Source: Rhodocyclales bacterium (GTDB lineage: Bacteria; Pseudomonadota; Gammaproteobacteria; Burkholderiales; Rhodocyclaceae). Taken from it: a stretch of DNA of 32,000 nucleotides. The notes below the pieces were generated by a model. The model saw only the letters and a list, made by a program, of their open reading frames with translations, did no database searches and was not told where the DNA came from. Made by a program: the position numbers and the translations under genes. Below are positions 1 through 32,000 of this stretch, in pieces (the first letter of the stretch is position 1; every line of letters starts with the position of its first letter). The stretch is from contig JACPUD010000082.1 in NCBI GenBank assembly GCA_016192435.1, positions 19,750 through 51,749 of the forward strand, in the 5' to 3' direction.

Positions 1-1397
1 GGCCAGCCCAAAGGCATGCCGTCGAGCGGACGATTGGGCTGCACGCCGCGCGGATCATTGGGTGTGCGCGCGCAGGGCGGAATCGGGCGCGGGAAAGGCG
101 CCTTGTGGCGGAAGCCGCCCGGACGATCGATGGTGCCGAGCAGCGACATCAGGATCGCCAGCGCGCGTATGGTCTGGAAGCCGTTGCTGTGCGCCGCAAG
201 GCCGCGCATGGCGTGGAAAGCCACGGGATTGCCGGTCACCGTGTCGTGTTCATTGCCCCAGGAGTCGGTCCAGGCGATCGGCAGTTCAATCTTCTGGTCG
301 CGCGCGGTGACGCCCATCTCATGCGCCAACTGACGAATGACCTCGGCCGCTATGCCGGTGATCTGGCTCGCCCATTCCGGCGTGTAGTCCTTGACCCTTT
401 CCTGCAGCAACTGGAAGGCGGGCTTCACCCGCGTGCCATCCTTCAGGGTGAATTCGCCGAGCAGGTAGGGATCGGCGTCTGCTTCGTGCGTCACCACCGC
501 GCGGTTGGTGTTGCGGTCCCACCAGAGCTTGTCCTGCGGTTCGTAGCAGGCTTCCTCGGTGGGCACTTCGGTGCGCACGAAAAAGCCGAACTCGTCGTTG
601 CTCTCGCTGACGTTCACCAGTTGCCCGGCATTGCTGTACTTGACCAGGAAATCCCGGTCATAGAGTCCGGTGGCAATGATCTCGTGAATGATTGCCAGCA
701 GCAGTGCGCCATCCGTGCCGGGGCGGATCGGCACCCATTCGTCGGCAATTGCCGAGTAGCCGGTGCGCACCGGGTTGATCGAAATGAAGCGACCGCCATC
801 CCGCTTGAATTTGGACAGCGCGATTTTCAGCGGATTCGAATGATGGTCCTCGGCCGTGCCGATCATCACGAACAGCTTGGCGCGATCGAGGTCCGGTCCG
901 CCGAACTCCCAGAACGAGCCGCCTATCGTGTAGATCATGCCGGCCGCCATGTTGACCGAGCAGAAGCCGCCATGCGCCGCATAGTTGGGCGTGCCGAACT
1001 GGCGCGCGAACATGCCGGTCAGCGCCTGCATCTGGTCGCGACCGGTGAACAAGGCGAACTTCTTTGGATCGGTCGCGCGTATTTTGCCGAGACGTTCGGC
1101 CAGCGTGGCGAAGGCCTCTTCCCACTCGATCTCTTCGAACTCGCCGGCGCCGCGCTCGGCCCCCGCCTTGCGTTTCAGGGGCTTCAGTAGGCGCGCCGGG
1201 GAATACTGCTTCATGATGCCCGACGAACCCTTGGCGCAGATCACGCCCTGGTTCAGGGGGTGATCCGGATTGCCGTCGATGTAGCGCACCACGCCGTCAC
1301 GCAGATGCACCCGAATGCCGCAGCGGCAGGCGCACATGTAGCAGGTGGTGGTCTTGACTTCCTGAAGCGGAGAAATTGTTGCCTTGGCGTCTTGCAT
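1..1397 (-). CDS. Molybdopterin (bis-MGD, MopB superfamily) oxidoreductase catalytic subunit, N-terminal ~465 aa; 3' end lies beyond the left edge. Possibly SoeA-type cytoplasmic sulfite dehydrogenase subunit (tentative).
   Basis: Absent from the supplied ORF track because there is no stop in the window. My reverse-strand translation from ATG (1397-1395) stays open to position 1: MQDAKATISPLQEVKTTTCYMCACRCGIRVHLRDGVVRYIDGNPDHPLNQGVICAKGSSGIMKQYSPARL...AAHGGFCSVNMAAG...ISINPVRTG...PIRPGTDGALLLAIIHEI. It has the C-x2-C-x3-C-x27-C N-terminal 4Fe-4S motif typical of Mo/W bis-MGD enzymes and a candidate Mo-ligand Cys (GGFCS). There is no twin-arginine signal, so it is probably cytoplasmic. The long + strand ORF 105..1190 is its Arg/Ala-rich antisense shadow. 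Confidence 0.85.
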   Translation of the reverse strand, partial: MQDAKATISPLQEVKTTTCYMCACRCGIRVHLRDGVVRYIDGNPDHPLNQGVICAKGSSGIMKQYSPARLLKPLKRKAGAERGAGEFEEIEWEEAFATLAERLGKIRATDPKKFALFTGRDQMQALTGMFARQFGTPNYAAHGGFCSVNMAAGMIYTIGGSFWEFGGPDLDRAKLFVMIGTAEDHHSNPLKIALSKFKRDGGRFISINPVRTGYSAIADEWVPIRPGTDGALLLAIIHEIIATGLYDRDFLVKYSNAGQLVNVSESNDEFGFFVRTEVPTEEACYEPQDKLWWDRNTNRAVVTHEADADPYLLGEFTLKDGTRVKPAFQLLQERVKDYTPEWASQITGIAAEVIRQLAHEMGVTARDQKIELPIAWTDSWGNEHDTVTGNPVAFHAMRGLAAHSNGFQTIRALAILMSLLGTIDRPGGFRHKAPFPRPIPPCARTPNDPRGVQPNRPLDGMPLGW

Positions 1398-1480
1398 TGA
1401 GGGAAGTCGTCGCGAGTCCGGGAAATCTACATTAGAAAGTCTCAATATTCTGACGATAAGCCCGGCTGGGGCACAAGGGG

Positions 1481-1502
1481 ATAATTTCTATTTTTCGATA
1501 AG
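1481..1502 (+). promoter_or_regulatory. AT-rich conserved box copy 1 (ATAATTTCTATTTTTCGATAAG) in the divergent intergenic region between the Mo-oxidoreductase and the unknown three-gene module
   Basis: 20/22 identical to 12917..12938, in the same orientation. It lies 88 nt upstream of ATG 1591 (+) and 83 nt upstream of ATG 1397 (-). An extra CGATAAG copy sits at 1454-1460. Confidence 0.55.
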
Positions 1503-1590
1503 CAACAGTGATTGCCCGAGCTCCGCCACTCGCTGTAGAGTACCCGGCCCGCGTTGATGCGTGCTGAACCCCGCCCGAAGGCAAACAGCC

Positions 1591-1995
1591 ATGAATATTC
1601 CCGACTTCACCGATAGCGAATTCCAACTGGTCAATCAGATTCTGTTGGAACGTTACAGTCGCCTGGTTCCGCTGCAGGCGGCCGACGTCGAGCTGCAACT
1701 CGATCCGACAAGCGAGACGCTGACGACCTGCCCCTCGCTTTACTGGAACGAACTGGGTGCGGAATTCATTGTCAGCAAACTGGCCGACCAGCGCTTCCGC
1801 TGCCAGTTCTTCTATTCGGCCGATGAACAGTTCGGCACCGGGCGCGACTTCTACGACAATCTTGGCGACTGCGTAACCAATCTGCTGCAGATCCAGGCCG
1901 ACCACCACGGAACGCGCTCCGCTGCTTTGACCGAAACCATCGGCAACAAGGCCCCGGCGCAGGATGAGGACTACCACGGCCCGCTGGTGATATGA
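1591..1995 (+). CDS. Hypothetical protein (134 aa from ATG 1591; ORF track offers a GTG at 1561)
   Basis: The ORF has high third-position GC and a balanced, acidic composition (MNIPDFTDSEFQLVNQILLERYSRLVPLQAADVELQLD...). GAAGG lies about 10 nt upstream of ATG 1591. Its stop overlaps the next start (ATGA at 1992-1995). I recognise no family. Confidence 0.55.
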   Translation: MNIPDFTDSEFQLVNQILLERYSRLVPLQAADVELQLDPTSETLTTCPSLYWNELGAEFIVSKLADQRFRCQFFYSADEQFGTGRDFYDNLGDCVTNLLQIQADHHGTRSAALTETIGNKAPAQDEDYHGPLVI

Positions 1996-2180
1996 CGCTG
2001 GAGAAGGCCCGCGAGTTGCTGGGCATCCAGGTCAGTTTTGGCGGCGGCTACAACCGCAATGGCGCGCGCCTGATCCTGGCCGAGGTGGCAAAGGAGCACG
2101 GCCAGGAGGCCACCGACGCGCTGATCCGCGAGTTGGGTCTCGATCGACTTTTCGGCTTTACGCCGGGCCAACCTCTATGA
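1992..2180 (+). CDS. Small hypothetical protein (62 aa), translationally coupled on both sides
   Basis: ATGA overlaps occur with the upstream gene (1992) and the downstream gene (2177). The codons are GC3-rich and the sequence looks helical (MTLEKARELLGIQVSFGGGYNRNGARLILAEVAKEHGQEATDALIRELGLDRLFG). I recognise no family. Confidence 0.5.
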   Translation: MTLEKARELLGIQVSFGGGYNRNGARLILAEVAKEHGQEATDALIRELGLDRLFGFTPGQPL

Positions 2181-2710
2181 AAATCTGCATCCTGTCCGAC
2201 AGCCACGACCGCGGTCCGATGATGGCGGCGGCTGTTGCCGCAGCCAAAGCCGAAGGTGCAGAAGCAGTCATCCACTGCGGCGACATCATCGGCGGCAACA
2301 CCCTGAAGGCATCGCTCAAGCTGGGCCTGCCGATCCATGCCGTGCACGGCAACAATCTCGGCGACCCGGTATCCATCGCCCGCATCGCCTGCCATTCGGA
2401 AGGCCAGTTGCACTATCACGGCCAGGATGCCGTGATCGAACTCGGCGGACGACGCATCTTCCTGACCCACTACCCGCACATCGGTCATGGCATGGCCTGC
2501 ACCGGGGATTATGATCTGGTCTGCTGCGGCCACAGTCACGAGACGGAAATCCGCCAGCAGGCCAACGTCAAGGGCGGCCTGACCTGGCTGGTCAACCCGG
2601 GAACGGTGGCAGGTCTCGGGGCACCGACCGCAACCTGGATATTCGGCGACCTGGCGGCGCTCAAATTCGAGATTCGTGAACTGGCGCCGGGATCCGCGAC
2701 GAAGCAATGA
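2177..2710 (+). CDS. Metallophosphoesterase, YfcE/MJ0936 (Vps29-like) family
   Basis: The calcineurin-like phosphoesterase motifs appear in order: ILSDSHD (DxH), HCGD (GD), HGNN (GNx), THYPH, CCGHSH (GHxH). The size (177 aa) is typical for the family. Confidence 0.8.
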   Translation: MKICILSDSHDRGPMMAAAVAAAKAEGAEAVIHCGDIIGGNTLKASLKLGLPIHAVHGNNLGDPVSIARIACHSEGQLHYHGQDAVIELGGRRIFLTHYPHIGHGMACTGDYDLVCCGHSHETEIRQQANVKGGLTWLVNPGTVAGLGAPTATWIFGDLAALKFEIRELAPGSATKQ

Positions 2711-2851
2711 ATCGATCCCTGCCGAGGCCGCTGCCGCTGCAACTCGTCACATTCAGCTTTTCTATTGGAACATTGGAAGATTGCACAGGTCGGAGTCGCG
2801 ACAGTCGATAAAATTCGCGGCACTCAAGTACATTAATCCCGGGAGCTCGAT

Positions 2852-4138
2852 GTGACGGCTTCAATAGCAACCAACCAGACGATACTGGTCGTCGGCGGCG
2901 GCATCAGCGGCATGACCGCAGCGCTCGAAGCCGCGGAATGCGGCAAGCAGGTGATCCTGGTCGAAAAGGCACCTGTCCTCGGTGGCCGCACCGCGCGGCT
3001 CTACCGCTACTTTCCCAAGATGTGCCATCCGACCTGCGGGCTGGAAATCAATCTGCGGCGCCTCAAGCAGAACCGCAACGTGCGCCTGATGACCATGACC
3101 GAGGTCACCGCCGTCTCCGGCAGCCGCGGCAACTATGAAGTGACGCTGAAAGTCGCGCCGCGCTTCGTCAATGAAAACTGCACCGCCTGCGGCAAATGCG
3201 CCGAGGCCGTCAGCGCCGAAGTACCGAACCCCTGGAACTACGGCCTGGACAAGATGAAGGCGGCCTACCTGCCGCACAACATGGCCTATCCGCAGCGCTA
3301 TGTGATCGACCCGTCGATCGTCGGCACGCCCGAGGGCGAGAAGGCCAAGGCCGCCTGCCCGGTCGGCGCCGTCGATCTCGACATGAAGGAAGAATCGGTC
3401 ACGCTGCAGGTCGGCGCCGTGATCTGGGCCACCGGCTGGCGCCCCTACGACGCCAACAAGATCCAGCCCTATGGCTACGACCGCTTCCCCAATGTGATCA
3501 CCAGCCTCGAATTCGAGCGTCTGGCCGATCCGCAAGGCCCCACCGGCGGCAAGATTCTGCGTCCGGGCGACGGCAAGGAGGCGAAGAACATAGCTTTCAT
3601 CCAGTGTGCCGGATCGCGCGACGAGAATCACCTGCGCCACTGCTCGCGCATCTGCTGCATGGCCTCGCTGAAGCAGACACAGTACGTGCGTGAAGCCTAC
3701 GGCGATAGCGGCAAGTCGACCATCTACTACATCGACATCCGCGCCATCGACCGCTTCGAGGACTTCTACCAGATGGTGCAGAAGGATGCGACGGTCAGCT
3801 TCGTCAAGAGCAAGGTGGCGAAGATTGTCGAGAACACGGAAAACGGCAACCCGATTCTGCATGGCGTCGATACCGAGGGCTACCACCGCTACGCCACCGA
3901 GCATGACCTGGTGGTGCTGGCCGTGGGCATGGAGCCGGAGATCACCGGTGTGAAATTGCCCGATGACATCATTCTCGACTCGTCGAACTTCATCGAGGGC
4001 AGCAAGGACGGCGGCATGTTCGGCGCCGGTTCGGCAGCAAGCCCGCTCGACGTCAATCGCTCGGTGCAAAGCGCCACAGCGGCATCGCTGCACGCGATTC
4101 AGGTCATTCGTAAAACCGCTTCAACGGAGGCCGCGTAA
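2852..4138 (+). CDS. qmoA: QmoA (HdrA-like flavoprotein subunit of the quinone-interacting/APS-reductase-associated Qmo complex)
   Basis: GTG start preceded by GGGAG. FAD fold ILVVGGGISGMTAALEAAECG...VEKAPVLGGR, an HdrA-like core (FIQCAGSRD, CSRICC), 428 aa. It is the first gene of a qmoA-qmoB-hdrC-hdrB row facing sat-aprBA. Confidence 0.85.
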   Translation: MTASIATNQTILVVGGGISGMTAALEAAECGKQVILVEKAPVLGGRTARLYRYFPKMCHPTCGLEINLRRLKQNRNVRLMTMTEVTAVSGSRGNYEVTLKVAPRFVNENCTACGKCAEAVSAEVPNPWNYGLDKMKAAYLPHNMAYPQRYVIDPSIVGTPEGEKAKAACPVGAVDLDMKEESVTLQVGAVIWATGWRPYDANKIQPYGYDRFPNVITSLEFERLADPQGPTGGKILRPGDGKEAKNIAFIQCAGSRDENHLRHCSRICCMASLKQTQYVREAYGDSGKSTIYYIDIRAIDRFEDFYQMVQKDATVSFVKSKVAKIVENTENGNPILHGVDTEGYHRYATEHDLVVLAVGMEPEITGVKLPDDIILDSSNFIEGSKDGGMFGAGSAASPLDVNRSVQSATAASLHAIQVIRKTASTEAA

Positions 4139-4140
4139 TC

Positions 4141-6384
4141 ATGGCCGATAACAAATTCGCCGCATATATCTGCTCCGGCTGTGGCATCGGCGATGCCATG
4201 AAGGTGCCGCAGCTCGAGGCCATCGCCAAGAAGGAAGGCAAGATGGCCATCGTCAAGAGCCATCCTTTCCTCTGCAATGCCGAAGGCGTGCAGATGATCA
4301 GGGACGACATCGCCAACGAGGCGGTGACCCATGTCTGCATCGGTGCCTGCTCGCGTCGCGCCAAGACCGAGGCCTTCCAGTTCGAGGGCGTCGCCATGTC
4401 GCGCGCCAATCTGCGCGAAGGCGTGCTGTGGGTGGTTGCCGCCGGCAAGGATCACGATGAGGTGCGCCAGGAGATGGCGGCCGACTACATCCGCATGGGC
4501 TGCGCCGAGGTCAAGAAGATGACCCCCCCGGCCGGCAACACCAAGGAAAGCTCGAGCAAGCGCATCCTGGTCGTCGGCGGTGGCATGTCGGGCATGACCG
4601 CAGCGCTGGAAATCGCCGCGGCCGGCTACGAGGCCGTGCTGGTCGAGAAGACCGGCGCCCTGGGTGGCATGGCGGCGCAACTCTGGAAACGCCAGCCCTT
4701 CAAGGAACCCTACGCCGCGGCACAGGAGACGGGCGTGGCCGAAATGGCCGCAAAGATTGCCGCCAACCCGAAGATCAAGCTGCACCTGAATACGACCATC
4801 GCCGAAACCTCCGGCGCACCGGGCCGCTTCGCGGTCAAGCTGGCTCAGGAATCGGGAGCCGTAAGCGAGGAAACTGTCGGCGCGATCGTCCAGGCCACAG
4901 GCTTCACGACTTACGATATGGCCAAACTGCCCGAGCTCGGCGGCGGCCAGCCCAACGTGGTGGACCAGGCCGGACTCGAAGCCCTGGCCATGGCCACCAA
5001 GGGTGGCGCGATCAAGCGCGCCGACGGCAAGGAAGTCAAATCGGTGGTCTTCGTCCAGTGCGCCGGTCAGCGCGACGAGACTGGCACGCACCTGTCCTAC
5101 TGCTCCGGACACTGCTGCGGCACCAGCATCAAGCAGGCGACCTACTTCAAGGACCAGAACCCCGAGATCGACACCGTGGTCATGTACCAGGATCTGCGCG
5201 TGCCGGGCATGGGCGAAGACTTCTACCGCAGCGCACAGGAACGCGGCGTGATCTTCACCAAGGGCAAGGCGAGCACGGTCACCGGCGGCGATAGTTGCAA
5301 TGTGACGTTCAAGGATCTGATCCTCGACGAGGAAAGCACCATTGCCACCGACCTCGTGGTACTGGCGACGGGTCAAGTGCCCAATGCCGGCGTCGATCTC
5401 GAAGCCTGGAACCCGGTCGTCACCGCGGCCGAAGGCGGCAACGAAGAGGCCAAGATCCAGCGCGACGCGATGCGCACTACCTCGGTGCTCAAGCTCAACT
5501 ACCGCCAGGGCCCGGACGTTCCGCAGTTCAAGCATGGCTTCGCCGACTCGCACTTCATCTGCTTCCCCTACGAAACGCGCCGCACCGGCATCTATGCCGC
5601 GGGTCCGGTCAGACGCCCGATGGACATCCTGCAGGCCACCGACGACGCCACCGGCGCCGCGCTGAAGGCAATCCAGGCCGTCGAGAATGCCGCCGTCGGC
5701 CGCGCCGCGCATCCGCGTTCGGGTGACCTGTCCTTCCCCACCGCGCGCCTCGAAGGCTGCACCCAATGCAAGCGCTGCACGGTGGAGTGCCCCTTCGGCG
5801 CCATCGACGAGGATGAAAAACGCTTCCCGGTGTTCAACGAAGAGCGCTGCCGCCGTTGCGGCACCTGCATGGGCGCCTGTCCGGTCCGCGTGATTTCCTT
5901 CGAGAACTACTCCTGCGATACCGTCGGCAGCCAGGTCAAGGCGGTCGAGGTGCCCGACGAGGACGAAGAGAAGCCACGCATCCTGGTGCTGGCCTGCGAG
6001 AACGACGCCTACCCGGCGCTCGACATGGCGGGCATGGCACGTATCAACTATTCGGCCTTTGTCCGCGTCATTCCGGTGCGCTGCCTCGGTTCGGTGAACA
6101 CCATCTGGATCACCGATGCACTGAATGCCGGCTACGACGGCGTGATGATGATGGGCTGCAAGAAGGGCGACGAGTACCAGTGCCACTTCGTCAAGGGCTC
6201 GGAACTCGCCCATTACCGCATGAGCAAGATCGGCGACACGCTGACGCAGCTCGGCCTCGAACCCGAGCGGGTGCAGACGCAGGAAGTCGCGATCACCGAC
6301 AACGCCCGCGTGGTCAAGCTGATCAACGACTATGTCGCCGAACTTGAAAAGCTCGGCCCCTCGCCCATGAAGGGCTTCGGCTAA
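4141..6384 (+). CDS. qmoB: QmoB (HdrA-like flavoprotein with two ferredoxin-type 4Fe-4S motifs and a C-terminal MvhD-like domain)
   Basis: GGAGG RBS. ILVVGGGMSGMTAALEIAAAG. FVQCAGQRD...CSGHCC. CTQCKRCTVECPFGAI and CRRCGTCMGACPVRVI. The C-terminal region ILVLACENDAYPALD...VIPVRCLGSVN...GYDGVMMMGCKKGDEYQCHF is MvhD-like. Confidence 0.88.
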   Translation: MADNKFAAYICSGCGIGDAMKVPQLEAIAKKEGKMAIVKSHPFLCNAEGVQMIRDDIANEAVTHVCIGACSRRAKTEAFQFEGVAMSRANLREGVLWVVAAGKDHDEVRQEMAADYIRMGCAEVKKMTPPAGNTKESSSKRILVVGGGMSGMTAALEIAAAGYEAVLVEKTGALGGMAAQLWKRQPFKEPYAAAQETGVAEMAAKIAANPKIKLHLNTTIAETSGAPGRFAVKLAQESGAVSEETVGAIVQATGFTTYDMAKLPELGGGQPNVVDQAGLEALAMATKGGAIKRADGKEVKSVVFVQCAGQRDETGTHLSYCSGHCCGTSIKQATYFKDQNPEIDTVVMYQDLRVPGMGEDFYRSAQERGVIFTKGKASTVTGGDSCNVTFKDLILDEESTIATDLVVLATGQVPNAGVDLEAWNPVVTAAEGGNEEAKIQRDAMRTTSVLKLNYRQGPDVPQFKHGFADSHFICFPYETRRTGIYAAGPVRRPMDILQATDDATGAALKAIQAVENAAVGRAAHPRSGDLSFPTARLEGCTQCKRCTVECPFGAIDEDEKRFPVFNEERCRRCGTCMGACPVRVISFENYSCDTVGSQVKAVEVPDEDEEKPRILVLACENDAYPALDMAGMARINYSAFVRVIPVRCLGSVNTIWITDALNAGYDGVMMMGCKKGDEYQCHFVKGSELAHYRMSKIGDTLTQLGLEPERVQTQEVAITDNARVVKLINDYVAELEKLGPSPMKGFG

Positions 6385-6406
6385 GCCAATACTGGAGACG
6401 CGATTA

Positions 6407-7042
6407 ATGACTACCGCAAATCAATCGGCGAATTTGGGTGCACTGGAGCGTTACCGCAACAACTTCCTCAAGGAAGTCGAGGCCAACGTCGAAGAAGGCC
6501 ACATGGTCAAGATGTGCATGCAGTGCGGCGTCTGCGCCGGCTCCTGTCCCTTCGGCCCGCACTGGGAACATTCGCCGCAGAAGATCTTCATGATGATCCG
6601 CGCCGGCAAGCGCGACGAGGTGCTGGGCTCGGACTCGATGTTCATGTGCACTTCCTGCTACAACTGCATGGTGCGCTGCCCACGCGAGTTGCCGATCACC
6701 CACATAATGCACGGTCTGGCCAATTACGCCCATCGCCTCGGCATCGCGCCCAAGGGCCAGCCGACGCGCGAGTTCGCCACGCTGTTCTGGAACAACGCGA
6801 TCAAGAAGGGGCGCGTCAATGAACTGACGCTCACGCTACGCCACTATTTCAGGGGCGGCCTGGTGTCCGGCATCAAGGAAGCAATGGCGATGCAGAGCAT
6901 CGGCCTCGGCCTGTTCCTCGCCAAGCGGCTGAACCCGATGGAAATCTTCGGCGGTCACGGCGTCAAGGACCTAAAAGGCTTCCACGCCATCATCGCCAAG
7001 GCGAAGGAAATCGAGGATCGCAAGAAGGGCTTCACTGCCTGA
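6407..7042 (+). CDS. hdrC: HdrC-like iron-sulfur protein (two 4Fe-4S motifs), occupying the position of QmoC
   Basis: CMQCGVCAGSCP and CTSCYNCMVRCP (CxxCxxCxxxCP twice). 211 aa, GGAGA RBS. I see no convincing transmembrane or heme-b domain. Confidence 0.8.
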   Translation: MTTANQSANLGALERYRNNFLKEVEANVEEGHMVKMCMQCGVCAGSCPFGPHWEHSPQKIFMMIRAGKRDEVLGSDSMFMCTSCYNCMVRCPRELPITHIMHGLANYAHRLGIAPKGQPTREFATLFWNNAIKKGRVNELTLTLRHYFRGGLVSGIKEAMAMQSIGLGLFLAKRLNPMEIFGGHGVKDLKGFHAIIAKAKEIEDRKKGFTA

Positions 7043-7056
7043 CGGAGAGACAGAAA

Positions 7057-7956
7057 ATGGCAAAGAAAGAATACGCGTTCTATCCGGGCTGCTCTTCGCA
7101 GCTCAAGGCATCGGCATCGAACTATCTGGTGTCGACGAACTCGATGTGCAAATCCCTGGACATCAAGCTGACCGAGATTCCGGACTGGAATTGCTGTGGC
7201 GCATCGGTCGGCTACTGCGAAGGCGGCGAACTACCGCGCATGGCGATCAATGCCCGCAACTTCGCCCAGGCCGAAACCCATCTGCCGGGCCAAGACATCG
7301 TCGCCACCTGCGCCGCCTGCTGGCTCGGCGCGCGCGAAAGCAAGGAAAGGCTCGATGGTTCGGCGCAGCTGATGAAGGAGACCAACGAGGCGCTGGCCGC
7401 CGCCGGACTGCATTACAGCGGCGGCGCGAACGTGCGCCACATGGTCGAGGTGCTGATCGAGGACTTCGGCTACGACGGGCTCAAGGCGCCGATGAAGAAG
7501 TCGCTGGAAGGTATCAAGTTCGCCGGCTATGTCGGCTGCCAGACCAACCGCCCCTTCGGCATCGATGGCGAGTCCTTCGAGAATCCGCTCTACCTGGACA
7601 AGATGGTCGAGACCCTGGGCGGCGAGGCATTGACCAAGTACGAGCAGAAAGTGACCTGCTGCGGCGGCGCACTGGCCTTTTCCGAGCCGGAGAAGAGTCA
7701 GAAGCAGATTCGCGACATCGTCGAATCGGCCTATGACCACGGCGCCGAAATGATCGTCACGCCTTGCCCGCTGTGCCAGGCCAACGTCGAGGTTTACCAG
7801 TCCGAGATCAACAAGAAGCAGGGCACCAAGTTCAACATGCCGGTGCTCTACTACTCGCAACTGATGACCATCGCCTACGGTGGCAGCGCCAAGGACGCCG
7901 GCCTCAACGGCCAGTTGATCCGCGCCGAAAAGCTCGAAAAGATCGCCGGCAAGTAA
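7057..7956 (+). CDS. hdrB: HdrB-like protein with two CCG domains
   Basis: YPGCS, PDWNCCGA, GCQT...KVTCCGGA, TPCPLCQ (duplicated CCG-domain pattern of HdrB/SdhE/GlpC-type proteins). GGAGAGA RBS. Confidence 0.85.
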   Translation: MAKKEYAFYPGCSSQLKASASNYLVSTNSMCKSLDIKLTEIPDWNCCGASVGYCEGGELPRMAINARNFAQAETHLPGQDIVATCAACWLGARESKERLDGSAQLMKETNEALAAAGLHYSGGANVRHMVEVLIEDFGYDGLKAPMKKSLEGIKFAGYVGCQTNRPFGIDGESFENPLYLDKMVETLGGEALTKYEQKVTCCGGALAFSEPEKSQKQIRDIVESAYDHGAEMIVTPCPLCQANVEVYQSEINKKQGTKFNMPVLYYSQLMTIAYGGSAKDAGLNGQLIRAEKLEKIAGK

Positions 7957-7976
7957 GCCGGAGGGTAGAACCAAGA

Positions 7977-8023
7977 GTTGGCGCTGGCGGTACGGCGATG
8001 TTCGCCGTACCGCCAGCGCCAAC
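7977..8023. terminator. Bidirectional intrinsic terminator between convergent hdrB and the YkgJ-like gene
   Basis: Perfect 22-bp inverted repeat GTTGGCGCTGGCGGTACGGCGA / TCGCCGTACCGCCAGCGCCAAC with a 3-nt loop (TGT). It is followed by TTTCATTTG on the + strand and by a weaker T-containing stretch on the - strand. Confidence 0.8.
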
Positions 8024-8038
8024 TTTCATTTGCTGACC

Positions 8039-8938
8039 TCAGTCGAAGCCCTCGTCGCCGCCGGTTTCCTGCTCCGCCTCCAGCGCCCGCTTCTTGGCCG
8101 CCTCGCGTTCCTCGATCAGGCGCTTTTCCTGCACCTTGGCCAGGCGCTCCTGTGCCGCCTCGGCATTCAGCGCGATGCTCTCTTCGCCGAACATCACCTG
8201 ACGCAGGAAGCGGAAAGCAAATTGCAGCAGGGCGACATCGTCCTTCAGCAGGACCGCCTTCTCTTCTTGCGGCAGATCGAACAGCTTTGCAAAGGATTCG
8301 GCACTGACGAATTCGCGGAAGCGGTCGATGTCGTAGCAGGCCATGAAGAACAGCTGCCGGCTGCGCAGGCTCGGTTTGCCGATGGACGGACCGGAGGACT
8401 TCTTCTTCAGCACCAACTGGCGCCAGCCGCGTGCAAGCTCGTCGTATTCTTCGAGCCCCTGTTCCTTGCGATAGTCGGCGATGGTGATCGGGCGATTGAC
8501 CTGGTGGCCCTTGCAGTGCTCTTCCTTGACGATGGCATAGGAGTCGCGATCGACGTATTCGTCCTGCTTGCGCATCGACAACAGGGCCACCGGATAGTAG
8601 CGGCAGGCGGTCGGCCGGTCCGTGTAGATGTCGCAGCCCTCGGGCTTCATGAAGCGGCAGGCGCTGCCGCCTTCGACCGGACGGAACTTGATGCCGGCGA
8701 TGCCATCCTTCTCCATCTCGTAGGGAACGGTGTACTCCTTGAGGAACTCGGTCGAACTGATGCCCAGCCGCTTCTTCATGCGCAGCACGTCGTAGGGCGT
8801 CAGCGAAATGTCGATGTTGGAACAGCAGGCGTTCCAGCAACCTATTCCCTTGTGGCAGGAGAACTCGATGACGTGTGTTTCAGCCACCATGGTCGGAACC
8901 ACCGGGCTATTCGGAAACGGGATGTCGGGCTGGGACAT
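8039..8938 (-). CDS. YkgJ/UPF0153-family cysteine-cluster (putative Zn/Fe-S) protein with an acidic coiled-coil-like tail
   Basis: FSCHKGIGCWNACCS... and GGSACRFMKPEGCDIYTDRPTACRYYP match the CxxCxxCC-type domain signature (C..F...C.IY..RP..CR.YP). The C-terminal tail is KVQEKRLIEEREAAKKRALEAEQETGGDEGFD. AAGAGG RBS. Confidence 0.75.
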   Translation of the reverse strand: MSQPDIPFPNSPVVPTMVAETHVIEFSCHKGIGCWNACCSNIDISLTPYDVLRMKKRLGISSTEFLKEYTVPYEMEKDGIAGIKFRPVEGGSACRFMKPEGCDIYTDRPTACRYYPVALLSMRKQDEYVDRDSYAIVKEEHCKGHQVNRPITIADYRKEQGLEEYDELARGWRQLVLKKKSSGPSIGKPSLRSRQLFFMACYDIDRFREFVSAESFAKLFDLPQEEKAVLLKDDVALLQFAFRFLRQVMFGEESIALNAEAAQERLAKVQEKRLIEEREAAKKRALEAEQETGGDEGFD

Positions 8939-8974
8939 GAGAAACCTCTTGAAGACTATGGTTGATGGCTGCCG

Positions 8975-9012
8975 AAATAAAACGGGCCGGAAGCCTCGCG
9001 GCGTCCGGCCCG
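8975..9012 (-). terminator. Intrinsic terminator after aprA
   Basis: On the - strand a GC-rich stem (CGGGCCGGA / TCCGGCCCG, with three further inner pairs GCC/GGC) is immediately followed by TTTTATTT. It lies 22 nt after the aprA stop and ends only about 37 nt before the YkgJ-like ATG. Confidence 0.75.
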
Positions 9013-9033
9013 AATATTACAGCCTGGCCGTGC

Positions 9034-11061
9034 TTAGTGCGGCGCAGCGGCCTTGAACAGCTTCGACTTGTCCACCAGGTCGATGTGCTTGCGCTTGAAG
9101 CAAGTCCACTTCTTGGTGTGCTTGTCGTAGATCGAATTCACGAAGCAGTGCCAGTTCTTCTCGTCGACGAAGTTCTTGTCGGTGCGATAGTAGAAACCGG
9201 GATAGCGGCTCTCTTCGCGGAACTGGATGTGCTTCATGTGGGCTTCGGCCGTCAGGATGCGATGGTAGTTTTCCCAGGCGCGCAACAACTCGTGCAGATC
9301 CTTGGCACGCAGCTTGAGCGAGTCTTCCTTCAGCATTTCCAGCTTCTCTTCAGCAACGGCCAGCATCTTGTCGTTGGTGTTGTAGTAGGTGGCAACGCCG
9401 GCGACATACTCGTCCATGATCTTCTGCAAACGCATCTGCAGCATCTTGGGGGTGATGTAGTTCGGATTGACGTCGATCGCGGTGGTGTAGTCCTTGTGCG
9501 TCAGGAAGGTCTTGACCGGCCTCCAGATCGTTTCAGCGATCTGCTCGTTGGTCTCGTCGAACTCAGGCGAGAAGTCGGCATTGTCGAGGCAGTACTTGAC
9601 CATCGACTTGGCGGCCAGACGGCCTTCGGTGTGCGAACCGGAGGAGAACTTGTGGCCCGACGCGCCCACGCCGTCGCCGGCGGTGAACAGACCCTTGACC
9701 GTGGTCATCGAGCGATAGCCCCAGTTCCAGCCCTTGGGCAGATGCGCCGGGACGCCGTCGTACTCTTCCGTGGTCGGCGCGCCGACGTCGGTCGGGCCGG
9801 AGACCCAGATGCCGCAGCAGCCGGAGTGCGAACCCAGCAGGTAGGGCTCGGTCGGCATCAGCTCGGAGTTCTTCTCGCGCGGGTCGACGTTCTCGCCGAC
9901 CCAGATGCCGCACTGGCCGATACACATGTCGAGGAAGTCTTCCCAGGCCTCGGCTTCGAGGTGCTTCACTTCCTTCGGCGTCAGGGTCTCGGCCAGCTTG
10001 GCCAGGGCGGTGACGGTGTCCATGTAGATCGGGCCGCGACCATCCTTCATTTCCTTCAGCATCAGGTGGTTGCGCAGGCACGAGGCCGGCACGGCAGCCT
10101 GCCCGTAGGGCGGGTAATCATCCAGCATGGCCTTGTTCTTGACCATGTAGTCTTCGCCGTAGGCGTTGGTGGCCTTGGCCTTGAACAACAGGAACCAGGC
10201 GCCGACCGGGCCGTAACCGTCCTTGAAACGGGCGGGCACGAAGCGGTTTTCCATCATGGTCATCTCGGCGCCGGCTTCGGCAGCCATCGCATAGGTCGAA
10301 CCGGCATTCCACACCGGATACCAGGCGCGGCCCGAGCCCTCGCCCACGGAACGCGGACGGAACAGGTTGACGCAACCGCCGGCGGCCAGCATGACGGCCT
10401 TGGCCTTGTAGATGTAGATCTTGTTCTCGCGCACCGAGAAACCGGCGGCGCCGGCGATGCGGGTCGGATCGTTCTTGTCGTTGATCAGGTGCACGATGAA
10501 CACGCGCTCCTGGATGCGGTCGAGGCCAAGCGCCTTCTTGGCGGCTTCGGCGACAATCCACTTGTAGGATTCGCCGTTGATCATGATCTGCCACTTGCCC
10601 GAACGCACCGGCTGGCCGCCGTCCTTCAGCGCCGGCAGGCCTTCCTTCTGTGCCTCGGCACCATCGTGACGGACGCCTTCGGCGTCGGTCTTCCAGATCG
10701 GCAGGCCCCACTCCTCGAACAGGTGCACCGAGTCGTCAACGTTGCGGCCGACGTCGTAGGCCAGGTCGTCGCGGGTGATGCCCATCAGGTCGTTGGAGAC
10801 CATGCGCGCGTAATCGGCGGGATCCTGCTTGTCGCCGATGTAGGTGTTGATCGCGGACAGGCCCTGTGCCACGGCGCCCGAGCGGTCCATCGCAGCCTTG
10901 TCCACCAGCTTGATCTTGAGTTCCTTGCCGGTCTCGGCCTTGAGGGCTTCGGCCCAGCGCATGATTTCGTATGCCGTGCCGCAGCAGGCCATGCCGCCGC
11001 CGACAAGCAGAACGTCCAGTTCTTCGTAGACGACTTCCGGTGCTTCAAATGTTCCAGCCAT
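9034..11061 (-). CDS. aprA: Adenylylsulfate (APS) reductase alpha subunit
   Basis: 675 aa. FAD fold DVLLVGGGMACCGTAYE. Long blocks I recognise as AprA (SGAVAQGLSAINTY, GITRDDL, WQIMINGESYK, MENRFVPARFKDGYGPVGAWFLLFKA, EPYLLGSHSGCCGIWVSGP, GLFTAGDGVGASGHKFSSGS). GAGGAA RBS. Confidence 0.95.
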   Translation of the reverse strand: MAGTFEAPEVVYEELDVLLVGGGMACCGTAYEIMRWAEALKAETGKELKIKLVDKAAMDRSGAVAQGLSAINTYIGDKQDPADYARMVSNDLMGITRDDLAYDVGRNVDDSVHLFEEWGLPIWKTDAEGVRHDGAEAQKEGLPALKDGGQPVRSGKWQIMINGESYKWIVAEAAKKALGLDRIQERVFIVHLINDKNDPTRIAGAAGFSVRENKIYIYKAKAVMLAAGGCVNLFRPRSVGEGSGRAWYPVWNAGSTYAMAAEAGAEMTMMENRFVPARFKDGYGPVGAWFLLFKAKATNAYGEDYMVKNKAMLDDYPPYGQAAVPASCLRNHLMLKEMKDGRGPIYMDTVTALAKLAETLTPKEVKHLEAEAWEDFLDMCIGQCGIWVGENVDPREKNSELMPTEPYLLGSHSGCCGIWVSGPTDVGAPTTEEYDGVPAHLPKGWNWGYRSMTTVKGLFTAGDGVGASGHKFSSGSHTEGRLAAKSMVKYCLDNADFSPEFDETNEQIAETIWRPVKTFLTHKDYTTAIDVNPNYITPKMLQMRLQKIMDEYVAGVATYYNTNDKMLAVAEEKLEMLKEDSLKLRAKDLHELLRAWENYHRILTAEAHMKHIQFREESRYPGFYYRTDKNFVDEKNWHCFVNSIYDKHTKKWTCFKRKHIDLVDKSKLFKAAAPH

Positions 11062-11083
11062 TTTTGGTTCCTCGATTGGTCAA

Positions 11084-11557
11084 TTACTTGCGGATCAGTT
11101 CAGCAGGGTTGCCGGCGCGGAAGCCACCCATGACGGCGCGGGTAAACACGCCATCGACGGTGAGTTCGGACATCTTCGGCATCGGCTTGTTGCCGTAAGG
11201 ATCGATCGAGCCTTCGGCCGTGGTACGGATCGGGAACTTGAAACGCTTCAGCGTGCCATTGCGGAACTTGATGGTCCACATGATGGAATCCGAGCCACGC
11301 AGCGGCTGCACGGAACCGCCCAGCGGCACGATGTCGGCGTAGTGACGGCATTCGATCGCGCCCTGCGGGCAGATCTTGACGCAGGAGTAGCACTCCCAGC
11401 ACTGCTCCGGCTCCTGGTTGAATGCCTTCATGGCATGGCCGGTTTCGGAACCGTCCTTGTCCAGCTTCATCAGGTTGTGCGGGCAGATGTACATGCAGGC
11501 AGTCTTGTCCTGCCCCTTGCAGCCGTCGCACTTCTCGGTACGAACAAAGGTTGGCAT
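11084..11557 (-). CDS. aprB: Adenylylsulfate (APS) reductase beta subunit
   Basis: MPTFVRTEKCDGCKGQDKTACMYICPHNLM...CWECYSCVKICPQGAI (two 4Fe-4S motifs) plus the AprB-specific C-terminal tail. AGGAG RBS. Directly upstream of aprA. Confidence 0.93.
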   Translation of the reverse strand: MPTFVRTEKCDGCKGQDKTACMYICPHNLMKLDKDGSETGHAMKAFNQEPEQCWECYSCVKICPQGAIECRHYADIVPLGGSVQPLRGSDSIMWTIKFRNGTLKRFKFPIRTTAEGSIDPYGNKPMPKMSELTVDGVFTRAVMGGFRAGNPAELIRK

Positions 11558-11627
11558 TTGGTCTTACTCCTAGGTTACGGTGTTGATGATCAAAAAATGC
11601 ACGTGGAAAAGCTGGGGTTCTGATTCT

Positions 11628-12842
11628 TCAGCGAGCCGAGTGTCCGGACAACTTGACCTCGACCTTCTCATGCTCGGCCAGGCTGGCGTAGTAGGCGCGC
11701 AGCACCTCCAGCACCTCGGGCCGCGAAAATTCGGCGGGCACTTCGCCGCCTTCGGACAACATCTTGCGCAACTTGGTACCGGACAACAGCAGCCGATCTG
11801 CTTCGCCATGCGGGCAAGTGCGCGCCGAGGCCATGCCGCCGCACTTGTAGCACCAGAACGTCCAGTCGATTTTCAGCGGCTGGGTTTCCAGGGCACCCTT
11901 GGGAATCTCGTCGAATATGTGATGGGCATCGAAAGGCCCGTAATAGCTGCCGACGCCGGCATGGTCGCGACCGACGATCAGGTGCGAGCAGCCGTAGTTC
12001 TGGCGGAACAGCGCATGCAGCAAGGCCTCGCGCGGGCCGGCATAGCGCATGTCGAGCGGATAGCCGGCCTGCAGCACGGTGTTCTTGACGAAATACTGCT
12101 CGGCCAGGGTGGCGATGGCTTCCGAACGGACATCGGCGGGAATGTCGCCCGGCTTCAGGTTGCCGAGCAGGGAATGGATCAGCACGCCGTCGCAGGTCTC
12201 GATGGCGATCTTGGCCAGGTATTCGTGCGAGCGGTGCATAGGGTTGCGCGTCTGGAAAGCCGCGACCTTGCTCCAGCCCATGGCCTCGAACTGCGCCCGG
12301 GTTTGCTTCGGCGAGAGGAACAGGTCACCGTACTTTTCCGGGAAATCACCCTGCGAGAGAACCTTGATCGGGCCGGCCAAGTTGACCTCGCCCTGCTCCA
12401 TGACCATCTTGACGCCGGGATGCTCGATGTCGGTGGTCTTGTACACGGTGGCGCATTCGTGCGCCTTGTTGATCGAGTACTTCTCGGTCACTTTCATGGT
12501 GGCGAGAATCGAATCGTCGTCCGGATCGATCAAGGCAATATCGCCCCCGGTGTGGAAGCTTGCAGCGGTTGCCGTGTCGGTCGACAGCGTGATCGGAATC
12601 GGCCAGAATAGCCCGTTGGCCATTTTCATGCCGTCGCAGACGCCCTGCCAATCGGTATGGGTCATGAAGCCTTCGAGCGGCGTGAAGCCGCCGATGCCCA
12701 ACATGATGATATCGCCCTTTTCGCGCGAGCTGACCTTGACCTTCGGCAGCGACGAAGCGCGTGCCAGTTCGGCGATCAGCGCCTCGCCTTCCAGCAACAA
12801 AGGTCGCAGACTGCCGCCGCCGTGCGGATTGACCAACGCCAT
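11628..12842 (-). CDS. sat: Sulfate adenylyltransferase (ATP sulfurylase), dissimilatory-type ~404 aa
   Basis: [12 protein letters not shown] and [11 protein letters not shown] signature motifs. I place the start at ATG 12842-12840 (MALVNPHGG...), because GAGGAGG lies 6 nt upstream. The ORF-track start at 12893 adds 17 unsupported residues. Confidence 0.92.
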
Positions 12843-12916
12843 GCCAAGCCTCCTCGAATAATGGTTATCGTTTGATAGCCGGCAGGTTAACAATTTCCCC
12901 TCCGCGCGCCAATGCG

Positions 12917-12938
12917 ATTATTTCTATTTGTCGATAAG
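12917..12938 (+). promoter_or_regulatory. AT-rich conserved box copy 2 (ATTATTTCTATTTGTCGATAAG) in the sat / rfbF divergent intergenic region
   Basis: 20/22 identical to 1481..1502, in the same orientation. It lies 89 nt upstream of the rfbF ATG (13028) and 74 nt upstream of the sat ATG (12842). Confidence 0.55.
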
Positions 12939-13027
12939 GGGATTGTTTATGGGCTCGGCAGGCGCTGCAATCGGCTGCTCTGGTAACATTTGCCGGGTTC
13001 AACACAGGCCACCCAATTTCACCAAAA

Positions 13028-13798
13028 ATGAAAGCAGTAATACTCGCCGGAGGACTGGGTACGCGTCTGGCTGAAGAGACCGTGCTCCGACCTAAGCCGA
13101 TGGTCGAGATCGGCGGCAAGCCGATTCTCTGGCACATCATGAAGGGCTATGCGCATTTCGGCATTACCGACTTCGTGATTTGCCTCGGCTACAAGGGTTA
13201 TATGGTCAAGGAGTACTTCGCCAACCTGGCATTGCACAACTCGGACGTGACCATCGACCTGGCGCGTAACCGCGTCGACCTGCATCAGAATCAGTCCGAG
13301 CCCTGGAACATCACTCTGGTCGATACCGGCGAGCGGACACAGACCGGCGGCCGCCTGCGCCAGATACGCCGCTTTGTCGATAACCAGGATTTCTGCATGA
13401 CCTACGGCGATGGCGTGGCTGACGTCGACATCGGTGCCTTGCTGGCCTTTCACCGCGATGAAGCCTGCCTGGCCACGGTCACCGCCGTGCGTCCGCCGGC
13501 ACGTTTCGGTCGTCTCGACCTGGAGGGCCGGCGTGCCCGCGGCTTTCAGGAAAAGCCGCGCGGTGACGGCGACTGGATCAACGGCGGCTTTTTCGTCCTG
13601 TCGCCGGTGGCGCTCGACCCTATCGGCGGCGAAGACACGCTGTGGGAAAAGGAGCCGATGCAACAGCTCGCCGCCACTGGACAGTTGGCCGCCTTCCGCC
13701 ATGACGGCTTCTGGCAACCCATGGATACCCTGCGCGACAAGAATTATCTGGAGGAGCTCTGGGCCAGCGGCAACGCCCCCTGGAAACTTTGGCCATGA
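13028..13798 (+). CDS. rfbF: Glucose-1-phosphate cytidylyltransferase
   Basis: MKAVILAGGLGTRLAEET..PKPMVEIGGKPILWHIMK.Y...G..DF.ICLGYKGY.VKEYF is the classic RfbF/DdhA N-terminus. 256 aa. Confidence 0.9.
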   Translation: MKAVILAGGLGTRLAEETVLRPKPMVEIGGKPILWHIMKGYAHFGITDFVICLGYKGYMVKEYFANLALHNSDVTIDLARNRVDLHQNQSEPWNITLVDTGERTQTGGRLRQIRRFVDNQDFCMTYGDGVADVDIGALLAFHRDEACLATVTAVRPPARFGRLDLEGRRARGFQEKPRGDGDWINGGFFVLSPVALDPIGGEDTLWEKEPMQQLAATGQLAAFRHDGFWQPMDTLRDKNYLEELWASGNAPWKLWP

Positions 13799-14868
13799 AC
13801 CCGGGCTTCTGGAACGGCCGACGGGTCTTCCTGACCGGCCACACCGGCTTTAAGGGCGCCTGGCTGGCGCTGTGGCTGCAGAAAGTTGGCGCTGACGTGA
13901 CGGCGTTTTCGCTGGCCCCACCGACCCGGCCCAACCTGTTCGAGGCGGCGCGGGTGGCGCAGGGCATCAGGTCAATCATCGGCGACATCCGCGACTACGA
14001 AGCGCTCACCACGGCGTTGCGCGATAGCCAGGCCAGCATCGTTTTCCACCTCGCGGCTCAGGCCATAGTGGCCGAAGGCTATCGAGCCGCCCGCGACACT
14101 TTCGCCACCAATCTGACCGGCACGGTCAATCTGCTCGAAGCAATTCGCGGCTGCCCAACCGTCGAGGCCGCGGTGATCGTGACCAGCGACAAGTGCTACA
14201 TGCCCTCACCGGAAGGCAAGCCTCTGCATGAAACCGATCCGCTGGGAGGCAAGGACCCCTACAGCGCCAGCAAGAGCTGTGCGGAAATTGCCACGGCAGC
14301 CTGGCGAGATTCCTTTTTCCACGCAAGCAACTCGCCGCGTATCGCCAGCGCCCGGGCTGGGAATGTGATTGGTGGCGGCGACTGGGCAACGCACCGCCTG
14401 CTGCCCGATCTGGTGCGCGCCTTTGCCGCCGACGAGGCCGTGGTTCTGCGCATGCCCGGAGCGATTCGGCCCTGGCAGCATGTACTCGAAGCCCTCGCGG
14501 GCTATCTGCTGCTGGCACAGCATTTGTGCGCTGAGGACGGGATGCGCTTTGCCCGCAGCTGGAACTTCGGCCCGGTGGAAGCGGATCATCTTGCCGTAGG
14601 CGAGGTGGCCAAGCGCTGTGCCGAAATTTGGGGTGGCGGCGCACGCATCGAAGTCGCCGATGCCAACTTCCAGAAGGAAACCTGGACCTTGCGCCTGGAC
14701 GCCACTCAGGCAAGTGAGGCACTGGGCTGGCACCCGCGCTGGAGCGTTGAGCAGGCTTTGCGGAATACAATTGATTGGTACCAAGCTTGGTATTCCACTC
14801 CGAATGACAGTTCTCGAATTCGTGCCCTGACGCTAACGCAAATCGATGAATACGTGGTCACACCATGA
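13795..14868 (+). CDS. rfbG: CDP-glucose 4,6-dehydratase
   Basis: [24 protein letters not shown] (Rossmann fold), SDKCY, YSASK (YxxxK). The start is either ATG 13795 (ATGA overlap with the rfbF stop) or ATG 13789. Confidence 0.88.
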
Positions 14869-16181
14869 CGCTTGAAGAACAAAGGCAACTGATTCTCATA
14901 CAGGTGCACGACTATGCCGCGCAAAAGGAGCGGCATGCTGCGTTCGTGCCGGGACAAAGTGCCGTGCCCCCTGCCGGACGCGTGCTCGATGCGGAGGCCT
15001 ACGTCGCCATGGTCGATGCCGCGCTCGACGGCTGGCTGACCACCGGGCGCTTCAACGAAGAGTTCGAAAAGCAGATCGCCGCGCGCATCGGCGTCGCCCA
15101 TGCGCTGACGGTCAACTCGGGTTCCTCGGCCAATCTTCTGGCGCTTTCGGCGCTGACTTCGCCGCTGCTCGGCGAGCGCGCACTCAAGGCCGGCGATGAA
15201 GTGATTACCGCGGCCGCCGGCTTTCCGACCACGATCAACCCGATCCTGCAAAACGGCCTGGTGCCGGTCTTCGTCGACTCGTCCCTGCCCACTTACAACC
15301 CGAGTGTCGAAGCCATCGCCGCCGCCATCGGTCCGCGCACCCGCGCCATCATGCTGGCGCACGCCCTCGGCAATCCCTTCGAGGCCGCCGCGCTGCGTGA
15401 GTTGGCGGACCGCCACGGCCTGTGGCTGATCGAAGACTGCTGCGACGCCTTCGGCTCGACGCTGCACGGCCGCAGCGTCGGCAGTTTCGGCCATGTCGGC
15501 ACGCTGAGTTTCTACCCGGCGCACCACATCACCACCGGCGAAGGCGGCGCGGTATTCACCGGCGATCCGATCATCACCCGCGCCGTCGAATCCTTCCGCG
15601 ACTGGGGCCGCGACTGCTACTGCGCCCCCGGCAAGGACAACACCTGTGGCAAGCGTTTCGAATGGCAACTGGGCAACCTGCCCTGCGGCTATGACCACAA
15701 GTACACCTACGCCCACGCCGGCTACAACCTCAAGATCACCGACATGCAGGCCGCGCTCGGCGTCGCCCAACTGGCCCGCCTCGACGAATTCATCGCCGCG
15801 CGCAAGCGCAACTTCGCCTACCTGACCGCGCGCCTGAAGGCCTGCGAGGAATTCCTGATCCTGCCCGAGGCTACGCCCGACAGCGATCCTTCCTGGTTCG
15901 GCTTCCTGCTGACCCTGCGCGAGAACGCGCCCTGCGACCGGGTGAACCTGCTTCGCTATCTCGACCAGCACAAGATCGGCACGCGCTTGCTGTTCGCCGG
16001 CAACGTCACGCGCCAGCCCTACATGCAGGGCCGCAGCTACCGCGTCGCCGGAACACTGGCCAACGCCGATATCATCACCGAGCGCAGTTTCTGGATTGGC
16101 GTCTATCCGGGACTCAGCCGCGAAATGCTCGATTTCGCTGCAGACAAAATCAGCGAATTCCTCGGCGTCGGATTCGCATAG
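14865..16181 (+). CDS. rfbH: CDP-6-deoxy-L-threo-D-glycero-4-hexulose-3-dehydrase (E1; RfbH/DdhC), PMP and [2Fe-2S] enzyme
   Basis: It has the DegT/DnrJ/EryC1 fold. [14 protein letters not shown] carries His in place of the usual Schiff-base Lys. CCDAF...(57 residues)...[11 protein letters not shown] reproduces the E1 C-X57-C-X1-C-X7-C cluster motif when I count it. ATGA overlap with rfbG. Confidence 0.9.
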
Positions 16182-17212
16182 TGGCCAGCGTCCCCGTCGC
16201 CGACCTTGACCACATTCTGGCGCATACCGAAACGCTGTGGCGCAACTTGGCCAATGCGCGTCTGTTCATTACCGGCGGGACGGGATTCTTCGGCATCTGG
16301 CTGCTGGAAGCCATCGCCGCCGCCAACGACAGGCTCAATGTCGGCGTGGGTGCCACGGTACTGAGTCGGAACCCGGCGAGTTTCCTCGCGCGCATGCCGC
16401 ATCTGGCGAGCCGGTCCGAATTCGATTGGCTGACCGGACATCCGGCCAGCTTTCGTTTCCCGCAACAACAGCACGACTTTCTGCTGCACCTGGCCACCGC
16501 CACCAGCGCCCACGACGGACAGACCGATCCGGTCGAAATGCTGCAGACCAAGCTGACCGGGATTCGCCATGTCATCGACTATGCCCGGTACGCAGGCATT
16601 TCCCGCATGCTGGTGACCAGTTCCGGTGCAGTTTACGGGCCGCAACCGGCCGGTCTCAGCCATGTTCCGGAAACCTACGCTGGCGCACCCGACCCGACGC
16701 AAGCTGCCTCTGCCTATGGCCAAGGCAAGCGACTGGTGGAGCAGATCTGTGCCGCGACGCCCGAGATAGAGTGCGTGTTCGCCCGCTGCTTTTCCTTTGT
16801 CGGCCCACATCTGCCGCTGGATGCCCGTTTTGCCGCCGGTAACTTCCTGCACGATGCGCTGGCCGGCGGCCCCATAACAGTCGGCGGTGACGGCACGCCG
16901 TTGCGCAGTTATCTATACGCCGGCGACCTGATCCCTTGGCTGCTGCAGCTGCTGGTCAAAGGCCAGGCGCGGCGCGCCTACAACGTCGGCAGCGACCAGG
17001 CTGTAAGCATCGCGGAACTGGCCCATGCCGTCGCCAAGGCAGCAGGCGGTTGCGAGGTAGTTGTCAGGAAGGTGCCCGACGGAGGTCCTGTACAGCGCTA
17101 CGTACCTTCGATCGCCCGCGCCCGCGAGGAACTGGGACTGGACGTATGGACGCCGCTACCGGACGCACTGAACCGCACGCTTGACTGGGCGCGCCGGCAT
17201 GCTGCCGGTTAA
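16181..17212 (+). CDS. NAD-dependent epimerase/dehydratase-family SDR (extended SDR; CDP-sugar epimerase or 4-reductase candidate)
   Basis: LFITGGTGFFG (GxxGxxG) and YGQGK (YxxxK), 343 aa. The GTG start overlaps the rfbH TAG stop by 1 nt. Confidence 0.7.
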   Translation: MASVPVADLDHILAHTETLWRNLANARLFITGGTGFFGIWLLEAIAAANDRLNVGVGATVLSRNPASFLARMPHLASRSEFDWLTGHPASFRFPQQQHDFLLHLATATSAHDGQTDPVEMLQTKLTGIRHVIDYARYAGISRMLVTSSGAVYGPQPAGLSHVPETYAGAPDPTQAASAYGQGKRLVEQICAATPEIECVFARCFSFVGPHLPLDARFAAGNFLHDALAGGPITVGGDGTPLRSYLYAGDLIPWLLQLLVKGQARRAYNVGSDQAVSIAELAHAVAKAAGGCEVVVRKVPDGGPVQRYVPSIARAREELGLDVWTPLPDALNRTLDWARRHAAG

Positions 17213-17248
17213 AATGGCCGCACCCCGTCACAGAGGCCGACCAGCCAG

Positions 17249-19069
17249 GTGCAGACCATGAACGCCGCGCAACAAATCGCCGACTGGCTGGTCAGCCAGG
17301 GAATCGAGCAGGTATTTGCCGTGACCGGGGGCGGTTCCATGTTTCTCAATCATGCGCTGGCCAGCCACCCCGGCCTGCACTGCACCTTCATGCACCACGA
17401 ACAGGCCTGCGCCATGGCAGCCGAGGGATACGCCCGCATTTCCGGAAAACCGGCGGTAGTCAACGTCACCACCGGGCCCGGCGGAATCAATTCACTTAAC
17501 GGCGTCTACGGTGCCTTTACGGATTCCGTTCCGATGCTGGTGCTCTCGGGTCAGGTCAAGCGTGAAACCTGCCTGGACTTCGTTGCGGTGCCCGGCTTGC
17601 GCCAACTTGGCGACCAGGAGGGACCGGCCATCCACATGGCGCGCCACGTCACGAAATTCGCCGAAATAGCCCGCAGTGCGGAAGTACTCGCCTCACTGCT
17701 GCCGCAAGCGTTCGCCGCAGCCTGCCGGGGACGCCCGGGGCCGGCGTGGATCGATATCCCGCTCGATGTGCAGTCGGCGAAAACCCGACTCGACTTCATC
17801 GAGCTGCCCTCCGCCGAAACGCAGGATGAAGATCTCGCGACGCCCTGCGCCCATATCCTGGATCGACTGGAGCACGCGCATCGCCCGGTCATTCTCGCCG
17901 GCAGCGGCGTTCGCATCGGCGGCGCCGCCACGGCCCTGCTTGCCTTCGCCGAAGCGCACGGCATTCCGGTGGCCACGGCATGGAGCCACGATCTGATTGC
18001 CAGCGACCACCCCTTGTTTGCAGGCCGTCCGGGCACCATCGGCACGCGTGGCGGGAACTTCTGCCTGCAGGCGGCCGACGTCGTGCTGGTCGTCGGCTCG
18101 CGACTCAACATCCGCCAGGTCAGCTACAACTGGAAAAGCTTTGCCAAGAATGCATTTGTCGCTCAGGTCGACATCGACCCTGCAGAGCTGGCCAAACCAT
18201 TCGTCCGACCGCAACTTGCCGTGCGCGCCGATGCAAGGAATTTTCTTGCCGAGCTCACGGAACAGGCTAGTCAGCGGACACTTCCAAACTACTCGCCCTG
18301 GGCGCGGTGGTGTCGTGCCATCCGGGCCCGCTATCCGGTACTGCAGGCTGCGCAACGGCAGTCGCCCCAGCTCAATCCCTATTTCATCGTCGACCACATC
18401 TTCGGCCAGTTGCGCGACAGCGACGTCATCGTTTGCGGCAATGCCGCCGCCTGCATCGTGCCGTTCCAGACCGAGCGCTTGCGGGCGGGGCAACGCATGT
18501 TCAGCAATTCCGGTGCCGCCTCGATGGGTCACGACCTTCCCGCCGCGCTGGGCGCAGCCATGGCCGACCGCACACGACGGGTGATCTGCTTCGCCGGCGA
18601 CGGCAGCCTGCAGATGAACGTGCAGGAACTGCAGACCCTGAAGACCAGCGGCGCCAATGTAGTCGTCCTGGTTCTCGCCAACAACGGCTACCTGTCGATC
18701 CGCCAGACCCACGAGAACTTTTTTGGCAGTATCGTCGGCGCCACTCCCGAATCCGGCGTCGACCTCCCCGACTACTCCGCGCTGGCCGCTGCCTATGGCA
18801 TTTGCGCGACGCGACTGTCCTCTCATGGCGAGTTACCGAGCCTGAATGAATTCCTGGCACATGACGGCCCGGCGCTGGTGCATATCGACGTCGACCCGGC
18901 GCAGAACTTCGAGCCGCGACTGAAATCGCGGATCGCCGATGACGGAAGCTTTCTGACGCCGGAACTGGATGACATGTTTCCATTCCTGCCGGCAGAGGAA
19001 TTGGCCGCGGTGCGTGCCGAAGCCGCCGCAATCAGGGCCGTCGTCCCGCACCTGGAACCCGCGTCGTGA
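17249..19069 (+). CDS. Thiamine-diphosphate-dependent enzyme of the acetolactate-synthase large-subunit family (YerE-like branched-sugar C2-transferase candidate)
   Basis: N-terminal Pyr domain (VFAVTGGGSMFLNHAL, HEQACAMAAEGYAR, NVTTGPGGINSL). C-terminal ThDP motif GDGSLQMNVQELQT...VVLVLANNGY. The start is GTG 17249 or ATG 17258. Confidence 0.8.
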   Translation: MQTMNAAQQIADWLVSQGIEQVFAVTGGGSMFLNHALASHPGLHCTFMHHEQACAMAAEGYARISGKPAVVNVTTGPGGINSLNGVYGAFTDSVPMLVLSGQVKRETCLDFVAVPGLRQLGDQEGPAIHMARHVTKFAEIARSAEVLASLLPQAFAAACRGRPGPAWIDIPLDVQSAKTRLDFIELPSAETQDEDLATPCAHILDRLEHAHRPVILAGSGVRIGGAATALLAFAEAHGIPVATAWSHDLIASDHPLFAGRPGTIGTRGGNFCLQAADVVLVVGSRLNIRQVSYNWKSFAKNAFVAQVDIDPAELAKPFVRPQLAVRADARNFLAELTEQASQRTLPNYSPWARWCRAIRARYPVLQAAQRQSPQLNPYFIVDHIFGQLRDSDVIVCGNAAACIVPFQTERLRAGQRMFSNSGAASMGHDLPAALGAAMADRTRRVICFAGDGSLQMNVQELQTLKTSGANVVVLVLANNGYLSIRQTHENFFGSIVGATPESGVDLPDYSALAAAYGICATRLSSHGELPSLNEFLAHDGPALVHIDVDPAQNFEPRLKSRIADDGSFLTPELDDMFPFLPAEELAAVRAEAAAIRAVVPHLEPAS

Positions 19070-19824
19070 GCGCCCTGTTCGACATCTCCGGCCAAGTTGC
19101 CCTGGTGACCGGCGGACGACGCGGGCTCGGGCGTGCCATGGCGCTCGGAATGGCCGATGCCGGCGCAAGGGTCGCCGTGGTCGCGGCAAGCTCCGAAGCC
19201 TCGGATCTGCAGCGGGAACTTGCCGGTCGCGGCGTCGACTTCCTCTACATTCAGGCGGACCTGACCAGGCGCAATGAGCGTGAGGGACTGGTAAGCCGGG
19301 TTGTCGAGCATTTCGGCCGCCTCGACATCCTGGTCAACAATGCCGGTCTGCAGCAGAAGAGGTCGGCGGTCGACTACGCCACGGACGCCTGGGACGTCGA
19401 TATCGAACTTCTGCTCACTGCCGTACTCGACCTCAGCCAGCAGGCGGCGCGCCACATGATTCCCCAAGGGTACGGAAAGATCGTGCAGATTGCCTCGATC
19501 AGCAGCTTTCAGGGGGCACGCAACATCATCGGCTACTCGACAGCCAAGCATGGACTTGTCGGCTTGACCAAATGCCTCGCAAATGAATGGGCCGCGCTCG
19601 GGATCAATGTCAACGCCATCGCTCCCGGGATATTCGAAACCGACATGGCGGCACAAACCCTTGCTGATCCGATCAAGACGGCTGAACTCAAGGGACGCGT
19701 TCCCGCCGGACGCTTCGGCGCACCGGAGGATATCGTCGGCCCGCTGCTGTTCCTCGTCAGCAATGCCAGCCGGCATGTCCACGGGCACGTCCTGCTGGTC
19801 GACGGCGGCTGGATGGGACGCTAG
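19066..19824 (+). CDS. Classical SDR oxidoreductase (FabG/KduD-like; YerF-like reductase candidate)
   Basis: VALVTGGRRGLGRA, NNAG, S...YSTAKHG (YxxxK), 252 aa. The GTG start overlaps the upstream stop (GTGA). Confidence 0.8.
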   Translation: MSALFDISGQVALVTGGRRGLGRAMALGMADAGARVAVVAASSEASDLQRELAGRGVDFLYIQADLTRRNEREGLVSRVVEHFGRLDILVNNAGLQQKRSAVDYATDAWDVDIELLLTAVLDLSQQAARHMIPQGYGKIVQIASISSFQGARNIIGYSTAKHGLVGLTKCLANEWAALGINVNAIAPGIFETDMAAQTLADPIKTAELKGRVPAGRFGAPEDIVGPLLFLVSNASRHVHGHVLLVDGGWMGR

Positions 19825-19847
19825 ACGCGTCGCGAAGGGAAATTGAC

Positions 19848-20885
19848 TTGAACCCCAGCACGGACATGAACGGCGGCCAGAGGATCGAGGCCAAGGACTT
19901 GCGCTGCAAGGACAGGCAACCGCTGCAGGAAATCATCCCGCTGCCGACGCCGTTTGTCGTCTATATCGATCCGACCAACAAGTGCAACTTCCGTTGCGAG
20001 TTCTGTCCCACCGCCGACAAGGACCTGCTGCGAAAGGTCGGGCGGCCTGCCGCGACGATGAGCATGGACCTGTTCCGCAAGGCCGTCGATGACCTCAAGG
20101 CCTTCCCGCAGAAGCTCAAGCTGGCAAGCATCTACAAGGATGGCGAGCCGCTGATGAACAAGCATTTCCCCGACATGATCCGCTATCTGAAAGATGCCGA
20201 TGTGGCGGAGCGCATCTGGACCAAGACCAACGGTTCTGCGCTGTGTCCGGAACTCAACCAGCGCCTGATCGATTCAGGCCTTGATCTGATCTGCATTTCG
20301 GTGGAAGCGGTGTCGGCCAGCGGCTACTTGCGCGTGGCAAAGGCGCGCATCGACTACGACAAGTTTCGCGAGAACATCGCCGATCTCTACCAACGCCGGG
20401 GCAATTGCCAGATCTACATCAAGATCGCCGACAGCGGCTTTTCCAAAGTGGAAATCGACAAGTTCTATGCGGACTTCCAGCCGATGAGCACGCAAATCGC
20501 TGTCGAGAAGCTGATGGGCTGGTCCTATTCCGACATCAAGGACTTCACGCTGGGCACCAAACCCGATACCTACGATGGACTTCCGCTGATTGCAAAAAAA
20601 GTCTGTGCCTACCCGTTCTACGTCCTGGCCATCAATGCCGACGGCAGTGTGTCACTCTGCGGCAACGACTGGGCCCACGGCACCGTGGTCGGCAACATCA
20701 CGGAGCAGAGCCTGCACGAGATCTGGCACGGCGCGGCGCTGTACGAGTTCCGCAAGACCATGCTCGAAGGCCGCCGCAAGGAAATCCCGGTATGTGCAGA
20801 CTGCTACTACCTGCAAATCGTGCCGGACAACATCGACCCCCACAGCGCTGCGATCCTCAAGCAGTTGAAAGAGGTACGCGGATGA
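19848..20885 (+). CDS. Radical SAM protein with a SPASM/twitch-like C-terminal Cys region
   Basis: CNFRCEFC (CxxxCxxC) near the N-terminus, GEPL. C-terminal Cys residues: KKVCAYPF...DGSVSLCGNDW...IPVCADC. The start is TTG 19848 (AAGGGA 8 nt upstream) or ATG 19866. Confidence 0.78.
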   Translation: MNPSTDMNGGQRIEAKDLRCKDRQPLQEIIPLPTPFVVYIDPTNKCNFRCEFCPTADKDLLRKVGRPAATMSMDLFRKAVDDLKAFPQKLKLASIYKDGEPLMNKHFPDMIRYLKDADVAERIWTKTNGSALCPELNQRLIDSGLDLICISVEAVSASGYLRVAKARIDYDKFRENIADLYQRRGNCQIYIKIADSGFSKVEIDKFYADFQPMSTQIAVEKLMGWSYSDIKDFTLGTKPDTYDGLPLIAKKVCAYPFYVLAINADGSVSLCGNDWAHGTVVGNITEQSLHEIWHGAALYEFRKTMLEGRRKEIPVCADCYYLQIVPDNIDPHSAAILKQLKEVRG

Positions 20886-21820
20886 AACTGGTCAGCGTCG
20901 TCACCCAGTGCTTCAACGAAGAAGAAAACGTCGAAGAACTCTACTGCCGCATCAAGGCCCAGTTCGAAAGCCGGTCCGGCTACGAGTTCGAGCACATCTT
21001 CATCGACAACGCATCCACCGATCGAACCGTGGAGGTCATCAAGAATCTGGCGCGCCAGGACCCGCGCGTCAAACTGATCGTCAATGCCCGCAACTTCGGC
21101 CACATCCGCTCGCCGCTGCATGCCATCCTCCAGGCGCGGGGCGATGCCATTGTGTCGATGGCATCCGACCTGCAGGACCCCCCGGAACTGATCGATACCT
21201 TCATTACCCGCTGGGAAGCCGGTTTCAAGATCGTCGTCGGCGTCAAGCCCTCGGCGCAGGAAACCTTCGCCATGTCGCTGATCCGCGGTCTCTATTACAG
21301 AACCATAGGCAGGATCTCGGAGATCCAGCTAATCCCGAATTTCACCGGTTTCGGCCTCTATGACCGTTCGGTGATCGAAATCATCCGCAAAATCGACGAT
21401 CCCTATCCCTACTTCCGCGGCCTCATCGCCGAACTGGGCATCGAATACTCGACCGTCCCTTTCGAGCAGCCGAAGCGCGTACGCGGGATCACCAAGAACA
21501 ACTTCTATACGCTCTACGACATGGCGATGCTGGGCATCACCAGTCACTCCAAGCTGCCTGTGCGCCTGGCCACCATGGCCGGATTCGCCTTGTCGATCCT
21601 CAGCCTGCTGGTATCGCTTGGCTACCTCGTCCTCAAGCTGGCATTCTGGGATCGGTTCGGCCTGGGCACGGCTCCCATCCTGATCGGGCTGTTCTTCTTC
21701 GCCTCGGTACAACTGTTTTTCATCGGGATCATCGGCGAATATGTAGCCGCGATACACACCCAGGTCATGAAGCGTCCTCTCGTCATCGAGAAAGAGCGCG
21801 TCAATTTCGAAGGGCAATAG
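20882..21820 (+). CDS. GT2-family polyprenyl-phosphate glycosyltransferase (GtrB/ArnC/DPM1-like) with two C-terminal TM helices
   Basis: The ATG at 20882 overlaps the radical SAM stop (ATGA). VSVVTQCFNEEENV...FIDNASTDRT...MASDLQDPPE (DxD-type). C-terminal hydrophobic segments FALSILSLLVSLGYLVL and ILIGLFFFASVQLFFIGIIGEY. The upstream 159 codons of ORF 20405..21820 are Arg-rich and overlap the radical SAM gene. Confidence 0.8.
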   Translation: MKLVSVVTQCFNEEENVEELYCRIKAQFESRSGYEFEHIFIDNASTDRTVEVIKNLARQDPRVKLIVNARNFGHIRSPLHAILQARGDAIVSMASDLQDPPELIDTFITRWEAGFKIVVGVKPSAQETFAMSLIRGLYYRTIGRISEIQLIPNFTGFGLYDRSVIEIIRKIDDPYPYFRGLIAELGIEYSTVPFEQPKRVRGITKNNFYTLYDMAMLGITSHSKLPVRLATMAGFALSILSLLVSLGYLVLKLAFWDRFGLGTAPILIGLFFFASVQLFFIGIIGEYVAAIHTQVMKRPLVIEKERVNFEGQ

Positions 21821-21865
21821 CTGCCCGCACCTGCTTACCTACCACCAAGTTCAACCCACGCCATC

Positions 21866-22954
21866 ATGAACCCGATTTTCGAGAATCTCTTCGTTCTGGA
21901 ACTTGCCAACAATCACTGGGGGCGCATCGACCGTGGCCTGAAGATAATCAACGACTTCGCCCAGGTAGTGAAGTTCAACAATGTGCGCGCCGCCATCAAG
22001 CTCCAGTTTCGTGACGTGGATAGTTTCGTCCATGATGATTACAAGGGTACCCAGACATCCCGCTACATCAGCAAAACCGAGGCGACGCGCCTTTCAAGAG
22101 CGGACCTGCGCACGCTGGCCCTGCGCATCAAGGAGCAGGCCTGCATACCGATGGCGACTCCTTTCGACGAAGCGTCGGTCGACCTCTGCGAAGAACTGGA
22201 TCTGCCGATCATCAAGATTGCCAGTTCCGACCTGAATGACTGGTTCCTCATTGAGCGCATCGCCCTCACCAAACGGCCGGTCATCGTCTCGACCGGCGGA
22301 TCCTCACTCAAAGATCTCGACGACCTGGTCAAGTTCTTCACCAATCGCAACATTCCGCTGGCCATCAATCATTGCGTCTCGATCTATCCGAGCGAGGACG
22401 GCGAACTGGAGCTCAACCAGATCGACTATCTGAAGCAGCGCTATCCGAACAATGTCATCGGTCTCTCCACGCACGAATATCACGACTGGCATTCGTCGAT
22501 GCTTTTGTCCTATGCGAAGGGCGCGCGCACCTGGGAGCGGCACATCGACATCGAGGAGGATGGCATTCCCGTATCGCCCTACTGTTCGCTGCCGCACCAG
22601 ATCGACGCATGGTTCAAGGCCTACCACAAGGCTGTTGAAATGTGCGGCGGTGAGGCGACGACCAAGCGCGTGCCCAGACCCAAGGAGGTTCAGTACCTCG
22701 ATGCACTGGTTCGAGGCGTTTACGCCAAGCGCGACTTGCCGGTCGGCTACGAGATTCATCACCGCAATCTGAACCGCGATTTCTATCTGGCGATTCCCTT
22801 GCTGAAGGGCCAGCTGTCATGCCGCGAGATCCTCAATGGACAGCAACTCGTCAACCCGGTTCAGCAGAACAAGCCGCTGATGATCGATGACATCGACAGC
22901 CCGTACGCCCGCAACCAAGCCCTCCGCGATCTGTACTACGAACGCGGACTGTAA
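21866..22954 (+). CDS. NeuB-family (sialic-acid-synthase-like, PEP-condensing) enzyme with a SAF-like C-terminus
   Basis: FVLELANNHWG corresponds to the IAEIGxNHxG motif. IPMATPFDEASVDLCEELDLPIIKIASSDL, RPVIVSTGGSSL, GLSTHE. The C-terminal region GVYAKRDLPVGYEI is SAF-like. There is no obvious SD sequence. Confidence 0.7.
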   Translation: MNPIFENLFVLELANNHWGRIDRGLKIINDFAQVVKFNNVRAAIKLQFRDVDSFVHDDYKGTQTSRYISKTEATRLSRADLRTLALRIKEQACIPMATPFDEASVDLCEELDLPIIKIASSDLNDWFLIERIALTKRPVIVSTGGSSLKDLDDLVKFFTNRNIPLAINHCVSIYPSEDGELELNQIDYLKQRYPNNVIGLSTHEYHDWHSSMLLSYAKGARTWERHIDIEEDGIPVSPYCSLPHQIDAWFKAYHKAVEMCGGEATTKRVPRPKEVQYLDALVRGVYAKRDLPVGYEIHHRNLNRDFYLAIPLLKGQLSCREILNGQQLVNPVQQNKPLMIDDIDSPYARNQALRDLYYERGL

Positions 22955-22982
22955 CGCTCTCGAATTGGGCAATCGGTCCTTG

Positions 22983-23366
22983 ATGAACGAACAAACCCGT
23001 TTCCTGCTGACGGGCGCCTACAACACCGCCTTTGGCTACGGGACATTTGTGGTGCTTTACCTGTACCTGCAGGATGTGCTGCACTACCTTGTGATCGCGA
23101 CGCTTGCTCATCTTATCGCCGTCGTAAATTCATTCCTGACCCAACGCAGCCTGGTATTCAGGGACGCCAGCCCCATAGTTCCTGCTTTCCTTCGCTTCAA
23201 CCTCGCCACAGCCGCGTCACTGATCCTTGGTCTCGCGGGCATGGCACTGCTGGTCGACGGTGCGGGTGTGGCCCCGCTGATCAGTCAGGCCATCGTGACC
23301 GTGATTTCGGTCATCGTTATGTATCTGACCCACAGAAACTACACGTTTCGCCGTCCAGGCCAATGA
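22983..23366 (+). CDS. GtrA-family small membrane protein (4 TM; polyprenyl-P-sugar translocation family)
   Basis: RFLLTGAYNTAFGYGTFVVL...LIAVVNSFLTQRSLVFR...THRNYTFR is the GtrA-like pattern, 127 aa from ATG 22983. The ORF-track start at 22887 overlaps the NeuB-like gene and adds non-hydrophobic residues. Confidence 0.7.
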   Translation: MNEQTRFLLTGAYNTAFGYGTFVVLYLYLQDVLHYLVIATLAHLIAVVNSFLTQRSLVFRDASPIVPAFLRFNLATAASLILGLAGMALLVDGAGVAPLISQAIVTVISVIVMYLTHRNYTFRRPGQ

Positions 23367-23563
23367 CCAACTGCCGCGCAGCTTTCGTTCCGGATGCGCC
23401 CATCATGCCTGCCGCCGGGTTGCGAACAATCTCGCTGATCGCCGGTCCGCCTCGCAAGCCAGTGGCGGTGATCAAGGTCCTCACGTGCTGCGCCGAACCC
23501 AGTCTTGGAATCCTTCCCCGGATAGACCATTCCAGGCTTGCCGACTACTTCAATCAGCCATGA
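23363..23563 (+). CDS. Candidate 66-aa coupling ORF between gtrA-like and the large transferase gene (unverified)
   Basis: Its start ATG overlaps the gtrA stop (ATGA at 23363-23366). Its stop overlaps ATG 23560 of the next gene (ATGA at 23560-23563). I counted about 69% G/C at third positions. No recognisable domain and no obvious RBS. Confidence 0.3.
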   Translation: MTNCRAAFVPDAPIMPAAGLRTISLIAGPPRKPVAVIKVLTCCAEPSLGILPRIDHSRLADYFNQP

Positions 23564-26500
23564 AGGCGCTGCCCCGACTTGGCACGATTCTGCCGCGCCT
23601 GTTCTATTTGCTGCTCTCCCTGTGGGCGGTACTCCTTCTGTTGCGGGGATCGCCATGGATAGGCGACACCGAGCGGGTACCGGACTTCAAGGGTCCCTTC
23701 ATGCAAGCCAGCCCGCGCCAGTATGGCGTGCTGCCGACGCGGATGAGTCGTGGCGACAAACTCGATATCGCCATGGAATTCCGCATCGAGCAGGAACTGA
23801 TGGAGCGCATGTCCGACCAAGGTCGACAATATGCCGGGCTGTTTCAGACGGCCAGCGGCGAACAGGGAGTACGCATAGAGATGGGGCTTGCCCCGACTCA
23901 ATACAACAACTGGGGAATCTCCATTGCCGGTCAGCACTTCGATCTGGGACGCGTCCCCGCTACCAACCGATGGCACAAACTGCGGCTTGTTGCAGCGAAT
24001 CGGTCGGCCACGCTGACCATCGATGGCATTCGACTCATCCGTCTCGACAATTACCCGGACAAGGTCCGGATCGACGTGGTACGCGCCGGTTATGGTTATT
24101 CGCCCGACCGGCTTTTCCCCGGCCAGATACGCGATTTTTCGGTCAGCCTGACGCCCTACGATGCGCTGGCCGACCAGGCCCAGAAAGTGGTTGTGAGCAT
24201 ACTGGCAGCCGTGCTCCTGCTCTGGCTGATCGCAGCCGTTCGCATCGGCCTCAAAAATGGCCGAAACCCGTTCGACTCCGTTCCCGTCAGGTGGCTGTCG
24301 GCGTTGGCATACCTGGGATGTTTCTTCTGGCTCAAGGGCCACTACACGACGGAAACTGGCCAGGAATTGCTGACCGACATTGCACTTGCTGCCGTGCTGC
24401 TGGTAAGCATCCAGGCAGCGCTGGATTTCCCGCCACGACAACTCATGCGCCAATTCATCGTCAGCTTTGCGATCGGATTGAATTACTGCACATTCGCCGT
24501 GCTGATGGCCGGCGCAAGCTATCTGCGGGGACGGGCAGACGGCACGGAGACCGGGCTCACGTATGACGAGATCGGCGTGCTGCACCAATCAAACGTCGCC
24601 GAAACCCTGGAATTTTTCCTGAGCAGCTTTTCCCTTTCCGAAAAGGCGGTAATTCTGCTCTTTCCGATTCTGCCGTCGCTCGCTCTGTACCTCCTCGCCC
24701 GCATCCGCCTTCCCCGCTGGAGTACAACCGGTTCTGCTGTGGTTGGAGTTTCGGGACTAATTGCCAGCCCCTTCCTGCTCTCGACGGACAGCGGCATCGC
24801 TGCGACGATTTATGGCGGCTGGCAAAGTTACTCCGACGTCGAGCGCAACTTCTCCAACTACCGCCAATTGCGATCGCAAGCGTCGACGCTTGAAGCTACA
24901 AAGCGCGAAACCGGCGAAACCTATGTGCTGGTGATCGGCGAGTCCGCCAACCGCGATCACTTTTCTGCCTACGGCTATTTTCGACCTACGACACCCTGGC
25001 TGAATCAGCAGCGCAAGAATCCGAACGACATTTTTTTCGAGAATGCCTATGCCAGCTATGTACACACGGTTCCGGCACTCATGCAGGCGCTTACGGCAGC
25101 CAACCAGTACACCCCGGGAAGCAGTCTTTCAAGCCCGACACTGATCGAAGTCTTCCGCGCCGCCGGCTTTCACACCATCTGGCTCAGCGAGCAAACCATG
25201 AGTTGGGCCGACACGCCGCTGCACACCTTGGCGGCCGAGGCATCGCAGATAATTCAAGTGAGATCCCCGGGAAAAATCCTGCCGAAGTTTCGCGAGACTC
25301 TGCAATTCCTGGACCGGACGCGGAACAATTTGGTGATCGTGCACATGATGGGATCGCATGCCGACTACCGCAACCGCTATCCGCCCGACTATGCATCCAA
25401 TTTTTCACGCGCGCCAGAAGACCTTGGTGATCACGCCCAGGCGAGCGAGTTTCTCGACAGGTTTCTCGACCCCTATGACCGGTCCATTCACTATACCGAC
25501 CACCAACTGGCCGAAATGGATGCCGCACTCAGCGCCGCGCAGTTCGACAAATATGCTTTCATCTTTGTCGCTGATCACGGCGAAGATGTTTTTGGCCAGC
25601 GCTTCCACAACGCAGCGAACTTCAGTTTCCCGATGACACGCATCCCCCTGTTCATGCGCTTTTCTGCTGACTGGGTCGAGCACAATCGCACGAAGCACAG
25701 CCAGTTGCAGCAGCGCAGGAGCAGCATTTTCACGCTGGATCTACTTTTCGACACGATGGTCGGCCTGGCCGGCATCCGGACGCGGGCGTCCTCCGCGGGA
25801 TTCGATCTCGGTCACTCGCGCTACATGTTGAACGAGGAAATTGCCCTTACGATGCGGCCACCCCCGGATTCACTCTCCGGGGTTTACACAAATGTTGTCG
25901 AACGATCGATTCGCGATGACCCGCAGCGGATTGCCCAAGACAATCTGCGTTTTCTCAATCGGGAATTTCCGGGGCGGTTTCTTGCCAACTGGGCCGACAG
26001 CCTGGCGCGCGCCAGCGAAGCCGACGCTCTTGGATTTGCCGGCCTCGAGGTAAATGTGGGCGTACCCTCGATGCACATCGGTCATTACCCGGAAATCGTT
26101 CATGCCCGAACGCTGGAGCAATATCTTGCGTTGCCCGTGGTGCGCAACAAGCACAAGCTGTGGCTCGACCTCAAGCTTGAATCCGGGCGCGCCGTGAACG
26201 AATCCCTGGCGGCCATGGAATCACTCGACAGGCGATACAAGCTGAAGGCTCACGCAATCATAGAATCCCCTGAGCACGGCCTCGCTGCATTCGCCGCGCG
26301 AGGCTGGCACACCAGCTATTACTTTATTCCCGAAAGGTGGCCTGGCTGCCTTGACGACGAGAAATCACGCCGCCAGTGCGCCAGAGACCTGGTGCTTGTC
26401 GTAAAGGAACAGAAACTTGGCGCCGTAAGCTTCGATGCACGCTACTACTCCTTCATCGACCGCTATGTCGCGCCTCTGCTACCTCCGACCGTGGCGTTCC

Positions 26501-26679
26501 ACACGTTTGGCGCCGACCTGCCATCGATTTTCGCGCCGGATTTCCGCGAAAAGCTTCTGGCACGCAGCGAAGTGCGGGATCGACGAATCAAGACAATCTT
26601 GCTGGAGGGATCGCAAACATTCCATGAGGGAAGGAAAGTTTTCCGGACGCCCGGCGATAACGGCGCCAGGGCTTTTTGA
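23560..26679 (+). CDS. Multi-domain inner-membrane protein: N-terminal anchor, LamG/ConA-like jelly-roll domain, ~6 TM helices, phosphoethanolamine-transferase (sulfatase/alkaline-phosphatase superfamily, EptA/OpgE-like) domain and a ~250-aa extra C-terminal domain
   Basis: The transferase motifs align to EptA/MCR-1 landmarks: VLVIGESANRDH (metal Glu), YVHTVPALM (nucleophile Thr, codon 25066-25068), VHMMGSHADYRNRYP, YDRSIHYTD, FVADHGE. Hydrophobic segments lie at about 24181-24780. The start was chosen at ATG 23560 (MKALPRLGTILPRLFYLLLSLWAVLLLL). The alternative is GTG 23485, as in the ORF track. Confidence 0.75.
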   Translation: MKALPRLGTILPRLFYLLLSLWAVLLLLRGSPWIGDTERVPDFKGPFMQASPRQYGVLPTRMSRGDKLDIAMEFRIEQELMERMSDQGRQYAGLFQTASGEQGVRIEMGLAPTQYNNWGISIAGQHFDLGRVPATNRWHKLRLVAANRSATLTIDGIRLIRLDNYPDKVRIDVVRAGYGYSPDRLFPGQIRDFSVSLTPYDALADQAQKVVVSILAAVLLLWLIAAVRIGLKNGRNPFDSVPVRWLSALAYLGCFFWLKGHYTTETGQELLTDIALAAVLLVSIQAALDFPPRQLMRQFIVSFAIGLNYCTFAVLMAGASYLRGRADGTETGLTYDEIGVLHQSNVAETLEFFLSSFSLSEKAVILLFPILPSLALYLLARIRLPRWSTTGSAVVGVSGLIASPFLLSTDSGIAATIYGGWQSYSDVERNFSNYRQLRSQASTLEATKRETGETYVLVIGESANRDHFSAYGYFRPTTPWLNQQRKNPNDIFFENAYASYVHTVPALMQALTAANQYTPGSSLSSPTLIEVFRAAGFHTIWLSEQTMSWADTPLHTLAAEASQIIQVRSPGKILPKFRETLQFLDRTRNNLVIVHMMGSHADYRNRYPPDYASNFSRAPEDLGDHAQASEFLDRFLDPYDRSIHYTDHQLAEMDAALSAAQFDKYAFIFVADHGEDVFGQRFHNAANFSFPMTRIPLFMRFSADWVEHNRTKHSQLQQRRSSIFTLDLLFDTMVGLAGIRTRASSAGFDLGHSRYMLNEEIALTMRPPPDSLSGVYTNVVERSIRDDPQRIAQDNLRFLNREFPGRFLANWADSLARASEADALGFAGLEVNVGVPSMHIGHYPEIVHARTLEQYLALPVVRNKHKLWLDLKLESGRAVNESLAAMESLDRRYKLKAHAIIESPEHGLAAFAARGWHTSYYFIPERWPGCLDDEKSRRQCARDLVLVVKEQKLGAVSFDARYYSFIDRYVAPLLPPTVAFHTFGADLPSIFAPDFREKLLARSEVRDRRIKTILLEGSQTFHEGRKVFRTPGDNGARAF

Positions 26680-28043
26680 TTCACACCTTTTGCGTCCCAC
26701 CTCAGATGACCACTGCCCGCTCTCAACCGCATTCAGACAGTCAAGACCCGTCCTTGCATGCACGCACATTCCTCGGCATGTTGCTTGCCGTCGGCGTGCT
26801 GACTATAGCGAACCTGCTTTTTCACGGTATGCACTTCGGCATGGACCTGTATCGCGGGCGCTGGTGCGAGGACGCCTATCTGTTCTTTCCCGGCCCGCTG
26901 TTTCATGCCGAAGACAGGTTCATGGACTATTTCAACATGCAGCATTTCATGCCCGAGTACGGGCAGACATCGGCATTGCCGCCCAGCCTGATCCTGCTCT
27001 ATGGCATCGCCAGCCTGATCACCCGCGCGACTTCGCCGGGCGTTTCGATTGTGATTTTCTCCCTGTTTCAGTTCGGTCTGTTCGCCTACTCAATCGCCAG
27101 GCTGATGGGCAGTCTGCCTGGCGCAGTGTCTTGGAGCATGACGATACGGCTTGCATTTGCCCTGGCCCTGTGTCTGATTTCATATCCCGTCATTTTTGCC
27201 ATCGACCGCGGCAATTTTGCGCTGACGGTATGCAGCATGATTTCCCTCGGAATCGCGGCTCACCTTCGCGGCGAGCGCTGGCAAGCCGCCGCGTGGATCG
27301 GCATCGCAGCCGCACTTCGCATCACGCCGCTGGTATTCGCCGTGGCATACCTCGGCAAAAAGGACTTCCGCTACCTGCTCACCGCGGTTGTCGTGGCCAT
27401 GAGTGCAACAGGAATTGCCATCCATCCGGCCTCCCTTATATTCGAGGGCTATTCGTTGCAGACCTGGATCGACGGATTCGACGGTCACAGCTTCATGTAC
27501 ACGACCTGGCCCAACGGACTCGGCTGGAGTTCGTCGCTTTACAATCTGGTGAGGTTCATCAGGTACCTGGACGGCATCCCGCTTGACACGATCCTTGAGT
27601 CCGCCTATCGGGCGGAGCGACTCTATTCGATGGTCTGCGCCGGGCTGTTGGGCCTGCTGGCATGGAAGCTTCACCGCACCAACGCCGTAACCGGCTTCAC
27701 TTTGCTTTCCCTGGCCTTTGTTGCGCTGCCCCATGTCACTGGCGACTACTATCTGGCCACCTTGATCGCACCTCTCGTAATGATCGCCGGCCAGAGCCGA
27801 ATCGACTACCCGTCGCTAATGCTGCTGATCCTGCTGCTGGTGCCAAAGGACTATTTCTATTACTACTTCCACATCCACAAGTTCAGTGACATCAAGGTCC
27901 ACGACTTCGTCGAATATGTCGACCTGCTCATCATCGGATACAAACCGTCGAGCATACAGTCACTCGTCATCAATCCGATATTGTTGATCTGGCTGGGCGT
28001 GCGGATGTACCTCAAGCCTCCCCCAGAAGCCGCCCAGGCCTAG
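26676..28043 (+). CDS. Polytopic membrane protein, DUF2029/GT87-like (GT-C fold glycosyltransferase candidate)
   Basis: About 10 or more hydrophobic helices. The first loop carries acidic/aromatic motifs (MDLYRG...EDRFMDYF...ALPPSLILLYG) resembling the D..Y...YPP pattern of polyprenyl-P-sugar-dependent GT87/DUF2029 proteins. The TTG start overlaps the upstream TGA (TTGA); ATG 26706 is the alternative. Confidence 0.5.
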   Translation: MIHTFCVPPQMTTARSQPHSDSQDPSLHARTFLGMLLAVGVLTIANLLFHGMHFGMDLYRGRWCEDAYLFFPGPLFHAEDRFMDYFNMQHFMPEYGQTSALPPSLILLYGIASLITRATSPGVSIVIFSLFQFGLFAYSIARLMGSLPGAVSWSMTIRLAFALALCLISYPVIFAIDRGNFALTVCSMISLGIAAHLRGERWQAAAWIGIAAALRITPLVFAVAYLGKKDFRYLLTAVVVAMSATGIAIHPASLIFEGYSLQTWIDGFDGHSFMYTTWPNGLGWSSSLYNLVRFIRYLDGIPLDTILESAYRAERLYSMVCAGLLGLLAWKLHRTNAVTGFTLLSLAFVALPHVTGDYYLATLIAPLVMIAGQSRIDYPSLMLLILLLVPKDYFYYYFHIHKFSDIKVHDFVEYVDLLIIGYKPSSIQSLVINPILLIWLGVRMYLKPPPEAAQA

Positions 28044-28053
28044 AAAGCGCAGC

Positions 28054-30279
28054 ATGAAGTCAAGCTCCGACCTTACGTCAGCAAGCGGGCCGCACGAGAC
28101 AGTGGGGACCCATGCCGCTATCGGCGCGCAGCATCTCGAAGGTGGCCGCCTTGAAGAGGCGGAAGCCAGCTACCACAAGGCACTGGAGATCGATCCGGAC
28201 TTTGCCGAAGCCCATTTCAAGCTGGGCAATATCGCGATGAAGCGCCGGTCGCCGGCAGCCGCGGAAGCTGCCTATCGCCGTGCCGTCAGCGCCGACTCCT
28301 GCCACTTCAAGGCCTTCTACAACCTCGGCAATCTGCTCCGGCTACAAGCGCGCCTCGGGGAAGCGGAGACCTGCTATCGGCGCGTGATCGCCATCGAACC
28401 CGGCTACAGCGATGCACACGTGAACCTTGGCGTCACTCTCCAGGACCAGGGACGCCATGCCGAGGCAGAGGCCAGCTACCGTGCTGCCTTGCAACTCGAG
28501 CCGAACGACGCCGATGCGCTCAACAACCTGAGCCTGTCGCTCAAGGACCAGGAACGGCACGGCGAGGCGGAAGTGTGCTGCCGTCGGGCACTGCAACTGG
28601 CGCCGCGCAATGCGCTGGCCTGGAACAACCTCGGCATCATCCTGAAGGAACTGGGGCGTCTCGCCGAAGCCGAAGCAAGCTATCGCAAGGCACTGGAACT
28701 GGCACCGAACTATGCCGAAGCATTGAACAATCTCGGCGTCACGCTCAAAGCGCAGGGACGACTCGCCGAATCCGAAGCAGCGCTTCGCCGGGCGATCGAG
28801 ATCAGGCCGGCCTACGCCAATGCCTGCAACAATCTCGGTGCCACCCTGTCGCTGCAGGGACGGCATGCCGAAGCGGAAGTGCTTTATCGACAGGTACTGG
28901 AGTTTGACGCCAATAACGCGCAGACCTGGAACAGCCTGGGAGGCGCACTGGCCGGCCAGGGGCGCCCGGCAGAGGCGATTGCCGGCTTTCGCCGAGCCCT
29001 TGAAATCGATCCGGATCTGCTTGCCGCGCATAGCAATCTGCTGTTCACCCTGAACTACAGCGGCAGGCACGACAGTTCCGACCTGGTCGAGGAAGCGCGC
29101 CGGTATGGCCGGGCCGTCAGCCGCAGGGTGACATCCAGATATACGGCCTGGATATCTCCGGCAGCACCCCGGCTCCTTCGCATCGGGCTGGTATCGGCCG
29201 ATCTCAGAAATCATCCGGTCGGATTCTTTCTCGAAGGTTTGCTGGCACATATCGACACGTCACGCATCGAGCTGACCGCCTATCCGACCGGGCGCACGGA
29301 AGATGCGGTGACGGTGCGCATGCGCAAGCATTTCGCCGCCTGGAAACCGATCGCCGATCTGAGCGACGAAGCCGCAGCGCAACTGATCCACTCCGATGGA
29401 ATCCACGTCCTGATCGACCTTGCCGGACACACCACCGACAACCGGCTACCCGTGTTCGGCTGGAAACCCGCGCCCGTGCAAGCCACCTGGCTGGGCTACT
29501 TCGCCACCACGGGCGTCGCCGAAATCGATTACCTCCTAGCTACCGGCACCGAGATTCCGGACACACATCGCGGCCGGTTCACCGAATCGATCTGGTACCT
29601 ACCCGACACCAGGCTGTGTTTCAGCGTACCTCAGTCCAGCATTCCCGTTACCGGACTGCCCGCGCTGCGCAGGGGCTGGATAAACTTCGGCTGCTTCCAG
29701 AATCTGTCGAAGGTGGGCGATGAGGTGCTCGCCACATGGGCCCAAATTCTCGCGGCCCTGCCGGATGCACGACTGCGCTTCCAATGTCCGCAGCTCGCCA
29801 CGCCAGGCTCGCGGCAACAGCTGGCTGCGCGCCTGCAGCAACGCGGCATAACTCCGGGGCGAGTGACGATGCTCGGCGCGGTCGACCGGGAATCCTATCT
29901 GGCGGCGCATGCCGAGGTGGATGTGATTCTTGACACCTTTCCCTACCCGGGCGGCACGACAACCTGCGAGGCCTTGTGGATGGGCGTGCCGACCCTGACC
30001 CTGGCCGGCGAAAGCATGCTTGAACGACAGGGCGCCAGCTTTCTGACCATCGCCGGGCTGACGGACTGGATTGCATCCAGCCGGGCCGAGTACGTCGAAA
30101 ATGCACTTGCCGTCGCCAGGGACCTGGAGTCCTTGGCCCATTTGCGCTCGATCCTGCGCCAACAAGTGCTGGCTTCCCCACTGTTCGATGCGCCGCGCTT
30201 TGCCCGCAACCTGGAGCAGGCGCTGTGGCAGATGTGGCAAGGGTATTTGCCAAACCATCGCGCCGAGAACGGCACTTGA
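28054..30279 (+). CDS. TPR-repeat protein fused to a SPINDLY/OGT-like (COG3914, GT41-like) glycosyltransferase domain
   Basis: About 9 tandem 34-aa TPR units (AEASYRKALELAPNYAEALNNLGVTLKAQGRL and similar). The C-terminal half is LRIGLVSADLRNHPVGFF...DLAGHT...WLGYFATTG...DTFPYPGGTTTCEALWMGVPTLTL, as in bacterial SPY-family transferases. Confidence 0.78.
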   Translation: MKSSSDLTSASGPHETVGTHAAIGAQHLEGGRLEEAEASYHKALEIDPDFAEAHFKLGNIAMKRRSPAAAEAAYRRAVSADSCHFKAFYNLGNLLRLQARLGEAETCYRRVIAIEPGYSDAHVNLGVTLQDQGRHAEAEASYRAALQLEPNDADALNNLSLSLKDQERHGEAEVCCRRALQLAPRNALAWNNLGIILKELGRLAEAEASYRKALELAPNYAEALNNLGVTLKAQGRLAESEAALRRAIEIRPAYANACNNLGATLSLQGRHAEAEVLYRQVLEFDANNAQTWNSLGGALAGQGRPAEAIAGFRRALEIDPDLLAAHSNLLFTLNYSGRHDSSDLVEEARRYGRAVSRRVTSRYTAWISPAAPRLLRIGLVSADLRNHPVGFFLEGLLAHIDTSRIELTAYPTGRTEDAVTVRMRKHFAAWKPIADLSDEAAAQLIHSDGIHVLIDLAGHTTDNRLPVFGWKPAPVQATWLGYFATTGVAEIDYLLATGTEIPDTHRGRFTESIWYLPDTRLCFSVPQSSIPVTGLPALRRGWINFGCFQNLSKVGDEVLATWAQILAALPDARLRFQCPQLATPGSRQQLAARLQQRGITPGRVTMLGAVDRESYLAAHAEVDVILDTFPYPGGTTTCEALWMGVPTLTLAGESMLERQGASFLTIAGLTDWIASSRAEYVENALAVARDLESLAHLRSILRQQVLASPLFDAPRFARNLEQALWQMWQGYLPNHRAENGT

Positions 30280-31772
30280 ATACGGCGACCCGCCATGACT
30301 GGACTCGTCACCCGATCGACGGCCTGACGGTCCTTGGCTTCGCCTACATCGCCTTACCCAACCTGATCTTCATGTTCGGCTGGTTGCGCTGGCCGGTCGC
30401 GCTGGTACTATGCGCCGCCCTGCTGCACCTGCTGTTTCGAGCTCTGGCGGTGCGACCGATTGCCTGGCACTGGAAATACTCTCGCGCCACCACGCTTGTG
30501 CTCCTCGCTAGCGCAGTCGCCTGGGCAGCATTTGGCGGCGGCAGCCACTTCATGTATGCCAACCCCGACTGGGATGTTCGCGATGCCGTGCTCGGCGATC
30601 TGATATTCGCCGATTGGCCGGTGCACTATCTGTCGGCTGACGGCGCCCGGCTCGTCCTCCGTTCGGCGATCGGCTATTTTCTGCCGCCGGCGATGTTTGG
30701 TCGCATTTTCGGCACTGCGCATGTCGATATCGCGGTCTACCTCTGGACCGCGACGGGAGTGCTGATCTTTCTCGCACTACTGCCTTTGCCACGGCATGCC
30801 GGCTGGCGCCTGGCATTGGGCCTGTGGCTTGCAGTGTTTTTCAGCGGCATGGATTTCGTCGGTCAATTGATCGCCACCGAGTCGCTGCCGCAATTTCCGC
30901 TCAGGCTCGAGTGGTGGGTTCCGTTGAGCTACCCGTCGCTGGCCAACCAGCTTCTTTGGGCGCCCAATCACAGCCTGCCGCTATGGATGGGCACCCTGCT
31001 CGTCTTGCGCCATCTGCACAGCCCGGATTTCCTGCGCATGGCTGCGGCATTGCTGCCGCTGACGCTGATATGGACGCCGTTCGCCGCGCTGGGGCTGGCG
31101 CCCTTCTGTCTGCTGGGCGCCGTCAAGGCCGTCCGCCAGTCCGGCTGGCGCTGCATTCCGTACGATTCGGTGGTTTCGGCTGCGATTTTCTCCGCACCCC
31201 TGATCATGTTCCTGCTGCTGGATGCCGGACGGATACATGCCGGCATCGCCACCAATGTAGCGGACGGAGTACCCAGTTACACGCTGCAGGCGGCGTCCCT
31301 GCATTCCTATCTATTGTTCATCGCCTGCGAATTCCTCTTCCTGGCCCTGGTACTGGCTCCGCATGTTCGACAATCGCGGGACGTCTTTGGCCTTGCGCTA
31401 CTGATTCTTGTCGGTCTGCCCCTGCTCCGCTTCGGTCCGTCCAATGACGTGCTGCTGCGACTGTCCGCGCCGCCACTGATCGTTTTGCTGGTGGTCTGCC
31501 TGCAGACCCTGCTCGATCCGGGCCGCCAGCAGACCCGCTCGACACTGCTGCTAGCCTGGCTGTTCCTGGCCATCGGAGCCCATACCGCCTTCAACGAGTT
31601 CTGGCGTGCCGCCACCTACACTCGAGCGCCAGCGGACTACCGCCACACCCTGGCTGAGAAGCAGGACGGGAGGCCTGCGGCGCACTATGCGGCACAGATC
31701 GGCACATCGGCCGCAGGCATATGGCTCAAGCCCCTGGCCAGGCCCGCCAGCGACACACAACGAAATCCATAG
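30276..31772 (+). CDS. Polytopic integral membrane protein of unknown family (about 12 TM; possible glycan polymerase/ligase/GT-C-like)
   Basis: Strongly hydrophobic throughout, with loop motifs NPDWDVRDAVLGDL and LLWAPNHSLPLWMG. The start is proposed at TTG 30276, overlapping the upstream TGA (TTGA). The ORF-track ATG 30225 would overlap the TPR gene by 55 nt. Confidence 0.55.
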   Translation: MNTATRHDWTRHPIDGLTVLGFAYIALPNLIFMFGWLRWPVALVLCAALLHLLFRALAVRPIAWHWKYSRATTLVLLASAVAWAAFGGGSHFMYANPDWDVRDAVLGDLIFADWPVHYLSADGARLVLRSAIGYFLPPAMFGRIFGTAHVDIAVYLWTATGVLIFLALLPLPRHAGWRLALGLWLAVFFSGMDFVGQLIATESLPQFPLRLEWWVPLSYPSLANQLLWAPNHSLPLWMGTLLVLRHLHSPDFLRMAAALLPLTLIWTPFAALGLAPFCLLGAVKAVRQSGWRCIPYDSVVSAAIFSAPLIMFLLLDAGRIHAGIATNVADGVPSYTLQAASLHSYLLFIACEFLFLALVLAPHVRQSRDVFGLALLILVGLPLLRFGPSNDVLLRLSAPPLIVLLVVCLQTLLDPGRQQTRSTLLLAWLFLAIGAHTAFNEFWRAATYTRAPADYRHTLAEKQDGRPAAHYAAQIGTSAAGIWLKPLARPASDTQRNP

Positions 31773-31791
31773 GCGCGCTGCGTGTCAGGCC

Positions 31792-32000
31792 TCAGTCGCG
31801 GCGCGCGGCTTCCGGCGTCAAGCGCCCTTTGTGGATGCTCAGGTAGATATCCTCGAGCGCACGAACGAATCGCTTCGTGTCGAACAGGGGCGCGCTGCCG
31901 CGATCGGCCAGCAGACGGCGCTTCAGATGACCCAGCCGTTCGGGTTGATGGCAAAGGTCGATACACAACTGAAGGTACTCGGGTATCGAGCGGGTGATGC
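31792..32000 (-). CDS. C-terminal 69 aa of a second SPINDLY/OGT-like glycosyltransferase (5' part beyond the right edge)
   Basis: Not in the ORF track. The reverse-strand frame is open from the edge to TGA (31794-31792): ...ITRSIPEYLQLCIDLCHQPERLGHLKRRLLADRGSAPLFDTKRFVRALEDIYLSIHKGRLTPEAARRD*. It parallels the C-terminus of the 28054..30279 product (LASPLFDAPRFARNLEQALWQMW). Confidence 0.6.
   Translation of the reverse strand, partial: ITRSIPEYLQLCIDLCHQPERLGHLKRRLLADRGSAPLFDTKRFVRALEDIYLSIHKGRLTPEAARRD

Follow-up and report, generated by a model that had tools for sequence, protein, structure and literature searches.

A mosaic surface-glycan locus in a Sulfuritalea-like sulfur bacterium and its possible branched CDP-3,6-dideoxy sugar

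Introduction

In the published scheme for acyl-branched sugars, ddh genes are joined by a YerE-like enzyme, a reductase and an aldolase, the last of which supplies the 4-hydroxy-2-keto acid used as donor (PMC9306805); the clusters include those for yersiniose (YerE/YerF), erwiniose (ErwE/F/I/J), caryophyllose (MMAR_2331-2333) and gastriose (MyGE/MygI/MygF) (Steitz et al. 2022, PMC9306805). Three-component systems, including the pentofuranose ones, carry out periplasmic glycosylation (Kelly et al. 2024, PMC11127046).

The window, a stretch of 32,000 nucleotides, holds a locus with relations to both. An earlier note did not recognise it as a described O-antigen or Gtr locus, and no collinear characterised cluster was found. 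It is a mosaic, modular surface-glycan locus in three parts (sugar synthesis, tailoring and, as we read it, delivery), and its host is a Sulfuritalea-like sulfur bacterium. On balance, we think that it builds a long-branched CDP-3,6-dideoxy sugar, which passes by way of a lipid carrier to periplasmic transferases.

Results

The sugar module

The + strand carries every large open reading frame of 13028-31772, about 14 genes in one direction, so the co-direction claimed from rfbF to the last membrane protein is borne out. Family searches also confirmed the enzyme inventory of the earlier note. The first five genes are:

13028..13798, + strand: G1, glucose-1-phosphate cytidylyltransferase RfbF/DdhA (TIGR02623, 439 bits, cutoff 300)
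13795..14868, + strand: G2, CDP-glucose 4,6-dehydratase RfbG/DdhB (TIGR02622, 426 bits, cutoff 278)
14865..16181, + strand: G3, RfbH/E1-type CDP-6-deoxy-4-hexulose 3-dehydrase (NF011936, 702 bits, cutoff 423)
16181..17212, + strand: G4, extended-SDR NDP-sugar oxidoreductase (Pfam Epimerase, 103 bits; no equivalog)
17249..19069, + strand: G5, thiamine-diphosphate carboligase of the YerE/JanthE kind (three TPP domains)

The matches of G1-G3 are at equivalog level. G3 carries a C-x-C-x7-C motif and has AHH where a PLP lysine would otherwise stand. These three enzymes (RfbF, RfbG and an E1-type RfbH) would yield CDP-4-keto-3,6-dideoxy-D-glucose, with the electron-transfer partner presumably encoded elsewhere: the E3 reductase that RfbH-type dehydrases require is absent from the window and was not found in the related loci. 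Among solved structures G4 comes nearest to UDP-xylose synthases (6e-27). It has a homologue in 41 of 54 well-flanked loci, and by position and conservation it is a candidate for the reductase of the branch carbonyl, equivalent to YerF.

For G5 the best solved relative is JanthE (8rph, 6.6e-98, residues 5-585), a ketone-accepting carboligase (PMC12188165), ahead of E. coli AHAS (1.6e-66). JanthE, at about 37% identity, scores 332 bits vs 229 bits for AHAS, and G5 stays under all AHAS equivalog cutoffs. The match to 5ahk, which we take to be PpYerE, reaches 4e-57 and is no nearer than plant AHAS; therefore, the label 'YerE-like' depends on the JanthE match and the gene neighbourhood.

A proposed keto-acid synthase of the NeuB family

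Further along the same strand lies the gene on which our reading of the branch turns.

21866..22954, + strand: G9, NeuB-family PEP-condensing synthase (Pfam NeuB, 125 bits)

As a canonical sialic-acid synthase G9 is ruled out by both equivalog cutoffs (PseI, 110 bits against 340; NeuB, 107 bits against 400); its best solved match is 3g8r (1.4e-59). The G9 family is found in at least 592 species loci and is 65-70% identical across phyla; the best 80 of these, which are the closest ones and not a random sample, were analysed. Of the 54 well-flanked loci, 53 have a G5 homologue no more than 10 kb from the G9-family gene, and the two genes share a strand in 66 of 71. This core spans Betaproteobacteria, Bacteroidota, Planctomycetota, Actinomycetota and Myxococcota. 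The usual companions are rfbF/G/H and an extended SDR, with rfbF and rfbH present in 43 of the 54. No aldolase and no CMP-sugar synthetase turned up in seven contexts annotated with Pfam or in the neighbour families that recur. No description of this pairing of a NeuB-like enzyme with a thiamine branching enzyme was found in the searchable literature. In addition, about half of the loci (~38/80) have a phosphoglycolate-phosphatase-like HAD enzyme next to the G9 homologue, which fits a substrate or product that is small and phosphorylated; the window has none.

Given the tie of G9 to the thiamine enzyme and the lack of any recurrent CMP-sugar synthetase or aldolase, the simplest reading of G9 is that it makes the 3-deoxy-2-keto-acid donor which G5 would use, and supplies a longer keto acid. 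The sugar module would thus comprise G1-G5 and G9. G9 would join PEP to an aldehyde or aldose phosphate, giving a 3-deoxy-4-hydroxy-2-keto acid; G5 would decarboxylate this acid and place the acyl unit on C4 of the CDP-sugar; G4 would then reduce the new carbonyl. The product would be a 3,6-dideoxyhexose, activated with CDP, whose hydroxylated branch is probably longer than C2. The logic would be that of erwiniose, caryophyllose and gastriose, with a NeuB-type synthase in place of the pyruvate aldolase. 'C2 branching' and 'PEP condensation', listed earlier as two features, are therefore probably not separate, and the same linkage opposes a plain C2 branch.

Gene order cannot reveal step order, and G9, a member of the Pfam NeuB family, might instead add PEP to an aldehyde that G5 has installed on the CDP-sugar, or make an independent ulosonic acid that enters the glycan on its own. 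NeuB-type enzymes are typical in flagellin glycosylation islands, and in 12 loci the sugar module adjoins flagellin genes (fliC, fliD) and a gene for a large GT2 protein, with no G8 (see below); the lipid route is therefore just one of several outlets. We nevertheless consider either role quite unlikely. The loci have no recurrent CMP-ulosonate synthetase, the NeuB and PseI scores fall short as given above, and the partners to which G9 is almost obligately linked are the thiamine enzyme and genes for CDP-dideoxyhexose. Moreover, the characterised relatives of the thiamine enzyme take preformed 4-hydroxy-2-keto acids (PMC9306805), and the HAD neighbour suggests a small phosphorylated metabolite.

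A probable tailoring cassette and the module borders

Between G5 and G8 lie two genes that vary among close relatives.

19066..19824, + strand: G6, classical SDR (adh_short, 181 bits; KduD model 264 bits, under the 339 cutoff)
19848..20885, + strand: G7, radical SAM protein with a SPASM/Twitch domain (Radical_SAM 56 bits, SPASM 57 bits)

The C-terminal part of G7 is BtrN-like (BtrN 4m7s, 7e-13). The two genes occur together at useful identity only in L008 and L012, and L009 has a single FkbM methyltransferase in their place. We regard them as probable accessory tailoring enzymes, G6 travelling with G7 as an exchangeable cassette, which might alter the branch or the ring (a redox reaction, an epimerisation or a deoxygenation, for instance). 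Close relatives exchange cassettes exactly at the module borders, namely at 19039-20882 and after 23352. L008 stays collinear through GtrA, up to 23352, and then carries a different, oppositely oriented module. These swaps contradict a single fixed unit.

Candidate genes for delivery

The remaining genes of the run are:

20882..21820, + strand: G8, GT2 polyprenyl-phosphate glycosyltransferase, GtrB/ArnC/PgfS-like (Glycos_transf_2, 91 bits)
22983..23366, + strand: G10, GtrA-family small membrane protein (PF04138, 65 bits, cutoff 26; 127 aa by gene callers)
23560..26679, + strand: G12, 1039-aa membrane protein, EptC/CptA-like fusion (Sulfatase, 128 bits)
26778..28043, + strand: G13, GT87-family GT-C type membrane glycosyltransferase (PF09594, 66 bits, cutoff 25)
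28054..30279, + strand: G14, TPR + GT41 protein, SPINDLY/OGT-like (Glyco_transf_41, 160 bits; many TPR families)
30276..31772, + strand: G15, polytopic membrane protein of an unnamed family (GT-C-like fold; start uncertain, 30225 or 30276)

G8 is under cutoff for PgfS (177 bits) and ArnC (94 bits), and its sequence has two C-terminal hydrophobic helices. Orthologues 50-84% identical accompany the sugar genes in 31 of the 54 well-flanked loci, and downstream there is often GtrA together with GT87 or another membrane protein; this gives new support to the idea that the sugar is made, loaded onto a lipid, flipped and attached. G8 would move the sugar onto polyprenyl phosphate; its nucleotide donor would be the CDP-sugar, and we know of no GtrB-type enzyme that uses one. 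G10, a putative flippase of the lipid-linked sugar, would aid its flipping, and G13, possibly with G15, would link it to an acceptor in the periplasm; LPS or some other glycan of the envelope is probable.

G15 has no Pfam or NCBIfam match, and its 176 homologues are every one 'hypothetical'. Its model (pLDDT 86.9, pTM 0.91) draws Foldseek probabilities above 0.4 from GT-C enzymes only (AftA, PglB, OST, Pmt4), and these weak matches (E 0.03-1.2) hint at a GT-C-like protein.

G12 consists of a TM helix, a lectin-like beta-sandwich (36-198; Laminin_G_3, E 0.0034), a TM bundle, a phosphoethanolamine-transferase domain (~450-760) and a C-terminal alpha/beta domain (~780-1020) without family assignment. 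It scores 172 bits in the CptA subfamily, under the 404 cutoff. Its model (pLDDT 79.7) matches EcEptC (6a82, 3e-18, TMt 0.76) and also EptA (5fgn) in Foldseek. Only 8 full-length homologues were found; the alignment shows no variation at E461, T503, H595, H600, D672 and H673, which are likely the catalytic positions. G12 may decorate the acceptor served by G13/G15. G14 matches SPINDLY (7y4i, 1.2e-77) and is presumably cytoplasmic, since no signal peptide is seen in its sequence.

G12-G15 may serve other donors. In the extreme, two systems stand side by side: G1-G10 make and lipid-load the sugar, and G12-G15 are an unrelated phosphoethanolamine transferase, GT87 enzyme, SPINDLY-like protein O-glycosyltransferase and membrane protein of unnamed family. 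The end of L008 collinearity past GtrA fits this division, as does the distribution of the later genes: G12 accompanies the module in L009 only, and G14 and G15 do so in a few Rhodocyclales-type loci only. The G14 family, moreover, glycosylates proteins in the cytoplasm. However, a GtrB/GtrA pair requires a GT-C partner, and GT87 lies downstream in the window, L005, L008 and L009; in L057, L061 and L068, G14-G15 homologues again follow the genes for the thiamine enzyme, the NeuB-like enzyme and the GT2 enzyme; and the G15 model is itself GT-C-like. We regard two unrelated systems as unlikely, though the least unlikely of the alternatives to a single delivery route for the branched sugar.

Junctions and the divergent neighbour

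The strings reported at the junctions (ATGA at 13795, 14865, 20882, 23363 and 23560; GTGA at 19066; TAGTG at 16181; TTGA at 26676 and 30276) are each present. Two of the ATGA overlaps depend on a 66-codon ORF, 23363-23563. This ORF is doubtful as a gene: against the relative L009, 87% identical, its mismatches fall 22/21/24 at codon positions 1/2/3, as compared with ~20/10/55 in neighbouring genes, and a family search gave no match. Taking it as non-coding leaves a gap:

23367..23559, no strand: 193-nt spacer holding the doubtful 66-codon ORF 23363-23563; a module boundary, L008 collinearity ending at 23352

The TTG start of the GT87 gene at 26676 was rejected for ATG 26778, most likely the true start (421 aa by gene callers; 419 aa in a 59%-identical orthologue), which leaves 98 nt upstream. 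A GtrA start at 22887 was likewise rejected for ~22983, as placed by gene callers. The corrected gaps in gene order are -4, -4, -1, 36, -4, 23, -4, 45, 28, 193, 98, 10 and -4 nt, so that the description of gaps of 0-45 nt or overlaps throughout fails. At its far end the run is closed by a convergent gene:

31792..32000, - strand: 3' end of a second TPR-GT41 gene

Read in frame 2, it ends in ...LFDTKRFVRALEDIYLSIHKGRLTPEAARRD*, and its stop codon occupies 31792-31794; on identical contigs a TPR/GT41 gene of 638-643 aa is called.

Upstream, Pfam confirmed sat, aprB and aprA, with APS-reductase_C (94 bits) among the matches:

11628..12842, - strand: sat, ATP sulfurylase (ATP-sulfurylase 296 bits, PUA_2 175 bits)
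11084-11557, beyond sat: aprB
9034-11061, beyond sat: aprA
12843..13027, no strand: divergent spacer, 185 nt (three-way alignment with L008 and L009)

The distance from the sat ATG (12842, -) to the rfbF ATG (13028) is exactly the 185 nt claimed, and the AT-rich box between them corresponds to a patch at ~12913-12952 with 63% A+T. The spacer has 50% G+C, as against ~62% in the flanking genes. In the alignment of the window, L008 and L009, the sat-proximal 115 nt (12843-12957) are almost invariant, and 12969-12991 form a second conserved block. Neither a sigma-70 consensus match nor an Rfam match was found in the spacer. Among the best 80 of at least 592 loci, sat adjoins the sugar locus in L008 and L009 only. 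A control region common to sat-aprBA and the glycan genes is thus unsupported, adjacency being confined to 2/80 loci and conservation being highest next to sat.

The earlier note had put these features together as one translationally coupled 18.7-kb operon that shares a control region with sat-aprBA and looks complete. Taken to mean a self-contained system, co-regulated with sat-aprBA, that makes a yersiniose-type C2 branch with a separate PEP step, we hold this reading to be very unlikely. All genes are co-directional, seven junctions overlap by 1-4 nt, no intergenic terminator or promoter is predicted in the cluster (counts are not above shuffled controls), and the two relatives keep the divergent sat with a partly conserved spacer. 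However, short gene overlaps are common in bacterial operons and by themselves are not beyond expectation, and the 193-nt and 98-nt gaps, together with the loss of collinearity at 23352 and the exchange of 19039-20882, weaken a single coupled unit; several transcription units may be involved. Nor is the system complete in the window, where the E3 reductase and the HAD phosphatase are absent.

Discussion

Our preferred reading, a branched CDP-sugar delivered through a lipid carrier, sets the locus between described systems. First, like the acyl-branched clusters, it joins CDP-4-keto-3,6-dideoxyglucose genes to an adjoining AHAS-like thiamine carboligase and an NAD(P)H oxidoreductase, and here too a keto-acid donor would be decarboxylated and then added at C4. 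Unlike them, it has a conserved NeuB-family PEP-dependent synthase and no pyruvate aldolase, and no E3 gene; its carboligase is nearer to JanthE, whose natural substrate is not assigned, than to PpYerE; and it would use a polyprenyl-phosphate route, whereas theirs is a Leloir transferase in an O-antigen/LOS cluster.

Second, as in GtrA/GtrB/GtrC of Shigella and Salmonella, ArnC/ArnT and the pentofuranose systems, a GT2 enzyme, a GtrA-family protein and a GT-C protein are encoded together. The donors there are UDP-Glc, UDP-Ara4FN or PRPP, whereas here it would be a CDP-linked branched dideoxy sugar from adjacent genes. In contrast to those systems, the locus has two candidates for the GT-C protein, G13 (GT87) and G15 (family unnamed), and also carries an EptC-like fusion and a GT41 protein. 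No O-antigen backbone genes lie nearby. Among the cluster products Pfam found nothing of the Wzx, Wzy, Wzz, ABC-transporter or WbaP/WecA type, in agreement with the earlier statement that wzx/wzy/wzz, wzm/wzt and WbaP/WecA are absent.

Third, G9 shares the NeuB Pfam domain with the NeuB/PseI/LegI synthases and the Neu5Ac-9-P/KDN-9-P synthase-phosphatase pairs, and the HAD phosphatase that adjoins its homologue in roughly half of the related loci recalls the latter. It differs in lying far under the equivalog cutoffs, in having no CMP-synthetase partner and in being linked with a thiamine enzyme rather than with amino-sugar precursor genes. Finally, G12 shares the central TM bundle and sulfatase-fold domain of EptC/CptA and EptA, to which it adds an N-terminal lectin-like beta-sandwich and a C-terminal alpha/beta domain of ~250 residues.

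The sugar genes and a missing aldolase

The gene set for CDP-4-keto-3,6-dideoxyglucose, i.e., cytidylyltransferase, 4,6-dehydratase and E1 dehydrase, is present as the first three genes of the cluster, each above its equivalog cutoff. Thus, G1 (RfbF) scored 439 bits against TIGR02623 (cutoff 300), G2 (CDP-glucose 4,6-dehydratase) 426 bits against TIGR02622 (cutoff 278), and G3 (RfbH/E1) 702 bits against NF011936 (cutoff 423). The G3 sequence carries C-x-C-x7-C and His-for-Lys, both features of E1. As for E3 (DdhD/AscD), the iron-sulfur flavoprotein that serves as electron-transfer partner of E1, no ferredoxin-reductase-type product was found among the window genes, and no E3-type reductase among the recurrent neighbour families or the Pfam-annotated related contexts; the E3 for G3 may be encoded elsewhere.

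The thiamine enzyme G5 is AHAS-like and falls under all AHAS equivalog cutoffs. It is flanked by two SDRs, namely G4, an extended SDR with no equivalog match, and G6, a classical SDR by profile searches; G7 is a radical SAM enzyme whose auxiliary-cluster domain is BtrN-like. The best solved relative of G5 is 8rph (6.6e-98, full length, ~37% identity), and its score against 5ahk, which we take to be PpYerE, was no better than that against plant AHAS. The 8rph structure is JanthE of Janthinobacterium sp. HH01, a ketone-accepting YerE-like carboligase; enzymes of the JanthE type have yet to be assigned a natural substrate (PMC12188165).

In the published scheme for acyl-branched sugars, ddh genes are combined with an aldolase that forms a 4-hydroxy-2-keto acid, with a YerE-like thiamine enzyme that decarboxylates this acid and adds it to C4 of CDP-4-keto-3,6-dideoxyglucose, and with a reductase (PMC9306805; PMC12247030). 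Neither the window nor seven related contexts annotated with Pfam yielded an aldolase for such a donor, as branches longer than C2 would require.

A NeuB-family synthase as partner of the thiamine enzyme

G9 has a Pfam NeuB domain (125 bits) and falls short of the equivalog cutoffs for both PseI (110 bits; cutoff 340) and NeuB (107 bits; cutoff 400). NeuB-family PEP-dependent synthases yield 3-deoxy-4-hydroxy-2-keto acids. At least 592 species-level genome loci with a G9 homologue were confirmed and the best 80 analysed; linkage was counted as a homologue within 10 kb in the 54 of these 80 that are flanked on either side by 6 kb or more. A G5 homologue lies near G9 in 53 of the 54 well-flanked loci, rfbF and rfbH in 43 each, and a G4 homologue in 41. 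Among all 80, the G5 homologue is found in 71, on the same strand as G9 in 66 of them. Because the aldolase is missing and the thiamine enzyme is almost always paired with a NeuB-family synthase, we propose a donor role for G9; the pairing with so highly conserved a synthase offers a concrete candidate for the missing JanthE-type donor.

Homologues of G9 at least 65% identical occur across Betaproteobacteria, Bacteroidota, Planctomycetota, Actinomycetota and Myxococcota. Across phyla, identity is 65–70% for the NeuB-like enzyme versus ~35–65% for the partner thiamine enzyme, and the stronger conservation of the former suggests that it has a fixed, common substrate.

A main rival explanation is that the NeuB-like enzyme serves in a different role. 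CMP-ulosonate synthetase and precursor amino-sugar genes are absent from the window and from the related annotated contexts, and neither an aldolase nor a CMP-sugar synthetase recurs among the neighbour families or appears in the Pfam-annotated contexts. Also to be weighed is a phosphoglycolate-phosphatase-like HAD hydrolase found in about 38 of the 80 loci, mostly directly adjoining the NeuB-like gene, a hint that the substrate or the product is phosphorylated. Examples are:

L090, 11214-11861, HAD hydrolase
L051, 2745-3407, HAD hydrolase
L006, 11099-11920, HAD hydrolase
About 35 other loci, HAD hydrolase

An FkbM methyltransferase (about 45 of the 80 loci) and class I methyltransferases are likewise recurrent neighbours. 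The window has neither an FkbM methyltransferase nor a HAD hydrolase.

The sugar module in relatives

Four metagenome samples contain contigs that match the window exactly or almost so, and among named genomes, MAGs of Sulfuritalea and Sulfurisoma come closest. The locus L009, from a Sulfuritalea MAG, shares the gene order of the window, at 87% nucleotide identity, over two stretches, one running from aprB/sat through G5 and the other from G8 up to where the window stops; in between, G6 and G7 (window 19039-20882) are exchanged, in the same position, for a single FkbM methyltransferase (L009 7815-9005). In a second relative, L008, collinearity starts at sat and reaches as far as the GtrA gene end (23352), beyond which L008 carries another set in the opposite orientation: two GT87 proteins, a GT2, methyltransferases, a radical SAM enzyme and an SDR fusion.

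Other relatives place the sugar genes in different surroundings. In Zoogloea, Thauera and Pseudomonas guariconensis, they lie together with a GT2 of 1200–1500 aa directly upstream of fliC-flaG-fliD-fliS-fliT, which suggests that flagellin is glycosylated with the same sugar in these bacteria, and on another metagenomic contig they lie within a Wzx-type polysaccharide locus. The flagellin-adjacent module is found as follows:

L088, 14721-18804, flagellin-adjacent module (rfbFGH, thiamine enzyme, NeuB-like)
L014-L023, L025 and L056, the same module

Since relatives place the sugar genes in such different contexts, we regard the sugar module as portable, with more than one outlet, and the delivery part of the window as one option that can be exchanged for others. 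Another main rival is that the window juxtaposes unrelated modules. A homologue of the delivery gene G8 lies near G9 in 31 of the 54 well-flanked loci.

Proposed delivery and decoration genes

The GT2, GtrA-family and GT-C-type components of Gtr-type systems are all present, as G8, G10 and G13. G8 scored 91 bits against PF00535 and over its whole length resembles PgfS (177 bits) and ArnC (94 bits), both scores being below the equivalog cutoffs; C-terminal hydrophobic helices are seen in its sequence. G10 matches the GtrA family PF04138 (65 bits; cutoff 26) and G13 the GT87 family PF09594 (66 bits; cutoff 25), the latter having no match in a sequence search against the PDB.

G12 (23560-26679) is a 1039-aa membrane protein for which only eight full-length homologues were found. 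Its centre matches the fold of E. coli EptC (CptA; Foldseek 3e-18, TMt 0.76), as well as full-length N. meningitidis EptA; its CptA subfamily score of 172 bits is below the cutoff of 404. Residues 36–198 form an N-terminal beta-sandwich, weakly lectin-like (ConA/LamG-like), and residues 780–1020 a confidently modelled C-terminal alpha/beta domain, which had no match in the PDB profile search or in permissive Pfam; Foldseek on the whole model was dominated by the sulfatase domain.

G14 combines a TPR array with a GT41 domain (PF13844, 160 bits; cutoff 25), its nearest relative being SPINDLY (1.2e-77). Two TPR-GT41 (SPINDLY/OGT-like) genes, at 28054-30279 (+) and 31792-32000 (−), face each other at the cluster end. 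The family of G15 has no name and comprises 176 'hypothetical' proteins, found in Sulfuritalea, Accumulibacter and bacteria like them; G15 had no profile match. Its confident model (pLDDT 86.9, pTM 0.91) gave weak Foldseek matches, those with a probability above 0.4 being GT-C glycosyltransferases only (AftA, PglB, yeast OST and Pmt4); the resemblance, though weak, is to GT-C enzymes and not to transporters. Pairs resembling G14-G15 recur 3' of the sugar genes in three relatives (L057, L061 and L068). The earlier note had reported no wzx/wzy/wzz, wzm/wzt or initiating WbaP/WecA-type gene, and indeed no Pfam family of a flippase, polymerase, chain-length regulator, ABC transporter or initiating phosphoglycosyltransferase is found among the 15 products.

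Gene layout and the sat-aprBA neighbourhood

An ORF survey of the window places all substantial ORFs of 13028-31772 on the + strand. The earlier note had taken start/stop overlaps as a sign of one translationally coupled unit. Each of its junction strings is real and lies where it was claimed; three of the implied start sites fail, so that gaps of 193 and 98 nt are among the true gaps. First, ATG 26778, rather than TTG 26676, is the likely start of the GT87 gene (G13), since gene callers give it 421 aa and the orthologue (59% identical) has 419 aa. Second, gene callers place the GtrA (G10) start near 22983. Third, a 66-codon ORF (23363-23563) had no family match in profile searches, and its substitutions relative to L009 (87% identical) are spread evenly over the codon positions (22/21/24), compared with an ordinary third-position excess in the genes flanking it. 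This ORF is called by some gene callers. The spacer in which it lies (23367-23559) coincides with the end of L008 collinearity and could harbour an internal promoter.

A promoter/terminator scan of 12500-32000 placed none in any intergenic gap; since its counts were equal to or no higher than those of shuffled controls, the scan is powerless here as a guide to operon structure. An Rfam search of the whole window gave no match, and all that a search for repeats turned up in the three longer spacers were short matches, probably due to chance. The G+C content dips at 20–28 kb of the window. A foreign origin of this part was rejected, the dip being due to amino-acid composition: GC3 is even across the window genes (0.69–0.83), and there is thus no sign of recent foreign origin.

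Upstream of the cluster lie the sulfur-metabolism genes. Pfam confirmed sat, together with aprB and aprA further upstream, all three on the − strand; beyond them, Qmo/Hdr-like genes (2852-8938) converge on aprBA-sat:

2852-4138, +, Qmo/Hdr-like FAD protein
4141-6384, +, FlpD-containing protein of the Qmo/Hdr-like group
6407-7042, +, ferredoxin-like protein of the Qmo/Hdr-like group
7057-7956, +, CCG-domain protein of the Qmo/Hdr-like group
8039-8938, −, CxxCxxCC protein
11628-12842, −, sat

The divergent spacer, from the sat ATG to the rfbF ATG, measures 185 nt, as had been claimed. Its sat-proximal 115 nt (12843-12957) are almost 100% identical among the window, L008 and L009, versus a difference of ~12% in the flanking genes; the rfbF-proximal part is variable, bar one 23-nt block (12969-12991). 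The conserved 115-nt part holds an AT-rich patch as well as the ribosome-binding site of sat, a strong GAGGAGG. Judging from alignment, it is probably a constrained sat leader or promoter, and the pattern would fit a separate, less constrained glycan promoter. A sigma-54 promoter at 12969-12991 was rejected by eye, the GG-GC spacing being 8 nt, not 10.

These data bear on a further main rival, a single sat-coupled operon with a C2-branched product. The overlapping junction strings and the divergent spacer are real, as this explanation would have it. The shared control with sat-aprBA that had been proposed was not supported: among the best 80 of 592 loci, the cluster adjoins sat in L008 and L009 only, and the spacer conservation is on the sat side, with no evidence of co-control. 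The link with sat-aprBA is probably incidental.

Discussion

We tentatively propose that a PEP-dependent synthase of the NeuB family acts with a YerE/JanthE-like thiamine enzyme in a pathway, widespread in at least 592 species of several phyla, to a long-branched, higher-carbon 3,6-dideoxy sugar, with outlets either directly to flagellin (Zoogloea-type) or to CDP-sugar-fed GtrB/GtrA/GT-C. In the window, G9 would supply the keto-acid donor, G5 would attach it, G4 would reduce the branch carbonyl, and G6 and G7 would tailor the product. G8 would then load the sugar onto polyprenyl phosphate, G10 would assist flipping of the lipid-linked sugar, and G13 and/or G15 would attach it in the periplasm; G12 may put phosphoethanolamine on the same acceptor. 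We infer all substrate assignments of the locus, and the proposal for G8, G10, G13 and G15 is modelled on the three-component pattern (PMC11127046).

A literature search returned no paper tying together NeuB, thiamine, branched sugar and CDP; a prior mention in the YerE-like surveys of Krug et al. 2024 or Lanza et al. 2024 is possible. The proposal predicts a glycan class that hundreds of bacteria from the environment and from wastewater would share, the flagellin glycans of Zoogloea and Thauera being part of it. Yersiniose, erwiniose, caryophyllose and other branched higher sugars occur as rare determinants of surface antigens in bacteria, and their thiamine-dependent branching enzymes are wanted as biocatalysts for tertiary alcohols. 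Furthermore, three-component periplasmic glycosylation would cover a wider range of chemistry if a GtrB-like enzyme does accept a branched sugar linked to CDP. To our knowledge, no three-component system carries a long-branched 3,6-dideoxy sugar, and that of the window would, if true, be the first.

Each half of the locus is of a known kind, one being a branched-sugar cluster of the YerE type and the other a three-component system of the Gtr type. The locus differs from Wzx/Wzy- or ABC-dependent O-antigen loci, whose export, polymerase and initiation families were not found among the 15 products. Compared with the YerE-type clusters, all elements of the scheme have at least a candidate except the aldolase and E3, and the NeuB-family synthase stands in place of the aldolase; we propose this substitution, and its breadth across phyla, as new. 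Compared with the Gtr-type systems, the route in the window would be fed by a CDP-branched sugar, which we likewise propose as new, and the modelled structures add two apparent novelties, the unnamed GT-C-like family of G15 and the rare EptC-like fusion of G12.

Follow-up and report, generated by a model that had tools for sequence, protein, structure and literature searches.

The phosphoethanolamine (PEtN)-type transferases remodel lipid A, the LPS core, O-antigen, cellulose and periplasmic glucans, and the MCR colistin-resistance enzymes belong among them. The gene at positions 23560–26679 (+ strand) of the window, the 32,000 nt stretch of Rhodocyclales DNA analysed here, encodes a protein in which a transferase domain of this kind lies between an N-terminal lectin-like domain and a C-terminal barrel, and it raises the question of what such an enzyme would do with a phosphodiesterase-like fold attached to it. 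The mechanism we infer, at about even odds (a probability near 0.5), is phospho-modification of a glycan in the periplasm, with the barrel remodelling or binding the phosphodiester made by the transferase.

Gene and domain architecture

The gene runs in the ORF list from an ATG at 23560 to a stop codon at 26677–26679 (1039 aa plus stop); all coordinates below are likewise on the + strand. The longest frame starts at a GTG at 23485; two close homologues (P0001 and P0002) are each 1039 aa long and share the N-terminus MKALPRLG with the query. The earlier note had described a protein of about 1039 aa, and the peptide stretches that it quoted were found in the translation, with the beta-rich region and the extra C-terminal region located as claimed, at aa 36–199 and, as the barrel, at aa 788–1022. 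Because eight full-length homologues (P0001–P0008, 34–99 % identity) were found and the C-terminal domain occurs in at least 713 representative clusters, both flanking regions are genuine conserved domains, and the gene is neither a chance ORF nor an assembly chimera. Sulfatase (PF00884; aa 454–739, E 5.6e-37) is the sole match in a Pfam search of the whole protein, and no Pfam or NCBIfam model covering the LamG-like flank or the barrel flank was found. Thus the flanks are not extensions already catalogued in these collections, a possibility the earlier note had left room for, and AlphaFold with Foldseek gave both a lectin-like and a TIM-barrel fold. The multi-domain fusion, thought at first to be unusual, is indeed rare but not unique: all four parts occur together in about 23 representative clusters, and the transferase–barrel fusion is common to more than 100.

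The protein is modelled as a seven-TM inner-membrane enzyme, N-in/C-out, with its three globular modules all predicted to be periplasmic. Hydropathy and AlphaFold helices, positive-inside loops read from the sequence, and the signal, lipoprotein or TM anchors of standalone barrel proteins are consistent with this topology; a Cys930/Cys940 pair in the barrel, kept in most close homologues, fits an oxidising compartment. TM1 (23578–23649; aa 7–30), the predicted N-in membrane anchor preceding the lectin-like domain, has a hydropathy peak of 2.22, coincides with a model helix at 7–30 and follows a basic N-terminus (MKALPR).

Residues 36–199 (23665–24156) form the LamG/ConA-like jelly-roll domain, predicted to be periplasmic. 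The AlphaFold model has about 11 strands (core pLDDT 80–90), and its best 50 Foldseek matches in the PDB, at E about 1e-5, are all jelly-rolls of the LamG/pentraxin/ConA type (neurexin LNS, CRP/pentraxin, SHBG, laminin LG5, agrin and BoNT Hc-N); matches at E<=1e-3 number 326. A PDB profile search returned LamG, SHBG and neurexin matches (laminin LG, E 1.4e-4), and Laminin_G_3 (PF13385) is matched in seven of seven family members at sub-gathering scores (best E 1.6e-4), the query reaching 18 bits against a gathering score of 27.6. These three lines of evidence agree with the jelly-roll that had been read from the sequence. As in the LamG/LNS/pentraxin/ConA lectins, the fold is accompanied by a 'W-H-x-L ... 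L-x-(V/L)-D-G' and terminal 'F-x-G-x-I' pattern; unlike usual LamG domains, that of the query sits within a membrane enzyme, in the stretch between TM1 and TM2.

In the helix bundle that follows (24163–24879; aa 202–440), six TM helices are accompanied by a pair of short periplasmic helices and by a long connecting helix (413–440). AlphaFold helices span 202–232, 241–259, 267–289, 294–326, 359–381, 386–406 and 413–440, with the short periplasmic helices at aa 335–356, where FDEIGxxxQSNxxExxEFF is conserved. K/R-rich loops at 232–240, 289–294 and 381–386 agree with the positive-inside rule, and positions 52–531 of the NCBIfam CptA model align to aa 285–740 of the query.

The sulfatase-fold domain at 24880–25791 (aa 441–744) is, as shown by homology, a predicted phospho-alcohol transferase of the EptC/CptA branch. 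It matches PF00884 at 128 bits (cut-off 25) and E. coli EptC (PDB 5zzu) at E 1.5e-31, and EptC, EptA and MCR structures are among its matches. Its named sequence matches are all PEtN transferases (CptA, EptA, EptB and MCR), with no LtaS or OpgB model among them. Glu461, Thr503, His600, Asp672, His673 and His683 align with EptC 5zzu and are kept in nearly all of 119 relatives, the exceptions being mostly alignment gaps, so that the catalytic domain is intact, as had been proposed. Thr503 (codon 25066–25068), the predicted catalytic nucleophile, aligns with the Thr of the conserved S..YT motif in 5zzu and is present in 102 of the 119 relatives, 15 of the remaining 17 being alignment gaps.

EptC/CptA is a heptose-phosphate PEtN transferase. 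The query shares with it, and with the EptA/MCR/OpgE family, the order of an N-terminal helix bundle and then a sulfatase-fold domain in the periplasm, and its best matches are the EptC/CptA model NF007933 and 5zzu, with the same Glu, Thr, His, Asp-His, His set. It is nevertheless not an EptC/CptA orthologue, because its scores fall far below the curated cut-offs (171.6 bits against 404 for NF007933; 147.2 against 900 for NF012179). Members of the EptC/EptA family are about 550–580 aa long, whereas the query, at 1039 aa, has two extra N-terminal TM helices around the LamG-like insert and a 295-aa C-terminal extension. This extension begins with a conserved linker (25792–25920; aa 745–787) of lower pLDDT (61–77), in and beside which D749, Y755, A762, M765, Y776 and DP787-788 are conserved.

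The C-terminal barrel and its polar site

AlphaFold, Foldseek, profiles and a motif census assign positions 25921–26625 (aa 788–1022) to a (beta/alpha)8 barrel like those of glycerophosphodiester phosphodiesterases (GDPDs), SMaseD and Menorin. The model (pLDDT 90.3, pTM 0.85) has eight strand–helix units. Its best Foldseek matches are GDPDs (1o1z, 7e2a, 3ks6, 3no3, 3qvq and 2pz0), then SMaseD/PLD proteins (4q6x, 9die, 1xx1 and 9yd8); 17 of the 19 top matches are GDPD or SMaseD, at TM-scores of 0.4–0.6, with generic TIM barrels ranked close behind. The best neighbours, GDPDs of the TM1621 (1o1z), GlpQ/UgpQ type, give E 4e-6 to 2e-4 at TM-scores of at most 0.59, and the ExD–GHD region of 2pz0 aligns with the barrel. 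Unlike GDPDs, however, the barrel has neither an HRG/PENT motif nor a Pfam GDPD match. The earlier note had suggested a GDPD/PLC-like TIM barrel without the usual N-terminal HRG motif, and both parts of that description held, the fold in AlphaFold and Foldseek and the His-Arg absence in the motif census.

At the sequence level the relationships are distant. Motif-level profile matches to PLD 9yd8, GDPD 2pz0 and Loxosceles SMaseD fall at E 0.045–1.2, the sequence-level PDB and Pfam matches of the barrel family all have E-values above conventional significance, and the query barrel has no significant Pfam or NCBIfam match. The only Pfam families repeatedly matched by C-domain relatives are Menorin/FAM151 (PF10223; 4 of 30 and 2 of 17 relatives) and PI-PLC-X (PF00388; 3 of 17); these matches are weak (best E 7e-4 and 0.014, respectively) and the query itself matches neither. 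The SMaseD/PLD enzymes of Loxosceles, Sicarius, Corynebacterium and Arcanobacterium are (beta/alpha)8 barrels, as in the query, and share with C-domain relatives a set of similarly spaced motifs, H-x-V-N, E-x-D, (G)H and D-x-K; the full SMaseD-like set (HRxN, ExD, GHD and DxK) is found in most barrel relatives. The likeness of the query is at superfamily level, with about 10–15 % identity, and, unlike the secreted-toxin SMaseD, the barrel occurs joined to a PEtN-type transferase or as the product of an adjacent gene.

Two types of barrel are apparent in the motif census: 87 relatives have His-Arg and 51 lack it, and all 23 LamG-bearing proteins belong to the clade without it. The first catalytic His (HRG/HxVN after strand 1) is missing in the query, which has N810-W811; N810 occupies the position of SMaseD His12, one that varies (V/N/I/L/D) throughout the His-Arg-less clade. 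In the ExD motif of strand 2, E830 is kept and N832 stands where the Asp, the Asp34-equivalent metal ligand, would be. This loss may be compensated by the reciprocal change of N to D at 813, and the switch is correlated across the family (N813/D832 in barrels with His-Arg, D813/N832 in those without). The second catalytic His (H842) and the D/E-x-K motif of strand 3 (D870 and K872) are invariant, matching the His and DIK of PLD 9yd8 in the alignment. The conserved polar residues of the barrel (D813, E830, N832, H842, D870, K872, E902, S957, D1007 and R1009), together with F958, are near-invariant in the query's clade (51 sequences from 50 %-identity representatives). Judged from these alignments, the barrel site in the query's clade is under continuing selection, and it is probably still a metal-dependent phosphodiester-binding pocket of altered, possibly single-step, chemistry.

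With Asn at both the His12- and the Asp34-equivalent positions, the query barrel may be non-catalytic. The alternative that fares best, although unlikely, is that barrels of this clade are pseudo-enzymes that bind a phosphorylated ligand (a phospholipid headgroup or a phospho-glycan) or act as scaffolds, in which case the protein would be a plain EptC-like transferase whose product keeps its PEtN. Loss of the dyad found in the 87 relatives, the variable residue in its place and the change of ExD to ExN all fit a pseudo-enzyme, as does the nearest Pfam family, Menorin, which in the extracts of the literature found, concerned with animals throughout, is studied as part of an adhesion complex and not as an enzyme. 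Such decay is harder to reconcile with at least ten near-invariant strand-end polar positions among sequences as diverse as 50 %-identity representatives, with retention of the second His, the DxK motif and E902, or with the reciprocal N-to-D/D-to-N switch, which suggests that the site was rebuilt. A barrel that remodels or binds the phosphodiester made by its own transferase is the reading retained below.

Fused and split forms and the gene neighbourhood

The barrel represents an unnamed domain family, and its clusters are mostly C-terminal fusions to the same transferase domain. Among 161 proteins that the searches yielded together, most of them top C-domain matches, about 115 are such fusions. 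Standalone barrels adjoin Sulfatase-family genes at three loci (L006, L008 and L009). On the Acinetobacter baumannii plasmid NZ_CP053221.1, an annotated PEtN transferase gene is followed after 28 nt by the barrel gene, the pair forming a compact two-gene unit beside an IS5 transposase gene; on a Vibrio chromid the PEtN-transferase and barrel ORFs overlap. The barrel partner is thus fused in hundreds of lineages, a next-door gene in others, and also carried on a clinical A. baumannii plasmid, a distribution that suggests a so far undescribed way of modifying envelope sugars in two steps.

A further split pair may be that of Shewanella vesiculosa HM13, in which an OpgE-like PEtN-transferase homologue (HM3344) is adjacent to a 'PI-PLC/GDPD-like' hypothetical protein (HM3345); both are inner-membrane proteins and both are needed for a capsule polysaccharide that contains no PEtN (PMC13597727, PMC6971210). 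HM3345 is likened to the barrel by its description, and the arrangement is that of the A. baumannii plasmid and the Vibrio chromid; unlike the query, the HM13 pair has no LamG module and no fusion.

Two conserved neighbours flank the query gene. Upstream is a GtrA-family gene (22887–23366; PF04138, E 8e-18), which also adjoins homologues at L001 and L002. Downstream, a GT87 (GT-C type) membrane glycosyltransferase gene (26676–28043; PF09594, E 4e-18) has its first possible start overlapping the stop codon of the transferase–barrel gene, and its counterparts at L001 and L002 are 53–56 % identical. The order GT2, GtrA, transferase–barrel gene, GT87, membrane protein is conserved at both loci with 42–54 % protein identity; some fused homologues lie in unrelated gene contexts. 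The earlier suggestion that the enzyme decorates or edits the glycan of its operon with a phospho-substituent is strengthened by this context and by the split pairs.

Proposed role of the barrel

In EptA, MCR-1 and EptC, a metal-activated Thr takes the phospho-headgroup from a membrane glycerophospholipid and diacylglycerol is released. By the same mechanism, a metal-activated Thr503 would take the headgroup from a donor lipid, most likely PE, freeing diacylglycerol, and would then hand it to an acceptor hydroxyl or phosphate. The conserved gene context suggests that the co-conserved GT2/GtrA/GT87/unannotated polytopic membrane protein set builds or decorates an envelope glycan in the periplasm, that this glycan would be the acceptor, and that the LamG-like module may hold it. 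From fusion and adjacency, the barrel would act on the phosphodiester freshly made by the transferase; either the headgroup alcohol could be set free, so that a phosphomonoester or cyclic phosphate remains, or the phosphodiester could be trans-esterified. A conserved phosphodiesterase-fold partner would mean that, in part of the PEtN-transferase family, PEtN is not simply left on the target, and some proteins automatically annotated as 'EptC' or 'sulfatase-like' probably make a different product.

It is distinctly unlikely that the group moved is instead phosphoglycerol from phosphatidylglycerol, as by OpgB, LtaS and GacH, with the barrel handling a glycerophosphodiester, for example by trimming or relocating P-Gro on the glycan. 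The sulfatase-fold Thr transferases do include phosphoglycerol transferases, the closest folds to the barrel are GDPDs, and the PEtN-free HM13 capsule requires both homologues. However, the named matches of the transferase domain speak for PEtN, and the barrel motifs are nearest those of the headgroup-releasing SMaseD/PLD (HxVN, ExD and DxK), not the HRG/PENT of classical GDPDs. Least probable is a barrel whose substrates are lipids and not the glycan product, supplying or clearing substrates or by-products of the transferase such as lysophospholipids, in the way that dgkA or pap2 genes travel with mcr/ept genes: the SMaseD/PLD relatives use lyso- or sphingophospholipids (descriptions of PDB 4q6x, 9die and 1xx1), standalone barrels are membrane-anchored or lipoproteins and the A. 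baumannii pair is a compact unit near an IS5 transposase gene, but, in the linear domain order, a barrel joined covalently to the distal end of the periplasmic domain lies away from the membrane, and PEtN transfer yields diacylglycerol, which offers no phosphodiester to a GDPD-like enzyme.

The retained reading, in which the barrel works on the phosphodiester of the glycan, can be extended to the family as a whole, though this extension is speculative and on balance unlikely: transferase–barrel modules, fused or split (A. baumannii, Vibrio and probably Shewanella HM13), would constitute an unrecognised two-step periplasmic system. The transferase would install a lipid-derived phospho-alcohol on the glycan, and the barrel would expel the alcohol or trans-esterify the phosphodiester. 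The net result, if so, would be ATP-independent phosphorylation, a cyclic phosphate, or phosphodiester cross-linking or anchoring of envelope polysaccharides. Such a system would explain why PEtN-transferase homologues are needed for PEtN-free polysaccharides, and it offers a testable reason why capsule synthesis in Shewanella needs a pair of OpgE-like and GDPD-like genes, a requirement so far unexplained.

Domain architecture of the fusion protein

The gene under study lies on the plus strand at window positions 23560–26679, where an uninterrupted ORF ends at 26679 and, counted from the ATG at 23560, encodes 1039 aa. This ATG is not preceded by a clear Shine-Dalgarno sequence; the two nearest database homologues (99 and 87 % identity, the latter from a Sulfuritalea MAG) are each 1039 aa and share the N-terminal residues. 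The sole Pfam domain is Sulfatase (aa 454–739, E 5.6e-37). Among NCBIfam models CptA/EptC ranks first, then come EptA, EptB and the MCR families, and every one of them scores far under its curated cut-off (171.6 bits for CptA vs a cut-off of 404). The earlier note, whose quoted peptide strings are found in the translation, had described extra domains beyond the usual transferase, and this is borne out: approximately 440 residues at the N-terminus and 295 at the C-terminus lack curated-model coverage. No already-catalogued domain was found in the flanks, neither of which is matched by Pfam or NCBIfam even at E ≤ 10. Likewise, an assembly or gene-fusion artefact is ruled out by eight full-length homologues on independent contigs and by the occurrence of the architecture in approximately 23 representative clusters. 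A locus search with a narrow alignment returned three loci only, from the Sulfuritalea MAG and two Succinivibrionaceae.

The transferase core itself is ordinary. The catalytic domain can be aligned to the EptC proteins of E. coli (5zzu, E 1.5e-31) and C. jejuni, to EptA of N. meningitidis and to MCR-1/2. The conserved positions are filled by Glu461 (GES), Thr503, His600, Asp672-His673 and His683, which are kept in almost all of 119 domain-bearing relatives, with exceptions that are mostly alignment gaps. The Thr codon at 25066–25068, singled out earlier for mutation, is Thr503 and does sit at the conserved position. A Thr nucleophile combined with lack of a Cys/Ser-x-Pro-x-Arg motif is the mark of a phospho-alcohol transferase and not of a sulfatase. 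A true sulfatase is thus excluded, given the H-T-x-P context of the Thr, the absence of Cys/Ser-x-Pro-x-Arg from the catalytic domain and the fact that every named match is a phosphoethanolamine (PEtN) transferase.

Structure predictions covered aa 1–448 and aa 745–1039 as separate models. For aa 1–448 (14-sequence alignment, mean pLDDT 77.5), hydropathy and the AlphaFold model together delimit a TM helix (aa 7–30), a beta-rich domain (aa 36–199, core pLDDT 80–90), helices at aa 202–232, 241–259, 267–289 and 294–326, two short helices (aa 335–356) with the motif FDEIGxxxQSNxxExxEFF, which is conserved more strongly than any other in this region, and further helices at aa 359–381, 386–406 and 413–440. 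The basic N-terminus and the Lys/Arg-rich loops (aa 232–240, 289–294 and 381–386) fit an N-in, seven-TM topology, which would place the beta domain and everything past aa 406 in the periplasm.

Of 326 Foldseek matches in the PDB at E ≤ 1e-3 for the aa 1–448 model, the best 50 are all LamG/LNS, pentraxin, SHBG, agrin, botulinum Hc-N or glycosidase-associated ConA-like jelly-rolls. Each of seven aligned family members independently gives a sub-threshold match to Laminin_G_3 (best E 1.6e-4), and a beta-domain profile matches laminin LG, SHBG and neurexin among PDB sequences. These three lines of evidence confirm the LamG-like fold; the earlier LamG-like reading therefore stands at the level of fold, although not at the Pfam threshold. 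Two relatives of 1253–1257 aa (P0021 and P0028) contain two tandem LamG-like copies before the helix bundle.

The C-terminal barrel and its active site

The C-terminal domain (aa 788–1022) has zero matches in Pfam or NCBIfam, even at E ≤ 10. A 7-sequence profile, run exhaustively with HMMER against 1.84 billion representatives, recovered 713 clusters at E ≤ 1e-3, 324 of them at E ≤ 1e-10; the exhaustive search was needed, since a word-index search with the domain alignment yielded one extra protein only. The AlphaFold model (30-sequence alignment, pLDDT 90.3, pTM 0.85) is a barrel of eight strands alternating with eight helices. Its best PDB neighbours by Foldseek are the glycerophosphodiester phosphodiesterases (GDPDs) 1o1z, 7e2a, 3ks6, 3no3, 3qvq and 2pz0 (E 4e-6 to 2e-4, TM ≤ 0.59), together with spider sphingomyelinase-D (SMaseD)/PLD toxins (4q6x, 9die, 1xx1 and 4rw3) and Arcanobacterium PLD (9yd8); generic TIM barrels rank below all of these. 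Against PDB sequences the barrel profile places PLD 9yd8, GDPD 2pz0 and Loxosceles/Sicarius SMaseD on top, in weak alignments (E 0.045–1.2) that span H-R/M-V-N, E-x-D, (G)H-D and W-x-D-x-K. The only Pfam matches recurring in barrel relatives are Menorin (4 of 30 and 2 of 17) and PI-PLC-X (3 of 17). From the structural neighbours, the profile alignments and these Pfam matches, the barrel can be placed in the PLC-like/GDPD phosphodiesterase superfamily as a divergent branch without a name, its motif pattern being nearest the SMaseD/PLD/Menorin type. Models and motif alignments agree with the earlier description of a GDPD-like TIM barrel missing the HRG motif. The literature search found no paper pairing ‘PLC-like phosphodiesterase’ with ‘phosphoethanolamine transferase’; the Menorin papers found concern animals only.

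A census of approximately 156 barrel domains reveals two active-site states. The His-Arg type (n=87; 69 transferase-barrel fusions and 18 standalone proteins) displays H-R-x-N, E-x-D, G-H-D, D-x-K, E, S-F-D and H-T. The no-His type (n=51), which includes the protein under study and all 23 LamG-bearing proteins, has V, N, I, L or D at the His position (N810 here). In 44 of the 51 a reciprocal change has occurred, with Asn replaced by Asp at 813 and Asp by Asn at 832, while H842, D870, K872, E902, S957-F958 and D1007/R1009 are near-invariant throughout the type. By homology with SMaseD 1xx1, N810 is equivalent to His12, E830 to Glu32, N832 to Asp34, H842 to His47 and D870/K872 to Asp91/Lys93. 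In a neighbour-joining tree the 44 reciprocal-change sequences fall outside the smallest clade containing every His-type sequence, and the remaining seven are sporadic losses within it; the no-His state is thus mostly one old, since-maintained event. The barrel could have become a non-catalytic binding module, for which loss of the first His may speak; from the residues retained and exchanged, however, the pocket looks rebuilt rather than decayed. This separate clade, with its remodelled active site and a LamG insert that is always present, is new.

Transferase-barrel pairs in other genomes

In a pool of 161 proteins gathered from the searches, mostly top C-domain matches, 76 are plain transferase-barrel fusions, approximately 40 others have extra detected parts and 40 are the barrel alone, some of these being fragments. 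Complete standalone barrels start with a signal peptide, lipobox or TM anchor and are thus exported. Of four metagenomic contexts of standalone barrels, three (L006, L008 and L009) have a Sulfatase-family gene as large as a PEtN-transferase gene next to the barrel gene or close by; the fourth (L010) has none. The barrel defines an unnamed GDPD-superfamily domain family and is a systematic partner of PEtN-type transferases, which is also new. A truncated 459-aa relative (P0014, L011 2696–4075) combines the barrel with an incomplete transferase domain and lies next to APS kinase, CysD/CysN-like and O-antigen ABC transporter (Wzm/Wzt) genes; possible readings are a pseudogene or a shortened form that belongs to a sulfated- or methylated-glycan locus.

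Split pairs are also found on named replicons. The 9.6-kb plasmid NZ_CP053221.1 of a clinical A. baumannii isolate carries a pair at 3393–5675, in which 28 nt separate an annotated ‘phosphoethanolamine transferase’ (WP_179993847.1, 497 aa) from a downstream ‘hypothetical protein’ (WP_179993834.1); the latter, of the His-Arg type, scores E 1e-36 with the barrel profile. An IS5 transposase gene adjoins the pair after the barrel gene, and the two genes are possibly a mobile cassette. On a chromid of Vibrio sp. THAF191d (L015 4097–6639), two ORFs overlap, one for a PEtN-transferase-like protein of 560 aa and the other for a membrane-anchored barrel protein of 293 aa that mixes both active-site states, having HRTN and ExD but YHYPE.

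In Shewanella vesiculosa HM13, HM3344 is described as ‘OpgE, phosphoethanolamine transferase’ and HM3345 as a PI-PLC/GDPD-like hypothetical protein, HM3344 and HM3345 are both predicted inner-membrane proteins, and capsule formation needs both, in a capsule without detected PEtN (PMC6971210, PMC13597727). The cluster has the same layout as the split transferase/barrel pairs. This likeness of layout and gene description ties HM3345 to the barrel family circumstantially, and through that tie the family may be linked, which would likewise be new, to a gene requirement of capsule formation that had no explanation. For the protein under study, a phosphoglycerol system in place of a PEtN one is a less likely alternative, favoured by the HM13 capsule and disfavoured by the uniformly PEtN-transferase matches of the catalytic domain.

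Gene neighbourhood and proposed function

Upstream, window 13028–20885 contains nucleotide-sugar genes for a nucleotidyltransferase, 4,6-dehydratase, DegT-family enzyme (438 aa), epimerase/reductase, TPP-dependent enzyme, SDR and radical-SAM/SPASM protein, a combination presumably resembling routes to branched-chain 3,6-dideoxyhexoses such as yersiniose. GT2, NeuB-like and GtrA genes follow before the gene under study. Downstream are a GT87 membrane glycosyltransferase, a large TPR-repeat protein fused to a GT41 (OGT-like) domain (28054–30279) and a 515-aa polytopic protein without Pfam match (30225–31772). Within 26676–26679, the earliest possible start of the GT87 ORF, TTG at 26676, shares bases with the TGA stop codon of the preceding gene, the one under study, an arrangement that suggests translational coupling.

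The loci of homologues P0007 (L001, 42 % identity) and P0004 (L002, 54 %) retain GtrA, GT87 and the unannotated membrane protein, and differ in sugar-synthesis genes; L001 has DHQ-synthase-like, TPP and HpcH-aldolase genes instead. GT2 and TPR-GT41 (L001 14121–18470) are also kept in L001, the latter thus accompanying the module there as in the window, and neither is on the shorter L002 contig. The polytopic protein (427–536 aa; L001 12807–14090, L002 6579–8189) is conserved beside GT87 in all three loci at 41–53 % identity and belongs to the core of the module as an unannotated component. A GtrA/GT2/GT-C set is standard for periplasmic glycosylation from polyprenyl-phosphate sugars; the enzyme thus most likely belongs to a module that decorates glycans in the periplasm.

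Within such a module, Thr503 probably takes a phospho-alcohol from a phospholipid of the membrane and passes it to an acceptor in the periplasm. This acceptor is plausibly the glycan on which the neighbouring GT-C system acts, and would also be what the LamG module binds. The barrel, in turn, might work on the just-formed phosphodiester by headgroup release or trans-esterification, a chemistry that loss of the first His could have modified in the clade of the protein under study. A lipid-directed accessory function of the barrel is a less likely alternative, for which its SMaseD/PLD-type neighbours speak.

Window 2852–12893 contains a dissimilatory sulfur-oxidation-type cluster, comprising QmoA-like (2852–4138), QmoB-like with an MvhD/FlpD domain (4141–6384), Fer4 and CCG HdrBC-like proteins (6407–7956) and, on the minus strand, an AprA-like FAD protein (9034–11061) and ATP sulfurylase (11628–12893). 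L001 likewise has an ATP sulfurylase gene upstream of its homologous glycan locus.
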